Source: a virus. Taken from it: 64,000 bases of DNA. The DNA lies in IMG/VR virus record IMGVR_UViG_3300037333_000013, positions 32,001 to 96,000 of that record; one strand, given 5' to 3'. The stretch's first letter is position 1, and each line of letters opens with the position of its first letter. Position numbers and translations under genes: made by a program. The notes below the pieces were generated by a model that worked only from the letters and a program-made list of their open reading frames with translations, was not told the DNA's origin and did no database searches. Below, one piece after another: positions 1 to 64,000 of this stretch.

Positions 1-889
1 TTTGCATCTTAAAGAGCAGTCCTGGTGGAGAGAACAATACACTCACAGAGGAACCATTCAACGCTAGGTTCTCCACACAGTTGTAGTATGTATCGCTCTT
101 TAGTCGCTCTGCTGTTGCAATTGAACGCAATGTATCTTTCGAGAAGAGGTTCTTTGGCTTAATTAAGAGTGGTATTGCTAGGTCATTCTCTTGATGTTCA
201 GTAACCCAATCAATAATCTCTGAGTCAGATGTGAGACTAATTGTGTAGTTCGTATCTGATAATACTTTATGAATGGTGTTGTTCTTTACCGCTACATCTT
301 CTTTCTTCACGGCAAGTGATGTAGATACAGATACATACGCTTTACGTTTATCAGATTTTAAATAGATAAGGGTGTTTCCTATTAACCAAAAAGGTGACGG
401 TACCTTTGGCTCCCAATAACTATCTCCTTTCTTATTATAGAGCTTCTCTTTCTCTAATGTCTCGGATAACAATGATAACTCTTCAGCATACCCTTTTAGA
501 ACCTCAAAGTCACTATGGTTCACTGTGAACGAACTTGACTTTAAATCTCTTATATTAAACGAAAAGTCACTGTCTTGATACCCATTAAAAACACTTCCAG
601 ATAACATATAACGTAAGAGTTTTCTAGCACCTTTATCTATAAGTAACTTTGTTATCTCTTTCTTTTTGAGCATTTCAGATATGCTCTTTGGAGTATTCTC
701 ACACCACCCATAAAAGTAGTGTTCCGGTATCACATACTCTGTTGGTTTGAGTTTCTTTGTTGCTGGTACATAACCATTGATACTTGCTACTAATGACTTA
801 GGTCCTGTTCTCCCTAACTTCTTATTCTGTTTAATGTCAAACCCAAACAGAATGAACTTATCGTTGACTTCTACAATATGTAATATCAT
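1..889 (-). CDS. Partial ORF running off the window start; possibly a divergent phiKZ gp155-like RNase H-family protein
   Basis: Hand-translated from ATG at 889 (MILHIVEVNDKFILFGFD...YWEPKVPSPFW...FSPPGLLFKMQ), with an SD upstream. The YW..P and PPxL motifs and the divergent neighbour resemble gp155 homologues, but no canonical N-terminal DG motif is visible. Confidence 0.4.
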   Translation of the reverse strand, partial: MILHIVEVNDKFILFGFDIKQNKKLGRTGPKSLVASINGYVPATKKLKPTEYVIPEHYFYGWCENTPKSISEMLKKKEITKLLIDKGARKLLRYMLSGSVFNGYQDSDFSFNIRDLKSSSFTVNHSDFEVLKGYAEELSLLSETLEKEKLYNKKGDSYWEPKVPSPFWLIGNTLIYLKSDKRKAYVSVSTSLAVKKEDVAVKNNTIHKVLSDTNYTISLTSDSEIIDWVTEHQENDLAIPLLIKPKNLFSKDTLRSIATAERLKSDTYYNCVENLALNGSSVSVLFSPPGLLFKMQ

Positions 890-965
890 CTTTACCCTTT
901 ATTTTTATACTATTGAATATACAACCAACTGAATTAAGTGATTTTTACACATAAAAGGATAATGA

Positions 966-1559
966 ATGGCTATGCATAACTATACATTTAGTGGAAACTA
1001 CTCTACACTAAATACAAAAAAGAAACTGGAAAGACTCCCAAACAGAGAGATGAAAGAGATGCTAGACTCTGGTATAGATGTCTATACACTCGTCTATAAA
1101 CCATTTGGATTAACACAAGAGGATTTCACTTCTGACTTAAATAGTGGTGTAGAGATAGCCACACTACGTAAACAGAGTGGAGAGTATGTCAGTGTACCAG
1201 AAACCTATGTCTCTAGAGATGTTGATGAATTTAACAATGTGAATTATATTGGTCGTGGGATTGTGATGGATTTAGGGGGAATTCCAGAAGCAGAGAACAT
1301 TGATTCTACGTTGGAGGATATCTTAACGTATATAGAAGCACGATTAGGCATCACTGCAAAGATACGACTCGTAAATACAGCCACTATCTCTGTATCAGAA
1401 GATGACCACACTGCATATGAATCAGAAAGAGAATTATTGAGAAATGATAAGGGAAACTATTACAATCAACTGTTGATGTGCAAAAAAGAAAAAGATAGTC
1501 TCCAGACATACGTAGATAGTCTGGAGGAGTGTATTAAAGAGGAGCTATGTGATTGTTAA
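966..1559 (+). CDS. Conserved phiKZ-like virion structural protein
   Basis: 197 aa; AAGGA SD; VYKPFGL..D, YVSVPETY and DLGGIP motifs plus a C-terminal coiled coil, like the jumbo-phage protein found next to RNase H. Confidence 0.55.
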   Translation: MAMHNYTFSGNYSTLNTKKKLERLPNREMKEMLDSGIDVYTLVYKPFGLTQEDFTSDLNSGVEIATLRKQSGEYVSVPETYVSRDVDEFNNVNYIGRGIVMDLGGIPEAENIDSTLEDILTYIEARLGITAKIRLVNTATISVSEDDHTAYESERELLRNDKGNYYNQLLMCKKEKDSLQTYVDSLEECIKEELCDC

Positions 1560-2536
1560 TCGATATACTTGATTCGTATCTTCTTACCGTGTGTGATAGT
1601 AAAGAGTCTATTATTGACTCTAATATATGACTCTACCACAGACAGAGCATCTAACACAGTAAAGAGTGCACTATCTGTTGGAATATCGAGTGTAGATAGT
1701 GTGTCAATTGACATCACTTCATCTTTCACTTCTTGAATATCGGTGTGAAGTAGCATCGTGATAGATTTCACTTTGAATACTTCTCCTTTCTTATACGATG
1801 ATTTATTATTCATCGCAATGATGTCTGATAGATATCCACAGAATGTGAGTTTATCTGCCTCGAAGTCCGGTGACTCAAATGCTTCCAGTAACTCATTGCT
1901 ATCCTCTAGCAGACTACCGAAAGATAGTGACGGCATAATAGAACTGATTCTCTCTGCGATGAGTACGTCCACTGTCGCATCAATACGTTTTGGGACGATA
2001 CTGTGCTTCTCCCCTCTTGAGAGTTTTGATAACCATGTCATAACGATACTGTTCATCTCTACCTCTAGAGTTACTTCATCTTCGCCATAACAGATACATC
2101 GTGTATTTCCTCTTATCTTTAACTTTAAGATATCCTCTTTTTCTACGGTTGTTGTTGAAAACTCTGGAACGTTGTTGTAGAGTGGTACAACAGTGTATAC
2201 TTTGTTGTCTACCTCAACTACTTTTTCTACGACTTCTTTTTCATATCTCTGCGTACTACCACCAGTGATTGGTTTCCCCAACTCGTCATATTGAACTGAG
2301 TCAAGTGAACTCGCACCGTTCATCGCATGATTTTGTGTTCCATAGTTATACTGTGGTGTCTTTTGTGTACCATAACTATAACTCTGTTGTTGTTGAATGT
2401 TAGGTTGAATTAGTTTAGGTTGTGGTAACGACATACGTACACCATTTTTCATCACCTCTGTTAAGTATTTTCTTCCGTCATGTGCGATGCCGAATACGTT
2501 TCCGTACGCATCTTCTTCTCTTCCTATAAATTGCAT
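1556..2536 (-). CDS. Early hypothetical protein with a Q/Y-rich low-complexity N-terminal region
   Basis: ATG at 2536 has a CAGGAG SD and is preferred over the TTG at 2575; lies behind a TATATTATT promoter. Confidence 0.75.
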   Translation of the reverse strand: MQFIGREEDAYGNVFGIAHDGRKYLTEVMKNGVRMSLPQPKLIQPNIQQQQSYSYGTQKTPQYNYGTQNHAMNGASSLDSVQYDELGKPITGGSTQRYEKEVVEKVVEVDNKVYTVVPLYNNVPEFSTTTVEKEDILKLKIRGNTRCICYGEDEVTLEVEMNSIVMTWLSKLSRGEKHSIVPKRIDATVDVLIAERISSIMPSLSFGSLLEDSNELLEAFESPDFEADKLTFCGYLSDIIAMNNKSSYKKGEVFKVKSITMLLHTDIQEVKDEVMSIDTLSTLDIPTDSALFTVLDALSVVESYIRVNNRLFTITHGKKIRIKYID

Positions 2537-2591
2537 TGTCTCTCCTGAAAAATTTAATGTTAGTAACCCTTGCAATCGATTACTACACTGA

Positions 2592-2600
2592 AATAATATA
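2592..2600 (-). promoter_or_regulatory. Early (virion RNAP) promoter TATATTATT
   Basis: One of 11 exact intergenic copies; resembles the phiKZ early consensus TATATTAC. Confidence 0.75.
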
Positions 2601-2720
2601 CAGATATAAAATTACTACTAGCGTACCTACTGGCACACTAGCATTGTAATCCGTAATAGAACGCAGACAAACACTGTGATTGCCGCTGCTCTATATGAAC
2701 GATGTATCTTTTCACTAAGG

Positions 2721-3059
2721 TTAAATACCGTCACATTTATCTCCTAATATTTTCTTAAATGCTTTCTTTGTCGCTTTCACTATACCACTATTAAATACTG
2801 TAATCAACTTCACACTTGCCAATGATGACAGTGAGTAGATGACGACCGCTGTTGTAGAGTGTGCATCAATCACAAACTTCTCTAATACAAATGGTACTAT
2901 CGTCAGTGCGATAAAGATTGATGAAAAAAAGATAGCCATATAATGGCTCATATTTCTTATATCAGTGTGGAATATCTGTGTAAATATTCCTATCAACACA
3001 GCGACACCACACTCGAACGTGTTGTAAAATTCCACGAACTCTTTTGTTGTAAATAACAT
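2721..3059 (-). CDS. Small membrane protein, holin-like
   Basis: 112 aa with about 3 hydrophobic segments and a basic C-terminal tail (KATKKAFKK). Confidence 0.5.
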   Translation of the reverse strand: MLFTTKEFVEFYNTFECGVAVLIGIFTQIFHTDIRNMSHYMAIFFSSIFIALTIVPFVLEKFVIDAHSTTAVVIYSLSSLASVKLITVFNSGIVKATKKAFKKILGDKCDGI

Positions 3060-3617
3060 CTATCCCCCAATAGTATCCTTTGATACCTCTATATGAAATG
3101 CATCATCTCTCAGTAGTGTGATTTTCTTTGTCACAATCTCTCCTGACACCGATGCAGTAAACTCAATTGAACTCCCAGGTCTCATTAATAGTAATGGTAA
3201 GTCATATGCGTCGTTCTCTATGTATACACTGATATTTGTGAGTTCCTTACAACCTGAAGTGAATGTATATGTCATTGCTTCTATATGATGAAACGGTGGT
3301 TCAAATAGACAATAGACACCTTCTTTATTCTCTGTGTTTCCTACAAAATAGACAGGTAACCCACGCACGTCCTTCACACTCTCTTTACCACGCTTGATAG
3401 GTATCAAACTGAATGATGAACCAAACAGTGTCACCGTTCTCTCTTTGTTAAATAATGCATCTTCATAGAGTGTATCTACCACACCTATCGATACACCAAA
3501 TGTACTCTCGTCACTGACATTATACTTAATGTTATAGTGCCTATTACCGTTTATGGTTGTTAACACAGCCTCTACGGGTTCGACACTATTGTCTCTCTTA
3601 ATCTTTCTGATAAACAT
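3060..3617 (-). CDS. Hypothetical protein
   Basis: 185 aa ORF with an AGAGG SD, coupled to the holin-like gene. Confidence 0.7.
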   Translation of the reverse strand: MFIRKIKRDNSVEPVEAVLTTINGNRHYNIKYNVSDESTFGVSIGVVDTLYEDALFNKERTVTLFGSSFSLIPIKRGKESVKDVRGLPVYFVGNTENKEGVYCLFEPPFHHIEAMTYTFTSGCKELTNISVYIENDAYDLPLLLMRPGSSIEFTASVSGEIVTKKITLLRDDAFHIEVSKDTIGG

Positions 3618-3692
3618 ATCAACCTCTTTTATTTATTTAAAAATTCACAAAAAATAGCCTCGTATTGAATGAACTTTAAGAAAGGAGTGATT

Positions 3693-4823
3693 ATGGGTAC
3701 CCCTTTAGGGATAGAAAGTAAAAGTGATTATACTGCTGGGTCTAGTGGTAAACTATTTGCTGGTGAATTTATGACGATGTTAGACAACATCAATACCTCT
3801 ATTGATAAGATACCTGGTTGGGAAAATATTGATAGTGACAAGCGTCTGTTGTTTGCTCTCTCTTCTGCATTGCACATTAATGGATTTACTGTCGGTGGAG
3901 ATGAGAATGACATTACATTAACCAGCAATGGATATGAACGGTTGTTGCTGAAGGATAAAGATACAGTATCTTTTGTAACACCACTTAGCAATACAGATGA
4001 AGTAACATTAACTATTGATTCGTTACGTTCTAGACCACTTGTCACTGATGATGGTATTGTTTTAACAAGTGGGTTCTTAAAAGAGAATCATATGCAGTAT
4101 GCTGTGTATGATGAAGAGAATGATGTCTTTCGTTTAATTAATACCAATGCTGATGCTAGTATGGTCGAAGAGAAGCTAGAAGAGGTAAAAGAGAGCTTAG
4201 AGTATCTCATTCTAGACAACAGGCTCACAGCAGGTATGAATGACAACAACATCATTGATAGAGTGAATGCATTGACTAATCTTGTGCATAGTATGGAAAC
4301 AAAGATAGAAGAACTCTTTGAAAAGAACACTATCTTAGAAGATGCAGTATCAAAACAGCTAGTCAACAACGATGGAACAATAGAGACATATGACGGAATC
4401 AAGTTGGTGTCTGGCGACTTTGCTGGTGTAGAAGGACCAACTGAGTATGTGAAACGATATGTTTCAAAATGGGGTGGTAGCACATTTACAACAAATACGA
4501 GACTCTTTACTATTAAAGAGAACGGAATACAAGTCAACCACGATGGTTACTATCGTGTACATATGAGACAACGTGTAAATAGCAATGGTGAGAATGGATA
4601 TGTCACTATCAGTATCGATGGTGATAGACGTAAGTTAGAAGATAGAGAAGATGGGTTATGGACACATGACCATAGTGATTATGTCAATAACTTTACATCA
4701 TCTATCTATATTGGAAAGTTATATAATGGTGAACTGATTTGTGGTGGATTTAACGAAGCGGAAGATGGCATATACTCAGATGCGGGATATGTTGGTATGT
4801 TGACAGTTGAGAGAATTAAGTAA
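3693..4823 (+). CDS. Tail fibre-like protein: coiled coil plus C-terminal C1q/TNF-like beta domain
   Basis: AAGGAG SD before ATG 3693; central heptad region; C-terminal GIQVNHDGYYRVH...GELI pattern. Confidence 0.55.
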   Translation: MGTPLGIESKSDYTAGSSGKLFAGEFMTMLDNINTSIDKIPGWENIDSDKRLLFALSSALHINGFTVGGDENDITLTSNGYERLLLKDKDTVSFVTPLSNTDEVTLTIDSLRSRPLVTDDGIVLTSGFLKENHMQYAVYDEENDVFRLINTNADASMVEEKLEEVKESLEYLILDNRLTAGMNDNNIIDRVNALTNLVHSMETKIEELFEKNTILEDAVSKQLVNNDGTIETYDGIKLVSGDFAGVEGPTEYVKRYVSKWGGSTFTTNTRLFTIKENGIQVNHDGYYRVHMRQRVNSNGENGYVTISIDGDRRKLEDREDGLWTHDHSDYVNNFTSSIYIGKLYNGELICGGFNEAEDGIYSDAGYVGMLTVERIK

Positions 4824-4835
4824 GAAAGGATAGAC

Positions 4836-6383
4836 ATGTTAATAGAAGAGTTAGCAGAGAAGATTGATAATGCATTGCAGTCTAGCAATGACATTGCACT
4901 GTTTTATAGAGATTTCTTCACAACAGATGGTGATGTGACATTCACTATGGTAAATGAAGATGGTGATGAAGTCAGTGAGACAGTGAGCAGTTACTTAAAA
5001 CTGAGTGGAGAACTGAAAACATTGATTAGTGATTCGTTCTCAGAGACTATCATGAGTAAAGTAACTGTGGATACTGGCGAACTAGATGAACAATTACGGT
5101 TAGGTACATCGCATGTAGTAAAGGTATTAACAGACCAAGGTGGTACGATTACAAGTAGTGATAGTTTTAATGTACACCACGCTGGAGAGACTGATAATGC
5201 TATCGAATGGGTCACAAACTACTACGATGCACGATACCCAGACTCTGACCTAAATGAGATTACTGCTGAAGATAAGATTCTCACCGCTGATGGAGAGATT
5301 ATTCTTAGACCTAATCTACAAGCTGATGATAGAACAAGTGATGGTGTAGAGATGTCTTTCTCTATGGAAGAAGTAAATCTATTAAGACAAATCATTAACA
5401 GCAAAGAGATTATCGTTGGAACTGAACAAGATAGGGAAGATGGAACATATAGTAGATTATATAAGAATGAGCTACAATTAAAATCTATCCACGAAGATAT
5501 TGGTAATGTGAATGCTGTTCTTAATATGCTTTATAATGGGGAATTACTAGAACTTAATATACTTGACGATGATAGAAATGCATTGGCTAGAGGAATTAAA
5601 TTATATAGCAACAAAGATATATTTCCGAAAATTGATAACTTTGATATACTGACAGCAAGAACCAGATATATATATGTGGATTCTGAGATTGGTGACGATA
5701 CAAATGAGGGAACAAGTCCGGATAGACCTAAGAAGACATTTATTGCTGGATGGAATGCATGTAGATATAGACACGATTGTGTACTTTATCTAGCGGAAGG
5801 TCAAGAGTTTGACGTTGATTCAAATATAGATGCTGGATATAATACACTTATCCGGGTAATTAGACGTGGGTCGACTGACGATGTTGATGACCCAAAACTA
5901 AAGTTTGGTGGTTATCGATACACATCTGGTGATGGGAATGATTATAGTGGTACTAAATATATAAGTGCAAGTTATGGAAGTTCTATTTCTATCGGACATA
6001 TTGAGTTAATACCACCAGGAAAGACGGATGACTTAGATTTCCGAGCGTGGGATTATCAATCTTCACTGATACTCGCATATGGTGCAATATTTATCTCTAT
6101 TAATAATTGTAGCTGTGATATAAGTGGACTAACTAATATTCAAGTGATTAAGCAAACTAAATACAGATCTATTTGTACATTCTCAATTTATGGTTCAGAT
6201 ATCACACTAGGGTCAGAATACTTCTTATACAATAGGTCAAATTCTCCAGTTGTTGCATATATTGACTATGGTAGATTTAGCAATGATGATGACTTAAAAG
6301 ACCAAATGTTTAAAAATGTAATTAGGGACGCTGATACTGGGATGCCGATAAATATCAATTCAAACTTTGATGTGACAAAATAG
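4836..6383 (+). CDS. Tail fibre / receptor-binding protein
   Basis: 515 aa. The N-terminal DGDVTFT..DG..V.V.SY segment is typical of tail fibres, and YIYVDSEIGDDTNEGTSPDRPKKT is typical of the start of beta-helix-like domains. Confidence 0.65.
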   Translation: MLIEELAEKIDNALQSSNDIALFYRDFFTTDGDVTFTMVNEDGDEVSETVSSYLKLSGELKTLISDSFSETIMSKVTVDTGELDEQLRLGTSHVVKVLTDQGGTITSSDSFNVHHAGETDNAIEWVTNYYDARYPDSDLNEITAEDKILTADGEIILRPNLQADDRTSDGVEMSFSMEEVNLLRQIINSKEIIVGTEQDREDGTYSRLYKNELQLKSIHEDIGNVNAVLNMLYNGELLELNILDDDRNALARGIKLYSNKDIFPKIDNFDILTARTRYIYVDSEIGDDTNEGTSPDRPKKTFIAGWNACRYRHDCVLYLAEGQEFDVDSNIDAGYNTLIRVIRRGSTDDVDDPKLKFGGYRYTSGDGNDYSGTKYISASYGSSISIGHIELIPPGKTDDLDFRAWDYQSSLILAYGAIFISINNCSCDISGLTNIQVIKQTKYRSICTFSIYGSDITLGSEYFLYNRSNSPVVAYIDYGRFSNDDDLKDQMFKNVIRDADTGMPININSNFDVTK

Positions 6384-6389
6384 GAGTAC

Positions 6390-6860
6390 GTGATGGAATT
6401 AAGACTAATTAATAGGATAAAGATAGGTTCTTCAGATTATAGGAACTTATGGACATATGAACAATATGATGATAGTGGTGTAGTAAGATATAATATACCG
6501 GAAGACTTAGGGGAATTTAGGGTTATCGCTATTGATACTTTAAATTGGCTCATAGGCAAGAACGTACTTAAAGTGGCTGGTGGAAAAGCAATTGATGTCG
6601 GTACAGCGAACTCAAAGCTAGGAGTACTACTAGTAAAAGCTGTTTTACAGTTAGGTGTAGACACCACACAATTTACAGAACTAGAACAAGAAACAATCAG
6701 AGACTGTGATGCACTCTATGATGCAGGATATTCTGACAGTGAAAAACTTCGTGATACTGTTGCAACATTGCTTCCGACTATATCCACATTCACTGAGAGA
6801 ATCGCTAGAGTGTCTCAAGCAACGTCACACGAAGAAATTATTGACATACTCAATGAGTAG
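6390..6860 (+). CDS. Putative tail fibre assembly/chaperone protein
   Basis: 156 aa directly after the fibre gene; C-terminal ...ATSHEEIIDIL resembles tail-fibre chaperone ends. Confidence 0.45.
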   Translation: MMELRLINRIKIGSSDYRNLWTYEQYDDSGVVRYNIPEDLGEFRVIAIDTLNWLIGKNVLKVAGGKAIDVGTANSKLGVLLVKAVLQLGVDTTQFTELEQETIRDCDALYDAGYSDSEKLRDTVATLLPTISTFTERIARVSQATSHEEIIDILNE

Positions 6861-6888
6861 AATTATCTGACCACTATAAAGGATTAAT

Positions 6889-7548
6889 ATGGCAACAGAT
6901 TTACAAGACCAGAAGATTGTGATTGAAGATATGACTCTCACTACTTCAAAGTTTAACACTATTAAAGCAATGATGTCGAACATCGACATCTTAGCACAAG
7001 GACACAATGCGTTTACTGATGCAGTAGAAGATGAGTTCAACCGTTTAAAAGAGCTATTTGACGCCGCAGAGTTAGCAGATGATGTAGACATCGATAAGAT
7101 TAATGAAACACTCTTATCAGTCCAGGAACTTATGTCTGATGAAGAGAATGGTGCAAACATTATCGCTGCACTAGGGACTGTCTTTACAGAGTTAAACAGA
7201 CGTACAGAGACCATCGTAAGAGAAGAGACTATTACGTCTGAGACAGGGATTGCTGAGGTAGACCTCACTGCACAAGGGTTTAGTTCAGTAGATGAGTATT
7301 CACTACTCGTTACTCCATATGGTAGAAACCCAGTCTCTATCAGTGTAGAGAAAGTCGATGAGACAAAATGTAATATTGTTGTTGAAGACAGACGTTTCTG
7401 GGAGGAGTCTACTGAAGATATTAGGCTAAAAGATTGTAGTGCTGATGAAGACAATGTTAAAGTTTGTCTCACTATCCATAGAGTACCAAGACCTATATCA
7501 TTAACATTAACAGAAGTTGATGGAGATGAAACAACAATTGGTGAGTAA
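6889..7548 (+). CDS. Acidic structural/accessory protein with C-terminal DCS-motif domain
   Basis: 219 aa, AAGGA SD, followed by a terminator. Confidence 0.7.
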   Translation: MATDLQDQKIVIEDMTLTTSKFNTIKAMMSNIDILAQGHNAFTDAVEDEFNRLKELFDAAELADDVDIDKINETLLSVQELMSDEENGANIIAALGTVFTELNRRTETIVREETITSETGIAEVDLTAQGFSSVDEYSLLVTPYGRNPVSISVEKVDETKCNIVVEDRRFWEESTEDIRLKDCSADEDNVKVCLTIHRVPRPISLTLTEVDGDETTIGE

Positions 7549-7553
7549 CAACG

Positions 7554-7599
7554 ACACAGGACAGAGATTTCTCTCTGTTCTGTGATAGTCTTTTTTTTT
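7554..7599 (+). terminator. Rho-independent terminator
   Basis: CACAGGACAGAGA-TTTC-TCTCTGTTCTGTG hairpin followed by a T run. Confidence 0.75.
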
Positions 7600-7635
7600 A
7601 TTAAATAGACTACACAAAATAAAAAAGGAACACAT

Positions 7636-8418
7636 ATGACAAAAGAAGATTTCATTCTCTTACAACAATCAGTCTTAGGAGAACTTTCTGAGATTATCAA
7701 AGGGTACGTTGATGCTGGTGATGCAAAGTCTGCAACAGAACTCCTAGCTGTACAGGAACAACTTGGTGGTGTTGAAGAGAGACTTGACTTACTCGATAAG
7801 ATTGACTCAGAAGATGGGTTTGACTCACTCGTTGAGAAGTACAATGCTATCAAAGAGATGCTTGCGTCAGAAGAGGCTGTTACTGAAGTAGCGGAACTTG
7901 TTGATGGCGTAAAAGAGGAAGTCGCATCACTGTCTGAAGAAGTAGATGCTATTGTATCTAGACTCGATGGTGTTGAAGCATCTATCGTAGCTGTCTCAGA
8001 TAGAGTTTCCAAAACAGAGACTAATATTGAATCTATTGAAGAGGAGATTGCACTTGGAAGAGAAGCACAACTTGCAACTGAGAAGCGTATTGACGATGTT
8101 ATCTCTGGTGGAACTGGCTCACTTACTGACGTCAATGCTAGAACTCTTGCGTTAGAGAAACAAGTTAATGACGTAACAGAAGAAGATGGTACTGTTACAA
8201 AAGGTATTGGGACACGCCTTACTGAAGTAGAGAACGTTGTTGATACTGCTAAGGAAGAACTCATCACACTCGTTGAAACAAGAACAATGACTGATGAAGA
8301 TTTAGAGTACCTCAAGACTTCTGGTGTATGTGGTATCTTAAATACGGCTAGAGGGGTATTTGGTGTACCACTTATCGATTGTAGTGCTACTGAAGACGAT
8401 AACGCGTCTGAACTTTAA
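7636..8418 (+). CDS. Acidic long coiled-coil protein, fibritin/fibre-like
   Basis: 260 aa with heptad repeats and C-terminal C..DCS. Confidence 0.65.
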   Translation: MTKEDFILLQQSVLGELSEIIKGYVDAGDAKSATELLAVQEQLGGVEERLDLLDKIDSEDGFDSLVEKYNAIKEMLASEEAVTEVAELVDGVKEEVASLSEEVDAIVSRLDGVEASIVAVSDRVSKTETNIESIEEEIALGREAQLATEKRIDDVISGGTGSLTDVNARTLALEKQVNDVTEEDGTVTKGIGTRLTEVENVVDTAKEELITLVETRTMTDEDLEYLKTSGVCGILNTARGVFGVPLIDCSATEDDNASEL

Positions 8419-8424
8419 TGATTA

Positions 8425-8468
8425 TATACTGTATGGGTCTTCCCATACAGTATACTGTTTCTTTTTTT
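8425..8468 (+). terminator. Rho-independent terminator
   Basis: 13-bp perfect stem TATACTGTATGGG/CCCATACAGTATA, then a T run. Confidence 0.8.
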
Positions 8469-8482
8469 GATTAGGAGGTAAT

Positions 8483-9073
8483 ATGGATTTTACAGAATAT
8501 ATGGGTGTTGTGAATATCGTCGAACTCAAACGTGGGATTAAAGAAGACAGTACCGCAACATTAGACTTTGCACTAGACTATTATAGGAAGCAGGCAAATA
8601 ATGCTGCTGACTTATCCGACTATGACACACGTGTAGAGATGGTAGATAGACGCATAACAGATGAAGCAAAGTCACTAAGACAAGGTCGTGGAAATATCTA
8701 TCAGATATACTCTGATAAGTATGTAGAGAAGTATGGCATGCCACATTGGTGGAGTTTAAAATTGGATAACTTCTCTTTATTAGAGTTATTGGAATTAAGT
8801 ACAACAGATAACAATGACAGCACAATGCAAGTAGGTGATATTTTCATCACTACGTCTGATGGTGTGGGGTATATTAAAGTGGGCAATCCAGATGGAAAAG
8901 AATTCAATAGCTTTGTGAATATCGATAACAATCATACTATAAGAGTAGAGAAAGAGACGATTGACTATGAAACAGTCAAAGTATCACTCATTGATATCTC
9001 ATCTTTTGAAGAGCAAGCATTAGATTGTAGCACAACAACCATAGAGGTGAACTATGCAATTGTCTTCTTATAG
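8483..9073 (+). CDS. Hypothetical protein with C-terminal DCS-motif domain
   Basis: 196 aa, AGGAGG SD. Confidence 0.7.
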   Translation: MDFTEYMGVVNIVELKRGIKEDSTATLDFALDYYRKQANNAADLSDYDTRVEMVDRRITDEAKSLRQGRGNIYQIYSDKYVEKYGMPHWWSLKLDNFSLLELLELSTTDNNDSTMQVGDIFITTSDGVGYIKVGNPDGKEFNSFVNIDNNHTIRVEKETIDYETVKVSLIDISSFEEQALDCSTTTIEVNYAIVFL

Positions 9074-9530
9074 CCCAACTGAAGAGGAGTTTGAATCTTT
9101 CTACAAAAACAGTAAGAAAGAGAGTATCCGAGAGCTATTCTATATCTCTAAGACATTACTGAATGTCTTTGAAAAGTTAGGTGATAATGACAATGATACT
9201 ATTATGAAACTCGTTGACACTATGATGGCTGATGAGAGACTTGTAACCATCAATACAGAGCTTAATAAGATATCTGGAAGTGTGTGTGTGATAGATAAAT
9301 ATGGTAGATTTGAGTTCTCATTCTATAATCCACAAGGAAGAGATTATACTGTGTCTATCTCACTAGACTTGATTAAGAACTTTGACTTTCGGGTCATTGA
9401 GAAGACCTCTGATAGGTGTGCCTTACAACTCATTAACACGTCAACAATTGACAACTTACCATTAGACTGTTCTAGTTTTAATGTTGAAGCAACAGTCACA
9501 ATTACATTAAAGGAAGATTATGGAGATTAA
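9054..9530 (+). CDS. Hypothetical protein with C-terminal DCS-motif domain
   Basis: 158 aa, GAGG SD, overlaps the upstream gene. Confidence 0.7.
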   Translation: MQLSSYSPTEEEFESFYKNSKKESIRELFYISKTLLNVFEKLGDNDNDTIMKLVDTMMADERLVTINTELNKISGSVCVIDKYGRFEFSFYNPQGRDYTVSISLDLIKNFDFRVIEKTSDRCALQLINTSTIDNLPLDCSSFNVEATVTITLKEDYGD

Positions 9531-10014
9531 AGTAGCTTTTTATAAAAAGCAAACATCGTTATATACAAAAGGAATATACTATGTTCAGAAGTTACAACGT
9601 ACTGAACGACCTGACTTTGTTCACGTTGAGCTTGTTGTAGATGGTGTTTGGCATACCTCGTCATCAATAGATGGTGGTGTAAGAGAGAGGAGAATTAGTG
9701 GCGATAGTGGAAATTGGGAATTCATTACATTGAATGTCAGTGTAGACGAGTTAGCCTTACTTAAGTCATTCTTCTATTCGCAGAGAAATTGTGGTTATGA
9801 CTACTTAGGTGTCTTCTTAACGCAACTACTACCACTAGATATTCAGAGTAGAGAGAGATGGTTTTGTAGCGAGATTGTCGCTGAAGCTTTGATGCTCATT
9901 GGTGTGCTTCCTAGACTCGTTTCCCCAAGTTATTATAGTCCAGCTAGACTGAATGACACGTTGACTATTCTACACAATATCACAAACAAACCAAGCTTTA
10001 AAGTAGAGCTCTAG
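9520..10014 (+). CDS. Permuted papain-like (NlpC/P60, YiiX/YebB-type) amidase/peptidase
   Basis: HVEL His motif, YDYLG and catalytic WFCSE-IVA, with His before Cys. Confidence 0.75.
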   Translation: MEIKVAFYKKQTSLYTKGIYYVQKLQRTERPDFVHVELVVDGVWHTSSSIDGGVRERRISGDSGNWEFITLNVSVDELALLKSFFYSQRNCGYDYLGVFLTQLLPLDIQSRERWFCSEIVAEALMLIGVLPRLVSPSYYSPARLNDTLTILHNITNKPSFKVEL

Positions 10015-10043
10015 TAGTATGGTGCATATGCACCATACTACTA
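10012..10043. terminator. 32-nt perfect palindrome between convergent genes; bidirectional terminator
   Basis: TAGTAGTATGGTGCATATGCACCATACTACTA overlaps both stop codons. Confidence 0.75.
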
Positions 10044-10475
10044 TTTGCTTACTTCTGACTTGATGTAATTCGACAGGTCTTCTAAAGCTATGGAAGAACA
10101 TTCTACTGCATATGCAATATCTTCATCTTCAGCTTTTGCAGATACTTCTTCATCATCTACAAACTTACGGATTGTGTCCTCAGTATAATCTAACATATAC
10201 TTAACATTCTCTTTTGTTAATAAGATGACGTTCTCGAAGACACTAATATCTACACCAAACCCTTTCTCTTTTAGTTTCTCTTTAGTCTTGTCTGATACTT
10301 TGTAGTCTGCCAACTTATCCCAACCTTTTTCCCACTTCAAGAATGATTCTTTTGACTCGTGTGAGTCTTTGATAATCTGTCTTAATCTTAAGTACGCTGG
10401 GTCGATAACACCCACTTCTTTTTCATTTACAAGCATTCTTATAAACTCTACTGTTTGTGGTTTCATGTTCTTCAT
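10041..10475 (-). CDS. Hypothetical protein
   Basis: ATG at 10475 with an AAGGA SD. Confidence 0.65.
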   Translation of the reverse strand: MKNMKPQTVEFIRMLVNEKEVGVIDPAYLRLRQIIKDSHESKESFLKWEKGWDKLADYKVSDKTKEKLKEKGFGVDISVFENVILLTKENVKYMLDYTEDTIRKFVDDEEVSAKAEDEDIAYAVECSSIALEDLSNYIKSEVSK

Positions 10476-10530
10476 TTTATTCCTTTGTAATTTGTTATCT
10501 CTGCACATAAATGTGATTAAGAATAAAATA

Positions 10531-11388
10531 TTATGTTCTTAATACGTAGTGCCAATTTGTCTTTTCTCCGTTCAATGTTCCTCGTACTCTGACAAACAAT
10601 GTATCATCGTTGACGTTCTCTGACACATCTACCGATGTAGAATCAATATCGTCATCATTGTATGTTGATTCATACTTTATATCAATTACTTCTACATCAT
10701 ACGATTCGAATGTAATGTGTGCTTTTAAGTTAAACTTAATTGGAACACCATTATCATATTCAATAGACTCCCTTATCACTTTGAAAGCATTGTCCTCTTT
10801 GTATGTCTTAAATAGTAGAGAACCGAACTTTGAAACAGAACCACTATGTGTTTTTACCATTGCTCTTACAATATACGGCGTGTTGATAGCGAGTTGTTTT
10901 GGTACTGTAATATGTGTATCTAATTGTTTAATGTCGTCTAGGTATAGTTTTGTGTTTCCTTGCATATCTTCTATAATCACAGACATAGAGTCTATATGTG
11001 ACTTATTTAAGTCGTGTGGTGTGATGTCTATTCTAAAGTCCCTGGTTGGTGTGCTGTACTTATCAAAGTATGGAATTGAGAGTGTTGGTGTTACTGCTAG
11101 TACAGGTCGTTCCATCTTGATGTTTACTTCATCTACATCTCTTGCTGTAAATGCATAGACGTTTGACCACCCCTGGTATCCACCTGGGTCTAAGTAGTAT
11201 CTTGCCCGAACATAATACTTCTTATCTGGTGTGAGTGATTCATCATATTGTCTTCTAAATAGATTCTCATCTGAGTCATCATCAATGAGTGGGTCATCGA
11301 ATGATGGGTCATCATCTACTTGCACAATAGTTCGTTCATGTTCTTCATCATTGATGAGTGTTGGTGATGATATGTTTATTACTAACAT
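10531..11388 (-). CDS. Virion protein with FN3/Ig-like domains
   Basis: QVDDDPSF...YYVRARY...GWS and YIVRA / FVRVRG...W FN3-like repeats. Confidence 0.6.
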   Translation of the reverse strand: MLVINISSPTLINDEEHERTIVQVDDDPSFDDPLIDDDSDENLFRRQYDESLTPDKKYYVRARYYLDPGGYQGWSNVYAFTARDVDEVNIKMERPVLAVTPTLSIPYFDKYSTPTRDFRIDITPHDLNKSHIDSMSVIIEDMQGNTKLYLDDIKQLDTHITVPKQLAINTPYIVRAMVKTHSGSVSKFGSLLFKTYKEDNAFKVIRESIEYDNGVPIKFNLKAHITFESYDVEVIDIKYESTYNDDDIDSTSVDVSENVNDDTLFVRVRGTLNGEKTNWHYVLRT

Positions 11389-11433
11389 GGATATCCTTTA
11401 TCTATAATCAAAAAAGAAAAGAGCTTTGGTGGT

Positions 11434-12030
11434 CTAGATGACCACCTCCACAACCTCATAACCCAGTGTCTTCACTAAGTCTATGAGATTCATATCACCT
11501 TTTGTTAAAGGGTCTCTAATAATGTGGGCAGCACCAAACACCATTGCTGGAATTGTTCCAGCTTCGAGTTCTTCTATAACCTTAATGTGCCACCCATAAT
11601 CTCTTTTATAGATGGACTCATATCCTTTGGACATAACGTCCAGGATATATTTTATCTCTTTGAGATTATTCTCTTTAAATAGTTTACTAAACTTCTCTAT
11701 AATTTTCATTGTCCTCTCATTCATCTCCATTTCTGGCATGTCTGTGTATAAAGGTTCAATTCCACTATGTCTTCTTCTCATATAGAGATAGTCCATTGGT
11801 AACTTGTCATCATCCCCCCACAGGATTTTGTCTACTATTTCTCCCTCTGATTTCCCAGATACTTTTGATGCGTATTTTGCAATCTCATTTATGTCTGACT
11901 CTAATATAATCTTATTTGTGCCAACTAAGGACTTTTCTATATCTTCTTCAGACACAATCCCTGGGATATGGATTGATGGGATAAATCTCCCTTGAAGTTT
12001 TCCGTCTTTTTTAATGTCAAAGTATACCAT
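11434..12030 (-). CDS. TraB/GumN (TIKI) family-like metalloprotein
   Basis: PSIH, LE, MD, KRD..W and FGAAHI....NLIDLVKTLGYEV match the TraB/GumN motif order. Confidence 0.65.
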   Translation of the reverse strand: MVYFDIKKDGKLQGRFIPSIHIPGIVSEEDIEKSLVGTNKIILESDINEIAKYASKVSGKSEGEIVDKILWGDDDKLPMDYLYMRRRHSGIEPLYTDMPEMEMNERTMKIIEKFSKLFKENNLKEIKYILDVMSKGYESIYKRDYGWHIKVIEELEAGTIPAMVFGAAHIIRDPLTKGDMNLIDLVKTLGYEVVEVVI

Positions 12031-12060
12031 TGTTATTCCTTATGATTTGTTATTTATTAA

Positions 12061-12118
12061 TCCGCATTACCGGTTACAGGACTATGAACACTTGAGTATT
12101 GCCTGACTATATACTCAA
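12061..12118 (-). ncRNA. Candidate structured leader RNA, class B, copy 1
   Basis: Hairpin with AGUCAGGC loop, then CAUAGUCCUGUA, then a CCG-GUAAUG-CGG hairpin; homologous to 28280-28338 with compensatory changes. Confidence 0.55.
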
Positions 12119-12128
12119 TTACTACTTT

Positions 12129-12137
12129 AATAATATA
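12129..12137 (-). promoter_or_regulatory. Early promoter TATATTATT
   Basis: Exact motif upstream of the TraB-like gene. Confidence 0.75.
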
Positions 12138-12153
12138 CCAGTAAAAAAAAAGG

Positions 12154-12181
12154 ATACACAGTACCACGTGGTACTGTGTAT
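12154..12181 (-). terminator. Terminator of the nvRNAP/helicase operon
   Basis: 28-nt perfect palindrome with a U run on the minus strand. Confidence 0.8.
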
Positions 12182-14514
12182 TAATATCTTAACATCTTGT
12201 TATAAGAACCAATAATATAGTCCTCAACTCTTGGAACAACATATTCCTTGTTCCCACTAATATACTTAAAGTGTTTCGGTATGTTCTTACAGTATAACTG
12301 TACAAACTTCACATCGAACCCCTTAATCTCCCTAAGTCTACCAATCATCTGTATATATGTGGCAATGCTGTCTATGTTCACCGTGTTTAGTGTAAAGATA
12401 AGGTTCTTCACATCAATCGCTTCTGCAAAGACTTGTGGGTGTGTTACTCTAATGTCTGGTTCTAATGCATTCTCGTACTTGTCTTTCCCAGTATACTCTC
12501 TCACATCTAGCGTAGGATACCACTCCTTAACGGCATTTGTGATGACAGTCACCATCTTCAAACTAGATGCAAAGATGAGACATCTGTCATTTCCTCTGTT
12601 CTTTTTTATATAGAACATATCTACGTAGTGTCTTATCATCTCTAAGTAGTCCTCTAATAGTCTACTATTTCTGATAATGATATCTTCAAACATATCGTGG
12701 TTGTAACCATACCCACCATTCACACGTAACTCTCTAGCGGTATCTATACTATACCCAACATTCTCTAACTTAATATAGCTTTTATACGTCAGTAAGTCTA
12801 GACGCATATCTTCTGTAAAGAGTCCGTAGTGGAATCGGTTCAGTGCTTTGTCTTTTGTAATCAATGTGGCTGTTAGACCAATGACTTTCTTTGGGTCTAG
12901 TGCTAAGACTGCACGATAGACGTTGCTAAAGCTCTTGTGTGTTTCATCATTGACGAATGTGTGTATCTTTAGTTTACGCATAAACTCTTTCGGAGTAATG
13001 CAATATTCAGTCTCATCTGCTTTAATGGTATTCAAAAAGTATTCGTCAAAGTTATGGAACGTAGAACCACTTACCAAGATGAATGGAGGTACTTTATCCA
13101 TACCCATCAATTTACAGAATGACTTCTTGCCACTAAGTACAAATATATCATCATCCTCTACATCAAAGTATGTCTTGATGTCTAGTATCCACTTGCTGAT
13201 GTGTCCAGCTAACAGATAAAATAGTGTACGTTTCTTTAACTTTGAGATAACTAAGTTTGCCATATAAGTATTATGTGTTACGATATAATCTGTTGTGACA
13301 TAGAGTTCAGACTCATTGTACACTTCAATGCACGTCGCATTACAGACTCTCGTCGGTTCACACGACACGACTTCGACATATGAATCATCAAACCCTCTGA
13401 GTACATAGACAACATTTTCATATTTAATGTCTACTTGATACCCTGTTGAATAAAGTAGATGTTTTACAATTTCATAGAGTGTTCTATTGGTTGTCACATA
13501 CTTTATCCCACTGTTATTCCTAATTCCTTCTAAATGAAAACCTCTTAGTATTGAATGGCGTTCTTCTACTGTCAATTTTGCAAAGTAAAGACTTGGATTA
13601 TGTCTCATCTTACGAACAATGGATGTCACCTCTTTAAAGTGTGTAAATGATATATTCTGGCCAACCACTTTAAATTCATTGTCACTTACTACCCCATAGA
13701 GTTTAGATAGGTGACTCTCACCAAGCATCATATAGTCATCACCGCATACACCGAACATCAATACTGTTGATGCTATATAGTGTAACTCCGATAGTGCGTG
13801 TGTCTTATAAGGTTTAAACAATGGTATCTCAACACGTATCTTTGTCTTAAGACAAGCCTTTAATACTTTCGTATTAATCGTTTGTTCTAGTCCCCCTATC
13901 TTACATTTCCACAAGTGTTCGAGACCACACTCCGTTTTTCTACCATCTTTCAGTGCTACCTCATACATCTGTTTATTATAGTGTTTTGATACACTTGTAA
14001 TAAACGTCTCTTTACCATTATATGTTGTGACACTCTTTCCTACGTATGAACTCCCTATTGTTTCCCAGCCACGCTCTGTGAGTATTGGCGTATCGTCTGG
14101 TTGCATCTTCCCATATCCAGTACGTGCCATTACAAGTACTCTATCTGGATTCCGTTCTTTCAACATACCATTAATAAAGAACTCCTGTTCATCGCGTGGT
14201 TCGAATGTGTTCTTAAATGGAACATCAATGTCATCATATTCAGTCTCATCTACGATAACCGGAGAGAGTTTCTTTGCACCAAATCTGCTGACAAATTTAT
14301 AAATAAAAAACTGTGCGTCAGACGAGAGAATGGTATACTCGTTCTCTCTAATATTATGAAGATAGTATTTGTCTTTTGGGACGAACGTTGTCTTCCCTTT
14401 CACACGTAACATCTTCATTGTCACGAGTGTCTGACAGAAGTCTTTCATAAAGAAGTCCTCCTCATTGTTCTCAGGCATACACCTGAGAACTTGGTTTCCC
14501 TCTACTAACTTCAT
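12181..14514 (-). CDS. SF2 DExH helicase (phiKZ gp75-like), intein-containing
   Basis: Walker A ARTGYGK|T, DETH, GLTAT, QMIGRLR; follows the gp74-like gene. Confidence 0.9.
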   Translation of the reverse strand: MKLVEGNQVLRCMPENNEEDFFMKDFCQTLVTMKMLRVKGKTTFVPKDKYYLHNIRENEYTILSSDAQFFIYKFVSRFGAKKLSPVIVDETEYDDIDVPFKNTFEPRDEQEFFINGMLKERNPDRVLVMARTGYGKMQPDDTPILTERGWETIGSSYVGKSVTTYNGKETFITSVSKHYNKQMYEVALKDGRKTECGLEHLWKCKIGGLEQTINTKVLKACLKTKIRVEIPLFKPYKTHALSELHYIASTVLMFGVCGDDYMMLGESHLSKLYGVVSDNEFKVVGQNISFTHFKEVTSIVRKMRHNPSLYFAKLTVEERHSILRGFHLEGIRNNSGIKYVTTNRTLYEIVKHLLYSTGYQVDIKYENVVYVLRGFDDSYVEVVSCEPTRVCNATCIEVYNESELYVTTDYIVTHNTYMANLVISKLKKRTLFYLLAGHISKWILDIKTYFDVEDDDIFVLSGKKSFCKLMGMDKVPPFILVSGSTFHNFDEYFLNTIKADETEYCITPKEFMRKLKIHTFVNDETHKSFSNVYRAVLALDPKKVIGLTATLITKDKALNRFHYGLFTEDMRLDLLTYKSYIKLENVGYSIDTARELRVNGGYGYNHDMFEDIIIRNSRLLEDYLEMIRHYVDMFYIKKNRGNDRCLIFASSLKMVTVITNAVKEWYPTLDVREYTGKDKYENALEPDIRVTHPQVFAEAIDVKNLIFTLNTVNIDSIATYIQMIGRLREIKGFDVKFVQLYCKNIPKHFKYISGNKEYVVPRVEDYIIGSYNKMLRY
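13270..14106 (-). mobile_element. Class-3 intein (279 aa) in the helicase Walker A motif
   Basis: Begins MQPDDTPILT, block B HLW, block F TCIEV, ends VTHN with Thr as the +1 residue; WCT signature. Confidence 0.88.
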
Positions 14515-14528
14515 TGTAGCTCCTTTTT

Positions 14529-16397
14529 TTAGTCGTAGTTATCTAAAAATCCTTGTGGGTCTATGAGTACATCTAAGTTATGTGGCTCTTTCATCTCAGA
14601 CTCAATATTATGTATGGTAAACATATTTTGCAATGTCCCAGTAGAAGCCATTGATGTAAACCCACGATACTTTGTAATGGTCCGTATTGTACCAACCTTT
14701 GCATCTAGCCCTCTAGACATCATATAATTCGTCTTTGATGGGTCTTTTGACGCTAGTCCATAGATAACTGTGGCTAGGTGTGAAATGTGCAGACTTAGCT
14801 TTGTATTGTATAAGTCGAAGGTCTCATTTAGAATACGTTCTAGAGACTCAATCTTACCACCATTAATACTCTTACCAGAACCCATGAGTGATTCCAGGTT
14901 CTTTACAAGTTGGTTGTAGTTGAATACATGATTTGGTATGAATAAGAACGGTGTCTTGTAGTTCCAGTTTGTGATATCTACCTCATAACTATCACCATTC
15001 ATTGTCTTACCATATGTTACCATATGCTTTAAGAACTCGGATGTGAATGCCCCGGACTTGTTACCTGCACCTATCTTGAGTTCTAACTCTTCTATCTTCC
15101 CTTTGCTATCTTCTAACTTGATAACGACTGTTTTCACATTAGAAATTCTCTCTGGTGAGACTCTCATGACATCTCTCTCTGTTGTGATGTCCTTAAACCC
15201 ATATGACTCACGCACCTTAACAGAGAGTGTTACGCGTTTGTATTTCTTGTAGAACCTTGTAAATGATAAATTAATATCAGATACTTTAATGTATTTAGAT
15301 AAGTCTCGGCTCAATACGTAGATACCACCATCTGCTGATACGATGAAGTGCTTTGCAGAGAGCAATGACTGTACTGCTGGCTCATTTACCTTTGTACAAG
15401 ACCACTGCCCTAAGTTGAATGCTTTGTGCTTCGCATACCCATGCTTACCGAAACAAGCACTACATACTTCTTTATTGTCCTTAAGTGTACAAGACAATGC
15501 TGTTCTGACATATATTGTCTTTCCGAATAGATGTGTATCATCTCTCGTAATTGTCTTCCACTCGTCTTCAATGTTTATCTTATACATCTGACCTAACAAA
15601 TGTTGTATATCACCATCGTAGTAGTCCCCATGTTCAGTCTTACCTGGTGGTCTAACAAACCGTTGTATCCCAACCTTTGAACCACAGTCTGTATATTTTA
15701 GCTTCTGCACATACTCTGATATAATCTGCGTCGCCTTTGCAAACGACTCAGCATCTCTAATAGATTGTGACGAATAGAAGAGTGCAGTAACAGCACCACG
15801 AGAATCAATCGCTTCAGAAATCAAGTCCGTGTATCCCTCAGCATAGGACTCTGGAATAATCGTACTGAAGATATCGCCAGCAATGTCATTACCGAACCCT
15901 CTTAGTGCTAAACATTGGTCTCCTTGCTTTGTATTAAAAGACTCTGTCAAGTATCCTATACGTACTTGGTTATCTTCACGTATCTCCTCGTTAATGACAC
16001 GTTTTGTCTCTTGGTAAACTTTCTTTACATTTACTGGGTTAGGGTTATCCAATAGTTCTCGTTTTACCTTTCTAATATTCTCATTGTTTATAATTTCATA
16101 AATATCAGATGTTGGCATAAACGACATGTACTTATCGTGCCCGAATCCATACTTATTATACACATCATTAATGAGTTTAAATGTGAGTATGTTGAACTGT
16201 TCTAATGCTTGTTGAAGTTTATCTACTGGTATATAAATAAACATATCTTTGTAAACATCATTTAGTGTAGATACAAGTGTCTTCTTTCCGTAGAGACCAC
16301 TTTTATAATGGTCTCTAATATCGTAGCGTGTTGTTAATCCTACTGAACGTGCTATGTCATTTATCTTAGTGTTCAAGTCAACTTCAGTCTTTGTCAC
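14529..16397 (-). CDS. rpoC: Non-virion RNA polymerase beta' C-terminal subunit (phiKZ gp74-like)
   Basis: DCGS, C..(VCSACFG) zinc site and EPAVQSLLSAKH trigger-loop-like motif; gene order. Confidence 0.88.
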   Translation of the reverse strand: MTKTEVDLNTKINDIARSVGLTTRYDIRDHYKSGLYGKKTLVSTLNDVYKDMFIYIPVDKLQQALEQFNILTFKLINDVYNKYGFGHDKYMSFMPTSDIYEIINNENIRKVKRELLDNPNPVNVKKVYQETKRVINEEIREDNQVRIGYLTESFNTKQGDQCLALRGFGNDIAGDIFSTIIPESYAEGYTDLISEAIDSRGAVTALFYSSQSIRDAESFAKATQIISEYVQKLKYTDCGSKVGIQRFVRPPGKTEHGDYYDGDIQHLLGQMYKINIEDEWKTITRDDTHLFGKTIYVRTALSCTLKDNKEVCSACFGKHGYAKHKAFNLGQWSCTKVNEPAVQSLLSAKHFIVSADGGIYVLSRDLSKYIKVSDINLSFTRFYKKYKRVTLSVKVRESYGFKDITTERDVMRVSPERISNVKTVVIKLEDSKGKIEELELKIGAGNKSGAFTSEFLKHMVTYGKTMNGDSYEVDITNWNYKTPFLFIPNHVFNYNQLVKNLESLMGSGKSINGGKIESLERILNETFDLYNTKLSLHISHLATVIYGLASKDPSKTNYMMSRGLDAKVGTIRTITKYRGFTSMASTGTLQNMFTIHNIESEMKEPHNLDVLIDPQGFLDNYD

Positions 16398-18444
16398 GTA
16401 CTATTCCTTTTAAATTTAACCCTATTGATTGGGTAATCCCTTTGAGTGTCTTTAATACGACCTCTTCTCCAAACGGAATCTCTTTTCTGTTTACAATCTT
16501 ATCGATATTGGATGGCTTTGGTTCATCGAGTAGTTTCCTAGCAATGTGATACTTTGTCTTCATTGCTAAGGAACGGTCTCTCATCTCTGCCAATACAGCT
16601 GGGTGACAGTAGCTCGCCACAAATCGTGTCTCCGTCTCAGACCACTTCGTTGATTTCTCATTGATGACAGAACCTTCTTTTTGAGAAGTCGGTGGTGCAA
16701 CAGGTATCCCTAACGGATTAAGTCTAGAACTCGCAACAACCAACCCATCATCTGCAATCTTATTCAGAGAGAACATATATTGTGTATGCACATGTGTTGG
16801 CATGACACTCATCTCGTATCCTCCGTCGGATGTTGGTATCTTTACTACTTCCTCTTTAATAGCATACTCTGACTCACGTATCTTATCCATAATCACTGAG
16901 AACTTTGTCGCTTTACCATCTTCTCCTTTTACACCTAATGGTATTGGGTATGATATATGCGACTTATAGAACGACAGATACATCCTCGCACGTCGTTCCG
17001 GTTTTGCGTTTTCTAGTATCATTGCTTTCTCTGGATTCACTAACTTAAAGAGACCGATATACATTCTATCTAATTCAGATAGGTTGTCATTGACAAACTC
17101 TTTCACACTACCATTACGTGTGTTTATGAATGCTTTTATTTTCATATCTAAGACACGTACTGCTGTCCCAACATACCCCTCACCTAGATTTCCTAAATTC
17201 ATACGGTGCATATTTGAGTTCGATACAATCATGATATCTGCACGAATTCCGTTTGCATCGACAGGCATCATCTCTTTAGGGACAACAACAGAGATAACCC
17301 CTTTACTACCATGTGTTGTTGTTTGTTTAAATCCAACGTTTACCTTTCTTGTGTATTGCAACGTAATCTCTATGGTGAATGTAGGAACACGTTGTTTCTT
17401 CACTTGTCTGTCTACTTTAGGGTGATAAAGCTTTTGTAGTCTGACTAGTTCTACATATAGTTCATTCTCAAAGTCTACATCTCTATGTGTGTCACTGTAA
17501 TGTTTACATCTGTTGATGAAGTTTAGGTCAAAACTCTTCTTGTTCATCGCAAGCTCCATGAGCATGTCGTGTGCTACTGATAAAGTGTTTGTTTTCTTAC
17601 CGTCAGGGTTGTGTAGTACGGTGACATCAACAACACGTGCGGCTGGAGAGTCTACTTTATACAGATGGTCGTGTATATAGTCAACATAAGACAAATCTTT
17701 ATAACTACAATTTGATAAGAAGTTATCATCGTCCATCTCACGGGTTGCCATGACCAATGCACCACTACCAATAATATCTCCTACTCTAGGGAGTGGCTTA
17801 TATTCATTCTCATCTCCATGCACGTTTAATAGTACTGTTCTACCGTCAGAGTATGTCTTAAAGGACGAGAACAAGTCCATTTCAAACATATCTTGATAAG
17901 CATCAGAGATGTAGAATGCATCTTCTGCTACTTCTGATTTACTGGTATACATAATACTACAGTTCTTTCCGTATGCAAATATACCATCTTTCTCTGCATT
18001 TGTTGACGTTAAGTCTAAAGTGTCATAGATACCACCTTCTCTTAGGTTCATCATATCTTTCGTGAACTTCTGTTCGTAGCCGAACTTCTTATCTTTCTTC
18101 CCCCATCTATCTACTTTAATAAATCCTAGCTTGTTTTCATCTAGGTTCTTATAAATCACGTTGACATAGGTTGCATCTTCTATCTCGCCGTACGTACCTT
18201 TTCCTAGCTCAAAATATGGCAGTATTGCTATGACTTCGAACTTACACCTTATGCGATGATGATAGTTCATCTCTCTAAACTCTTTCTCTAGTGTTGAGAT
18301 GATATATGGTGTATCTGGATTCTTTATTGAAACAGCGTTACCCATTTGTGTAAAGAACATATACTTTCTACTAGACGAATCCATATTCGCTTGTGGACAA
18401 AGTGCTGTTGCACTATACGCTTTTTTATCTAACTCTACCTGCAT
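16384..18444 (-). CDS. rpoB: Non-virion RNA polymerase beta C-terminal subunit (phiKZ gp71-73-like)
   Basis: SSSR..M, EDA, GFKQTTTHGSKGVIS, ADI..RMNLG. Confidence 0.9.
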   Translation of the reverse strand: MQVELDKKAYSATALCPQANMDSSSRKYMFFTQMGNAVSIKNPDTPYIISTLEKEFREMNYHHRIRCKFEVIAILPYFELGKGTYGEIEDATYVNVIYKNLDENKLGFIKVDRWGKKDKKFGYEQKFTKDMMNLREGGIYDTLDLTSTNAEKDGIFAYGKNCSIMYTSKSEVAEDAFYISDAYQDMFEMDLFSSFKTYSDGRTVLLNVHGDENEYKPLPRVGDIIGSGALVMATREMDDDNFLSNCSYKDLSYVDYIHDHLYKVDSPAARVVDVTVLHNPDGKKTNTLSVAHDMLMELAMNKKSFDLNFINRCKHYSDTHRDVDFENELYVELVRLQKLYHPKVDRQVKKQRVPTFTIEITLQYTRKVNVGFKQTTTHGSKGVISVVVPKEMMPVDANGIRADIMIVSNSNMHRMNLGNLGEGYVGTAVRVLDMKIKAFINTRNGSVKEFVNDNLSELDRMYIGLFKLVNPEKAMILENAKPERRARMYLSFYKSHISYPIPLGVKGEDGKATKFSVIMDKIRESEYAIKEEVVKIPTSDGGYEMSVMPTHVHTQYMFSLNKIADDGLVVASSRLNPLGIPVAPPTSQKEGSVINEKSTKWSETETRFVASYCHPAVLAEMRDRSLAMKTKYHIARKLLDEPKPSNIDKIVNRKEIPFGEEVVLKTLKGITQSIGLNLKGIVRDKD

Positions 18445-18473
18445 ACTTTCTCCTTTGTTGTAGGTTACATTTA

Positions 18474-18482
18474 AATAATATA
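18474..18482 (-). promoter_or_regulatory. Early promoter TATATTATT
   Basis: Exact motif upstream of nvRNAP beta C. Confidence 0.75.
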
Positions 18483-18516
18483 TAAGTATAAAAAGACATT
18501 AAAAATAGGATAGATA

Positions 18517-18813
18517 ATGCTAGATAAATTCGTGACAGTTGGAAAACGTGTAGTTGATAAAAGTAAGAAATATGAAGTACGTAAAGTTATTACTGCTAAT
18601 GATAAAGATATAGTAGAGATAGAACTCAATACAGTCAATGCACGTGCTTATATTGGTGACTTCTATGGGTTACTTATGACGTTAAAGATTGATAGACATT
18701 TATGGAACGAAGTGATGGACTTAAACAATATACGATGCTCCTCTGATTATAATGGAAATATTCACGTATTAAAGACGTTCGGAACAACAACTATACAAAA
18801 AACAAATATGTAG
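18517..18813 (+). CDS. Small conserved phiKZ-like hypothetical protein
   Basis: 98 aa with YIGDFYGLL..L.I...W....LN...S.DY; opposite strand between the gp70- and gp71-like genes. Confidence 0.65.
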   Translation: MLDKFVTVGKRVVDKSKKYEVRKVITANDKDIVEIELNTVNARAYIGDFYGLLMTLKIDRHLWNEVMDLNNIRCSSDYNGNIHVLKTFGTTTIQKTNM

Positions 18814-18817
18814 CACC

Positions 18818-18843
18818 TCCCATAGGCACACGTGCCTATGGGA
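18818..18843. terminator. Hairpin between convergent genes
   Basis: TCCCATAGGCAC-AC-GTGCCTATGGGA. Confidence 0.7.
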
Positions 18844-20206
18844 TAGATGTTCTTGTTATTTTTGTGTTCTGTTGTTGTGGTATGTATCCTTGTTGCATAT
18901 ATTGTGGATATGCCTGTTGTGCTTGTTGGTATTGCTGTGTCTGTTGTGGTGGCACGTTATAACTATATTGTTGTACCTGTTGACTTTGTTGTTGTCCTTT
19001 ACCATACACATATGGTGTAACAGCCATCTGTCCATTTTGCGTATTCTGAGCCACTACCATCTCGATACCATTCATCAAGTTTATGACATTCCCATAGTTG
19101 TCTACATATGGATAGGTCTTCTGTTGTTGCATTTGTTGTTGTGTCTGCTGTTGTGGCATTACATACTGTTGTTGTAGTTGTTGTTGCATTTGCTGTTGTG
19201 GAACTACATACTGTTGTTGCATTTGTTGTTGTGCAAGTTGTGGTATGATGTCTGACAGTGGTACGATGTTTGTTCCATTGTTTGACTCCTCTTCAGATGT
19301 GTCGGTATCTTCTTGTTGTTCATACCTGATTTCTGTTTTATCCTTAATGTCGATGTATGGTATCGCCGATGCCATTGATGTAAAACTAGAAAGTTTCTTT
19401 ACGTCATTATAGGTTAGTGTCTTGTTAAACATAGAAACATATCCAGAGTCAGGTGTAGCTATTGGTTCAATCTCGTCAAGTACATCGGTTATCTTTACGA
19501 TTGACTTAATGAGCGTTGTTGCAACTGTATGTTTTGCTAATACAGAGTAACCTAGTCTTGTACCAAACATATCGTTAATGTGTTCTAGATACGCAATCAA
19601 TACTTCACTGTCTATTCTTCTGTACTTTGGATACAGTTCTTTCACTGTCTCTGACTCGATTGATTCTAATAGCTTATGCTTAATAACCATAGCACTAGGG
19701 ACTTTCTCACCATCTACCTCAATGTTCGTTCTATAATGCAGTGAGACAATCTTATCACCACTCTCCAAGAACTTGATGTAGTTAGATAGCATTGTCTCAT
19801 CATAGAGTTTCTTCGATGCTTTCTTTGCACCTTCTACTGTTGAGAAGAACTTACCATTTGAACGCACTGTCTTAAAGTCATAATCTACCTTGTTAATCTG
19901 GTTCTGAACAAACGACACCAAGATAGATTTTAGTGTTAAGTTTAAGTTCAACTCTATAATCTTTAATATCTTGTTTGTGATTGGTTCCTTTGATTGGTTC
20001 CTATATCTGATTAGGTTTTCATAGAGTGGGTTGAAAATCACTGCCCTAATCTCCCCATCAATTAGATACCTCTTATTCACATTGTACAACTCTAGTGGAT
20101 ACCCTTGTACCATTAACTTAGAGTTTCCAACCATCACGACATCATCTTCTACATCCAGACAGAGGCTCTTTAAGAACCTCTTATAAAACTTTTGTAACTC
20201 TTCCAT
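18836..20206 (-). CDS. phiKZ gp70-like conserved protein with a Q/Y/P-rich C-terminal tail
   Basis: FY..FL.SL and FNPLYEN..R..S motifs; position between the gp69- and gp71-like genes. Confidence 0.65.
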   Translation of the reverse strand: MEELQKFYKRFLKSLCLDVEDDVVMVGNSKLMVQGYPLELYNVNKRYLIDGEIRAVIFNPLYENLIRYRNQSKEPITNKILKIIELNLNLTLKSILVSFVQNQINKVDYDFKTVRSNGKFFSTVEGAKKASKKLYDETMLSNYIKFLESGDKIVSLHYRTNIEVDGEKVPSAMVIKHKLLESIESETVKELYPKYRRIDSEVLIAYLEHINDMFGTRLGYSVLAKHTVATTLIKSIVKITDVLDEIEPIATPDSGYVSMFNKTLTYNDVKKLSSFTSMASAIPYIDIKDKTEIRYEQQEDTDTSEEESNNGTNIVPLSDIIPQLAQQQMQQQYVVPQQQMQQQLQQQYVMPQQQTQQQMQQQKTYPYVDNYGNVINLMNGIEMVVAQNTQNGQMAVTPYVYGKGQQQSQQVQQYSYNVPPQQTQQYQQAQQAYPQYMQQGYIPQQQNTKITRTSIP

Positions 20207-20217
20207 AATACCTCCTC

Positions 20218-21717
20218 TTAGATATTTATAATTGCTTCTGATAATGTTTTTACATTATTAGACGCTGTTGTTTGCTCATCGTAGTTTGCTATGACAGGAC
20301 TCATCGTTGAGTATGCATAAGTACTGAACGACGATACTTTTGTCCCTATTCCACCTACTGTTACCTCTACTCTTGCACCCATCTTATTGATGAGTATCCC
20401 TAATCCAATATCTCTTCCTTGCGACACCAATGGGAATACAGTTGTCTGTACCATAGACACAATTGCTTGGAACACTGTTACTGGATTCATACCATCCCTT
20501 GAGAACATCAAATGGTCGTTAATGAGGTCTACTACAACATTATTTCCTATGTTCATATTGGATACTGTGATATGCATCTCTGTTATTGCAAACTTCTTCA
20601 TAATTGGTTGTAGTGCATCGACAAACATATGGGCAGTTGTATCTAATATAGACTCACCACTATTTTCATCAGCATCATATAGATTACTTGCTACATTCGC
20701 GTTCGTTTCAACCAGGAGCATATTGTCATCTACATATCTTTCACCATTGATACCTATCTCGTTGAATAGTTCTACCAATGTATTGTATGTAAAACTCGAT
20801 GTACTGTCAAACATACGCTTACTCAACCAGTTGAAAAACGTGTTCATTACCAATTTTGGCTCGCTCACGTACGTTGCCGCTCTCGCACCTACTCTGTATC
20901 TATCTTCTTCTTTCATACCGTAGTCGTGTGCTAACGATATATTTGTGAGTGTTGTACCTAGTGACTCGATAGGATTGTTATGTTCCGATTTACTCTCTAT
21001 TGGTTTTGTATCGATAGTTGATACCACAGCATTGTCACCATTCATTCCGGATGCCATAAAGTCTAAACTTAAGTCTGTTGGTCTGATACTATACAACTTC
21101 TCATGTTTTCCCATAATCTCCATCTTCTCATAATCAAACTCTATTGTCGTTCCGTATGGATTAGACAATACATTATATGCCTCACTAAGTACATTGTTCT
21201 GATAGATAGAGACAGAGTCAACGATAAACTCTGTATTTGGGTCCAGTGTTCCTTGTAGTGTCTTATCTGCACCATAAGTATACCCAGAGATGACAGTCTC
21301 TTCTACCGTACACCCCATACCTTGTATTGGCGACTCATTTGTTGTAACGAGCGTAAGCTCAAACGCATAGCGTTTTCCCCATCCACCTTTAATCATTGCC
21401 TCTGATGCGAGTGGTGAATATTGGACAATGTTTGAGTAATTGTTCGATAAATTCTCTACTGAAAACGCATTCTCTCTAAATCTACTAAAGTCCTCTTGCA
21501 GTCCTGCCTTTGACATATCATCTAGCACTAGGTGTTTACCTCTACGGTAGTTCTTCGTAGCAAGTGTCTCAGTAAGTTCGAAACTCTTGATTCTCATTGT
21601 TCTGAGTTTTATCAAGTGTAAGTCGAATGTCTCTTGCACCATTGCTGTTTGCTCATCTAGTGTTGGCTGTGCTTGTTGTGTCATTTGATTATTTAGTTCG
21701 TTTAAGTATGGGTTCAT
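20218..21717 (-). CDS. Imp1/PicA (phiKZ gp69)-like protein; putative phage-nucleus import factor
   Basis: 499 aa immediately after the gp68-like gene; GGW..RY.F.L, ISGYT and RPTD motifs. Confidence 0.65.
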   Translation of the reverse strand: MNPYLNELNNQMTQQAQPTLDEQTAMVQETFDLHLIKLRTMRIKSFELTETLATKNYRRGKHLVLDDMSKAGLQEDFSRFRENAFSVENLSNNYSNIVQYSPLASEAMIKGGWGKRYAFELTLVTTNESPIQGMGCTVEETVISGYTYGADKTLQGTLDPNTEFIVDSVSIYQNNVLSEAYNVLSNPYGTTIEFDYEKMEIMGKHEKLYSIRPTDLSLDFMASGMNGDNAVVSTIDTKPIESKSEHNNPIESLGTTLTNISLAHDYGMKEEDRYRVGARAATYVSEPKLVMNTFFNWLSKRMFDSTSSFTYNTLVELFNEIGINGERYVDDNMLLVETNANVASNLYDADENSGESILDTTAHMFVDALQPIMKKFAITEMHITVSNMNIGNNVVVDLINDHLMFSRDGMNPVTVFQAIVSMVQTTVFPLVSQGRDIGLGILINKMGARVEVTVGGIGTKVSSFSTYAYSTMSPVIANYDEQTTASNNVKTLSEAIINI

Positions 21718-23228
21718 TATATTTCCTTTATGTGTTTGATATATCTGGCGAAGTCATTTCGCACATCTGGTGTTTGTCCCATATAGTCTTCTTGTACGTC
21801 TCTATATGGTTCTTCTAGTAGGTATGTATAGTGACCCAAGTTAATAGAGTCTGTCATCGCATTGATGACCTCTGTTATCTTGTCATCTTTACTCTTCTTT
21901 ACATATACTCTATACTCATTCGATAGCTCTTCTACTAGCTCTCTCTTTACAGAATATAATCGTATCGGCTTTGTAATTCTACCTTTACCTATCGTATATG
22001 TCGTATCCACTGACATCAACATATATTTTGCCATCGGTGCATGACCATTCTCTATTGCGTAAGCAGCAAACACAACAGCCATATTTACAACTTGTTCCCT
22101 CTCTAGTACAGGATAAGCTAATGGACTATCGTACGGTAATCCTAATATACGTTTTGTCATAGTGAGTTTTAATAAATTCACAGTGAACGGATGTAAGATA
22201 TGTGTACTGTCAAACATTGGTTCAGCCATCTTCAAGAATTTCTCAACAAGAGACATATCTTTTATGCCGAAGTCTTTTGCTAGTCTTGTTATATCACGAT
22301 ACTGTTTACGCATCACCTCGACTTTACCAGGGCTATATGGTGTTGCTTGTCTATATGTCTCAAAGATAGACTGTTCACTATCAGCATCACCAGTAGAAGA
22401 TGGTCCTTTCACAGTAAACTTATGCTCTGATTTCTTATTGCTGTTGAAGATGTTAGACACCAAGTAGTACATTCCACCAATGATGTTGCTATGTGATGGG
22501 GGGTTCTTAATGGTTGCATAAGTTGGGAATGTCTTGAATAAAAGCGTCCCTAACACATACTCTGTCACCTCTGTTGAACCAATGTTCTCTACCATAGTAG
22601 AGACTCGCATTCTATTCTCTTCTCCACCAGACGTCTTATCAATGTGTGATGTGATGAAACGTTCTAGTCTCAACATTGGCTCAGTCTGTGTGAACTCTTT
22701 ATACCCTCTCTTTAGGATAATGAACAATGCTTCGTGTGTGTATTGCTTAATCAACATATCCGTTAGTGGTATCAGCACTTTAGAAGCTATGACGATTGTC
22801 ATTAAGTCTATAAACTCACTCTTTAAATAAGTCTGGTCTCTAGACTCAATAGCGTTCTTCTCGTTATCCATATTGAATGTCTCTTTTAGTCTATCTGGTG
22901 CAGTCATTCCCTCCCTGAGTATAAACTCTTTAATCACAGTGATATCCATATAAGATAGTAACTCTCTCATATAGTATCCTGCTTTTTGTATATCAGCACC
23001 TTTGGATAACTCTTTCCACATCTGCTTGTAGACAGTCTCTATTCTATCGTTCAATTTATAGTGTTCTACAAACCGATTAAATAGTTCCAGCATCTCTGGA
23101 TTCTTTAGTAGTTTACTCTGGCTCTTTGCTGTAAATGAAGCGATAGAGAACAATGTTTCTGGATTATCGTTCAGATACGCCATATGTGAACTGTTCTCCC
23201 TTCCTAAAGCTAGTGTTATCAAATTCAC
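21717..23228 (-). CDS. nvRNAP promoter-specificity (sigma-like) subunit, phiKZ gp68-like
   Basis: RDQTYLKSEFIDL and SIFETYRQ....SPG match recalled gp68 motifs (DQTYLK.DY..L, SF.E.......PG); 503 aa; gene order. Confidence 0.82.
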   Translation of the reverse strand: MNLITLALGRENSSHMAYLNDNPETLFSIASFTAKSQSKLLKNPEMLELFNRFVEHYKLNDRIETVYKQMWKELSKGADIQKAGYYMRELLSYMDITVIKEFILREGMTAPDRLKETFNMDNEKNAIESRDQTYLKSEFIDLMTIVIASKVLIPLTDMLIKQYTHEALFIILKRGYKEFTQTEPMLRLERFITSHIDKTSGGEENRMRVSTMVENIGSTEVTEYVLGTLLFKTFPTYATIKNPPSHSNIIGGMYYLVSNIFNSNKKSEHKFTVKGPSSTGDADSEQSIFETYRQATPYSPGKVEVMRKQYRDITRLAKDFGIKDMSLVEKFLKMAEPMFDSTHILHPFTVNLLKLTMTKRILGLPYDSPLAYPVLEREQVVNMAVVFAAYAIENGHAPMAKYMLMSVDTTYTIGKGRITKPIRLYSVKRELVEELSNEYRVYVKKSKDDKITEVINAMTDSINLGHYTYLLEEPYRDVQEDYMGQTPDVRNDFARYIKHIKEI

Positions 23229-23281
23229 ATTTTCTCCTTTCTGAATTCGTTAGTTCTATTAGCTACTTAGAACTACACCAA

Positions 23282-23290
23282 AATAATATA
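23282..23290 (-). promoter_or_regulatory. Early promoter TATATTATT
   Basis: Exact motif upstream of the gp68-like gene. Confidence 0.75.
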
Positions 23291-23303
23291 CAAATTAAAA
23301 AAT

Positions 23304-23333
23304 ATTACATGTAGACCGAAGTCTACATGTAAT
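23304..23333 (-). terminator. Terminator after the major capsid gene
   Basis: 13-bp stem with a UUCG loop on the minus strand, then a U run. Confidence 0.85.
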
Positions 23334-23337
23334 TTAC

Positions 23338-25326
23338 TTAAGCGATTGCTTGGTAGTATCTAACGTTTTTCTTCGCATACTCTGCGATATCTGGTAACTC
23401 GATATCTAAGAAGATTGGAAGTGTGACGTGGTGTTTACCATAAGATACAGTAGTGATTTTTGATTTGTTATTATCAATACGTTCTGCAACAGCAACGTGT
23501 GATTTAACAAATGAACCTACTCTAAACCCAGCTTTCATTGGGTCACTCGGTGCACCAGATGTACCAATAGCCATTACAGCTCTTTTTGAGAACACTGAAG
23601 ATTCGTTTGACTCTAACTTAACAGGCATCCCGTTCACAGTAATGTCTGAACCAATAGCAGCTACGAGTGCCGGTGGAACGATAAGGACTGGATGATATGC
23701 AATACCACTAGCTTTCGCTACTCTGTTATATCTTGTTCTTGTTGTCATGTCTGCAAAGTGAACACCTAAGAAGTCTTCGAATGAAGTCTTGAATGCTTCT
23801 CTTTTGTCAGTTGACTTATCAGCATCTACCTGGTCATTGACTGAGAATGTTACTTTGTCGTAGTATGAATCAACAACTGCCATAAGTGGATATACGAATG
23901 CTGTTGGTGTTGTTGGTTCTCCACCCCCTACATATGATGCCATCTCTGCAAGTGTATTTTTGATTTTGATAATACCCCTTACAGTTGCTGAGCTGTATGC
24001 TAAAGAGATGAGTGCATTAACATCTAAGTTATCATTTATGTTCCCACCATTAAGAATGCTAGTATGTACACTCGCAACACTGAATGGCTCAATACCTAAC
24101 AGCTTTGTATGGTTCTTACTTACAAGTACAGGTCCCTCTTTTGCTAATGCTAAGTCTGAGATAGTTGCATCGTAGTATACACCTTTTGGCACAATAGTAG
24201 CGACAGCATCGACAATATCTTTTACTGCGGCATCATCTAATGAAATGATGTTTCCAGCTAAATCTCTGATAGCAACAAGTTTGATAGATGTTACGTTTGT
24301 AAGCAGTGGTGTTTTTAAGTTACCAGAACCAGAAACTTGGAACTCTAACTCTGCATTATATGTCATAGGCAATGTATTAAGGTTCTCAGTCTCAGTACCG
24401 TCATACTTTGTCATTGTTGCTAAGTTGAACGCACGTGTCCCACGAATGTTAAGGATAAGACCTTGTTCTTCTCCTTCTCCTTCTCCAGCAATGAATGTTG
24501 TACCATTCATACCCGCAAGATTGAATTTGATATAATCGATAACATCATTATCATCATCATCTTTTGTTGTAATCTCACAAGCAATAGCTTCTACTGATGG
24601 TAGTGTTGCGAGGATTGTTTCTGTTGTTGGAACACCCTCTGTAAGCATTACATCTGTCATAGACTCTGCAATAAGGTCTACATCTACACCTAGCTCTACT
24701 GGTGCTGTTTTGACTTCTTCTTTCGTTTGTGGGTGTACGATTGTTTGCTCGAAATCCGATACAGTATGACCATCATCATTCACAACTGGAATAAGTCTTA
24801 AATCATTGACTGCAAGTGGTCCTTCTACATCATACATCGCATTGATAATGGCGACTGATTCTGGTTTCACTGCTGTTCTTGTTCTACGTGTAGGACGTTC
24901 GATGTATGTTGTTGCAACAGATACTTTCATACCAGCTATGGCCGGGTCTACTTCAACTGTTGGGAAGAAAGCTTCAATAGAGCTATCTTGGTGTCTCTCA
25001 GAAGCATTTACTTCAAAGTTTACTGCGATGATAGCTGCAGGGTCACTATTGTCAAAGTTTTCTGTATCAATCCCTTTGAGACTTAACTCTTTGTCACCAA
25101 CAGCAATTTCATTCTCACCAACCTTTAACGGCTCAGAACCAACTTTTAACCCTTTTGCGAGAGAAAATACTTTCTTTGCTACTTCTTGTCTTCTCTGTGA
25201 ATTTGATTCACTTTCTGCATCCATCGTTGTTACATCAGCACCTGCAATGAGAGAAACTGCTTCATCTTCATCATGTACCGAGCCAATAGAGACAGCTTTG
25301 AGGTCTTCGAATCTTTCTTTTAACAT
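23338..25326 (-). CDS. Major capsid protein (phiKZ gp120-like)
   Basis: QDSSIEAFFPTVEVDP and C-terminal HHVTLPI motifs; acidic propeptide; divergent from DnaB as in phiKZ. Confidence 0.85.
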   Translation of the reverse strand: MLKERFEDLKAVSIGSVHDEDEAVSLIAGADVTTMDAESESNSQRRQEVAKKVFSLAKGLKVGSEPLKVGENEIAVGDKELSLKGIDTENFDNSDPAAIIAVNFEVNASERHQDSSIEAFFPTVEVDPAIAGMKVSVATTYIERPTRRTRTAVKPESVAIINAMYDVEGPLAVNDLRLIPVVNDDGHTVSDFEQTIVHPQTKEEVKTAPVELGVDVDLIAESMTDVMLTEGVPTTETILATLPSVEAIACEITTKDDDDNDVIDYIKFNLAGMNGTTFIAGEGEGEEQGLILNIRGTRAFNLATMTKYDGTETENLNTLPMTYNAELEFQVSGSGNLKTPLLTNVTSIKLVAIRDLAGNIISLDDAAVKDIVDAVATIVPKGVYYDATISDLALAKEGPVLVSKNHTKLLGIEPFSVASVHTSILNGGNINDNLDVNALISLAYSSATVRGIIKIKNTLAEMASYVGGGEPTTPTAFVYPLMAVVDSYYDKVTFSVNDQVDADKSTDKREAFKTSFEDFLGVHFADMTTRTRYNRVAKASGIAYHPVLIVPPALVAAIGSDITVNGMPVKLESNESSVFSKRAVMAIGTSGAPSDPMKAGFRVGSFVKSHVAVAERIDNNKSKITTVSYGKHHVTLPIFLDIELPDIAEYAKKNVRYYQAIA

Positions 25327-25384
25327 ATATAAATCCTTTAATGTCTGTGTATTATGTATAGTCGACTACACATCAAGTAATAAG

Positions 25385-25729
25385 CTAATCGTTCTGTGAC
25401 ATCATAATAAGATAGCATCGTTTTAACTCGCCTTTTTTCAGTGCCCGTATCTCTTCTATCTTACGATATACCTCTATGCTCATACCTCCATCACCAATCA
25501 TATTTTTATCCATTTCAAGTAGTGATTCATGAATAATTAGATTCACACCGTCTGTACTCAATAAGTTCTCATTTTCTGGTTTCTGCTTAAGTATACTTTT
25601 TGCACTCATCACGTTCCTTACATACGTTGCTGCATTGTCTATATGTTTCCTATCATACTTATTCAACTTCTCTATGTCGAAGTTTAGTTCTCTCATCAAG
25701 CCATACATACTCTTAGGTATCACTAACAT
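25385..25729 (-). CDS. Hypothetical protein (gp119 position)
   Basis: 114 aa, AAGGA SD, between DnaB and the capsid gene. Confidence 0.6.
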   Translation of the reverse strand: MLVIPKSMYGLMRELNFDIEKLNKYDRKHIDNAATYVRNVMSAKSILKQKPENENLLSTDGVNLIIHESLLEMDKNMIGDGGMSIEVYRKIEEIRALKKGELKRCYLIMMSQND

Positions 25730-25798
25730 ATTTATCCTTTTCTATTATTCAGTTAATCTCCATCTGATTCTGTTGTTTGAAAATTTAAAGGATAAACA

Positions 25799-27322
25799 AT
25801 GAATTCTGTTACACTTTTAGTAGATTGTATTCTACTGTTACTCTTAGAGAGTAAAGCAAATTTAGAGAACGAGAGTAGCCAGATGATACAGAAGTTACTA
25901 GATTATCAAGAGTCAACTTCTACACGATGGAATGTATCGGATGACAGTATCACGATGAAACTCTCTACCATTATTGCATCACTCTTATCTTCTGTAAATA
26001 AAGGTGAACCTATTGATGTGGATAGAACGGTGCGTATCTTAAAGATTGAAACTGCTACTACGAGTGATTTAGAGGGTGATGAAGATTTAAGAGATACCAT
26101 CTTAGATATGATTAAGTCTGTTGAGTCACTAGATGGTGATGAACTATACAGATACATTGATAATATTAGAGCTTCTGTTTCCGACGCTTATAACAATGAA
26201 GCACTAAAACGTTTCTTGCAGTCACAAACTATGGATATGAATAAACGAAACAACAGCAAGAGTTTTAGAGATAGGTTAGAGAGCTTGAGAGTTTACGTGG
26301 ATAAACTTGAAGATGGTTCTGGAGATAAAGATGACGCTATTCTATTTGAACTCGATTTGGACGACTTATCAAAACCAGAAGTGGTTGAGAAGCTTGAGTC
26401 TAGTATTGTTACAAAACATATCTTTAGAACTGGTTGGAAGGGCATTAACAGAATGTATCAGGGTGGTAGACGTGTTCCAGAGTTCTCTTCCGTTGGTGCA
26501 TTAACACACAACTATAAGTCTGGCTATCATCTCTCTATCTTTGCGAGTATTGTATTGTACAATAAACCTATTATGAGGGATAAAGGAAAGCCACTGGCGG
26601 TATACTTTAGCTTCGAAGATGATGTTATGCCTATCTTTGAGTTCTTATATCAATTGCTATACATTACTGAGACAGGTTCTGTACTAAAAGAGATTTCTGT
26701 TAAACCTGTTGATATGGTGCGAGACGTTGCTAAGAAGTTGCAGGCTAAGGGATTTGCTGTAAAGATTATTAAAATTGACCCTACAAGATGGTCTTATGTA
26801 TCATTTGTAAATAAGGTGAAGCGTTATATCGCACAGGGATACGACCCACAGATTGTCGATGTAGACTACTTTGAAAAACTCCCAACCACTGGCATTGATG
26901 CAAATGGTCCTATGGGATACGATAAGAAAGTACTTGTAAGGAAAGTCAGAAACTTCCTAGCTAGTATTGACGCGAGTGGGAGTACTCCGTGGCAGCTCTC
27001 TTCTAAGGCATCAGACTTAAAGAAAGATGGATTGACAGATAAAGACTTCTTATCATTCGTTGCACCAAAGCAATATTATCAAGGGAGTGCTACGTTAGGA
27101 AATGAAATGGATTTAGAGACATTTACCAATATCGTAGAGACAAACGACAATGGGTGTTGGCTTAATATTCATATGGGTAAACATAAAATACCGACAGTTG
27201 TAGATAAGAAGTACAAAAGTTACTTCCTACCATATCCACAAAATGGACCAATACCATTTGATATAGAGTTAGAAAATGAAATTGGTTCATATGATGTAAA
27301 AACACCAAATCCATTCTACTAA
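25799..27322 (+). CDS. dnaB: DnaB-like replicative helicase (phiKZ gp118-like)
   Basis: TGWKGINRM, GALTHNYKSG (Walker A variant), SFED, VDY, TPWQLS, GKHK. Confidence 0.88.
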   Translation: MNSVTLLVDCILLLLLESKANLENESSQMIQKLLDYQESTSTRWNVSDDSITMKLSTIIASLLSSVNKGEPIDVDRTVRILKIETATTSDLEGDEDLRDTILDMIKSVESLDGDELYRYIDNIRASVSDAYNNEALKRFLQSQTMDMNKRNNSKSFRDRLESLRVYVDKLEDGSGDKDDAILFELDLDDLSKPEVVEKLESSIVTKHIFRTGWKGINRMYQGGRRVPEFSSVGALTHNYKSGYHLSIFASIVLYNKPIMRDKGKPLAVYFSFEDDVMPIFEFLYQLLYITETGSVLKEISVKPVDMVRDVAKKLQAKGFAVKIIKIDPTRWSYVSFVNKVKRYIAQGYDPQIVDVDYFEKLPTTGIDANGPMGYDKKVLVRKVRNFLASIDASGSTPWQLSSKASDLKKDGLTDKDFLSFVAPKQYYQGSATLGNEMDLETFTNIVETNDNGCWLNIHMGKHKIPTVVDKKYKSYFLPYPQNGPIPFDIELENEIGSYDVKTPNPFY

Positions 27323-27331
27323 GGAAATCCT

Positions 27332-28084
27332 ATGTTTCTATTTAAAGACATTATTACACCAGACGTCTGTCGTAGACACACAGAGTTTCTCTATGTATAT
27401 GGTGATAATCTAAAGCACACAGGAACGGGTGGTCAAGCTATTATACGCGATGAGCCAAACAGTTTCGGAATACCAACAAAACATGAACCTACTCGTAGTC
27501 CAGCGGCATACTTCTCCGATAGAAGTGATGAAGTATCTGTTGTTGAGAGATATTTAAAAGAGCTTGATGAGATGAGTGATGGTGGTAGAGTCATTGTACT
27601 TCCTACTAACCCTGTTGGCACTGGCCTCGCTAAACTAGATGAGTGGTCCCCAAAGATAGCTAAAATGATACGCGATTGGTGGAGTAGCAAACCTAGATTA
27701 TACACGTCTAATTTCGCTAGTATAAAGAAAGACAGGTCTATTAGGGTGATTCCAATCACACGGTTTACACCTAAGTGGATTGATTGTGAATTTGAAATGA
27801 AAGAGTTATCTCCTAAATCACTCACTTTATTAAAGTATAAGAAAGGTGAGATTAACGATAAAGAGTATATCTATGCGTTTGATGATGTATTACGGGAGTT
27901 ACTACCACTAAACGTCATTGAGACGTGCATTGATAAAGATAGTGCGTTTACGTGCTTCTGTGGTAAGGGTGCGTTCTGTCATAGGCATCTAGTTGCTGAA
28001 TGGATTGAACGTGAGTTAGATATCATCATTAATGAGTTTGGGTATGAAAAAACAAAAAGAAAACTAGGTAAGCTGAGTAGATAG
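27332..28084 (+). CDS. Two-domain protein: macro-like phage domain (VYGDN..GGQA..GIPTK) fused to a DUF488-like domain
   Basis: N-terminal VYGDNL...G.GGQA, FGIPTK and GTGLA; C-terminal LYTSNF, LSP, C.C....FCHR.LVAEW. Confidence 0.7.
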   Translation: MFLFKDIITPDVCRRHTEFLYVYGDNLKHTGTGGQAIIRDEPNSFGIPTKHEPTRSPAAYFSDRSDEVSVVERYLKELDEMSDGGRVIVLPTNPVGTGLAKLDEWSPKIAKMIRDWWSSKPRLYTSNFASIKKDRSIRVIPITRFTPKWIDCEFEMKELSPKSLTLLKYKKGEINDKEYIYAFDDVLRELLPLNVIETCIDKDSAFTCFCGKGAFCHRHLVAEWIERELDIIINEFGYEKTKRKLGKLSR

Positions 28085-28104
28085 GGATTAATCCCTATCT
28101 ACTC
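28075..28104. terminator. 30-nt perfect palindrome between convergent genes
   Basis: GAGTAGATAGGGATTAATCCCTATCTACTC. Confidence 0.75.
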
Positions 28105-28249
28105 TCTTCTTCATCATCTGACTTATCAGAACCTTTCCATTGACAAACGTTGTCTGATGTGAACCTCTAGGAACCCACCCACCATCAACAGCCTCCTTTA
28201 GTCGTTTATTAAATTTCTCTATTGTGGTTGTCAATAATTGATATTCCAT
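28088..28249 (-). CDS. 53-aa DUF1737-like early protein (not in the ORF track)
   Basis: Hand translation MEYQLLTTTIEKFNKRLKEAVDGGWVPRGSHQTTFVNGKVLISQMMKKRVDRD; AAGGA SD; Y.LL....F..R....GW...G pattern. Confidence 0.7.
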   Translation of the reverse strand: MEYQLLTTTIEKFNKRLKEAVDGGWVPRGSHQTTFVNGKVLISQMMKKRVDRD

Positions 28250-28279
28250 AATTTATTCCTTTATTATATTAAATATTAT

Positions 28280-28338
28280 TCTGCATTACCAGATACAGGT
28301 CTATGTCTTCATACTATAATGCCTGACTATTATAGTAT
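28280..28338 (-). ncRNA. Candidate structured leader RNA, class B, copy 2
   Basis: 10-bp stem with AGUCAGGC loop, CAUAGACCUGUA, UCUG-GUAAUG-CAGA hairpin. Confidence 0.55.
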
Positions 28339-28342
28339 TAGT

Positions 28343-28426
28343 AATTCAATTACACCATAATAATATATAGGTAAAAAAAAAAGGCATACACAATGTCATA
28401 TGACATTGTGTATTCTATCACTTCTT
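28343..28426. repeat. Stop-terminator-early promoter cassette, copy 1 (about 83 bp)
   Basis: Nearly identical to 43178-43259; differs only in A-run length and one substitution. Confidence 0.9.
28359..28367 (-). promoter_or_regulatory. Early promoter TATATTATT
   Basis: Exact motif inside the repeated cassette. Confidence 0.75.
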
Positions 28427-28852
28427 GAACACGTTCAAAATACCACGTTTACTAATCACTACGCACATATCTTCTGTAATGAATCCGATACAACTCACCC
28501 TCTCCTTAAATCCTCTCATTGTTTTAGGTACAGGATAGAGTTCTACTCCTTTATCACTCATCTTCTCACCCCGTAATTTCATCTTTTTATTACTGTTTGA
28601 CCTAACTAAGTTAAACAATCTTATGATTATCTTCTCCTCTATGTATGATACTCTTACGTTATCTACTGGCTTGAAATCAATTACCAGTTTATCATTATTC
28701 AATCGTAGTATATAACGATTCCCATTTGGTGCTGTTAGTTTCACTTTTCCGCATTTGCATTTTACACTACAAAACTCTGATAGTGTCAAAATCGCGTTTC
28801 TTGTTTGTTCTGTCTCATTCTTAATTAATGTGTTAATCATTCTTATCTCCAT
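28418..28852 (-). CDS. Basic early hypothetical protein
   Basis: 144 aa behind a TATATTATT promoter. Confidence 0.6.
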   Translation of the reverse strand: MEIRMINTLIKNETEQTRNAILTLSEFCSVKCKCGKVKLTAPNGNRYILRLNNDKLVIDFKPVDNVRVSYIEEKIIIRLFNLVRSNSNKKMKLRGEKMSDKGVELYPVPKTMRGFKERVSCIGFITEDMCVVISKRGILNVFKK

Positions 28853-28898
28853 TACGTATTTTTGTTAAGTATTTCTACCGCAGCTGTTTATACATATC

Positions 28899-28907
28899 AA
28901 TAATATA
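28899..28907 (-). promoter_or_regulatory. Early promoter TATATTATT
   Basis: Exact motif. Confidence 0.7.
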
Positions 28908-28947
28908 TATATATATAAACATAAATACTATTGCTAGTTAATATTAC

Positions 28948-28979
28948 ATACTATACGTAGGAAGACCTACGTATAGTAT
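28948..28979 (-). terminator. Hairpin after the head-protein operon
   Basis: 14-bp perfect stem. Confidence 0.7.
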
Positions 28980-30115
28980 TATTTTTTATAGTTTGATGCG
29001 ATATCAATTGTCTTTAATAAGTCCATCAATAATGCATACCTTGAGAATAAAACAACGTGTGTCATATTGTATACGTCGAAGTATGTCGCATCTGGAAACG
29101 ACATTCCCCTCATAACTGGCATTGTTAAGTTTTGTAGCTTTGCTATCTCTTTATTTATATAGATTAACTCCTTCTCTACTTCATCGGTGAATGCTTTTGC
29201 ATCGTTCACGTCGAGTTCGAAGTTCGTTATCTTAAATGCATTTGAAGTTGTTGTGATAGAGAAGCGTTCTGAGAAGTCTACTTTATTTAAAGCTTTCTGA
29301 GCAAAGTTTCTTTCTATTACACCAACAGCAACAAAGTAGAAATTGTTTTGTGCTGTTGATGTTGCAATAAACTTCACATCACCATTATCAATTTCTGTCT
29401 TCATTCCATATATCTTCTTCGGAACCTTAAATTCACTCTCTTTACTAATCACACTTGATGTGAGTTTATCAATCGTTGTTGACTTGCATATCTTTAACAA
29501 CTCTTCTTTAATTGTTTTTGGTTCTTTGTCAGTGTCCCTGAACGTAAGAAGAAAGTCCATCGTCTCGTTCAGTGTATTCAGTTGTTCGGTAATGTCATCT
29601 TTGACGATACTATCCAATAACCCTTTCACGGAAGTGATGTCTTTTGCACGAGCATAAGCTAAGAAAGAACGATTGATATACCCTTCGTGTTTCTTTTCAA
29701 TAGGAACAACTTTCACTGGTAAGTCAGATAGGCGTTTTGATATAGCATCAGCTGGATGTTTCTTCAGTGCTAATGAGAGCCTCTTAGAAAAGTCTCCAGC
29801 ACTCTCCTTGACTTTCTGCATTCCACTCATAATAGAGCGACCAATAGCATCCAATGTCTCGTTCTCCACATCAAAAACTGCACCATATGCATCATCTTCA
29901 ATTTTGTGCTTTCCGAGTACCTTAAATGATACGTCGTGCTTCTCTGCAATTGAGAGTGCTTTATCAATAATGATTTCTTTTTCAACTTCACTATATGATT
30001 CTACATCGCCAGAGAATAGTTCTGATAAAGATGTGAGTTCAGACATCTCACTTAGTGCGTTTAATGTTATAGAGAGTGATGATGCACTCCCTGGATAACT
30101 TACTTTATATTTCAT
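28979..30115 (-). CDS. Internal head protein (gp92/gp93-like position)
   Basis: 378 aa; acidic propeptide with DVE sites followed by an amphipathic helix; gene order. Confidence 0.55.
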   Translation of the reverse strand: MKYKVSYPGSASSLSITLNALSEMSELTSLSELFSGDVESYSEVEKEIIIDKALSIAEKHDVSFKVLGKHKIEDDAYGAVFDVENETLDAIGRSIMSGMQKVKESAGDFSKRLSLALKKHPADAISKRLSDLPVKVVPIEKKHEGYINRSFLAYARAKDITSVKGLLDSIVKDDITEQLNTLNETMDFLLTFRDTDKEPKTIKEELLKICKSTTIDKLTSSVISKESEFKVPKKIYGMKTEIDNGDVKFIATSTAQNNFYFVAVGVIERNFAQKALNKVDFSERFSITTTSNAFKITNFELDVNDAKAFTDEVEKELIYINKEIAKLQNLTMPVMRGMSFPDATYFDVYNMTHVVLFSRYALLMDLLKTIDIASNYKK

Positions 30116-30428
30116 CTATTCCCTCCACAATATTCAATACTGTTTTTGTATCAAACATATCAATCCACTCATATGCCTCTTTCTTAATGTTGTTAATGAA
30201 CATAATGGTTTCGTCTGTCGCTATCTCTTTCTCACCTCTATGATTTAAGAAGTAATTATCTTCTATACGCTTAGTGATAGTATCATGTTTAATACGTTTA
30301 CATAGATTCATCTCTCTAGAAAACATATTGAGTGCTTTTGGTACAGTAGCACCTTTTACAATCTTACCATACTGACTCTGAATAGACTTTACTCTATTCA
30401 CAATGTGATATATCCTACTTACAGACAT
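30105..30428 (-). CDS. Hypothetical virion-cluster protein
   Basis: 107 aa, translationally coupled. Confidence 0.6.
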   Translation of the reverse strand: MSVSRIYHIVNRVKSIQSQYGKIVKGATVPKALNMFSREMNLCKRIKHDTITKRIEDNYFLNHRGEKEIATDETIMFINNIKKEAYEWIDMFDTKTVLNIVEGIDEI

Positions 30429-31297
30429 TATACACCTCTCAGTGATGCTATCTTTTTATCGAGTTTCTGCACACGCTTCTCATAGTATGCAATAGCTTCA
30501 TCTGTCTCAACTGTGACATTCCCACGCTCTTTCTTCTCTCTTAGTTGTAGTAGTTTATACTCGACTAAGTACTTTGTATCTTCTGCTTTATCTGCACGAT
30601 ATAGTTCAAAGTCTACCCACCACTTACCAATCGCTTGAATAGGGTTTCCATTAAATCCATTGATTGGTAATTTAAATATTTTATCGAAGTTAGATGTTAC
30701 TTCATTTAGAACAGCTTCATTTTCAATCACACGTACGTCTGATAGCTTCCTAATGTCATTCATTACTTTTTTCACGTTTCCACGATAGATACGCATCATC
30801 TTCTCATACTTCTCTAAGCCATCTACAATATCTTCCGTTTTCTTCTTGTAGATAATCTGTGTCTCTTCGTTCAAGTTGTAAACAATCAACATCAATAACT
30901 CTGAGTAGTAATTCGCTAATGTATCAATGTGGTCTAATATATCTAACACTGCTGATTGTTTAATAGTGATTGTGTCCTGTATAGATATTTCTGGCATTAC
31001 TTCATCAATCAGTACATACGTCTCTGAAATCATCTCATAGATTGTCTCATAATCTACTTTTAACATAGCAACAATATCTGCCTCTGTTGATACATTGACA
31101 CCATGTGTTGCCAAGAGTTTAATTACTTTTGGTGCCTTTGTTGTTTTGAGTGTATCTTGTATAGAGAGACTATTTACTTTCATTGTCTCTTCTAAGACTC
31201 TCTTTAAAGAGTCTACTCCTATTAGCACATCTCTCTTTTTGATACTGTCAGTTGAACCGACAGACTTTTTAATCTCTCTAATTAAGTTACGTAGCAT
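30428..31297 (-). CDS. Inner-body/head protein (phiKZ gp90-like)
   Basis: GFNGNPI..IG.W followed by a coiled coil ending I.YYE.R..KL. Confidence 0.7.
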   Translation of the reverse strand: MLRNLIREIKKSVGSTDSIKKRDVLIGVDSLKRVLEETMKVNSLSIQDTLKTTKAPKVIKLLATHGVNVSTEADIVAMLKVDYETIYEMISETYVLIDEVMPEISIQDTITIKQSAVLDILDHIDTLANYYSELLMLIVYNLNEETQIIYKKKTEDIVDGLEKYEKMMRIYRGNVKKVMNDIRKLSDVRVIENEAVLNEVTSNFDKIFKLPINGFNGNPIQAIGKWWVDFELYRADKAEDTKYLVEYKLLQLREKKERGNVTVETDEAIAYYEKRVQKLDKKIASLRGV

Positions 31298-31305
31298 TTT
31301 ATCTC

Positions 31306-32385
31306 CTAGTATTGTCTATTTGCTAAGAATTTCAAGATTTCACTTGTGTCATTCTTATCACTCTTCTTCAAGTCTTTATATGGTATGGACATCTCATCTT
31401 CTAAGTCGTGGATAAATATATCTGCCATCTCATAGTTATCGTCCATTGAAGCAAAAATCATTGACTTTGTAAATTCGAGTACTCTCTCTTTGTATCTCTT
31501 TTTACTCATATTTCCACGAACTAGCTTCTCGATACGCTCACGTTCATAGCTATTCGTATTGATACACTGGTAGAATCTAGCAAACCCCAACGCTTGCTTT
31601 TGTGCGAGTTTTGATACAGATACCATTTTCCTCTTATTCACAGCTAAGAGTAAATCATCTTTATCTTTAAGTCTATCTTCTTTATACTGTTTAATAATAT
31701 CAAGTGGTACGAAGAAGTTGAATGTAGAGATAACACCAGCTTTCTTATCATCCCACCTACTACTAAGTGAATTTGTATCACCTTCAACTTCTACCAGATT
31801 ATAGATAGATGATGGCTCTACATACTGTACACTTGCTGAGATAAGTACTCTGATTTTAATCTCCCTACTCTTCCCATTGTCTCCCTCTAAGTTTGCTGTC
31901 AATATCGCTTCTCTAAATACCTTTGTGATAGGTTTCTCTTTATCTAGTGTATCTCTTTCAGCATCTATGTTTAGACCTTTAATACCATTGTTTAAGAAGT
32001 TGTTTGCTCTCACCACATCTTTACTTGGTTTACCGAGACTGTATCCGTCTGACTCTGCACTTATCTTATCTGCAAACATATCTTTACTCGCTAATATTTG
32101 AATAGCGAACTTAGCATCTGCACCATAGACTTCTAACATGACATTAAAAGCTGTTCTAATAATTGATGAGAACATATCTACTTCTGCTGTGACGAGCTTC
32201 TGTATATGTTCATGTCCCTTTAAACTTGTTGAGATTTTAATCTGCGGTTCAATAATGAACTGTGATAAGAAACGTGTTGCAGAACCTCTCGCTAACATTA
32301 AATCAACTTCAACGTTTTCTTCCCCATTGACGATATCTACTGCTTTAAAAATAGACGCTGCTGCATCTAGGAACGATGTAACCAT
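31306..32385 (-). CDS. Inner-body/head protein (phiKZ gp89-like)
   Basis: IEP, RW...KAG.I....F...DIIK.Y motifs; gene order. Confidence 0.7.
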   Translation of the reverse strand: MVTSFLDAAASIFKAVDIVNGEENVEVDLMLARGSATRFLSQFIIEPQIKISTSLKGHEHIQKLVTAEVDMFSSIIRTAFNVMLEVYGADAKFAIQILASKDMFADKISAESDGYSLGKPSKDVVRANNFLNNGIKGLNIDAERDTLDKEKPITKVFREAILTANLEGDNGKSREIKIRVLISASVQYVEPSSIYNLVEVEGDTNSLSSRWDDKKAGVISTFNFFVPLDIIKQYKEDRLKDKDDLLLAVNKRKMVSVSKLAQKQALGFARFYQCINTNSYERERIEKLVRGNMSKKRYKERVLEFTKSMIFASMDDNYEMADIFIHDLEDEMSIPYKDLKKSDKNDTSEILKFLANRQY

Positions 32386-32467
32386 AATAATCCTTTTCTA
32401 TTTAATCACGAAAAACGTTAGATGACCACCAGACACTTCATTGACATATCCATATAAAGGAGATATA

Positions 32468-33526
32468 ATGGCAAATTATGATTTGTCAGATGACGAAGAT
32501 TACATAAAGAGTATCATCGATACATCTACGTTTTCTAAATACGAAGATGTACAACTTCTAAATGCATTAAGAGGACACTCTAACATACCTATTACATCTA
32601 TGCCACAGATGGAATCAGATGATATGATGTTTGTCTATTTTACACGACCGAACTTAAATCTTAGTGACTTATCACTTAGTCGCAATAGAAGATACCAACA
32701 TCATACATCAAAAGAACCAAATGAGATGAATAATTTGATACGTGCAACATTATCACCGTATGAAGTAAAGATGGGTCTGGTTAGCAATATTGCAAATACC
32801 AACTCTCCATTTATCCCAATGCTCTCGAATACACTATTGGAGTTATCTGGAATGCCTGACGAAGTGATTAAATCTTGGGACTCACCAGCCGGTATGGTGG
32901 GAGAACAATGGGGACACGCGAACAGTACCATTGAGTTTAAAGGGAGTATAGAGATAAACCTCACATTCCAATCTATTGCTGGTGGACCTGTTGCAAAGCT
33001 ATTTGACGTATGGACTACGTATGAATCTGATGTACGTTACGGTAGGTTAATGCCACACCCATATTGCATTGCTTCTAGAGAAACAGATTATTTCTCAGCT
33101 ATCTATATACTTATTCTTAATGCGAACTTTAAGATTAAACATATTGCAAAGACGAGAGGATACCCCATTGCTAACCCTAAGGGTGAGAAGTTTACTTATC
33201 GTAGAGGTGAAGATGTCTCTGGAAAATATCCAACGTTTCAAACACGTTTTAAATGTTATGGTGTTGACTATGATGACCCCGCACTGCTCCAAGAGTTTAA
33301 TACATCGATGATGGCGTTTAACAGTGATATTAAATCAACCGTTTTGAGTAGTGATAAATCTGTTGTGGAAGTACCTGCTAAGTTTAAAGCACTCTTCCAG
33401 AATGAGTGTTACCCATACATCGACTTAAGATATAATACATTAGAATTCTTACTTCCTACAAGTAAGTTTGAAGTAAAAGATAAACCACTCAATAATGTGG
33501 ATGAGGAGAAGAAAGATGACAATTGA
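32468..33526 (+). CDS. Tail-tube-like/baseplate virion protein (phiKZ gp88-like)
   Basis: YFTRPNLNLS, PFIPMLSN...LSG.PD, DY...IY motifs; ATG 32468 has an AAGGAG SD. Confidence 0.7.
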   Translation: MANYDLSDDEDYIKSIIDTSTFSKYEDVQLLNALRGHSNIPITSMPQMESDDMMFVYFTRPNLNLSDLSLSRNRRYQHHTSKEPNEMNNLIRATLSPYEVKMGLVSNIANTNSPFIPMLSNTLLELSGMPDEVIKSWDSPAGMVGEQWGHANSTIEFKGSIEINLTFQSIAGGPVAKLFDVWTTYESDVRYGRLMPHPYCIASRETDYFSAIYILILNANFKIKHIAKTRGYPIANPKGEKFTYRRGEDVSGKYPTFQTRFKCYGVDYDDPALLQEFNTSMMAFNSDIKSTVLSSDKSVVEVPAKFKALFQNECYPYIDLRYNTLEFLLPTSKFEVKDKPLNNVDEEKKDDN

Positions 33527-36344
33527 TATATTAGAGCTTGACCCAGTATCTGTTCAATCTGGACTGGTATCTGCGATTGAGTCGAATGACTTTATTATGG
33601 AAGACCCAACAAATCCATTGGCTATGTTACTAGAGGCAGAAGTATCTGGAATCACGGATGTCAGTGACAGTATCATAAATCTAGAGAGGAGATTGTTCCC
33701 AGCGATGTCTAGGACATTCGAAGACTTGTATCCTCACTTAGTCGATGGTGACGATATCGATATGTTTGCATCACCATCATCTACGAGTGTCCGTATGTTG
33801 ATAGAAGTGCAGACACTCTTAAATTTTGGTGTAAAAAGTGACTTTACTTATACCGCTATTATACCAAAAGAGTCAAATGTTGTGGTTGATGACGTTTCAT
33901 TTATGCTTGTGAATGACGTAAAGATAATTTTAAATACGAAGAGAGATATCTACAATGCCTTTGTCGAGTTATTACACGATGGTGACAGTGTAGAATTTGA
34001 CGATGTTGGTGCGTTGCAGACTTCTATTGTTACAGATTCAAACAATGTAGACTGGGTAATGGCAGATATACCCGTGAAACAATTAGATGTCATTATTGCG
34101 TCAGCTAGGATTATCTCTGGATATACGTTCGATAACACACAACCTTATCTAGGACAATTATATCATGTAGAGGTATATGGAAAAGACTTGAATGGTAACA
34201 CTTTTACTATTAAGAAGACATACAGTGAAGACTACTATGACCCAACAGAACCCACTGCATTTATACAACTAACTGATGATGGTTTACGTGTGCGTGTAGA
34301 CAGTATCTATTGTGGCAGTAAACTACGTGGCAATATCACCGTAAAGATATGGACAACAAATGGTAAGCTATCATTAGACTTATCTAACTTCGATACTGAT
34401 AGCTTCTCATTTATGTTGGGTGGTGTAAGTGATACTGTTGAGAAGAGTGTCAGCACAAAGTTAAATTATATTGTCTTTTCAAATAGTGTTGTGAATAGTG
34501 GCGTTGACACACGTGACTTTGAGACAGTTCGTGGTATGGTCATTAACAGAACAAACGGTAAAATGGACGCAATCATCACAGACTACCAAGTAGGTGTCTC
34601 TGGAAAGCAGTATCAGTTTGATATACATAAGTCAACTGACTTAATTACGAATCGTACATATATAGCTTCTAAAGTTTACGACAACAATAGTTTAATCGAC
34701 GCACCCACAACGGTATCAAACTTCCGTGCTAAAGTATGGTATGACGCACTGCGTGTAGATGATAAACTTATTGTTGATGATAACTATACGTTAATAAAAC
34801 CAGGTAAACTGTTTGAAGTAACAAATGGGTTATGTCAGCCTTTACAAAATGAGGTATCGGATAAATTAAAAACGCTTTCTAATGTTGAGAAACGCACGTT
34901 ACTAAACAATACAGAAGTTTTCTTTACACCATTCCTTTATATCACAGAGACAGATATTGGTGTAATAGAGAACCGTGTGTATCACATCGATACACCAAAA
35001 GCTGATTTCTTAACGATAGATGCAAAGAACACATTTATCAATATCTCTGTGAATATTGTAGATATTCATATCTTTCGTAGTGGTGATGGGTATGATGTAC
35101 TCATAGAGTTGGTTGGTAACAGTGACTATGAGAACGATAAATCGAATATTGGCATACAACTCAAGCTCTCTGGAGAGGTTGGTTCTACTTATTACCATTC
35201 TGCGATTGATGATGATAAAACATCACAATACTTCCCAACACAAGCAGGAATGCACTATATCCGTATTGACTCTTCATTATTCATTAATGAGAACGATAGA
35301 ATGGACCTGTCAAATGGGTATACTGATACTGGAATTGCTGACGTAATGATTAACGATACTGCGTCTCTTATCATATACACTACAAATGACAGTATTGATA
35401 CTTCTTCTGACACAGATGCATCAAACTTCTTATCGGATACAGATATTGTAAACAATGATGATGTAACATACGGAATTACAAAAGAACACGTTACGTTAGA
35501 GTTCGCTATTAAACTTGAACATATATGGAATAGGGTAAACCAAATTTACAATGGAAACAAATACAAAGTATATGAAAATGATGTTGAAGCAACATACGAT
35601 AAAGATATTTATGAACTAGTAGATGGAAGACCTTTTACAGTTATCAAGAATGATGATGGTAGTTGTGAGATAGATAGAAATATTATACACACAAAAGGAG
35701 ACACGATACTAGATGATGATGGAAATATTGTTTATGTGCACAGACGAGGCGACATCATCTATGATGAGTTTGGCGACCCTATCATTGACACAAGATTAGG
35801 AATCGTAAAGTATATTGATATCTTAATGCTTGAGTATAAGTATGTTGCATTCAACAACGTCTCTTATATTGCACACATCGATGACATTATAAAGAATATC
35901 CTCACAGATACGACAGAGTACTTACCAGAACTCACGAATAAATTACTAGAACGTACAGACATATTTTATAGACCTATACGAAATACGAACTATGTAATTA
36001 GTGCTAGTGATGTGATTTATGACACTATTATTTCACCAGTTGTGACATTATACATCTCTAAAGATAAAGTGTTTAACTTAAACATCGATGAACTACATAC
36101 GTCTATTGGCTCTCTATTAAACGATGCATTTAGTAACATTGATATTAATATCAGTGTATTGGAAGAGAACATTAAGTCCTCTATCAATACAGATATACTT
36201 GCTATTAACGTAAGTGGATACTCTCCTAAGAATGAGAAGCTCATACACCTCAAGTCTGACTCTAATCGTTTTTCTATCAAAAAGACAATTACGAATGACT
36301 ACTCAATCACATATGATTATAAACTTGAAATAGAGACACTATGA
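33516..36344 (+). CDS. Large baseplate/virion structural protein (phiKZ gp87-like)
   Basis: About 940 aa; DPTNP...LLE, P......DLY.H, YDPTEPT, D.ITNR.Y.AS, H..GD...D..G repeats. Confidence 0.75.
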   Translation: MTIDILELDPVSVQSGLVSAIESNDFIMEDPTNPLAMLLEAEVSGITDVSDSIINLERRLFPAMSRTFEDLYPHLVDGDDIDMFASPSSTSVRMLIEVQTLLNFGVKSDFTYTAIIPKESNVVVDDVSFMLVNDVKIILNTKRDIYNAFVELLHDGDSVEFDDVGALQTSIVTDSNNVDWVMADIPVKQLDVIIASARIISGYTFDNTQPYLGQLYHVEVYGKDLNGNTFTIKKTYSEDYYDPTEPTAFIQLTDDGLRVRVDSIYCGSKLRGNITVKIWTTNGKLSLDLSNFDTDSFSFMLGGVSDTVEKSVSTKLNYIVFSNSVVNSGVDTRDFETVRGMVINRTNGKMDAIITDYQVGVSGKQYQFDIHKSTDLITNRTYIASKVYDNNSLIDAPTTVSNFRAKVWYDALRVDDKLIVDDNYTLIKPGKLFEVTNGLCQPLQNEVSDKLKTLSNVEKRTLLNNTEVFFTPFLYITETDIGVIENRVYHIDTPKADFLTIDAKNTFINISVNIVDIHIFRSGDGYDVLIELVGNSDYENDKSNIGIQLKLSGEVGSTYYHSAIDDDKTSQYFPTQAGMHYIRIDSSLFINENDRMDLSNGYTDTGIADVMINDTASLIIYTTNDSIDTSSDTDASNFLSDTDIVNNDDVTYGITKEHVTLEFAIKLEHIWNRVNQIYNGNKYKVYENDVEATYDKDIYELVDGRPFTVIKNDDGSCEIDRNIIHTKGDTILDDDGNIVYVHRRGDIIYDEFGDPIIDTRLGIVKYIDILMLEYKYVAFNNVSYIAHIDDIIKNILTDTTEYLPELTNKLLERTDIFYRPIRNTNYVISASDVIYDTIISPVVTLYISKDKVFNLNIDELHTSIGSLLNDAFSNIDINISVLEENIKSSINTDILAINVSGYSPKNEKLIHLKSDSNRFSIKKTITNDYSITYDYKLEIETL

Positions 36345-36366
36345 TACGGCAAATGCCGTATCATAG
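36339..36366. terminator. Hairpin between convergent genes
   Basis: CTATGATACGGC-AAAT-GCCGTATCATAG. Confidence 0.75.
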
Positions 36367-36367
36367 C

Positions 36368-37702
36368 TTACTCTTCTGAATTTGTTATCTTCTCAATCTT
36401 TTCTGTTAGTATCTTAATATTGTCATTTAGCTTCTCTAACTCTTTTACAGCAGACGTCACATCTTTCTCACTCTTTAAGTGTGCATTCCCTACACTAATA
36501 AACTTTGTTACAGGTATAGATGCGTTCTTAATTAAGTTGGTTAAGTAGATGCGTTTTGCATCATCTTCGTTCTTTACTTTGTCTGCATTAATTGTATCTT
36601 TCATTCTCCCATAGAGGGTCTTATAAAACTTCTTGTCATTTTGACGTTTCTCAATGGCTTTCTGATATGATTCGAATGACTTCTTGTTTGCAACCACCGC
36701 ATCTAGGAACCTCACTCTATCCGCACTAATCCTATCGAACTCTGCACTATGCTTTTTCAAATCATCTTTACCTACGTCTTCGAATGATATCTCTGGTATC
36801 TGTACATTCTTCATAATTGTTGCACCAACCATACGTTTGTTCAAGTAGAGTCCACGTTGTACACAAACAAGTAGTTGTATAGAAGTGTTATTTACAGATG
36901 TTAGTATTGTTGAATATTCACTCTCATGTATGATTGCTTTATGGTTAAAATCTTTCGTGATTATCTTTTCATAATCGAAAATACCATCATCGTCTAAGAA
37001 TAACATATCGCAAAGCCTTATGTAGAATTGCAAGTGAGTTGTGAGTTCTTTATAGACACTCTTGATACCTAGTATCTTTTCTACCTCTTTTGTATGTGAA
37101 ACTAACTGCACTGTCTTTGAGCTTGTTGACTTCATTAGTTGTTTATGTTGCTCTTTGAGTTGGTCAAGCTCTTCTTTTAACTCTTCTAACTTTGTCTTCT
37201 GTTCCTCATGTGTCTCTTCATTAGTCTCTGTACGTATGATTTCTTCAGCATCATTAATAGCTTCTTCTGCTTTATCAGTTGCATCTTCTACATCTTCGGA
37301 CTCTTGTACAATATCGTCAGCTGATTTGGTGGAGCCACCACCACCACCACCACCAGAGCCACCTCCGAATAGACCCATAATAAAGTCAATGATAGCTTTA
37401 AAGAAACCTGCAATAGCACCAAAGATAGCACCAAAGAATCCCTCTGCATCAAGGTTGTTCAGTTCCCTCAAGTCATCTATCTTTACAGAGTACTCTTCCA
37501 TTACAAGGTTTAAGTGTTCTCTCGCAACGAGTACTTCCTTTGATGTACCGTTATCAAGCATATCCAGAGATGTTTGAAATCCTGTATCTACTAACATCAT
37601 TAGAGATGTCATTGCATCTTGCTCTTCGCAGAGTCTATCCAACTCCTCTAGGAACTTTCTATTAGACTCTCTCTGTTTAAAATACGAAGCGTTGTAAGTC
37701 AT
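36368..37702 (-). CDS. Internal head/ejection protein (gp86-like position)
   Basis: LDAE|GFFGAIFGAIAGFFKAIIDFIMGLF amphipathic helix, poly-Gly linker, coiled coil. Confidence 0.6.
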   Translation of the reverse strand: MTYNASYFKQRESNRKFLEELDRLCEEQDAMTSLMMLVDTGFQTSLDMLDNGTSKEVLVAREHLNLVMEEYSVKIDDLRELNNLDAEGFFGAIFGAIAGFFKAIIDFIMGLFGGGSGGGGGGGSTKSADDIVQESEDVEDATDKAEEAINDAEEIIRTETNEETHEEQKTKLEELKEELDQLKEQHKQLMKSTSSKTVQLVSHTKEVEKILGIKSVYKELTTHLQFYIRLCDMLFLDDDGIFDYEKIITKDFNHKAIIHESEYSTILTSVNNTSIQLLVCVQRGLYLNKRMVGATIMKNVQIPEISFEDVGKDDLKKHSAEFDRISADRVRFLDAVVANKKSFESYQKAIEKRQNDKKFYKTLYGRMKDTINADKVKNEDDAKRIYLTNLIKNASIPVTKFISVGNAHLKSEKDVTSAVKELEKLNDNIKILTEKIEKITNSEE

Positions 37703-38351
37703 TGTATTTATCCTTTCTTGGTTTTTTAGCCATCAGTAATGACGTGATGAATTGTATCATATTTACCTCACACGGTGAAAGCTCTTTACACCCCTCACCT
37801 TTAAGTAATCCATCAATCGTGTACCCTAACTGTGCTAATCCCCCCTCACCACGTATCTCCTTTAGAACGAATACCCAATCTTCAAGTGTCCAAGAGGCAT
37901 ACTTATCTTCATAAGATGCGACGGCTTTATTCAAGTCTGTCTCTACTTCATTCCCAAACACATCTATCAACAACGCTTTCTGTGCAAGCACATCTAATGC
38001 TCTAGACCTCATCATAAGGCGAGTCTTATCATCTTTAATAAAAGACATAGACTCCAAAATCTCATAGTTCTCTAATGACAGTTTTGTTTCGAGTGACCTT
38101 TTAAACTTCTCTTTAATCCGTTCGTACTTATCCACTTCTTCCTTCATCTCCATAGGAGTGAGTTCTTTTGTCCCAAGATACTCTTCAATCACCTCCTCGG
38201 TTTCTACAAAGTTTACCCTCGATTTGTTTCTCGTGTATGAACCTTTTGGTATCATTTCGAATAAGAACCCATTTGTCTGTTCATTCAGTCTCATTGCATC
38301 TGAACGAGAGATAAGACCGTTATCTCTACATGCTCTAAACATACTTCCCAC
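37677..38351 (-). CDS. Virion-cluster protein
   Basis: 224 aa; ISR.DA...SYT...S.VN. Confidence 0.6.
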   Translation of the reverse strand: MGSMFRACRDNGLISRSDAMRLNEQTNGFLFEMIPKGSYTRNKSRVNFVETEEVIEEYLGTKELTPMEMKEEVDKYERIKEKFKRSLETKLSLENYEILESMSFIKDDKTRLMMRSRALDVLAQKALLIDVFGNEVETDLNKAVASYEDKYASWTLEDWVFVLKEIRGEGGLAQLGYTIDGLLKGEGCKELSPCEVNMIQFITSLLMAKKPRKDKYNDLQRFVF

Positions 38352-38745
38352 CTGATACGATTGTTACAACGTCTTCCATAATAGACGGTAAGTATAGTGA
38401 TAATCTTTCTGCTTCTACAATCTCCTTGTGTCTCGCAACTCTTTCATACGACACCCCTCTCATACGCCATTCATTAAGCTTCTCAAAAATCATAATCGTC
38501 AATAAGTTGTATACTTCCGACTTATTCACATCATACCCTACTCTTTTGACGGAATCGTCTACTACATTGTTAATCGCCTGAATATCTGTTTCAGAAACAT
38601 CTCTACCATCAACATATCTACCTGCTATTAACTGCCTAATTGTCGTTGTATTGAACAGAACCAAAGACCACGCATAGTATAACACTTTTGCATTATCATT
38701 TCCCATTGACTCTAACTCGAATAATCTTAATACTTCTTTTCTCAT
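38335..38745 (-). CDS. Virion-cluster protein (gp85-like position)
   Basis: 136 aa, coupled ORF. Confidence 0.55.
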   Translation of the reverse strand: MRKEVLRLFELESMGNDNAKVLYYAWSLVLFNTTTIRQLIAGRYVDGRDVSETDIQAINNVVDDSVKRVGYDVNKSEVYNLLTIMIFEKLNEWRMRGVSYERVARHKEIVEAERLSLYLPSIMEDVVTIVSGGKYV

Positions 38746-38751
38746 TTCTGT

Positions 38752-40302
38752 TTACCTTTGTAGTAGTTTTTTAAATTCTCTGCCTCTGACATGGAAGTCA
38801 TTTTCCATAATCTCCTCAATGTTCATAAAGAACTTTGCTGTACCGACATCCTTAGACTCCAATAATACTAAGTGACTTACCAACCTGAAGAATCCCCTAT
38901 CATTTGATATCTTTGTCATTAAGAGTTCTATTTTCTTAATCTGTTTCAAGTAGTCGTCTACTGTATCTTCTGATAAGTCATAGGTTCTCATCTGACGAAT
39001 GATATCTAGTTTCACACGTTTGAAACGCTGTTTTAAATCATCGTAGATTGATTTGCTAGAATATGACCCAATATAATCGTGTTGTTCAATTAGCCCTAAT
39101 TTATCAGCAATCTTATCGCTTCCTAGAAATGAAATGGTTGAACCATTTGTTATCATCTTGTACACTACTTTTAATAGTATTACGAGTATGATGACCGGTG
39201 AGAGTGCTGCGATAGATATCAATATCGAAGCCACCAATACCAATGTCAACAATAAGAATAGATATAGCTTCATCATCGCAATGACAAAGTTAAAGAACTG
39301 TTTGAAGTCACCTATTACAGTACTCTCTTTATTCTCTGTATCGATGTTATAAAACATTGCGAGTGCTGTCACAAGCTCTTTCCCATAACCAAATCGTGTG
39401 GAAAATTGGTCTGCTGTTGATTCATTGTTCTTGATGAGGTACTTATTATCATTATACATAACTGTATCATCTGTGAACAATTGATAGAACAAATCATTTG
39501 CATTCTTAAACTTTCTATTATAGAAGTTCTCTGCTAAGTCGACAACCTCTTTCTCATTTGGTTTATTGTTTACCAGTGCATCTGCTGTTGTCATTACTGT
39601 CGTAGCCATTTGATGCATCGTGGAAATCATATTAAAGGAGTGACCAACCTCGTGTAATATAATTGCCATAATCTGTCTTGCTGTCATCTTATGCTTGAAG
39701 TATGTTCTGAACGGTATTCCTATAAACGACACCACGTCTTTACTCAACCCATGTATCTTCATATTCTTATAGTCTACTCTAAAGTTACCTGTAAAAAGTG
39801 CTTTCTCTAACTCAACCATTCCCTTATGCACAGAACTATAAATCGCTTCTGTCTGATTACTCCTAGTGACTTTATCTATCTTGTTTTCTGCTTTGATATT
39901 GTATTCATCAAACGCTAGCTTTAAAAATTCATACGTCTTAGCCCCGGTTACATTTACGATATTAGATTGTGGTGCTGGTGTTACAATACAGTGTGCACCA
40001 TAGTTTGTACCGTAGAACTTATAAGTAATACCAACTCTTTCGGTCAGAATATTTCCTGCTTTGGTTAACAACTCCTTTGTTACTCTATCTTCCATCACTT
40101 TCATATTTTGTGGAAGCTTACCACGGATATAAAGCTGTTCCATCTCATCCATTATTTTCTGGATTGCTTCTATATCTTTATCATTCTCAAAAGCTTTTAT
40201 AGCTTCTGTGTCCAAGTGTGCCGTCTGTCCTGCACGTATCATACTCTCTATCATTATATGTCCTTTCAATAAGTCATAAAAATCAGGTGTTGCTATTTTC
40301 AT
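38752..40302 (-). CDS. phiKZ gp84-like head protein with M48-type zinc-metalloprotease motifs and a membrane segment
   Basis: AIILHEVGH, ESTADQFSTRFGYG.EL..AL and a hydrophobic stretch of about 35 aa. Confidence 0.7.
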   Translation of the reverse strand: MKIATPDFYDLLKGHIMIESMIRAGQTAHLDTEAIKAFENDKDIEAIQKIMDEMEQLYIRGKLPQNMKVMEDRVTKELLTKAGNILTERVGITYKFYGTNYGAHCIVTPAPQSNIVNVTGAKTYEFLKLAFDEYNIKAENKIDKVTRSNQTEAIYSSVHKGMVELEKALFTGNFRVDYKNMKIHGLSKDVVSFIGIPFRTYFKHKMTARQIMAIILHEVGHSFNMISTMHQMATTVMTTADALVNNKPNEKEVVDLAENFYNRKFKNANDLFYQLFTDDTVMYNDNKYLIKNNESTADQFSTRFGYGKELVTALAMFYNIDTENKESTVIGDFKQFFNFVIAMMKLYLFLLLTLVLVASILISIAALSPVIILVILLKVVYKMITNGSTISFLGSDKIADKLGLIEQHDYIGSYSSKSIYDDLKQRFKRVKLDIIRQMRTYDLSEDTVDDYLKQIKKIELLMTKISNDRGFFRLVSHLVLLESKDVGTAKFFMNIEEIMENDFHVRGREFKKLLQR

Positions 40303-40322
40303 TAGTGTATAAAAGGATAAGT

Positions 40323-42089
40323 ATGAGTAATAGAGAATTTAAATTTGCATTTCATATACCAGAGATTATCGGAGAAAACGGTGGTGTGGTTCGTGAAGAT
40401 GCACATGTCGTAAAGTATATAGAACACGGCGAGAACATGGAAAGAAACCCAAAACTCGTTCTAGTAAAGAATTATAAAAGACCGTTCTGGATAACAAAGC
40501 CGTTTTACAGAAATCATAAACAGAGAAAAGAAGCAGAAGATAAGGATAAGTTAGATGTTTACTATACAACAGAGTCACGCATTGGTAACTCTATATGTAA
40601 GGCTTTAAAGAAACCTAAGTTTGGAAAGGTATCACGTTACGATGTGAGAAAGATGCCAGAAAGTGTTTATGTATATGGAAGTGATATTACGTCTGTTGCT
40701 ATGATACATCACGAGTTTAAAGAGAAGTGTGATATCGTTACGCCATACAGAGTTGGTATTTTAGATATTGAAAACAGTGTTGATGGTGAGGATAGAATTA
40801 ATCTCATCTCATATGTACACCACAAAGGTGATAGATTACAAGTCTACTTATATGGTAATAAGAAAGAGCTTCCTGTCGTATATAACTATGAACGAAAAGT
40901 TGAAGAGATACTAAAGAGTGGACTACCTGATGAGCTTCCAGACGGAATAGATTTTGATAAGATTGACTTACACATCGAAGTATGGGACGATGAAATCACA
41001 TTGATTAAACGTATGATGGACATTGTTCATCGTTCTGATATTGATATCTTAAGTGGGTGGAACTTCTTACACGATGTGAGTATCATCGCTAAACGTTCAG
41101 AACACTTTGGTGTTAGAGCAGAAGATATTTTCTCAGATGAGTCCATACCAACAGAATACAGACACTTTAAGATTAATGTGGGTAGTGATAAATTTGTCTC
41201 TCAAGATGGAAGTACGACGAGTGTCCTGTATGAAGAGAGGTGGCATACATTTGAAGCGACAGCGTCATTTATTATGGTAGATGCTATGGCTCTCTACTTT
41301 TTTATTCGTTCTCAAGATGAGAAGATATATGGCGGTCCAGGATTAGACAATGTGTTGAAGAAATCTATTGGTATAGGGAAGTTAAAGGTAGACTCTATTG
41401 AGAACGTCGCATCTTCTGTTTGGCACGAAAGGATGAGAAAAGAAAAACCGGTAGAGTATGGTGCTTATGCGATATGGGACTCTGTCGGGTTAATGGCTAA
41501 GAATATGAAAGACCACGACTTGGACTTTACTTTACCCCTATTGAGTGGCATCTCTCCATTCTCAAGCTTTAATAGTAACCCATCTAAAATATTCGACGAC
41601 TTCTTCTTATTCTACTTAAGGGATAATAAGATTATTGCATCGTTTGGAAATGCTGGTGAGTTTGAGTCTCTTGGTAGGAGACATTGGACTGTCACGTTGA
41701 ACTTATGGAAAGTAGACAGTGCGTTTAGTACACCGATACTAAGTGACTCTTTAAATAGAGATGCTTCGTATAGTGGAGATGACGAGATAGCATTCTTGAG
41801 AAGTATTGGATATCAGTTTGAGGATAGAATTTTTGATACGAGATACTTTGTATTAAACTTTGACTTAGATGTAACATCAGCATATCCTACTGCTATTCTT
41901 GTTCTGAATATCTCTACAGACACTGTTGTAAGAGAGGTTATTGAAGTTTATGGTATAGAGAAAGAGACAATGAAGATATTAAACTTAGAGTTGATGAGTG
42001 GGGTGATTGGACATATCCATTATGGATGTGAAATGCACGATTTGCCAGACACATTCGAGTTAGAAGAACTAATAAAAGGACAATTATGA
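40323..42089 (+). CDS. polB: Split family-B DNA polymerase, 3'-5' exonuclease/motif A subunit (phiKZ gp82-like)
   Basis: ExoI LDIE, ExoII GWNFLHD, ExoIII YAIWD, motif A DLDVTSAYP; ATG 40323 has an AAGGA SD. Confidence 0.88.
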   Translation: MSNREFKFAFHIPEIIGENGGVVREDAHVVKYIEHGENMERNPKLVLVKNYKRPFWITKPFYRNHKQRKEAEDKDKLDVYYTTESRIGNSICKALKKPKFGKVSRYDVRKMPESVYVYGSDITSVAMIHHEFKEKCDIVTPYRVGILDIENSVDGEDRINLISYVHHKGDRLQVYLYGNKKELPVVYNYERKVEEILKSGLPDELPDGIDFDKIDLHIEVWDDEITLIKRMMDIVHRSDIDILSGWNFLHDVSIIAKRSEHFGVRAEDIFSDESIPTEYRHFKINVGSDKFVSQDGSTTSVLYEERWHTFEATASFIMVDAMALYFFIRSQDEKIYGGPGLDNVLKKSIGIGKLKVDSIENVASSVWHERMRKEKPVEYGAYAIWDSVGLMAKNMKDHDLDFTLPLLSGISPFSSFNSNPSKIFDDFFLFYLRDNKIIASFGNAGEFESLGRRHWTVTLNLWKVDSAFSTPILSDSLNRDASYSGDDEIAFLRSIGYQFEDRIFDTRYFVLNFDLDVTSAYPTAILVLNISTDTVVREVIEVYGIEKETMKILNLELMSGVIGHIHYGCEMHDLPDTFELEELIKGQL

Positions 42090-42790
42090 CACCGTATGGA
42101 TTGATAGTATATGCAAGAAATAACAGCAGTTTAAACCCTATCGAAATATTAAAGAACACAAATATTTCACTTGTGACTGAAACAGATGATGATGAGACAG
42201 TTATGTCACTTGTAAACGATATCAATAACATAACACACAACGATACATATAATTTGTTAGAGTGGATTGAAACATTTAAAAGAAAGAAGAGGATTAAATT
42301 TTATCGCATTATTATAGAAGATTTCATATTCAGAGACTATAAGTCAACACTCATACTCAGTGCTATCATTAACTCTGATATACATAAGAGTCAAAAGCAT
42401 TATGTGCTACATAAGTTCACATCCTCAGAACATATTGATAGCCACGATAAATTGACCATTCTTCGCCGTGTCTTAGACGATGATAATGAAATCATAGATT
42501 TATATTTAGATGTGTATCCTGAAAATAATCGCTCGTTATTAGACTACATATCAAAAGAAGATAACTTTAAGAGGTGTATACTTATGAAGTTAGTGAAAGA
42601 GAATAATATAGAGACATATGATAACTTGTGTAAAGTCGATTATTTCAAAGATGTTGGATGCGATGGCATTAAGAATAAGAGATTCACTAGCCATTGTACT
42701 CTACTTGAAAAGATATCACGATTTACGTATGATGCTATAAACAGCGACAATAACGTTATGATACGCTATCTATTTAAAAAGAAAAAATAA
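42086..42790 (+). CDS. Hypothetical protein
   Basis: 234 aa, coupled to the polymerase subunit. Confidence 0.65.
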   Translation: MTPYGLIVYARNNSSLNPIEILKNTNISLVTETDDDETVMSLVNDINNITHNDTYNLLEWIETFKRKKRIKFYRIIIEDFIFRDYKSTLILSAIINSDIHKSQKHYVLHKFTSSEHIDSHDKLTILRRVLDDDNEIIDLYLDVYPENNRSLLDYISKEDNFKRCILMKLVKENNIETYDNLCKVDYFKDVGCDGIKNKRFTSHCTLLEKISRFTYDAINSDNNVMIRYLFKKKK

Positions 42791-42792
42791 AG

Positions 42793-42826
42793 TAGTCAAT
42801 AGTGAGCTGTGGCTCACTATTGACTA
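42793..42826. terminator. Hairpin between convergent genes
   Basis: 15-bp perfect stem TAGTCAATAGTGAGC/GCTCACTATTGACTA. Confidence 0.8.
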
Positions 42827-43114
42827 ATTATTCAACCAATCCCAATCCTCCTTATCTATGTCTCTAAATCTTCCCTTTGCTTCCTCCAGTTCCATAATTT
42901 TCTCTTCGTATAGGATACGAAGTTTTGTCTCTAATATCCCCCTATTTATTCTCTCGCATCTCTCGATGCTTTGAAATAATTTGTTTATTTCTTCTTCTGT
43001 TGTTTCTATACAACTCCAGTTACCACAGTTTGTGTTTATTTCTTTTAATGATTTTTCAATTTCATTATATCTAACTTCTAATATCTCCACTACGTCTGTT
43101 ACTAACTTTTTCAT
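42824..43114 (-). CDS. Early hypothetical coiled-coil protein
   Basis: 96 aa, AAGGAG SD, behind a promoter and class A leader. Confidence 0.7.
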   Translation of the reverse strand: MKKLVTDVVEILEVRYNEIEKSLKEINTNCGNWSCIETTEEEINKLFQSIERCERINRGILETKLRILYEEKIMELEEAKGRFRDIDKEDWDWLNN

Positions 43115-43177
43115 AATTTCTCCTTTATTATTAAGTGGGTTATGAAGCCCATAATGTTAGCTTCTACGAAGCACAGC

Positions 43178-43259
43178 AATTCAATTACACCATAATAATA
43201 TATAGGTAAAAAAAAGGCATACACAATGTCATATGACATTGTGTATTCTTTCACTTCTT
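43178..43259. repeat. Stop-terminator-early promoter cassette, copy 2
   Basis: Near-identical to 28343-28426. Confidence 0.9.
43194..43202 (-). promoter_or_regulatory. Early promoter TATATTATT
   Basis: Exact motif inside the repeated cassette. Confidence 0.75.
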
Positions 43260-44240
43260 TCTATTTACCATTACTCCACTAGCAATTAACTCAAACCCAT
43301 ATCTTTCATAATAAGGTATCAAATCATCTTTCCAAGCATTCAATACTATATCCATATCTTTTATAAAAGCAATATCAATAATGTGGTGGAGTATCTTTGC
43401 TCCATTATTGTCTCCAACAGACATAAAGTCTGACAAGAAGATATAATCTCCATCAGCTTTATATTCATTAAAGTCTTCATTTTCAATCTTATACCTACAA
43501 GCACTTTTTAACTTATTGTCAACATCGAATAGACCCATTGTTATAGAGCCTTTGTTTTGAAAGATAAAATCATTAGTCGTATACTTTACTTTAAACACCT
43601 TTTGGTAGAGCCTGCAATATTGGTCTACTTCTTTATCTTTAGGAAATACTCTTCTTATCTCATACTTCTCTTTAATATTAATTAAGTTTACAAATTCCCA
43701 TTGATTTGGTAATGTTGAGTGTACTTGTACGTGTGGTATGTATGTCGCATACTGAGATTTAGAACCCTCTTTAATATTGATATCCACGTACTTGTCTATA
43801 TCCATATAGTCTGATAAGTTAGGGTGCCTCATCAACTCATCATATGTCATAGGTACTCCAGCACACTTACACTGTTTCATATGCTCTTTGAGTGCTTTTT
43901 TGTACTTTGCTTTCGCCTTTAAGAACTCTTCTCTGGTCTTTGCATCTTTAGTATATTTAACCCAGTTATCTTTCTCAAATTGACGTTCTTCCTTTGTTGA
44001 ATATAGTGTAAAGTTATGCATGTTTGAAACGTCTTTTACTCCATATTCAAAGAGTATCTCAGCATTGTAGTTTGTAAATCCTGCACGTTGTAACTTTAAT
44101 ATGTTTCTTAATCCTAACCTATTTAAGAAGAACGAGATATACTCATTGTTCTCTGGATATAATCTACAATTATCACTCTTCTTCTCTTGTGTTGCACAAG
44201 ACCTAATATCTTTATATAGCTCGCTACTGTAATGTAACAT
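43251..44240 (-). CDS. Protein with C-terminal GNAT acetyltransferase domain
   Basis: C-terminal IFLSDF...G.KIL...IVLNA....LIPYYERYGF; N-terminal domain unknown. Confidence 0.65.
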   Translation of the reverse strand: MLHYSSELYKDIRSCATQEKKSDNCRLYPENNEYISFFLNRLGLRNILKLQRAGFTNYNAEILFEYGVKDVSNMHNFTLYSTKEERQFEKDNWVKYTKDAKTREEFLKAKAKYKKALKEHMKQCKCAGVPMTYDELMRHPNLSDYMDIDKYVDINIKEGSKSQYATYIPHVQVHSTLPNQWEFVNLINIKEKYEIRRVFPKDKEVDQYCRLYQKVFKVKYTTNDFIFQNKGSITMGLFDVDNKLKSACRYKIENEDFNEYKADGDYIFLSDFMSVGDNNGAKILHHIIDIAFIKDMDIVLNAWKDDLIPYYERYGFELIASGVMVNRKK

Positions 44241-44263
44241 AATTTCCCCTTTTTTTCTTGTTT

Positions 44264-45463
44264 TTATTTTCTTTTAAAGTCAACAATCGCTAGTACGTAG
44301 ATGTATATTGCAAGAATAATCGCCGTAGATGTGAGTATCCAACTCGTCTTTATTCCTGTTGCTTCCTTTACGAATGCTATCAGTTTCACTTTCGTCTCAT
44401 TCATCTTCTTATCTTTTAAAGAGCTACTACTCCAGTAGTTCTTTAAGAATTTAATCACAGCCACCATTCTATCTGAATATGGTGGGTATAGTTTTCCTAT
44501 GTATAAGTAGTAAATACATACCTCTACTATATCTTCTAATAGGTTCATGATAGATGGGTCTGTTAACGACTTCTCGTGTATTAATATAGCTGTATCCTTT
44601 ACTGCACTGATTTTCACCTTTGAAAATAAATCACCAATGAGTCCAAACAACTTCTCATTGATGAATTCGTGTCGGATAAATACTTTCTGCTTGACTGCAT
44701 TAATATAAAAACTATGGATATCTTCTACATCTACAATTCGTGCTTCGTCATCTTCACCTTTCCCTAATACGGAAGATGTCTGTCGTGTCTCTTCTTCTTC
44801 TTTTACTTTCACAAGTAAACTATACTGTTCTAATACGGAACTCTTTACTGTCGTGTGTAAGTTAGATATGTAATATGTAAATTTCTCTACTTTATTACTC
44901 TCTAATAGTTTATGTTTCTCCTTATCATCAAAGCGTACCTTTGCGAAATACTCAAGTACTTTGTAGTTACTCCCAAGTCTCTTAATGATAAACTTTTTAG
45001 ACATCTTCTCATATACGAGTGTAGCTAAGTTTTCGTCTACTTGGAAAGAGAAGTACTGTGAATACATCGATGTAATCATCTTAAACTCTACAATAATACC
45101 GGTATCTACAAATGCATCTTCTTTCATTTTCTGAGAAAGTGTACTCATTAATATCATTCTTTGTAGGACAGAGCAAGAGAAGTTGAATGGGTCTACCACA
45201 ACATTCCAACTCGCCTTTACACTATCTAACGTGAGAATATCTTTCTTTAGTTCTGACGCATCCACATCTATTAACATAAAGAAGTTCTCTTTATCCTCGT
45301 CTGTAAACCGTATTGCATGCACACCAAAGTAGAATGATGAGAAGTATCCCATATTATCTTCATTCTTACTCATCAGTGCGAGTTTAAATCTCCCTAACTT
45401 CTTCACTAATTCTGGAGTAATCTTTACACTGAAGTGTTTTGTTATCAAGTCTTTTAATTTCAT
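44264..45463 (-). CDS. Conserved phiKZ-like virion structural protein
   Basis: F.GVH.IRFT.ED, V..DPFN and Y..MSKKF.IK.LGS motifs. Confidence 0.6.
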   Translation of the reverse strand: MKLKDLITKHFSVKITPELVKKLGRFKLALMSKNEDNMGYFSSFYFGVHAIRFTDEDKENFFMLIDVDASELKKDILTLDSVKASWNVVVDPFNFSCSVLQRMILMSTLSQKMKEDAFVDTGIIVEFKMITSMYSQYFSFQVDENLATLVYEKMSKKFIIKRLGSNYKVLEYFAKVRFDDKEKHKLLESNKVEKFTYYISNLHTTVKSSVLEQYSLLVKVKEEEETRQTSSVLGKGEDDEARIVDVEDIHSFYINAVKQKVFIRHEFINEKLFGLIGDLFSKVKISAVKDTAILIHEKSLTDPSIMNLLEDIVEVCIYYLYIGKLYPPYSDRMVAVIKFLKNYWSSSSLKDKKMNETKVKLIAFVKEATGIKTSWILTSTAIILAIYIYVLAIVDFKRK

Positions 45464-45489
45464 AGTATCTCCTATCGTTCAAAGAAGTC

Positions 45490-45517
45490 ATCATAGTACC
45501 CATACGGGTACTATGAT
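45490..45517 (-). terminator. Terminator hairpin
   Basis: 12-bp perfect stem. Confidence 0.7.
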
Positions 45518-45518
45518 A

Positions 45519-46145
45519 CTAGAGTGTTCTTGGTTGTTTCAGATGCACAGTCTTGAGTGCTTCTCCTAGTGGTGCAAACTTACCATTGAATTGTCTTCTA
45601 ATCCCTGCGGTAGTCATTGGTAGGCCCTTTTGTTTTGCGATAACAATCGCAATAAGTCCAGTGAACGCATTGAGTGAGCTATTGTCGTGTGTCCAATGTG
45701 GTGCACACGCACCTGTTTTGTTCAAATCAATCACGCTATGTGTTAATAGATTAACAATACGTGTTGCTTCTTTCTCTTTGTTTTTGTTTTTTGTTAGTAC
45801 AGTGTTGAGTGTAAATACTAAGTTATATGCTTCGAGTGCACCTTGTTTAGACGCCATAGAGTTACCAATATGGAACTTTAGAAATCTATCGATAGCTTTC
45901 TCGATATTATCTTTCTTCTTTTTCACATCTTTAACTTCTTCATCTGGAGTCTCTTTAGGAACTGGTTCTGCATTAGGTTTATCTTTATGATGGACCTTTG
46001 CATCTTCACTTTTTGTTGGTTCGATAATAGACTCATCAACATTCGGTATTTCTTCTAATGGATTATCTTCTTGTGTTTCAAGTGTATCACTCTCAACCAC
46101 TTTTGTTTCATCTTTTCTACTTAAGATTGCTCTTTTTTTTGCCAT
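45519..46145 (-). CDS. Hypothetical protein with disordered N-terminus
   Basis: 208 aa ORF in the operon. Confidence 0.65.
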   Translation of the reverse strand: MAKKRAILSRKDETKVVESDTLETQEDNPLEEIPNVDESIIEPTKSEDAKVHHKDKPNAEPVPKETPDEEVKDVKKKKDNIEKAIDRFLKFHIGNSMASKQGALEAYNLVFTLNTVLTKNKNKEKEATRIVNLLTHSVIDLNKTGACAPHWTHDNSSLNAFTGLIAIVIAKQKGLPMTTAGIRRQFNGKFAPLGEALKTVHLKQPRTL

Positions 46146-46148
46146 TTT

Positions 46149-46898
46149 CTAATCCTTTGCTTCTTGTTTAATATCTTCTAACAATGTGTTGACGTCTTCT
46201 TCATTCCCTAGGTTATAAACCGGAATGTCTAGACGTCTACAATCTTTAATCACCCGAGGAACTTCAAATCCTAGTTCATCATAGTTTGTATCACGTGTTA
46301 TCTTATTCGTCCCACACTTCGACCAAACAATCATAAACTCTACAGGCTCATTTAATTTCTCACCAAGATATAGGTGCATATTCGTGGCTTTAAAAGCTTT
46401 GAAATTATAGCTGTACCCATTAAATTTATCGATAGCTTCCATTGGTTTACCATCCTTGTCTTTGGCATACTCTCCGATAATCTTACAATATAACCAAGCC
46501 GCTGCTGAGAACGCTGCATCTGTTGGTTTAGTGTGTTCTGTTGAGACTGACTTATTTACGGCTCTAAACGGCAAGAAGATTTCTTTAAATGCATAAATTG
46601 GAAAGATGACTTGTTCTAACGGATTACGGTTACTTGCACTTGCTCTAAGCACATACTGCTTCATACCGAGTGTCATCGCTATGTCGGTGATAAGCTTCTT
46701 GACGTCTTCCGGAATATCCTTACCATTATCACTTACCACACCGAAACGTTTTGTACCACGTTTCAACCCATCAACATCAATATCTTTTGCAAGATATACT
46801 TTATCTTCTTGTCCGTATGTATTGGTCTTTTTGACCGGTTGTTCTTTATCTTCTAACTTCTGTGCTGATGCTTGTTCAATTGTATCAAATATAGACAT
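46149..46898 (-). CDS. DprA/Smf (SLOG)-like phage protein, divergent
   Basis: LR, EIFLPF, LG..LNEPVEFMIVWS and IPVYNL motifs; the glycine-rich SG..GAD and GGTG motifs are lost. Confidence 0.55.
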   Translation of the reverse strand: MSIFDTIEQASAQKLEDKEQPVKKTNTYGQEDKVYLAKDIDVDGLKRGTKRFGVVSDNGKDIPEDVKKLITDIAMTLGMKQYVLRASASNRNPLEQVIFPIYAFKEIFLPFRAVNKSVSTEHTKPTDAAFSAAAWLYCKIIGEYAKDKDGKPMEAIDKFNGYSYNFKAFKATNMHLYLGEKLNEPVEFMIVWSKCGTNKITRDTNYDELGFEVPRVIKDCRRLDIPVYNLGNEEDVNTLLEDIKQEAKD

Positions 46899-46933
46899 TT
46901 TGTACCTTTTGTTCTAATTTCATATAAGTGAAG

Positions 46934-48178
46934 CTAGTAGATTAAATCATCTATCCCAATATCTAAGAGTTTGTAGTTTGTCACGTGGAACTTTGATAAG
47001 TTGTGCTTTAGTGCCATACCACCTGTCTCAGACGCAAGTAATACAACCATATATTCTAACCTAGAGAGTTCGTCACCAGCACATGTAGAGCAGAACGTAG
47101 AGCCTTTACTCTTACAGTTGTGCATTACACGCATATCGACAAAACTGTTTATGAGTGACTTATAGTTGTCTTTTGTAATCTTTACCACTTTGTTATTGTG
47201 TACATAGTTCATTCCGATTAGTTTACTAGCAAACTTCTTGGTTACTTCTATCTTACATGTCCGTCTTGTTCCACAATCACCTTTCACAACTTTATAAGGG
47301 AACATTGCTCTAAGAATAATCTTTGATAAATACCCAGAGTCTTTCGTTGAGATACCACGTTCATTCGAACCATTAATCAAGTTGTTGATAACGATAGCAA
47401 ACTCACGTTTATCTTTTGGTAAACCATCTCTCAATGACGTGACAATGATTCCTGTTCGTTCATCTGGGTCAATAGAGTCTAATACACCCACCGACACATA
47501 CTTCTTTCTGATAGATGAACCAATAATCTTATTGTCAGTTGTAATCATATAGGTAGGGTCATCTTTCAAATAGTCGTGATACTTGTCCATCACTATCTTT
47601 TCATACTCTAGAAAGACGTGTTTATTCTTAATAGAACCTTTCCCATATTTACCCTCTAACTTTTTAATAGTTTCTTTCTTAAACTTATCTAACCACTTTG
47701 GCTTTGCACTGGTCTTCCGTGTACCACTAATGACAAAGATATCGGCCATCTCCCTTAAGTATGCACATACAACACCACACTTCTTGAAACGTTTTACACC
47801 AACAAGCTCTTTGTTCTGTAATATATAGGTTGACTCTATATCATCGTAGACAAACTCTTCATTAATGTATCCATCGAATAGTCCTTCTAAACCGAAGTCG
47901 AAGTATAAGTAGTTATTGATAGCAATACCAATTGTAGTATCAATCTTCTTTGTGACACCTGAAAATACCCCTGCATCTAACGTGACTTCTGTATACTGTG
48001 TTAGTAATGGTTTATCTTTCTTTCCTGGTAATGTATACTCTACACCATTATATGTTACAGTATATCCAGAGCCATTATACTTTATATACTCGTTCTCTGT
48101 CTTTGCAAACATACTCTTGAAGAACTTTAGTTTCTCAAAGGCACCTATCTGCAACATCTTATTTAAAAACTCATTCAC
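46934..48178 (-). CDS. rpoC: Virion RNA polymerase beta' subunit fragment (phiKZ gp80-like)
   Basis: RG.ST..SGY, DCGT, CKS....FCSTCAG and C-terminal KFH. Confidence 0.85.
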   Translation of the reverse strand: MNEFLNKMLQIGAFEKLKFFKSMFAKTENEYIKYNGSGYTVTYNGVEYTLPGKKDKPLLTQYTEVTLDAGVFSGVTKKIDTTIGIAINNYLYFDFGLEGLFDGYINEEFVYDDIESTYILQNKELVGVKRFKKCGVVCAYLREMADIFVISGTRKTSAKPKWLDKFKKETIKKLEGKYGKGSIKNKHVFLEYEKIVMDKYHDYLKDDPTYMITTDNKIIGSSIRKKYVSVGVLDSIDPDERTGIIVTSLRDGLPKDKREFAIVINNLINGSNERGISTKDSGYLSKIILRAMFPYKVVKGDCGTRRTCKIEVTKKFASKLIGMNYVHNNKVVKITKDNYKSLINSFVDMRVMHNCKSKGSTFCSTCAGDELSRLEYMVVLLASETGGMALKHNLSKFHVTNYKLLDIGIDDLIY

Positions 48179-48959
48179 TCTTTATCCTTTCGATTTCAGA
48201 CGGTAATATCGGAATCAACCTATTATATATATCATCTGGTGTCTTTCTAGATAACTCTTGAATGTAGCTATCATATGATGTCTCTTCTAAGAATAGATAA
48301 ACAATCGCTAGTTTTGATAGTGTCACTTGTATGTCTTCATCGTTAAATCTGATGTAGTTGACCTTATCAAAGTCATCTTTATTAATGTCTGATACGTTCT
48401 CTAGAAATACGTCTAGTGTTTCAAAGTCACAGTGTTTTACAATACGCTTCTTTATCTTCGCATATTCGATAACTCTCGATAGGTCATTGTGGTCTAACTC
48501 ATCTGTCTTTATAATAGAACGTAATAAGTCTATGGTATGCTTAGTAGCTGTGATTCCATTTAAATCAAATAGTGATACGTCTGTTTTTAGGAAGTCTGTT
48601 ACCAAATACTCAAATGATTCTGAAACAAATGTGATGCTGTCGCTGTTCTCTAGTAGTTCCTCACCAAGAGATACATCAATATCGGATAAGACAAACATAG
48701 CTTCTAAAATATCTATCTTTGTACGCATTGTATTGTCTACTTTAATATCATAATATGACAGCAGTATATCCAAGTGCCTACTATAAATATCTAATACTTC
48801 TGTGTTAATAGATGTCCCACCATACACGTCTTCTAACAGTGTTTCAAACTCTTCTAGATGGTCTTCATACTCATACTCTAGAAACAGTGATTCGATATTA
48901 TCGAATAGCGGGTAGGATAACTCATTAATTAAGTTTAATCGCAATAACTCGTCTAACAT
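48171..48959 (-). CDS. Acidic conserved hypothetical protein (gp79-like position)
   Basis: 262 aa, coupled upstream of the gp80-like gene. Confidence 0.6.
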   Translation of the reverse strand: MLDELLRLNLINELSYPLFDNIESLFLEYEYEDHLEEFETLLEDVYGGTSINTEVLDIYSRHLDILLSYYDIKVDNTMRTKIDILEAMFVLSDIDVSLGEELLENSDSITFVSESFEYLVTDFLKTDVSLFDLNGITATKHTIDLLRSIIKTDELDHNDLSRVIEYAKIKKRIVKHCDFETLDVFLENVSDINKDDFDKVNYIRFNDEDIQVTLSKLAIVYLFLEETSYDSYIQELSRKTPDDIYNRLIPILPSEIERIKSE

Positions 48960-49028
48960 TATATACTCCTTTTCATTAGAAAAAATATCTCTATTTCATT
49001 ACTGTGAAATAAACACAAAAGGAATACT

Positions 49029-49526
49029 ATGGGTATTAATAGAAAGTTAAATAGAAAATCAGACATCGTCACAAAGAAGAATGATAAGAAAATCATTAAG
49101 AAGATTGCTAAGGAAGATATCGAAGAGGGCTTTGACTTTAAGCAGGGTGTAGTGGATACTATAGTTGCATCACAAGGTGTTATCGCAAAATCAAACCAGG
49201 TTCAAAGTTTTGTTGGAAACATTGTTAAGGCTGTGTCGGAACAGATGACTACTGAGAAGAATGACGAGGTAATGAGAATCTTATCAGAAAAGGTAGATAC
49301 ATTAAAAGCAATCAAAACAAAGCTATTGAGAGAAACCGGAACATTAGATGTTACGACACAGATGCTCTCTGAGCATAAGAACATCATTGATAACAATGAT
49401 GATACCACACTCGTTGAGCCACTAGAGTTATACTTTACAATGCAAGAATCTATGATTATTGTTAGTGATTTGATAGATGACGTGAACATCACTATATCGA
49501 AAGATATAGATAGCGAGGTAGCATAA
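49029..49526 (+). CDS. Hypothetical protein
   Basis: 165 aa, AAGGA SD. Confidence 0.65.
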   Translation: MGINRKLNRKSDIVTKKNDKKIIKKIAKEDIEEGFDFKQGVVDTIVASQGVIAKSNQVQSFVGNIVKAVSEQMTTEKNDEVMRILSEKVDTLKAIKTKLLRETGTLDVTTQMLSEHKNIIDNNDDTTLVEPLELYFTMQESMIIVSDLIDDVNITISKDIDSEVA

Positions 49527-50941
49527 TGAATGAGCTTAAAAATAAGAAAGATGTAAAACCGCACCTTGAGAGTGTATACGGTAAGTTCTTCTTGCCATCT
49601 ACAACCATTGAAGAGTTTGAAAAGAGAACAGTAGAGATTGAGAATATCCCAAAAAAATATGTTGTCGCAAAACGTACAGATGATGGTCGTGTCGTTAGGA
49701 GGAAAGCCTCATGGGTTGAGAAGCGTGTCGATGATGTAGACTCTACTGAACTCTTCTGTTTTGGGTTGGAGTCTAAATACCGTGGAATGGTTTCGTCCAC
49801 ACAACACGATGGAGAGTGTGGCGGTGAGTTCAAATTAAGGAATAAGAACATCCGTGGTAAGACAGGAAAAGTACTAAAGGGTGCAGATGCAGTATTGGCT
49901 GTTAGACAATCTTTAAATCTAGACAGAGAAATGTTGATACCACTCCCTCATTCACATTTCAGTATTGAACTTAGTTCTTTCTCGCCTGCCGAAAAGATTA
50001 AGCTCAGCGAGATGATTACAGAATCGTTAACCGATTATTGTAGCCAGACGCTTGGACTTATCTTCTCTCATGACAGTGTTGTTTACTACAAGGCTATCTT
50101 CCAATACTTACGCAAGAAGATTATTTCGCACACACTTATTATACCAGAAGATAAAGACATTTTAGACTACATTGATGTAAGAGATATTACTAGTATTTTA
50201 GCATACTTGTCTGCTGTGATGCACCCTAAAGGTGTAGATACCATTGTCACTTGTAGGAATAAGATGAAAGTAGACAACGAGAACGAAAAGTTACTGTGTA
50301 CAAATACTGTAACTGGTTTACTCGATGCTAAAAATATGTTGTACATTAAAGAGCAAAACATTCCAGAAAGTGGAAAGTCATTGTTACGGAAAACAAAGTC
50401 AAACTCTATCACTATTGAAGAGATGATGAAGAGTAGAGAAGAAGCACCATACCATAACAGTAAAGAGATGAAATATGGTGATAGTCTTATTATCACTGTT
50501 GAGAGTTCATCTATCAGTAAGTACCTAGAGTCTGGTGACTCTTATATTAATAGGCTCGTTGAACTCATTGATGATGCAGTGACGCTAATAGACGACCCAG
50601 ATGAGAGAAAACGTGAAGTAAACAAGTTCTTAGCTCTTCTTGTTGTGAATAGGTACAGTCACTTCATTAGCTCTGTTGAGATAGAGAATGTTGGTATCAT
50701 TACTGACCAAGAGACTATCTTTAAAACACTTGAAGACCTGCTGGAAGAATATGAGATGGGTGTGAATCTTGTTACTGACATATCTGATAGTGTCAACACT
50801 GATAAGCTCTCATATATTGGTGTATCTGCATTCACTTGTAAGGAATGTAAGAAGACAATGAAAGAGGACGATAAGATTGAATTCGATGGAACAATTGAGT
50901 TGAATGCATTAGAGGTTTTTTCAAATCTCCGTATTATCTAG
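49526..50941 (+). CDS. phiKZ gp77-like protein; putative tail/baseplate assembly chaperone with Cys motifs
   Basis: IPLPHS.F, HP.G.....C.N....C and C..C near the C-terminus; ends at a slippery T6. Confidence 0.6.
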   Translation: MNELKNKKDVKPHLESVYGKFFLPSTTIEEFEKRTVEIENIPKKYVVAKRTDDGRVVRRKASWVEKRVDDVDSTELFCFGLESKYRGMVSSTQHDGECGGEFKLRNKNIRGKTGKVLKGADAVLAVRQSLNLDREMLIPLPHSHFSIELSSFSPAEKIKLSEMITESLTDYCSQTLGLIFSHDSVVYYKAIFQYLRKKIISHTLIIPEDKDILDYIDVRDITSILAYLSAVMHPKGVDTIVTCRNKMKVDNENEKLLCTNTVTGLLDAKNMLYIKEQNIPESGKSLLRKTKSNSITIEEMMKSREEAPYHNSKEMKYGDSLIITVESSSISKYLESGDSYINRLVELIDDAVTLIDDPDERKREVNKFLALLVVNRYSHFISSVEIENVGIITDQETIFKTLEDLLEEYEMGVNLVTDISDSVNTDKLSYIGVSAFTCKECKKTMKEDDKIEFDGTIELNALEVFSNLRII

Positions 50942-50985
50942 TTCGTGACGGTGAGTTTAAAGCTCACCCCATTGTTAATACGGAG
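50914..50985 (+). other. Putative programmed -1 ribosomal frameshift signal
   Basis: G GTT TTT at 50914-50920; 6-nt spacer; stem CTCCGTATTA(50927-36)/TAATACGGAG(50976-85); the -1 frame is open to 51459. Confidence 0.65.
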
Positions 50986-51000
50986 TATATTAATCCAATA

Positions 51001-51459
51001 TTGAGTGCTATATATAGCGATGACGAACACGGAGATATCTCGATAGACTTTGAACATTATGCTATGAAACCCATTAACTCCCTACTTACTGTAAACAGGA
51101 GACTAAGTGAGATTGAACTAAAGAATCTAAAGCGGTATCTATTCTTGAGTACCTTTGAATGGAATAGAAATGACAATGGGTTCTCATCTCTTACGCCTGT
51201 ATCTGTTGTTGTAGATGAGCTTGATAATTGGCTAGATTATACATACTACGAGTATCTCGTATTATACACGAGTCTTGGTGTATGGAAACACACAAAGTAT
51301 ACACTCAATGACTTCTTATCGTTGAGCTTCAAAGAGATTCATAAGATAACTGAGTCGTGTAAGTTTATCATTGATACGGAAGAGAGAATCAAAAACACCA
51401 TGAAGAAAGATGGCGACCCTGCCTTAGGAGCACTAGAAGATGAAGAAGATTTATTGTGA
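51001..51459 (+). CDS. Hypothetical protein; probably the -1 frame extension of the upstream gene
   Basis: Called start is TTG; the frame is open from 50899. Confidence 0.6.
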   Translation: MSAIYSDDEHGDISIDFEHYAMKPINSLLTVNRRLSEIELKNLKRYLFLSTFEWNRNDNGFSSLTPVSVVVDELDNWLDYTYYEYLVLYTSLGVWKHTKYTLNDFLSLSFKEIHKITESCKFIIDTEERIKNTMKKDGDPALGALEDEEDLL

Positions 51460-52039
51460 CATAGATGCATTACTGGATACTAGGTATCCAGTAATGTCTA
51501 GATTAACAGCTGACTATATAGAAGATGTGATTACACAACGTGCAAAACATATATTATTCTCCACTAAGAGTAAAGTATCACTCTTTCAAGCGAACGTGAC
51601 AGCTATCGTGAAAGACATTAATGGTTTGTATCTCTATAAAGAGAAAGAACATATTATGAATGGTGTTGCAGATGACATTGGATTAGATATTAATGTCTAT
51701 GGGTATTCACTAACTGATAATGAGAAAGAGATTGTTAAAGTACAATTTGATAGGCTCTTTCCTAATATGACTATTCATATTATTGATAATGAACCATCGT
51801 ATAAGATAATGAACCAATATTTTGGTATCGTTATGTATGATGCTTTATTCTTTCTAGAGAGGTTACAGTTTACAGATACGTTGGGAATGAATGGTGATAC
51901 TATCTTTATTACCACGATGAACACTGATTCTGTTGATGATATCAATAATGTGGTTAAGATGATTGAAGAGCGATATAAGCCTTATGTAGACTTACAAATT
52001 GTGAGTGAAGAAGCGATGAGTACAAAATCTATTATATGA
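51440..52039 (+). CDS. Conserved phiKZ-like protein with HAD-like N-terminal DxD motif
   Basis: IYCDIDALLDTR. Confidence 0.55.
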   Translation: MKKIYCDIDALLDTRYPVMSRLTADYIEDVITQRAKHILFSTKSKVSLFQANVTAIVKDINGLYLYKEKEHIMNGVADDIGLDINVYGYSLTDNEKEIVKVQFDRLFPNMTIHIIDNEPSYKIMNQYFGIVMYDALFFLERLQFTDTLGMNGDTIFITTMNTDSVDDINNVVKMIEERYKPYVDLQIVSEEAMSTKSII

Positions 52040-52103
52040 TGGCGTTGCCTCAAACTTAATACAAGAGATTGTATTTGCAAATATTATCTAAAAAGGAGTA
52101 CGT

Positions 52104-53357
52104 ATGCCGTACGCAAAACTACTTAAAAAAGTGAACTCAGGAATGGACACTGAGTCAGCAGGGACTATCAACTTTTCCGTTATTGACCTAGCAACAATGG
52201 ATACCGAAAACGAAATCAGAGCATTTGACGATGCTGAGACAGCAGTGTCTCTACTAGCTAGTGCTGAACGCCTGTATGAAGTAAAAGGTTCTTTAGATAC
52301 AGAGTCTGCTAAACAGTCTGCTTCTACAACTATTGCCGTCTGCATTGCTAAAGCATGTTTACTAGACGCAGAATCTGCTGGGTATCTCGGAATTAGAGAC
52401 ACTGATACAGAGGGTGAAAAAATGGATAAAGCCAAGAACTGGCTTAAAGTAGCACGTGATAACGTGATGGTTGCTATCCAACGTATCATTGACATTGGTA
52501 AAAAATACTTCTTAAAAGTAAGTGCTTGGTTTGCAACAAACGATAAGCTTAAAAAAGATATTCTTAAGAAGCTTGATGCTAATGGCAAACACAAAGAGTA
52601 CGTAATGAAAGATGACTTAAAGAGCGATGGCGATAAATTCAAAACATTTGCAAAAGCACATCAAAGTCTTCTACGTGACCATATGCTAATTGATAAAATC
52701 AATACTAACATTATCGAGGACGTAACTGTTGGTAGCAAAACACTTACTGACCTATCTGATAAACTTGAAGCATTTGCAGGAAGTGAACCAGATGGAATGA
52801 GTTCAGATGTAGAGAAAATCTTCAATGATGATGATACTGTTAAGTCATTTGCAGGTGCTGTATGGAATAAGCTCTTTGTTGTTCTATACAATGAGTCTTA
52901 TGTAGACCCTGAAGACGAAAATGATACCGACCCTAATGCTGTATATGCTGTTGTAAAGTATGATATTGAAGATAAAGTATTTACTAATGGTGTAGATACT
53001 GCTGTTGAGGGACTACATACTTACTTTAATAAAAATAAAGCTACATTAAAGACTGAATTCTCGAAGCTTGAGAGTGCATCTAAGGTGCAGTCAAACATTG
53101 ACAAAGCAATGAAAGTCTTTGATGATGTTAAGAAAGATGCAGATAAAGAGTTTGGCAAAGACCCATCTGAAGTTGCTGATAAGCAAAAACGCATGGCTAT
53201 GATAAAGAATTCACTCATTGCTCGTTCTAAGACCGCATATGGTCTCTGTAAATACGACATCTTAAAGTACAAAACAACACTTGAGATGGCAAAATTATAC
53301 ACTGATAACTTGGTAAAGAACAAAGGTAACTCTAACACTACCCCAGAGGAAGACTAA
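52104..53357 (+). CDS. Internal head protein with a multiply cleavable propeptide
   Basis: Six D-[T/A]-E sites in the first ~105 aa, then an amphipathic helix; strong SD and terminator. Confidence 0.7.
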   Translation: MPYAKLLKKVNSGMDTESAGTINFSVIDLATMDTENEIRAFDDAETAVSLLASAERLYEVKGSLDTESAKQSASTTIAVCIAKACLLDAESAGYLGIRDTDTEGEKMDKAKNWLKVARDNVMVAIQRIIDIGKKYFLKVSAWFATNDKLKKDILKKLDANGKHKEYVMKDDLKSDGDKFKTFAKAHQSLLRDHMLIDKINTNIIEDVTVGSKTLTDLSDKLEAFAGSEPDGMSSDVEKIFNDDDTVKSFAGAVWNKLFVVLYNESYVDPEDENDTDPNAVYAVVKYDIEDKVFTNGVDTAVEGLHTYFNKNKATLKTEFSKLESASKVQSNIDKAMKVFDDVKKDADKEFGKDPSEVADKQKRMAMIKNSLIARSKTAYGLCKYDILKYKTTLEMAKLYTDNLVKNKGNSNTTPEED

Positions 53358-53368
53358 GACTCATAATC

Positions 53369-53407
53369 ATTATACCCACACCACATGGTGTGGGTATAAT
53401 CTTTCTT
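53369..53407 (+). terminator. Terminator
   Basis: ATTATACCCACACCA-CA-TGGTGTGGGTATAAT, then CTTTCTT. Confidence 0.8.
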
Positions 53408-53432
53408 GACACTACATAAATAAAGGATTTGT

Positions 53433-54386
53433 ATGTATAGAATAAAACTTGGTGGAGAAGATATCGATATTGAATCAGAGTTTAAACTACTAGATAAAGC
53501 AGAAGTTGCTTATGAGAAGAGAGATAACATTATCTTCTCAGACTACCTAAAAAGTATTGGTATTGATGTTGAAGGAGTTGTTGACTTTATCAAAGATATG
53601 ATTGTACGATTGAAAAAACTCTTATCTAAGATGGGAACTCAAGCAAAGAGGATATGGCTTAGAGCACTGATATTCTTCGGAGAGAATGACAAGTTACTCA
53701 GTGACCATAAATCAAAGATTTCAGGGCTGTTAGTGTTAGACATAAAGAACAAAGGTGAGGTGAAAGATGAACTAAAATCATTTGTATTAGAGCAGGCATA
53801 TGACTTTATGTCTTCTAAAGAAGTAACTGGTTCATCTACATCACTAGAAGCTGTCTTTTACAATGGTGAACACGATAGATATACACCAACGGATTTGATA
53901 AAAATTATTCCTTCCCCTGACCAGAAGTTGACAGACTATCTTGTAGGTAAATCAGATATTGGATTTGTTAGATTTCAAAAAGATAATATCTCTTTTATTG
54001 TGCGTTCAAAAGTAAGTGAGCAAGATGATGGATATATCAAACTTGTAAAGTCTCCTGTTACAAGAACAGTATACAATAAGTTAGAGAGTGATATGCTTTA
54101 TAACATCGACAACAACCGTATGCTAGAGCCACTAAGGGCATTGTTTAAATCTGTCTTATCGTACGATGACTTGAAAGAGACTATCTCAACATCGTTTAAA
54201 AAGTTATCAGATTACGAAGATATGGCTAGAAAGATTGAGAGTGATGATGATACATCTAGTAAAAAATTGAGATTAGAGTATGATACGTTAAAGGCACATA
54301 GCCTAACAACTTATGCTGGAATGCGTGCAGAGATTAGAAAGACAAAACTAGCCATTAGGCTCGGTCGTATTCTCTTTGAAGAATAA
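53433..54386 (+). CDS. Internal head protein, paralogue of the upstream gene
   Basis: IDVE|GVVDFIKDMIVRLKK..; FF.ENDKL parallels WFATNDKL of the neighbour. Confidence 0.65.
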   Translation: MYRIKLGGEDIDIESEFKLLDKAEVAYEKRDNIIFSDYLKSIGIDVEGVVDFIKDMIVRLKKLLSKMGTQAKRIWLRALIFFGENDKLLSDHKSKISGLLVLDIKNKGEVKDELKSFVLEQAYDFMSSKEVTGSSTSLEAVFYNGEHDRYTPTDLIKIIPSPDQKLTDYLVGKSDIGFVRFQKDNISFIVRSKVSEQDDGYIKLVKSPVTRTVYNKLESDMLYNIDNNRMLEPLRALFKSVLSYDDLKETISTSFKKLSDYEDMARKIESDDDTSSKKLRLEYDTLKAHSLTTYAGMRAEIRKTKLAIRLGRILFEE

Positions 54387-54404
54387 AAGAAAAAATAAAC
54401 AAGT

Positions 54405-54432
54405 ATACATAGTGGGATAACCCACTATGTAT
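54405..54432. terminator. Hairpin between convergent genes
   Basis: ATACATAGTGGG-ATAA-CCCACTATGTAT. Confidence 0.75.
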
Positions 54433-54437
54433 CTCTT

Positions 54438-54992
54438 TTATATGTCTGTAAAGTCATCGTCATCTTCAACCAAAGCATTGACATAAAATGACCAAACATC
54501 AAGGACACGTTCATACCTGTCCATACCAGTGTCACTATCATCAGAATCAGCGAAGATAGCACAGTCGTTAAACTCATCAGCAACACCACCGACAAGAGAT
54601 GTATATAGAATATCATCATATTCTCCTTTATCTTTTCCAAATCCTGCAATGTCGCCACCCTCATACTCATTGTATAAGTACGGGTTACACATCACCACCT
54701 CTTGCATATATGGGTTAATATGCATATAGTTCTCTTCATCATACATTTCGATATCTGTTGTGATTTCGAATGTTTGGCGTTTTACTTCATCGATGTCGTT
54801 TAGTATAGCATCACTCTGTAAATACTGAGATACCATATTGACATTGTTCTGGAATGCTCTCCCTGCGTCTGTGAGTTCAATTCCTAAACTCATATTCACA
54901 CCATCTATATACTGACGCACCTGCGTCATATCTGGACGATATGCATTTGCAGATGACGCCGCATATGTATCATTAACCTTGATGACTCGCAT
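54438..54992 (-). CDS. Conserved protein downstream of nvRNAP beta' N (phiKZ gp59-like)
   Basis: MQ..VM.NP.....Y..G...GF motif and C-terminal D.TD; gene order. Confidence 0.5.
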   Translation of the reverse strand: MRVIKVNDTYAASSANAYRPDMTQVRQYIDGVNMSLGIELTDAGRAFQNNVNMVSQYLQSDAILNDIDEVKRQTFEITTDIEMYDEENYMHINPYMQEVVMCNPYLYNEYEGGDIAGFGKDKGEYDDILYTSLVGGVADEFNDCAIFADSDDSDTGMDRYERVLDVWSFYVNALVEDDDDFTDI

Positions 54993-56442
54993 GCTTCTTC
55001 TCCTCTCTAATAATGTTCGTGAGTGTCATAGATACAGTGTCTGGTATGTTTACCTTACCGAATATGGACTCTGTATTTGCAGAGACTGTCGAGACAGTGT
55101 GTTCTGGACTAAACGGTTCTAGTAAGTCTACCATATAGTTGTCTAATGGTAACTGTGCATTACATTGGTCCCCATCCACGTCAGCATTCATTAGTGGCAT
55201 CGTGAGTGGTGAGAGTGAGAAGGTATCATCTTCTATGTCTGGCTTGACTCTCGTAATTCTTAGTCGTACGATAGATGCATTGTTTTGTGCTGGATTACGG
55301 TAGAAAATACAACGTATCCCATTTTGTGCTTCAGCAATGAGTGTAAGCATTGCATCATAGACAACTTGCACAAACTCAGTCTCGGCTAAGTCTAGTAACT
55401 TATTAATATGGTTTGTTGTCATATTCATCCTGTTATACAAAAGGTTTCTGATATGCATCTCGAATAACCTACACGACGACTTATAGGGTAAGTACAACTC
55501 ATCATACTCATGTGGTCCTGGTATAGGAACAATCACAGCACGAATATTATAGTCTCCTCTTAATCCGAACAGATTCTTTCTAAACCCACCTTCCTTTTTT
55601 GCTAGGAATGTATCTGTGATGTTTATATAAGCCTTTGTTAAGAAACTAAGTACACGTCCTATCGCACGCTCTTTATAGACAACACTGTCATAATCTTTAT
55701 ACTTCATAAAGAGTAGTGCGGCATTCATAAGATATGGGATAGAACCTTGAATGTAGTTACCCAATGCGTTTGGCTCGTGTATCAGAAACTTCTTATGTGG
55801 AAACGGAATAACGTTCACGTGAATGACATTTCTTCTATTACGATATATCTCAAGAAGCAACGTAAGTTTCTCACTTTTCGCTTGTGTAGTTGTGAACATC
55901 CGTATCTTAGAGATAATATACTCGATGTTATTCACGAACCATTGATATGAACGAATAACATCTTCGTCTTTCTCAAAGATTCCTAGCACACCACGACTTG
56001 TAGACTTTACATCTGGAGAGTACTGTTTATCGCTAAACCATCTCACCATACTGAAGGTGTCGTTACCAACAACCTGTATATTTACGACTCTATCCAACTC
56101 TAGAAGAAAGAGTGGTGATATAAATTCTGGCATTCCTCCCATGCGTTTCAACCACAATACTGGCTCAAAGTTTGCAAACATATCCACTACCTCTGTATTA
56201 CAGAGTGGACAGATTGCACCCATATTTGAGAACCCACTAATGTGCTTACAAGAACACGTCGGTATGAGCGATACGACATCATCTTTAATCGTATTCTTCA
56301 CTAGGTTTGGAAGCATATCTCTATGCTCCTTGTTTAGATAATCTAAGTTGTTTAAGATTACCTTTTTATCACTCGGTATGGAGTGATATAAGATTTCAAA
56401 ATCTTCTATCTGCTCCTGAATGATGAACTCTTGTTTTGGCAT
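54973..56442 (-). CDS. rpoC: Non-virion RNA polymerase beta' N-terminal catalytic subunit (phiKZ gp55-like)
   Basis: Zn ribbon C.C....CP.C, K.G.FRK..FG.R, RAVI, RNP and catalytic NADVDGD. Confidence 0.92.
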   Translation of the reverse strand: MPKQEFIIQEQIEDFEILYHSIPSDKKVILNNLDYLNKEHRDMLPNLVKNTIKDDVVSLIPTCSCKHISGFSNMGAICPLCNTEVVDMFANFEPVLWLKRMGGMPEFISPLFLLELDRVVNIQVVGNDTFSMVRWFSDKQYSPDVKSTSRGVLGIFEKDEDVIRSYQWFVNNIEYIISKIRMFTTTQAKSEKLTLLLEIYRNRRNVIHVNVIPFPHKKFLIHEPNALGNYIQGSIPYLMNAALLFMKYKDYDSVVYKERAIGRVLSFLTKAYINITDTFLAKKEGGFRKNLFGLRGDYNIRAVIVPIPGPHEYDELYLPYKSSCRLFEMHIRNLLYNRMNMTTNHINKLLDLAETEFVQVVYDAMLTLIAEAQNGIRCIFYRNPAQNNASIVRLRITRVKPDIEDDTFSLSPLTMPLMNADVDGDQCNAQLPLDNYMVDLLEPFSPEHTVSTVSANTESIFGKVNIPDTVSMTLTNIIREEKKHASHQG

Positions 56443-56474
56443 AACATTTTCTCCTTTACGTTTGATACCATACT

Positions 56475-56483
56475 AATAATATA
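56475..56483 (-). promoter_or_regulatory. Early promoter TATATTATT
   Basis: Exact motif in the 49-bp gap upstream of nvRNAP beta' N. Confidence 0.75.
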
Positions 56484-56491
56484 TGGATATA

Positions 56492-58609
56492 TTAAAATTG
56501 TTCCGAGTACAATAAACCATCTCTTCTGATAATACCAAGTATCTCCATCACGTTGTAGAAAGGACTGAGCGTGTTCTCAACAATCTTATTCTTATCAATA
56601 ATGTTGAAGAGTTCTATTGGTAAACCTTGACTCTTTACAATTTCATACGGTACGATGACTTGCGTCATAGAGCCTTTAGGATACTTCTCGAAGAACACTG
56701 CCCATCTCTCTCTAATACCTGCATCCTCTATACTAGAAATCATATCTTCTATTTTCTTCTTCGTAGAGAGGTCTATACTCACTTTCATTGCTAAGTATGG
56801 TGGTGTCTCTACGTGTCCATACTTCTCTGCAAATACCTGCTCCCAAAGCTCATAATGAAAGTACTGTGAACTCATCGGTATCTTATAGTCCTTCTTTCCT
56901 TTTACGTCGCTGAATAAGAAGATACTAGAGTCAGCATTCTTTATCATTTCGATAATCTCTATCTCCAATGTTTTAATAAATGAGATGATTTCTTTTAAAT
57001 CTACCCTACCACCACTCTCAACAGTGTGAATCAAACTCTTTACTAAAGCTTTCTTCTTATCCGTATACTTCGCTAATACTTTGTTCGCTATTAGCGACAC
57101 CCCGTGGAATGTTACTTTATCTAACATCTGAATGAGTTCTTTAATTACTGTCTTCTCTATATAGTGCTTACTACCATATGTCGGCATAAATGAAGAGAAC
57201 ATATACTCTGATTTCATATCAATCTCATCCATTACATCTTCTTCTACATTCATATTCTTACCGAGCTGTATTAAGACATTTCTAATGGACTCTGATACGA
57301 AGATAGATGCTGATGCACTGTATGCTATCGACTCATTGTTGAGTTCGAACTTACCATACTTTGCTTTAACATAATGGTAGTAGAATGAAACAGTGGAGTC
57401 CGTATCTGATAGTACAATAACACGTCTTACGGCGTCTTTAACCATTGATGCATTAGGTGGTATCACTTGACTCATAAAGAACGCTTTAATAAGCAATTCT
57501 GACTCTTTAAGAACACTGTTTATATTTCTCATTGTTCCAGAGAGTACTTTCTCTATCTGCTTTCCTTTAAAGTCCCCATGTTTAATACCTAAACCTTTCA
57601 GCTCGTCAAAACATACGTGGTGCAGTAGGTTTATCTTATAGTCCTCTTCTTCTGTTACTTCTTCTATTGTCCCATTTGCTGTATGTTGTGCTGATAAAGC
57701 TGTCAAGATAGCTTCCATTAGTGTTTTGTTTAGTTTATGTATATGATACATATCAAATGTATAGAGATAAGCTACTTTCTGAACATCCGTTAGTGTGTCT
57801 ACGTATCCATGTATCTTATCCATATAATCAGTACTTCTCCAATAGTAGTATGTATTGTAGAGTACCATATTCATAATATCTTCTGTTGTTGGTATCTTTA
57901 GCTTATACTTATCAATAGCTTTTTGTACTAACCCCATATCAGAATACGTGATGATAGATGCAATATGTCGCATGACGTCCATCGGCTTATAGTATAGTCT
58001 ATTGCCCATCACAATCGACTCTGACAGTGCATTGGCACTAGACGTCAAGATACGTGTAAACGACGTCATAGAGTAGTGTGATGAGTGTCTAGAGGTTGGG
58101 TACTTTAAGAGCGATGACTTTCCAGATACTGAGTTGTTCTTTACTTTCGCCGCTATGTTGAGTGTGTTGTTGATGATGAAGTTATCAGTATCCCCTACCG
58201 CTTCATACTGTTTTGCTTTCTTTTTAAACTCATTACGACTACGCTTATTTACATCAGTCCATCTACTGTGCATACTCACCCATTTTTCACCATCTTTATT
58301 TACCTTAGTATAACAAGTAAATGATGGTGCTATTGTCATCTTGTTTGTTTTTACACTATAAATGAACTTTGTCAAGTCCATCTCAGTTATTTCCATATCT
58401 AGTGTCTCTAAGTCTTTCTCATATAGACGAACTTTCCTTGTTTTAAACCTTTCTTTTACTTGTTGCTCTACGAGTTCTCTTACTTTATCATATGGTTTAT
58501 TTAACTTTTGTGCTAATAAAGTCGATTGTTGGTGTATATAACCCTCGACATAGTTTAAGTCGTGTGTGTAATCTTTAAGTGGTTTTTGGAATGGATTTAT
58601 TTTAGACAT
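56492..58609 (-). CDS. polB: Split family-B DNA polymerase, polymerase subunit (phiKZ gp50-like)
   Basis: Motif B K..NNS.SG, motif C SDTDS, K.E and KHY; C-terminal W..VF..KYG. Confidence 0.9.
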   Translation of the reverse strand: MSKINPFQKPLKDYTHDLNYVEGYIHQQSTLLAQKLNKPYDKVRELVEQQVKERFKTRKVRLYEKDLETLDMEITEMDLTKFIYSVKTNKMTIAPSFTCYTKVNKDGEKWVSMHSRWTDVNKRSRNEFKKKAKQYEAVGDTDNFIINNTLNIAAKVKNNSVSGKSSLLKYPTSRHSSHYSMTSFTRILTSSANALSESIVMGNRLYYKPMDVMRHIASIITYSDMGLVQKAIDKYKLKIPTTEDIMNMVLYNTYYYWRSTDYMDKIHGYVDTLTDVQKVAYLYTFDMYHIHKLNKTLMEAILTALSAQHTANGTIEEVTEEEDYKINLLHHVCFDELKGLGIKHGDFKGKQIEKVLSGTMRNINSVLKESELLIKAFFMSQVIPPNASMVKDAVRRVIVLSDTDSTVSFYYHYVKAKYGKFELNNESIAYSASASIFVSESIRNVLIQLGKNMNVEEDVMDEIDMKSEYMFSSFMPTYGSKHYIEKTVIKELIQMLDKVTFHGVSLIANKVLAKYTDKKKALVKSLIHTVESGGRVDLKEIISFIKTLEIEIIEMIKNADSSIFLFSDVKGKKDYKIPMSSQYFHYELWEQVFAEKYGHVETPPYLAMKVSIDLSTKKKIEDMISSIEDAGIRERWAVFFEKYPKGSMTQVIVPYEIVKSQGLPIELFNIIDKNKIVENTLSPFYNVMEILGIIRRDGLLYSEQF

Positions 58610-58679
58610 TTTGCTTCCTTTTGGTTATCAAGTGAATGTGTCAAATATGTTATTTATTTAAAGAAAGAAAAAGAGATTC

Positions 58680-58707
58680 TCAGTATAGTGCAAAGGCACT
58701 ATACTGA
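58680..58707 (-). terminator. Terminator hairpin
   Basis: 12-bp stem with a U-rich tail on the minus strand. Confidence 0.75.
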
Positions 58708-58744
58708 AACTATATTTCGATAATCACTCTTTTAATCTTGATTA

Positions 58745-59068
58745 TCACACATTTCTAAATCCTTTCCAATATCCACTTAACTCAATATATGACTTAGACA
58801 AGAACGCATACAACGGAATAAAGTCATCATCAGTGATAGACTGTATTCTTACTGGGAAGTATATGCCCTTCCTCTGCTGTATGAATATAATTTGACAACA
58901 CATATGCAACCCATCTTCATTAGGTGTATATTGGACATCAAATAGTCTCGCATTGAACTCATCTCTTGACAACTGTTCAACATCAAATCTGAATACTATG
59001 TTGTAGTCTATAAACGCACCACCATACTCTTTTATAAAGTCATCAAAGTTTAGGAACACTTGACACAA
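58745..59068 (-). CDS. Hypothetical phage protein; true start uncertain
   Basis: DYN.VFRFD and IQQRKG motifs; the frame extends upstream to 59155 without an ATG. Confidence 0.55.
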   Translation of the reverse strand: MCQVFLNFDDFIKEYGGAFIDYNIVFRFDVEQLSRDEFNARLFDVQYTPNEDGLHMCCQIIFIQQRKGIYFPVRIQSITDDDFIPLYAFLSKSYIELSGYWKGFRNV

Positions 59069-59155
59069 ATCATTATCGCAATAATTAGATTCAGACGCTT
59101 GGTATCTATGTTCCGTTAATAATGCTTCCTTTTCCTGTTCTTTAGTAACACTTAC

Positions 59156-59335
59156 TTATCTAGTCTCAAACCTCAGACGTTTCTCATTTACACCATCACT
59201 ATATTCTATACTATGTGTATAGTCATATGTTGGTACATAAGTAATATCTAAGATTGTGTTGTCTCTAGCTACCCCACGCAACTTATCTCTGTCCTCGTCT
59301 GTTAAGAGCTTAAGCCGTAGTTCACTAATCTGCAT
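59156..59335 (-). CDS. 59-aa hypothetical protein (not in the ORF track)
   Basis: MQISELRLKLLTDEDRDKLRG...RLRFETR; start overlaps the upstream stop. Confidence 0.5.
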   Translation of the reverse strand: MQISELRLKLLTDEDRDKLRGVARDNTILDITYVPTYDYTHSIEYSDGVNEKRLRFETR

Positions 59336-59972
59336 AGTTTACACCATCGAATATAAATATGTTTTCATCTGTTATAATATATACTCTACCAGACACATCT
59401 TCAACACACGCCCTCACTATCGTACCTAACATACTATTTAACTTCTTCAGTCGCATCTCGTCATACTTAAGAACCACGTCTACCATAGTCATCCCTACAA
59501 TGATGAGTCCATTGCATACATCTATTGATGATATCTTCGATGGATTCAAGTTCTTGTGGAATGAGTCGTCGTCATACTTAACGAATGCGTTCGTATAAAT
59601 CAATATACTAGACGCTTGTACATTCAAGTTGCATGCTAGTGAAGATTTACGTTTTATGATTGCACCATTAATATTTGCAACCGATTCTAAAGTATCAAAG
59701 TCATAGTGTAACTTACACTCCACTGTGTCTTTGATATCAAGATACATCAATGTCTCTAGTCTATTGTATACAGCTTGTGTGTACGTTATATTATTCATAA
59801 GTACAACAACGTAGTATACACCGTAAGACGTTATAACTGTTATGAGAGGACATCCTACGATATCCATGTCTATCTCTAATTCTTTACCTCGTAGTATATG
59901 TTCATCATCTGATGTAATGATGATGATACAATCCTCGTTTGTTATTATTTCCTCAATGATATTTTTACCCAT
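59325..59972 (-). CDS. Hypothetical protein
   Basis: ATG 59972 with a GAGGA SD. Confidence 0.6.
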   Translation of the reverse strand: MGKNIIEEIITNEDCIIIITSDDEHILRGKELEIDMDIVGCPLITVITSYGVYYVVVLMNNITYTQAVYNRLETLMYLDIKDTVECKLHYDFDTLESVANINGAIIKRKSSLACNLNVQASSILIYTNAFVKYDDDSFHKNLNPSKISSIDVCNGLIIVGMTMVDVVLKYDEMRLKKLNSMLGTIVRACVEDVSGRVYIITDENIFIFDGVNYAD

Positions 59973-60200
59973 TTCAATCCTCTTTTTGTTTTTTTTTATT
60001 ATGCATGTTGTCAATTGCTTTAAATGTTGATGATACGACAGACTTTATTATCCACTATCTCATCAACTCTAGTGGCATTAACTTTGTAATGATTAAGTCA
60101 TCTCTTTCAATCGCTTTACCATTATATGTCAGTTCACCTATCAACTCATCTATCTTGTACTCTTTATCGACTACATAGAGCTTATCATAGCCACGTACTT

Positions 60201-60593
60201 TTATACCGTATATAACATATACTCCCTAGCCATATTACCTATTGTGAACTCCATCGTTGACGTATCTATATCACTTACGAAGCATACCAGATTATAGAAG
60301 TTCGCGTATGTTAATTTTAAAAAGATTGTTTTATCTTCACTATCATACTCTTTATCAAAGTATCTCATTACTTCATCATATGGTCTAGCTTCGATATCAT
60401 GCACCTTCATCATATCCACATACTCATTGTAGATAAAACGTTTTAACGCATCGTTAATACCTTCTACTGATAAATTCATATCGCTGCTTAGTGATAGACT
60501 TGGCAAGTTTGTTTCGTCACTATTTGTTTTTGACACACTTCTGTTTGTTAGCTTACTTAAAAGCGAAGCTGTTTGCTTTGTATATTTCTTCAT
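60201..60593 (-). CDS. Hypothetical protein, possibly frameshifted at the 3' end
   Basis: 130 aa with an AAGGA SD; coding-like sequence continues in another frame. Confidence 0.55.
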   Translation of the reverse strand: MKKYTKQTASLLSKLTNRSVSKTNSDETNLPSLSLSSDMNLSVEGINDALKRFIYNEYVDMMKVHDIEARPYDEVMRYFDKEYDSEDKTIFLKLTYANFYNLVCFVSDIDTSTMEFTIGNMAREYMLYTV

Positions 60594-60608
60594 CTCTATT
60601 ATCCTTTA

Positions 60609-60878
60609 TTACATTATTTCCATATCATCTACTCTGAGTAATCCTAGCTTAGATACCAAAGACTCTGGTAGTTCTACTTCTGTTGTGATGAGTACATCTT
60701 GTGGGTCATTATCACCAGATGGGTAGTTAAACATAGTATCTAAGTCTGTATCACCTATTACTTCTAAGATGGCATCTTCTAGCTCATCTACCTTAATTGC
60801 GAATAACTCATCATACTTTAATAGTTCATCATTTACTGGGGTTGTTTGTGTTGTTATTGTCTTCTTATATGTTGCCAT
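60609..60878 (-). CDS. Small acidic early protein
   Basis: ATG 60878 with an AAGGA SD, behind a promoter and class A leader. Confidence 0.7.
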   Translation of the reverse strand: MATYKKTITTQTTPVNDELLKYDELFAIKVDELEDAILEVIGDTDLDTMFNYPSGDNDPQDVLITTEVELPESLVSKLGLLRVDDMEIM

Positions 60879-60943
60879 ATTGTTTCCTTTATACTTTGGT
60901 TTGTTAGATAGTTTAGATACTATCACTCTGGTTTAGTCGTACT

Positions 60944-60952
60944 AATAATATA
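60944..60952 (-). promoter_or_regulatory. Early promoter TATATTATT
   Basis: Exact motif. Confidence 0.75.
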
Positions 60953-61745
60953 CCAGTATACTTTACTTATTCTCTAGGTAGAGATAAAAGATACTAGAGA
61001 GTATAGTCTAAGGACTATACTCTATGTGATACTAAAGGATGTACATTACAGAGTAATGTACTATTATTAAGAGAAAGGAAAAGGGTTCTCTCGGATAGGG
61101 GCTACGCCCCTATCCTCACTCTCCTAAAAGGAAAGAGAAGTATTGTTTATTATTATTGCCTGCTCCCACCACTCCTAGCCTATGCCCACCCCTAAAAAAT
61201 ATAGATAGTTATATATACTCTATCCGATAGTGTATTACGTTAGTAATACTACCTTTAGTATAAACAACTATGTTCTATCTACATCTTCCTGGGTCCCGTC
61301 TGGTATATAGTGTAGTATGTGTTTGGTTCATATAATAGAGAGAAGAGAATATAAGTAAGAGTATACTCTCTTAGAGAGAGAATAAGAGTAGAGTATGGTA
61401 ATGAAGAATGTATAGTTTGAATAAAAGAAAAAGAGTAGTATATGAGAGAGATAGAGTATACAGTAATCAGATATGAGGAATAAGGTAAAGAAGAGAAGAG
61501 TATGAGAGAAAGTATACTAGAGAAAGAGAATAGGATAAAGAGTAGTAGTATGAACCACTGTAAGTGTCTGAAGAAAATGGAAAAAATAAATAGGTATGGT
61601 ATCACTCACCACCTAGATTCTATCTAGATAGTGAATGTATGTCTATGTTTAATGTCACCAAGTATCAATACGTATGTACTGTTTACCTAATGGTGTATGT
61701 ATCTCTCTAACATGATAACCATGCTTACAAATATCTGACTCTCAG

Positions 61746-62348
61746 TTACTTCTCAAGAAGTTCTTTTTTCATGTGTATGTAGTGGTGATTTATTCTATAT
61801 AAGATAGATATAACCACACCATTATGAGTAGATGTGGATAGTGTCTCGTATTGCTCATTTTCAATATCTCCGAATAGAAAGTAATCTGAAAACATTCCGA
61901 TAGTACATATCGGAGTGAGCTCATCTGTGAATGAAACGATACTAAATTCTAGATTTGGTCTCCTTACTAGTATGTAATCACCATCAACTATCATTGTACT
62001 ATTGTTTGGTAGGCGATTGAAAAGGTTGGATATGAACTTATTCTGATTAATCCTATCTACATACTCCGTATGCATAGTAAGACATTCGTCAATATCGTTC
62101 AACAATAACATGATAAACACAACATACATGAGTCTTTTACCTACTATCCCATACGACAACATCTTTGTATTCCCAAAGTCTACTCTTTCCTCTGTCATAA
62201 TATATCTGATACCATCATGTATGAACTGTCTATGGTTAATACCTAACTCCTCACATAATGTAGAAAAGCGTTTATACTCGTTATCTGTTTTGTATTGCAT
62301 GGTGATATTACCAATGCACTCTCTATGATTTGTTTTGTAAATATACAT
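61746..62348 (-). CDS. Hypothetical protein
   Basis: 200 aa, AAGGA SD. Confidence 0.6.
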   Translation of the reverse strand: MYIYKTNHRECIGNITMQYKTDNEYKRFSTLCEELGINHRQFIHDGIRYIMTEERVDFGNTKMLSYGIVGKRLMYVVFIMLLLNDIDECLTMHTEYVDRINQNKFISNLFNRLPNNSTMIVDGDYILVRRPNLEFSIVSFTDELTPICTIGMFSDYFLFGDIENEQYETLSTSTHNGVVISILYRINHHYIHMKKELLEK

Positions 62349-62360
62349 CTTCTTCCTTTA

Positions 62361-62636
62361 CTATTTATTGTATGGGTCTATCTCTAATAGACGTTTGTTT
62401 AACTCCCTGAACATTGATTGCTCTGCAAGTGGGAGTAGTGATAGGTCAGTATCTTTGATACTGTTGTGTATTGTTGTCTCTAGACGTATTGTCTCATATG
62501 TCTGTCTGACTGGAGAATCTGGATGATACAGTGATTTCTTTGTATCGATGAGTTTCCATAAGTTAGACATTATGACATCGTATACAAAGTTTGTATCTGT
62601 CTTCTTAACCAGTAGGTCATCTAGTAGTTCTAGCAT
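62361..62636 (-). CDS. Early hypothetical protein
   Basis: 91 aa behind a promoter and class A leader. Confidence 0.65.
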   Translation of the reverse strand: MLELLDDLLVKKTDTNFVYDVIMSNLWKLIDTKKSLYHPDSPVRQTYETIRLETTIHNSIKDTDLSLLPLAEQSMFRELNKRLLEIDPYNK

Positions 62637-62694
62637 TAATATTCCTTCAATAATGTTAGCTTAGTATGTAAACACAGCATTTCAATTACACCGT

Positions 62695-62703
62695 AATAAT
62701 ATA
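62695..62703 (-). promoter_or_regulatory. Early promoter TATATTATT
   Basis: Exact motif. Confidence 0.75.
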
Positions 62704-62719
62704 TATAAGTAGTTTGGTA

Positions 62720-63154
62720 CTAAATATAATATTTCCTTAATTCTGGTGTCCTACTTAAATACCTCTTTGGTACATATAATGCATTTTTATGCACTTTATC
62801 AAATACAGCTACTGCAACACAAAGTCCATTATCTAAGAACATACGAAAGTTAGATATAATACAAACTGTAAATAGGTCTAGTGAGCTTTCTCCAACCTTT
62901 ATCCTAGTTACCTTATTCTTGTAACAATCAATGACTTTATCTAAACTATCGATAAATCTCTTCGATTCTTTATAAGACATTTGTGGCAATATGAAATCAA
63001 AGTCAAAACACTTGTTATCTGTATACTGTATTTCATAAGCAAGTTTTCCCATACGTCTAGCAACAAAGATAGCCTTGTGTATTTCGTTTCTATCCATTAG
63101 GTTATTATATCTTCTTATTAGAGCTACCATATCGTCGTTATCTTCGTATATCAT
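62720..63154 (-). CDS. Early hypothetical protein
   Basis: 144 aa, AAGGAG SD, behind a promoter and class A leader. Confidence 0.65.
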   Translation of the reverse strand: MIYEDNDDMVALIRRYNNLMDRNEIHKAIFVARRMGKLAYEIQYTDNKCFDFDFILPQMSYKESKRFIDSLDKVIDCYKNKVTRIKVGESSLDLFTVCIISNFRMFLDNGLCVAVAVFDKVHKNALYVPKRYLSRTPELRKYYI

Positions 63155-63213
63155 TTCTACTCCTTTTATTATTTATTTTCTGTTAGCATAATGCACTCTA
63201 GTGTAGTCGTATG

Positions 63214-63222
63214 AATAATATA
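63214..63222 (-). promoter_or_regulatory. Early promoter TATATTATT
   Basis: Exact motif. Confidence 0.75.
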
Positions 63223-63284
63223 CGAATATGAATAAACAATAATCTTACTGGTGTATATATTATGATATTAAATAAAGGGACTAC

Positions 63285-63542
63285 ATGGATATATTTTCTC
63301 TCACAATACTGACAGTAATGATTATATCAACATCATTATATGCCATCGATAATATTAAAAATAGTTTAGCTATCTTTTGCATTATTACCACAATGATTAT
63401 CGTTAGTTATATCGATGGTGAAGCGTGTAAGATAACATCTTATATTAATTATAGAGATAAGTCGTATAAAGATTACAGTAAAGATAAAGAGTACTTAAAG
63501 TGGTTAGTAGATAACCCAAAGGAGAACGTTAATGGCGAGTAA
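63285..63542 (+). CDS. Small early membrane protein (2 TM)
   Basis: Two hydrophobic segments; TATATTATG promoter variant at 63256-63264. Confidence 0.6.
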   Translation: MDIFSLTILTVMIISTSLYAIDNIKNSLAIFCIITTMIIVSYIDGEACKITSYINYRDKSYKDYSKDKEYLKWLVDNPKENVNGE

Positions 63543-63615
63543 TAATGTTGACCTAGGATAACATATATTTAGTATGTATAAATGGATACTTTTTGGATTA
63601 AAAAAAAAGACACGA

Positions 63616-63645
63616 ATACTAGCTACGTGTGTACGTAGCTAGTAT
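63616..63645. terminator. Terminator hairpin
   Basis: 13-bp stem ATACTAGCTACGT/ACGTAGCTAGTAT with a U run on the minus strand. Confidence 0.75.
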
Positions 63646-64000
63646 ATATTATAATCGTATGTGCTGATAACAACTAAGATACCGTATGTGTCTTCGCCTA
63701 AAGTTTACTTCGTTATGCTTAGTTTCGTCTTTGACGTTCATTGAGTATATCACGTTTAGATATACCCATAAATACCTAATAAGTATTGGAACTCGTAGAA
63801 TAAACACCTTTATCTTATCAATCATTCTTTCCAAAGCATCAAAAATCACAACTGGCACCATCGTATCCAATGTTGTTTAAGTACATGTGTCTATTCTTGT
63901 CATTATCTAAGATACCTATGACTTGTAGGTTCTCTTGTCTGATTGGACAAGCACTACAATGAGAGTTTGATATGTAATACTCTACTCTATCCTCGTATTC

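Follow-up and report, generated by a model that had tools for sequence, protein, structure and literature searches.

Many early messages of this uncultured giant phage carry small hairpins in their 5' leaders that are real and absent from catalogues. A sequence-only reading had grouped seven minus-strand loci of the window (the whole 64,000-nucleotide stretch of DNA that was analysed) as a single "Class A" leader, and all seven were found as described between promoter and SD. However, "Class A" is a composite of two different elements: two loci carry 5'-terminal hairpins with a palindromic loop (type (a)), and five carry a small internal hairpin that belongs to a repeated cassette (type (b/c)). 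In both types, pairing is kept through changed stem sequences. Sequence comparisons support the hairpins as RNA-level, sense-strand folds of early-transcript 5' leaders. As a whole explanation, two distinct cis-acting leader folds on early messages stand at about an even chance.

At each locus, a TATATTATT promoter lies directly 5' and an AAGGAG-type ribosome site with a start codon lies 3'. The genome (164,667 bp) contains 29 promoter-profile sites, 29/29 on the minus strand, and in the profile R-T-G is invariant at +12 to +14, counted from the motif. Eleven of the 29 sites fall in the window, and the element follows 7 of these 11. Short early leaders have only 11-15 nt from R-T-G to the ribosome site. 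In AR9, 41 mapped early starts have the geometry TATATTAT-(6N)-G (PMC5312081 and its Table S2), while in phiKZ and phiR1-37 transcription starts 6 nt past their promoter consensus (PMC7598289). We infer that the messages of the seven loci begin at promoters of the phage virion-polymerase type (TATATTAT-N6-G), with the following cores and predicted starts.

2592..2600, minus strand: early promoter core TATATTATT, profile score 30.7, AR9-like start geometry; predicted start at G 2586, the G of R-T-G, 6 nt past TATATTAT
23282..23290, minus strand: early promoter core, profile score 29.0; predicted start at G 23276
28899..28907, minus strand: early promoter core from the profile scan; predicted start at G 28893
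43194..43202, minus strand: early promoter core of the top-scoring subclass, profile score 37.5
43208-43215 and 43219-43246, minus strand: U-run and 13-bp terminator hairpin, respectively, preceding the core at 43194..43202
60944..60952, minus strand: early promoter core from the profile scan; predicted start at G 60938
62695..62703, minus strand: early promoter core from the profile scan; predicted start at G 62689
63214..63222, minus strand: early promoter core from the profile scan; predicted start at G 63208

At the two type (a) loci, an 8-bp hairpin begins at +2 of the predicted transcript. Its 9-nt loop consists of two purines, a self-complementary 6-mer and one purine.

2561..2585, minus strand: type (a) hairpin, UAGUAAUC / GGUUACUA, 8 bp with one U-G; loop GA-UUGCAA-G, 9 nt, self-complementary 6-mer at 2570-2575
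23251..23275, minus strand: type (a) hairpin, UAGUUCUA / UAGAACUA, 8 bp; loop AG-UAGCUA-A, 9 nt, palindrome at 23260-23265

The first hairpin (-7.0 kcal/mol, z = -3.05) lies upstream of a 326-aa gene (1556-2536). The second heads an operon whose first gene encodes 503 aa (21717-23228), and it has orthologous hairpins in phage ii (L001:9951-9977) and phage iii (L024:2955-2979). Hairpins had been proposed at 2558-2588 and 23248-23278 and are present there, but with stems of 8 bp rather than 5. Pairing between the UAG of 'GUGUAG' and the CUA of 'CUAAC' makes the bulge that had been suggested unnecessary at these two loci; more generally, flanks pairing with a bulged A or UA are unsupported by covariation.

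Across four type (a) sequences, three of which are orthologues of one another, 44/44 cells are paired and both sides change in 8 of 11 pairs. All three pairs of the loop palindrome change on both sides (UAGCUA, CGAUCG, UUGCAA), and none of 500 shuffles matched this alignment. The purines flanking the palindrome (RR...R) are kept in 4/4 copies. The predicted homodimer reaches -21.5 to -25.8 kcal/mol, compared with -10.6 to -14.0 for two monomers. Genome-wide, palindromic 9-nt-loop hairpins occur at chance frequency, with no enrichment. Type (a) may cap the 5' end of its message and could pair loop-to-loop with a second copy of that message.

At the other five loci, a hairpin of 3-6 bp (HP1) starts at +15/+17 of the leader, is closed by G-C or G-U, and is followed by UAA(C). 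In the (b) form, HP1 comes after a 5'-terminal hairpin, HP0, which pairs with the conserved start sequence. Type (b/c) belongs to a terminator-promoter-leader cassette of ~70-100 nt that recurs about ten times and has been homogenized by gene conversion. At least five further copies lie outside the window (genome 12498, 19536, 97244, 15782 and ~118.9 kb).

28868..28879, minus strand: HP1, GGUA-GAAA-UACU, 4 bp with G-U as the closing pair, GNRA tetraloop; then UAACA
43176..43188, minus strand: HP0, 5'-terminal from +1, GUAAU-UGA-AUUGC
43160..43172, minus strand: HP1, GCUUC-GUA-GAAGC, then UAACAUUAU; -4.6 kcal/mol
43137..43150, minus strand: HP2, GGG-CUUCAUAA-CCC
60907..60924, minus strand: HP1, GAUAGU-AUCUAA-ACUAUC, 6 bp; GACUAAACCAGAGU before, UAACA after
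62659..62673, minus strand: HP1, GUUUA-CAUAC-UAAGC, 5 bp with one U-G; then UAACAUUAU
63186..63194, minus strand: marginal HP1, GCA-UUA-UGC, 3 bp; then UAACAG

The strength of these folds varies. HP1 at 60907..60924 has -5.4 kcal/mol (z = -7.6), and phage ii has an identical stem at L004:5710-5740 with loop AUAA and flank UAAU. HP1 at 28868..28879 has -1.3 kcal/mol (z = -3.05). The hairpins at 62659..62673 (weak, and not the minimum-energy fold at 37 C) and 63186..63194 (-0.8 kcal/mol, no better than shuffles) are present but marginal when taken alone; a leader related to the latter in phage ii (L017:6297) has GC-UUCG-GC. HP2 keeps its loop on an altered stem in two other places, the genome 19536 paralogue and phage ii (L004:1675).

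In the outer four pairs of HP1, 37/37 cells are paired and both sides change in 3 of 4 pairs, and the paired fraction or covariation score was reached by 0/500 shuffles. Among 16 elements from three phages, an element's own arms pair over a mean of 4.8 bp, compared with 2.0 bp when arms are swapped; these copy counts are inflated by paralogy and gene conversion and represent about three independent lineages from one sampling context. Half of the stems (8/16) depend on a G-U pair, which is possible on the sense strand only. Loops range from 3 to 9 nt with neither size nor sequence conserved; of eight four-base loops, three are GAAA or UUCG, two of them on the shortest stems (4 and 2 bp). HP1 energies at 37 C run from -0.8 to -5.9 kcal/mol, with two copies no more stable than their shuffles.

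The element is concentrated behind early promoters. Early leaders, 2,001 nt in total, contain CTAAC 10 times where chance predicts 1.6 (~6-fold), and upstream of 141 non-early genes it is not enriched (6 seen vs ~10 expected). A hairpin (at least 4 bp, G-C closed) followed by TAAC is found 17 times on the minus strand and 10 times on the plus strand; genome-wide this is no enrichment over Markov shuffles (~11 per strand). Of the 17 minus-strand cases, 8 lie 37-45 nt from a promoter motif, where ~0.13 would be expected. Among 17 leaders chosen by their 5' flank alone, 11 show a hairpin of 5 bp or more that begins flush with the flank G (shuffle p = 0.064 per leader). Of the 34 leaders with 25 nt or more, 18 form a hairpin of 5 bp or longer that begins between +1 and +3, compared with a shuffle expectation of 17%. 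A covariance model, the check that had been proposed, gave 13 genome matches, 10 of them behind promoters and one previously unlisted, and no Rfam family matches the hairpin leaders.

We favor two distinct leader folds over a sequence tag that is universal and recognized by one protein. The folds would keep 5'-end-dependent RNases away from the message start and hold the A-rich ribosome-site region open, and together these effects could tune the stability or translation of accessory early genes. That the main role is exerted in cis and by shape alone is a more tentative proposal, to which we give somewhat less than an even chance. HP1 is weak at 37 C and would therefore be a poor nuclease barrier, and at 15-17 nt from the 5' end it is unable to cap that end itself. 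In addition, 14 of 16 copies retain the closing G-C and UAA(C) despite drift in stems and loops. This exceeds what shape alone would need and hints at a factor that reads the flanks.

Such a factor is central to the strongest alternative, in which G-hairpin-CUAAC is a sequence tag recognized by one factor of the phage or host. Candidates would be an antiterminator, a factor for export or localization, a regulator of translation, or an endoribonuclease that flags early messages for shut-off or processing. The enrichment of CTAAC in early leaders only, the retained closing G-C and 3' UAA, and the narrow band, 36-45 nt from the promoter motif, that contains the 3' end of the hairpin fit this idea, and hairpins this weak would make a better protein site than nuclease barrier. 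We nevertheless consider it unlikely. The sequence-only reading had proposed a phage-wide tag, but the element lies behind only about 12 of 30 early promoters (~40%), 60% of early operons are without it, and it is missing from the RNA-polymerase-gene leaders at 18482 and 56483, which are unstructured and span 13 nt. YUAAC does not hold as a constant flank either: in two relatives, leaders that are orthologous or related have CAAC, CUAAU, CUUAC, UUAAA, UUAAU or CUAUU in place of CUAAC. In type (a), the CUA is base-paired within the stem, and the phage ii orthologue lacks CUAAC altogether. Nor is GYG one common 5' flank, as this flank varies by subfamily. At 2558-2588 and 23248-23278, the 'GUG' of GUGUAG is the promoter's conserved R-T-G and differs from the 'GCUGUG' flank, whereas the 'UGC' of 'UGCUGUG' comes from the 3' arm of HP0 at 43176..43188. 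The unconserved size and sequence of the loops also argue against a tag. Together, the ~40% coverage, the bare polymerase genes and the unkept CUAAC make a universal tag unlikely.

It is less probable still that the hairpins have no RNA function and are passengers in a duplicated, recombining promoter cassette. Paralogues are identical over ~70 nt of the cassette. The near-identical strain L015 has GCCUA-ACGA-UAGGC in place of the 43160-43172 hairpin, with the 12-nt hairpin top replaced by that of the genome 19536 paralogue. On this view, seeming compensation would come from copying of whole hairpins or from template-switch correction of quasi-palindromes. The family forms about three descent groups, and several hairpins are thermodynamically marginal. 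However, conversion moves hairpins but does not give rise to nine or more distinct stems, each fully paired. The sense-strand-only G-U pairs required by half of the stems, and the GNRA or UUCG loops on some of the shortest, also speak against this reading. The hairpins persist at equivalent leaders of phages with 29-69% identical proteins, where the surrounding leader has diverged, and template-switch correction would erase the RR/R asymmetry and U-G pairs of type (a).

We give similarly little credence to the 5' part of the (b) leader as a landing site for a putative trans-acting early small RNA at genome 15969 (minus strand). HP1 would mark the end of the duplex and stack on it, and the resulting longer helix would block translation or attract a double-strand RNase, so that some of the early genes are switched off. 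A large internal loop of this RNA contains a 30-nt stretch that is antisense to the generic leader, includes an anti-ribosome-site run, and is predicted to be largely unpaired in its own fold. Six leaders, that of 43202 among them, can form 11-16 contiguous pairs with it at their 5' ends, and 13 bp stop exactly one base before HP1 (shuffling p ≤ 0.005). Yet the match may be an inverted relic of the promoter-leader cassette, and families (a) and (c) lack such complementarity. It also covers Class B leaders and so leaves HP1 and UAAC unexplained. Finally, a nascent hairpin at ~+20 to +30 that pauses or modifies the virion RNA polymerase in a put/nut manner would fit the promoter-proximal, narrow distance band and the restriction to transcripts attributed to that polymerase, but it is improbable given that the equivalent phage ii hairpin ends ~10 nt farther from the motif (offset 42 vs 24-33 here), that no conserved two-stem put-like fold or boxB-like loop is seen, and that 60% of early operons manage without it.

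The two leader folds can be compared with several known systems. HK022 put and lambda nut are likewise cis-acting RNAs just past early promoters, but they have conserved loops or a defined two-stem fold, whereas stems and loops vary here. They are present at every operon they control, and put/nut-type Rfam families do not match these leaders. With AR9 and phiKZ, the phage shares promoter core and start geometry (TATATTAT-N6-G in AR9; TATATTAC-N5-TG in phiKZ). The view that no such element had been described for phiKZ-like phages agrees with the phiKZ, 201phi2-1 and AR9 transcriptome papers examined, in which no equivalent turned up. Among early leaders, 9 from AR9 and 8 from phiKZ were inspected; they are short or lack structure, and neither G-hairpin-UAAC nor a DIS-like hairpin occurs in them. 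Short RNAs derived from 5' UTRs are described for phiKZ and 201phi2-1, and an uncharacterized motif is noted for the early 5' UTRs of AR9 (PMC5312081).

In T4-type phages, many small accessory early genes are preceded by copies of the PeSL (promoter-early stem-loop) cassette, a short composite of terminator hairpin and early promoter at which recombination occurs (PMC4122927). Similarly, terminator, U-run and promoter are repeated here, and a hairpin has been exchanged between paralogous copies. PeSL promoters are of the host sigma-70 type, whereas these are of the phage-polymerase type (TATATTAT-N6-G), and the PeSL stem-loop is the upstream terminator, whereas the hairpins here lie downstream, within the transcribed leader. 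Stem-loops at the 5' terminus can stabilize mRNA, as in ompA-type leaders of E. coli and 5' stabilizers of Bacillus, and a hairpin at +1 or +2 is known to block 5'-end-dependent decay. Type (a) and HP0 resemble these in starting at +1 or +2 of the predicted transcript; HP1 differs in its weakness and its distance from the 5' end.

The kissing-loop hairpin of the HIV-1 dimerization initiation site (DIS) has a loop of nine bases, with a self-complementary six flanked by unpaired purines, two 5' and one 3' (PMC2175338). Type (a), and only type (a), is likewise a 5' untranslated hairpin with an identical nine-base loop layout. The two do not share common descent. The DIS sits in a packaged RNA genome, whereas type (a) sits at the very 5' end of a DNA-phage mRNA, and its palindromes are A/U-rich (UAGCUA, UUGCAA). 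We know of no reason for an mRNA to dimerize. For type (a), an extended-duplex dimer like that of the DIS is predicted to be stable.

The window comes from a single 164,667-bp contig (36% G+C; bases 32001-96000). Among its products are subunits of split multisubunit RNA polymerases (at 14529-18444, with matches to PHROG 3015 and 3295, RNA polymerase beta), a capsid protein of the phiKZ type and a divergent DNA polymerase, and we therefore regard the phage as phiKZ/AR9-like. Near and distant nucleotide searches of a phage collection returned no match to this genome, scans of viral contigs by protein and by pattern found nothing, and the major capsid protein, used as a homologue query, returned only itself. 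Protein searches yielded two relatives from the same sample set. Phage ii (106-kb contig, 27% G+C) has an orthologue of a 503-aa protein of this phage (61% identical) and a DNA polymerase that is 69% identical. Phage iii (164.8-kb contig) is more distant, at 29% and 45%, respectively.

The sequence TATATTATT occurs 31 times in the genome, 29 times on the minus strand. A profile made from these sites consists of a U-rich stretch, a nine-base core, three free bases, a near-invariant R-T-G and then T-A. When the genome was scanned with this profile, 29 sites were found, all on the minus strand and all ahead of genes, with 11 inside the window. Early promoters of the AR9/phiKZ virion RNA polymerase type are defined by an AT-rich core, TATATTAT, centred near -10, and transcription that starts 6 nt further on, at a conserved G; here, the 29 sites read TATATTATT-nnn-R-T-G, and split RNA polymerases are encoded. 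The 41 mapped early starts of AR9 follow TATATTAT-(6N)-G (tatattat-N6-G), with the G as +1 (PMC5312081, Table S2), and transcripts of phiKZ and phiR1-37 start 6 nt after their respective consensus (PMC5312081; PMC7598289). The spacing in phiKZ's own early promoters is that of this phage. Because this start geometry is analogous, we infer that the +1 of early transcripts is the G of R-T-G. The distance from R-T-G to the ribosome site, only 11-15 nt in short leaders, supports this placement. All of the leader hairpins lie downstream of the inferred +1 and would therefore be transcribed. The same promoter is also used in phages ii and iii.

A sequence-only reading of this DNA had proposed one element, a variable stem-loop between GYG and YUAAC flanks, at seven early leaders. 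All seven sequences are present on the minus strand of the window as it wrote them. The element itself is a composite. The loci at 2558 and 23248 differ from the other five in hairpin position and loop, and the GUGUAG taken for their 5' flank is the promoter's own start region. In the other five, a small internal hairpin (HP1) begins at +15 or +17 from the inferred start. The HP1 leaders form two subfamilies, one of which opens with a further hairpin (HP0), and the UGC of the UGCUGUG flank comes from the 3' arm of HP0.

Hairpin-bearing early leaders, by hairpin span (type (a)), promoter (window, minus strand) or genome position.
2561-2585 and 23251-23275 (window, minus strand): type (a), 5'-terminal hairpin.
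43202, 62703 and 28907 (window, minus strand); 12498, 19536, 97244, 15782 and ~118.9 kb (genome, outside the window): (b) subfamily, leader opens with HP0.
5' end of the (b) leaders, from the predicted +1: HP0, GUAAU-UGA-AUUGC.
60952 and 63222 (window, minus strand): (c) subfamily, 5' segment different from that of (b) and unpaired.

Early leaders contain CTAAC 10 times against an expectation of 1.6, a six-fold enrichment that is not seen upstream of 141 other genes. This lack of enrichment ahead of non-early genes led us to reject the idea that CUAAC belongs to a second promoter of the middle or late kind. A hairpin followed by CTAAC occurs at chance level genome-wide. Of the 17 minus-strand cases, 8 lie 37-45 nt behind a promoter, where 0.13 are expected. 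The link between these elements and early promoters is real. A genome scan with a covariance model built from ten copies, a short model of low specificity, pointed the same way, with 13 matches, all on the minus strand, 10 of them behind promoters. One new match lies behind a near-consensus TATATCATT at genome ~118.9 kb, and three weak ones fall in coding sequence. At 60542-60570 of the window (minus strand), a hairpin with CUAACA scores 21 bits to the model just inside the start of a 130-aa ORF (60201-60593). No promoter lies ahead of it, and the match is due either to chance or to a copy of the element inside the ORF. Consistent with the supposition that such elements had not been described, they have no match in Rfam 15 at gathering thresholds, and none appears at the leaders at E up to 1, where the lone match in the window is an unrelated snoRNA model elsewhere.

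We compared HP1 among the three phages. When leaders were picked by their 5' flank alone, 11 of 17 had a hairpin of at least 5 bp beginning exactly at the flank G (shuffle probability 0.064 per leader). Over 16 elements, the arms of HP1 form a mean of 4.8 bp with their own partner versus 2.0 bp when arms are swapped between elements. In a MAFFT alignment, pairing holds in all 37 cells of the four outer base pairs, three of which change on both sides; none of 500 shuffles reached the observed paired fraction or covariation score, and slid controls were 8-60% paired. Stem levels 2, 3 and 5 vary among A-U, C-G, U-A and G-C, and half of the stems require a G-U pair, which is possible on the sense strand only. 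The loops are 3-9 nt long and varied in sequence; three of the eight four-base loops are GAAA or UUCG, and two of these three cap the shortest stems. These sequence comparisons indicate that HP1 is a selected structure. Weighing against this is the weakness of single hairpins (-0.8 to -5.9 kcal/mol), two of which are no better than shuffles. A mini-ORF running from GUG to UAA across HP1 was rejected, as stem and loop lengths fit the frame in one of five copies checked, and so was a ribozyme or riboswitch core, given conservation limited to the flanks and no Rfam match.

Phage ii has (b)- and (c)-type leaders whose stems are different or identical and whose 3' flanks are CAAC, CUAAU, CUUAC or UUAAA, and the (c)-like leaders of phage iii carry UUAAU. 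What these leaders keep is the hairpin and a UAA on its 3' side. The CUAAC flank, taken earlier as the constant part, is not, and nor is the proposed pairing between the two flanks. Among eight metagenome pattern matches, four (L013, L016, L019 and L020) were due to chance. In both relatives, the (c)-type hairpin has UAGGUG or AGAGGUG as its 5' flank (L021:7254, L021:7886, L017:6297 and L004:5677). This purine run looks like a ribosome site but lies far upstream of the actual one, and it is reminiscent of the Shine-Dalgarno-like stabiliser elements of low-GC bacteria.

The type (a) hairpins at 2558 and 23248 begin at +2 and have a 9-nt loop; pairing of UAG with the CUA of CUAAC brings their stem to 8 bp. 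Their loops are GA-UUGCAA-G and AG-UAGCUA-A, in which six self-complementary bases are preceded by two purines and followed by one. Ahead of the orthologous 503-aa gene, the leader carries AA-UAGCUA-A on a different stem in phage ii and AA-CGAUCG-A on yet another stem in phage iii. Across the four sequences, stem and palindrome are paired in 44 of 44 cells, both partners have changed in 8 of the 11 pairs (the three of the palindrome among them), and 0 of 500 shuffles matched this pairing and covariation. The HIV-1 dimerisation site (DIS) likewise has an apical loop of nine bases centred on six self-complementary ones, as do all four type (a) elements, and its definition places unpaired purines around the palindrome, two 5' and one 3' (PMC2175338); type (a) has GA..G, AG..A, AA..A and AA..A. 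At the level of sequence, then, type (a) has the architecture of the HIV-1 site.

A DIS-type hairpin forms a loop-loop dimer in solution; for type (a), cofolding predicts homodimers, as an extended duplex, to be 10-12 kcal/mol better than two monomers. It is possible, if rather unlikely in our estimate, that type (a) hairpins pair early messages head-to-head through the self-complementary loop, as in retroviral genomes. Caution is called for: type (a) comprises only four sequences; DIS-like hairpins occur at chance frequency genome-wide, with no enrichment; more distant orthologues of the 503-aa gene (L025, L026) have other promoters and lack the hairpin; and at the position expected for the gene of promoter 2600, phage ii has a non-homologous gene with no promoter. 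If true, type (a) would give bacteriophage mRNAs their first RNA-dimerisation signal, and loop-loop pairing would be a new kind of regulation for them. The helix of ~22 bp that would result at the 5' end could control translation, shield that end or offer a double-strand RNase a site that times the operon starting with the 503-aa gene. We rejected a DNA operator bound by a dimeric protein, since within one phage the two loci have different inner arms and palindromes, U-G pairs are present and the RR/R asymmetry does not vary. On the plus strand at 63627-63650 of the window, a perfect 10-bp hairpin between convergent genes, probably a bidirectional terminator, also contains UAGCUA, as does the loop at 23260-23265.

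The strongest promoters have ~70 nt in common, comprising an upstream terminator stem base, a U-run, the core, HP0 and the HP1 flanks, and most high-scoring promoters have a hairpin and U-run directly upstream. We observed that the terminators at 43208-43246 of the window and upstream of most strong promoters combine a common stem base (AUACAC...GUGUAU) and U-run with variable tops, the same design of conserved base and free top as HP1. In a contig of a near-identical strain (L015:994-1022), the 12-nt HP1 top of window 43151-43178 (43160-43172) has given way in full to the hairpin that the paralogue at genome 19536 carries; the flanks are unchanged, and strain contigs and window are otherwise nearly identical over ~230 aligned nt. 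Therefore, paralogous leaders exchange short patches. The paralogue itself differs from its strain counterpart in L014 by three substitutions within 19 nt, and together these changes show that the hairpin region turns over faster than its surroundings.

The elements had been proposed as a phage-wide tag on early mRNAs. They are not phage-wide: HP1 or type (a) is found at only ~12 of 30 early promoters, and the leaders of the RNA polymerase genes (18482 and 56483), 13 nt long and unstructured, have neither. Genes downstream of the elements are mostly small and without a family match. Among 34 longer leaders, 18 have a hairpin of at least 5 bp starting from +1 to +3, versus 17% expected. Taken together, the restriction to ~12 of 30 promoters, the unstructured polymerase leaders, the small accessory genes and the excess of 5'-terminal hairpins favour shape-dependent, cis-acting leader modules over a universal tag. 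Such modules would cap the 5' end of accessory early messages and would keep the A-rich ribosome-site region open. The main rival is that a flank-reading factor recognises the elements, and conservation of the closing pair and UAA(C) argues for it.

To our knowledge, little is known of post-transcriptional control of the first messages in nucleus-forming and related giant phages. The elements are compact RNAs (10-30 nt) that go with a defined class of promoter and occur in naturally compensated variants. Should they govern the stability or translation of messages, phage engineering would gain useful parts, and the travelling of accessory early genes as promoter-leader cassettes would be explained.

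Other structures were noticed in early transcripts. A third hairpin, HP2 (GGG-CUUCAUAA-CCC; window 43137-43150, minus strand), lies 3' of HP1 in three leaders; its loop is conserved and its stem changes, to GGUC/GCC in a paralogue and GGUUU/AAACC in phage ii. Longer 'Class B' leaders (window 12040-12125 and 28260-28355, minus strand; further copies at genome 5355, 7419 and 117123 and at L001:4845 in phage ii) have HP0 and then a variable stem; its loop, AGUCAGGCA, is conserved and able to pair with a CCUG segment, likewise conserved, further downstream. They have no match in Rfam. Outside the window, genome 15820-15969 (L007:15820-15969, minus strand) is a stand-alone putative early transcript with no ORF and a predicted 13-bp stem around a large loop. 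About 30 nt of this loop are antisense to the generic early leader, including an anti-ribosome-site run, and a count of contiguous pairing gave 11-16 pairs with the 5' ends of six leaders. Judged from this complementarity, the RNA might repress some of the early genes in trans, or it might be the relic of a cassette in inverted orientation.

Neither an HP1-type nor a type (a) element was seen in the 9 AR9 and 8 phiKZ early leaders inspected, and published transcriptome maps of phiKZ, 201phi2-1 and AR9 report promoters, terminators and short 5'-UTR-derived RNAs without a conserved leader fold like these. A 5'-terminal stabiliser stem-loop places its hairpin within a few nt of the 5' end and prolongs the half-life of the mRNA; relative to the inferred start, type (a) begins at +2, HP0 at +1 and HP1 at +15 or +17. 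Every early operon under nut or put control carries a conserved loop or a two-stem fold, whereas here the loops are 3-9 nt and varied, and the element is found at ~12 of 30 promoters. The PeSL cassettes of T4-type phages (PMC4122927), which the cassette described here resembles in its patch exchange, are repeated intergenic units of a terminator stem-loop and early promoter, and such units are present here too. However, the PeSL promoter is of the host sigma-70 type, while that of this phage is the phage-specific TATATTAT-N6-G with no -35 element, and, unlike in PeSL, the hairpins sit inside the leader. PeSLs lie at boundaries of gene gain, loss and swap between close relatives; here, the exchange seen is of a 12-nt hairpin between paralogous leaders.

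Follow-up and report, generated by a model that had tools for sequence, protein, structure and literature searches.

The 5′ leaders of six genes in an uncultivated phiKZ-like jumbo phage carry copies of an RNA motif of about 60 nt. Its fold, a compact double pseudoknot with the two knots interlocked, has good support from compensating mutations and is absent from the RNA family library Rfam 15. Judged by sequence, the motif is probably a cis-acting RNA module in the 5′ leaders of a subset of early transcripts, transcription itself being surmised from promoter-like boxes. It could well be a post-transcriptional operator or stabiliser, read by a protein or by the ribosome and carried in a terminator-promoter-leader cassette that has been shuffled between genes; we prefer this reading, tentatively.

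Copies of the motif and their genomic context

The window, a stretch of 64,000 nt, lies within a 164.7-kb contig of this phage, which encodes its own multisubunit RNA polymerase. Six copies (c1 to c6) were identified in the contig, two of them (c1 and c2) inside the window. A covariance model assigns the six contig copies 49-82 bits and the next best match 17.9 bits, from which it follows that the copies are far beyond chance; under model R3, c1 scores 75.5 bits and c2 81.7 bits. The initial annotation had placed two minus-strand copies in the window, and they are found exactly there, running from 12118 to 12061 and from 28338 to 28280.

The features of the c1 unit are the following:

12154-12181, minus strand: terminator hairpin (12-bp stem) of the upstream 777-aa gene, then a T-run; opens the c1 cassette
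12128-12137, minus strand: early-promoter-like box TATATTATTA; T-run plus extended -10-like layout, phiKZ-type
12061-12118, minus strand: whole motif c1, from its sequence, fold and model R3
12111-12118 with 12092-12099, minus strand: P1
12102-12105 (CAGG, loop 1) with 12077-12080 (CCUG), minus strand: PK1, from covariation
12084-12086 (CAU) with 12065-12067 (AUG of loop 2), minus strand: PK2
12071-12074 with 12061-12064, minus strand: P2
12065-12070, minus strand: loop 2, GUAAUG
12028-12041, minus strand: Shine-Dalgarno (SD) site AAGGA (12037-12041), 19 nt past P2, and ATG (12028-12030)
11434-12030, minus strand: downstream 198-aa gene

Those of the c2 unit are:

28386-28413, minus strand: upstream terminator hairpin, then a T-run
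28358-28367, minus strand: early-promoter-like box TATATTATTA
28341-28353, minus strand: leader-start palindrome GTAATTGAATTAC after the promoter-like box
28280-28338, minus strand: whole motif c2, from its sequence, fold and model R3
28329-28338 with 28311-28320, minus strand: P1
28322-28325 (CAGG) with 28296-28299 (CCUG), minus strand: PK1
28303-28305 (CAU) with 28284-28286 (AUG), minus strand: PK2
28290-28293 with 28280-28283, minus strand: P2
28284-28289, minus strand: loop 2, GUAAUG
28247-28261, minus strand: SD AAGGA (28257-28261) and ATG (28247-28249)
28088-28249, minus strand: downstream 53-aa gene, a single-gene unit
28075-28104: convergent hairpin ending the c2 unit

All six contig copies have the same orientation, on the sense strand of the leader and between a promoter-like box and an SD site. 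In c1 and c2 the upstream order is terminator hairpin, T-run and TATATTATTA box, and downstream the leader ends in AAGGA-N6/7-ATG. The early promoters of phiKZ have the layout of a T-run followed by an extended -10-like box (PMC8244752), which the boxes seen here match. The initial annotation had put both copies directly after early promoters; the TATATTATTA box does precede each and is promoter-like by sequence. The transcription start of the motif-bearing leaders is placed provisionally, from the phiKZ-type promoter layout only. Of the roughly 20-25 promoter-like sites that the contig contains, six have a leader with the motif; three of these (c6, c5 and c4) belong to units that follow one another, every one with a promoter of its own.

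P2 and the SD are 17-20 nt apart in nine of ten leaders (the contig copies and their orthologues) and 26 nt apart in the tenth. Shared ancestry may account for part of this constancy, since AUAAUUAA..AUCAUAAAGGA recurs in several tails. The promoter-to-P1 distance varies between about 9 and about 40 nt. The 3′ end of the motif falls at about -28 to -40 relative to the start codon, which puts it at the upstream margin of the stretch that a 30S subunit covers.

The genes that follow the motif encode ORFs of 198 and 190 aa, which are paralogous, ORFs of 53 and 141 aa, a Suv3-like DEXQ helicase and a MYG1-family exonuclease. Apart from the paralogous pair the six are unrelated and have no common metabolic theme. 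It had been proposed that the two genes in the window are unrelated to each other, which stands; the TraB/GumN-like and DUF1737-like labels given to them do not, since the Pfam matches are all sub-threshold.

Structure and covariation

The fold begins with a P1 hairpin of 6-11 bp and free sequence, four loop bases of which pair with four downstream bases to form PK1. It ends with a P2 hairpin of 3-4 bp with the loop GUAAUG, the AUG of which pairs with an upstream CAU (PK2); three bases separate this CAU from the 3′ strand of PK1 that follows it. The stacking geometry of PK2 is unusual, with zero nucleotides between AUG and the P2 3′ strand.

The initial annotation had considered that further homologues might break the stems without compensation. 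The opposite was found: the proposed pairs are formed in 97.1% of cells and double (compensatory) changes occur in 14 of 19 pairs among ten sequences (contig copies and orthologues), which are not fully independent because the family is small and comes from three related phages. None of 500 shuffles reached the observed values on any measure, and slid controls gave pairing of only 24-45%. Because both pseudoknots were left out of the covariance models, the counts for PK1 and PK2 owe nothing to model fitting. Taken together, the comparison of these sequences establishes the copies, their placement and the predicted fold.

PK1 pairs in 100% of cases, covaries at 2-3 positions among the copies, and exists in four complementary versions within one genome (CAGG:CCUG, CACG:CGUG, CUGG:CCAG and GUGG:CCAC). 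PK2 is CAU:AUG throughout except in c5, where a single double change gives AAU:AUU. About ten unpaired bases are strictly conserved, including GU before PK1, A after CAU, and GUA in loop 2; they would be just as compatible with a ligand pocket or a catalytic core.

Most of the structural claims made earlier from c1 and c2 alone were borne out. Stem 1 is divergent and still paired (TTGAGTAT/ATACTCAA in c1, ATACTATAAT/ATTATAGTAT in c2), and the C-G to U-A swap in stem 2 is present (CCG/CGG in c1, CTG/CAG in c2). Both hairpins and the CAGG:CCUG pairing covary in the four additional copies and in the orthologues of related phages, and the suggested CAU:AUG pairing gains the one compensatory double change in c5. 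Two claims of invariance fared less well. The loops and CAUAG.CCUGUA are indeed identical in c1 and c2 (AGTCAGGC, CATAG-N-CCTGTA and GTAATG), but loop 1 varies across the family, where only GU and the four pairing bases are constant; and the spacer, held to be an invariant 5 nt, ranges from 3 to 11 nt in the family.

Related phages and cassette mobility

Orthologous copies of the motif occur in at least two related uncultivated phages (B and C). In the c3 leader of phage B, P1 changes from TTAACAC/GTGTTAA to AATAACAT/ATGTTATT and P2 from CUG/CAG to GUG/CAC, and in its c6 leader AUCA/UGAT is replaced by the compensatory UUCG/CGAA; the motif is kept in both. The c1 orthologue of phage B has a short leader without the motif, and that of phage C has the motif with a c2-type P1 (in Logan contigs that are broken inside the motif). 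These differences are suggestive of a leader module that was swapped or lost between related phages by cassette exchange.

The cassette itself is near-identical between units, with the terminator hairpin directly before the early-promoter-like box. In the T4-type phages RB49 and phi1, the PeSL cassettes, each a terminator hairpin plus an early promoter, flank accessory genes and serve as recombination points (PMC2839356). The cassettes described here share with the PeSLs this order of elements and their repetition between genes, but PeSLs lack a pseudoknotted leader RNA and have sigma-70-type promoters, whereas the promoters here are phiKZ-type.

Searches for known RNA families and for an expression platform

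Two cmscan searches were run against Rfam 15, one of the whole window at the gathering threshold and one of the 301 nt surrounding each copy at E≤10. No family matched the motif in either search, including the ribozymes and riboswitches that the initial annotation had suggested as targets. The pistol, twister, twister-sister, hatchet, hammerhead and HDV-like/theta models gave no match even at E≤10, and neither did those for preQ1-I/II/III, SAM-II/V, fluoride, guanidine-III, ZTP and the other Rfam aptamers.

In the c1 and c2 units the stretch from motif to ATG is free of terminators, and so is the interior of the c1 unit, which has no downstream terminator needing read-through. No alternative fold sequesters the SD, which is unpaired in the minimum-free-energy folds, and the copies have no conserved anti-SD sequence; UCCU occurs only in c1 and is missing from c3 and c5.

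Possible functions of the motif

Under the operator or stabiliser reading, the folded knot would most likely act after transcription. Its trans-acting reader might be an RNA-binding protein of the phage or the host, or the 30S platform itself; once bound, it would govern translation initiation and/or protect the mRNA from 5′-end-dependent decay, as a result of which the motif-bearing genes could be controlled together. The terminator-promoter-leader-SD cassette would recombine between genes and carry the module along. Binding of a factor, and an effect on translation or stability, we infer from the placement and conservation described above.

By analogy, the most similar mode of action may be that of the gene 32 operator of phages T4 and RB69, in which a 5′ pseudoknot is followed by an unstructured A/U-rich stretch including the ribosome-binding site (PMC535899, PMC3014915). 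Here too a small pseudoknot precedes an unstructured A/U-rich segment, which leads into the SD. Unlike that operator, the motif is doubly pseudoknotted and includes a further hairpin, and the two are not similar in sequence. It serves six unrelated genes, whereas the operator serves a single one, the autoregulated gene of a single-stranded DNA binding protein; simple autoregulation is unlikely, because six different genes carry the motif. The nested double pseudoknot of the E. coli alpha operon (bound by S4) and the rpsO pseudoknot (bound by S15) are protein-binding translational operators. This class of pseudoknotted mRNA-leader operators has been reviewed (PMC10931766). They resemble the motif as pseudoknotted mRNA leaders at the ribosome-binding region but have no sequence similarity to it; their knots include the SD or AUG and serve ribosomal-protein autoregulation, whereas the motif ends 17-26 nt before the SD.

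We consider it rather unlikely that the motif is instead the first member of a new small RNA class, either a self-cleaving ribozyme that trims early leaders or an aptamer for a metabolite or second messenger. As a ribozyme, a doubtful assignment, its core would cut the leader and yield a 5′-OH mRNA with a defined short leader. The size, the double-pseudoknot topology and the strictly conserved unpaired bases are in keeping with this, as are the several copies per genome, typical of pistol, twister and hammerhead ribozymes in phages. The layout of a hairpin, a loop-to-downstream pseudoknot and a second hairpin is reminiscent of pistol (PMC4604425), which likewise comprises about 50-60 nt and is common in phage DNA. 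But the motif has no Rfam ribozyme match and no enclosing pistol-like P2 helix (no conserved spacer-tail complementarity around the second hairpin in ten copies), and its conserved second loop forms a pseudoknot of its own. Every copy is, moreover, at a fixed spot before the ribosome-binding site, whereas ribozymes are usually found in varied contexts, and new ribozyme classes are rare.

Slightly less probable still is a new riboswitch aptamer, with which a small molecule of the host or phage would tune translation of a set of early genes. Small H-type pseudoknot aptamers such as preQ1-I and SAM-II exist, and the motif has a compact pseudoknotted fold, conserved junction bases, several copies and a constant position in 5′ leaders. 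Against this stands the lack of a visible expression platform: the SD is 17-26 nt downstream and unpaired, with neither a terminator nor a conserved anti-SD, and the genes share no metabolic theme; nor does any Rfam riboswitch match.

The knot might also be a factor-independent barrier which blocks RNase J (5′-to-3′) or the scanning of 5′-end-dependent RNase E and so lengthens the life of the mRNA, an explanation that is partly nested within that of an operator or stabiliser and that we likewise think doubtful. A stable knotted fold does sit between the 5′ end and the ribosome-binding site, but a mechanical block would be expected to have longer helices than PK1 (4 bp) and PK2 (3 bp), and the strict retention of unpaired bases, while P1 has fully diverged, argues for specific recognition or a tertiary fold.

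The put sites of phage HK022 and the nut sites of λ are structured RNAs at the start of early transcripts, present in several copies per genome. A comparable RNA which modifies the phage RNA polymerase after early promoters, by antitermination or pausing, is very unlikely here. Like put and nut, the motif lies early in the leader, right after early-promoter-like boxes, and recurs in the genome; it has two hairpins, as does HK022 put, and strong terminators punctuate this genome. Unlike them, it is pseudoknotted and tied to the ribosome-binding site, with placement that tracks the SD and not the promoter, in a phage with its own multisubunit RNA polymerase. There is also nothing to read through: the c2 unit consists of one 53-aa gene and ends at a convergent hairpin, the c1 unit lacks an internal terminator, and the c6, c5 and c4 units do not share a promoter.

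It is highly improbable that the conserved blocks are half-sites of a dsDNA operator (ATAGTCAGG / ATAGWCCTG), bound by a DNA-binding regulator and without any role as RNA, a possibility that the initial annotation had itself raised. In c1, c2 and c4, loop 1 and the junction do share a direct repeat, ATAGTC, but it is not retained in c3, c5 or c6 (TTTGTC, GAAGTG, TTAGTC vs ATAGTC, ATAGAC, ATAATC). The idea is disfavoured because complementarity is kept in four versions within one genome while the sequence changes, the two sites are variably spaced, G-U pairs are confined to the sense strand and the leader orientation is the same throughout.

Significance

To our knowledge, what is understood of gene control in nucleus-forming jumbo phages concerns mainly their own RNA polymerases and promoters, and the post-transcriptional side is almost blank. 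The motif marks a putative sub-regulon of early genes, among them those for an RNA helicase and an exoribonuclease homologue, and its small size makes every one of the above readings testable with synthetic RNA. Should it cleave or bind a ligand, it would represent a new ribozyme or riboswitch class; if it is read by a protein or the ribosome, it would be a new phage translational operator and would provide a handle on its regulator.

Source phage and placement of the motif

The source record is 164,667 bp in length (estimated 62% complete, 36% G+C), with the window representing its bases 32001-96000, and its genes include those for a phiKZ-type major capsid protein and split multisubunit RNA-polymerase (RNAP) subunits. 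The best match of the capsid protein among GenBank phages is only 26% identical (Burkholderia phage FLC9), and the two regions discussed below had no BLASTN match in GenBank phages. The source (phage A) is therefore a jumbo phage of the phiKZ-like type that lacks close cultured relatives. ARAGORN identified zero tRNA genes in the 164.7-kb contig.

The initial annotation described two minus-strand copies of an RNA motif of about 60 nt, the Class B leader, running from 12118 to 12061 and from 28338 to 28280. Both read as described, and the two conserved words of the motif have no other occurrence in the window. In each case a perfect terminator hairpin leads into a T-run and the box TATATTATTA; the motif comes after the box and is separated by an A/U-rich tail from AAGGA and ATG. 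Listing every TATATTATTA-like box in the contig revealed two further copies outside the window, and a first covariance model revealed two additional, more diverged ones. With the final covariance model (R3) the six copies score 49-82 bits, the next best place in the contig scoring 17.9 bits.

Copies of the Class B motif found with the R3 covariance model (G000, full source contig)
c1: window 12057-12118, minus strand
c2: window 28276-28338, minus strand
c3: G000 117029-117094, minus strand
c4: G000 5262-5331, minus strand
c5: G000 6552-6616, minus strand
c6: G000 7326-7392, minus strand

All six lie on the minus strand, 3′ of a promoter-like box and 5′ of a Shine-Dalgarno (SD) site. A T-rich stretch with an extended -10-like box is the layout described for phiKZ early promoters (PMC8244752); by this layout the TATATTATTA boxes appear promoter-like, and their presumed start points are placed from it. 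Essentially all TATATTATTA promoter-like sites with an upstream T-run are found on the minus strand of the contig. Of some 20-25 promoter-like sites, none has a longer leader than the six of Class B, in which the box-to-SD distance is 86-118 nt versus 17-67 nt in the others. The end of the second hairpin (P2) is 17-20 nt from the SD in nine of ten leaders (26 nt in the other), and the promoter box is anywhere from about 9 to about 40 nt from the first hairpin (P1); the position of the motif tracks the ribosome-binding site, not the promoter. The tail between motif and SD is A/U-rich and unstructured.

A leader-start palindrome (GTAATTGAATTAC, GTATTGAATAC or TGTATTGAATACA) is present at window 28341-28353 (minus strand) and at the same position in most early leaders. 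An A/T swap within it is compensated, and in c1 it overlaps P1. Either the transcript begins with it as a 5′-terminal hairpin, or it is a site in the DNA that overlaps the start point.

Fold and covariation

Parsed copy by copy, P1 comprises 6-11 bp and differs in sequence in each paralogue. Loop 1 includes GU and then four bases, and the spacer after P1 measures 3-11 nt. The 3′ part of the motif reads (C/A)AU-AR-N, four bases complementary to loop 1, two bases, a P2 of 3-4 bp (CCG/CGG, CUG/CAG, GUG/CAC, AUCA/UGAU, UUCG/CGAA or GUG/CAU) and the loop GUAAU(G/U). Pairing of loop 1 with the downstream tail is termed PK1, and that of CAU with the AUG of loop 2, PK2.

Versions of PK1 (phages B and C are related uncultivated phages)
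CAGG:CCUG: c1, c2 and the phage B c2 orthologue; the 5′-cut c1 copy of phage C has the CCUG strand only
CACG:CGUG: c3 and the phage B c3 orthologue
CUGG:CCAG: c4, c6 and the phage B c6 orthologue
GUGG:CCAC: c5

Stem 1 proved too variable for MAFFT, which always shifted c3; alignment A7 (10 rows) was made with a model from c2 orthologues and re-aligned with Infernal. It gaps the c3 loop and the first PK2 base of c5, both of which were read straight from the sequence. With all four helices annotated, 97.1% of its cells are paired, and changes on both sides are found in 14 of the 19 pairs; the further homologues keep the stems by compensation. None of 500 shuffles reached the observed value on any measure, and moving the partners by 1-3 columns gave a pairing of 24-45%. 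P1 and P2 are inside the covariance model, so their counts lean towards structure; PK1 and PK2 are outside it. PK2 is invariant as CAU:AUG in nine sequences and reads AAU:AUU in c5. Outside this change, some twelve unpaired positions are invariant; by a rough hand estimate there is a chance of about 2% that the only two of them altered in c5 would be predicted partners and complementary. This supports PK2, through one event. The unpaired bases are kept fixed, P1 having fully diverged. G-U pairs, in P2 of phage C and the outer P1 pair of c5, are formed by the sense strand only.

Minimum-free-energy folding recovered P1 in eight of nine copies and P2 in most. By our own estimate the loops seem long enough for the four helices to form together, with 3-6 nt leading from P1 into the PK1 strand and 1-2 nt back, 11-17 nt between P1 and the PK1 3′ strand, and GUA spanning the 3-bp PK2. 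In the three-dimensional fold that we infer, PK2 would stack on P2, because AUG abuts the 3′ strand of the latter. The two hairpins and double pseudoknot originally proposed are now backed by four covarying helices, six copies and three phages.

Occurrence in related phages

Protein-based locus searches of IMG/VR with the capsid protein and an RNAP-beta alignment gave zero relatives. Homologues of the RNAP subunit, the c1 gene (198 aa), the c3 helicase and the c5 gene led to two related uncultivated phages, both of which carry the motif. In phage B (ERZ27262639, SRR7968103 and JGI 3300026521; 27-28% G+C), whose RNAP subunit is 68% and helicase 82% identical, the motif precedes the c2, c3 and c6 orthologues; the c1 orthologue possesses a short leader without it. 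In phage C (SRR12604679; RNAP subunit 67% identical) it precedes the c1 orthologue, where one contig, whose P1 matches that of c2 exactly, stops 13 nt inside the motif, and the next begins in the spacer. A third contig begins directly after P2 of the c5 orthologue. The MYG1 orthologue P0067 is 80% identical, and its Logan twin contig starts just 3′ of P2, so that it adds nothing on PK2.

The breaks of the SRR12604679 Logan contigs inside the motif (L022:9620-9686, L029:1-36 and L038:1-35) are consistent with what is expected where an assembler meets a multi-copy repeat, so that copy counts from short-read assemblies are probably too low. Phages of the phiKZ-like type that are more distantly related (helicase 48% identical; contigs L033 and L034) do not carry the motif. 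Pattern scans of IMG/VR gave nothing or chance matches only, that of 185,579 species genomes one chance match without structure, and those of GenBank phages chance matches only. The family is therefore real but narrow.

Possible function

The motif precedes genes with no relation to one another, which code for a Suv3-like DEXQ helicase, a homologue of MYG1-family exonucleases, two paralogues of about 190-198 aa, and products of 53 and 141 aa. As the position of the motif tracks the ribosome-binding site, its unpaired bases are fixed and a phage precedent exists, we tentatively favor a post-transcriptional operator or stabilizer, which would be read by a protein or the 30S platform. From the observed fold and placement we infer transcription, binding and effect. 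In the T4/RB69 gene 32 operator, a 5′ pseudoknot nucleates spreading of the protein over an unstructured A/U-rich stretch containing the ribosome-binding site (PMC535899). This is the closest working precedent, since the Class B leaders likewise place a pseudoknot 5′ of an unstructured A/U-rich tail. Pseudoknot-built ribosomal-protein operators are another.

A barrier to nucleases that acts independently of any factor is an unlikely role. The label of riboswitch or ribozyme first given to the motif is, in our view, the less likely reading. Rfam 15 gave no match in the whole window at gathering thresholds and nothing relevant around either copy at E<=10; the motif is therefore outside pistol, twister, HDV/theta, hatchet, hammerhead and any curated riboswitch family. 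It is new to Rfam, and no description was found in the literature. A self-cleaving ribozyme, which would have to be a new one, is improbable. A new riboswitch is quite doubtful, since in addition no terminator was found between motif and ATG, the SD is unpaired in the predicted folds and the copies share no conserved anti-SD sequence, so that the classical read-out is missing. A put/nut-like RNA that modifies the polymerase is very unlikely: the c2 unit comprises one gene only, of 53 aa, and stops at a convergent hairpin, the c1 unit is without an internal terminator, and c6, c5 and c4 are consecutive units with a promoter each, leaving antitermination unsupported. That the motif is a double-stranded DNA operator is scarcely credible, as complementarity but not sequence is kept in four versions within one genome and the spacing between sites is variable.

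Three narrower roles were considered and rejected. An anti-SD role of UCCU in the PK1 3′ strand fails because UCCU is absent from c3, c5 and contig L030. The idea that UCAUAR mimics the anticodon of the initiator tRNA was dropped, since c5 alters both CAU and AUG, and so it is the pairing, not Met identity, that is conserved. The third candidate, a mini-ORF in the leader that would begin with the AUG of loop 2 (M-x-N-N/I-x-stop in c1-c4 and L029), is without an SD, and c5 has AUU and c6 AUG-UGA. These five-codon frames (window 12065-12047, M-R-I-N-K, and 28286-28269, M-Q-N-N-I, both minus strand; also in phage C) are probably a by-product of the A/T-rich tails.

Two of the six genes are RNA-metabolism homologues (L016:1626-2726 and L015:303-1505, both minus strand; same genome, outside the window), namely the MYG1/UPF0160-family exonuclease (Pfam 4e-18) and the Suv3-like DEXQ-box helicase. 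Their homologies hint at a phage RNA-decay module.

Other leader RNAs

Class A leaders possess a second hairpin, UGGGCUUCAUAACCCA, UGGUCUCAUAAGCCA or UGGUUUCAUAAGCCA, 17 nt 5′ of the SD.

Class A second hairpins
Window 43136-43151, minus strand
G000:C1, leader after the promoter box at 19536
L038:1150-1166

The hairpin nearly reproduces the anticodon stem-loop of the initiator tRNA, GGGCUCAUAACCC (checked in E. coli tRNA-Met genes), and could be an anticodon-arm mimic, i.e. a decoy or operator. About 16 kb before the window start, G000:C1:15816-15969 (minus strand) is a unit that runs from promoter to terminator on its own and contains no ORF. Its 13-bp stem closes a 52-nt loop that includes GAGUAAACAGGCA; GGUAGUCCUGUUU and the terminator come next, and a 7-bp pseudoknot, AAACAGG:CCUGUUU, is possible. 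It has the words GU..CAGGC and UAGUCCUGU in common with Class B, lacks P2 and GUAAUG, and scores below the model threshold.

Cassettes and evolution

The units are near-identical from the terminator through the T-run and the promoter to the start of the leader, and these terminator-promoter units resemble the PeSL cassettes of T4-type phages (PMC2839356). In phage B the orthologues of the 777-aa gene and of the c1 gene are separated by an inserted gene for a dimeric dUTPase, both of its leaders being short and without the motif (L020:14241-14315 and 15109-15193); this points to a rearrangement of whole cassettes here. When orthologous genes of phages A, B and C are compared, the motif appears to have been gained, lost or swapped, and so seems to behave as a movable leader module.
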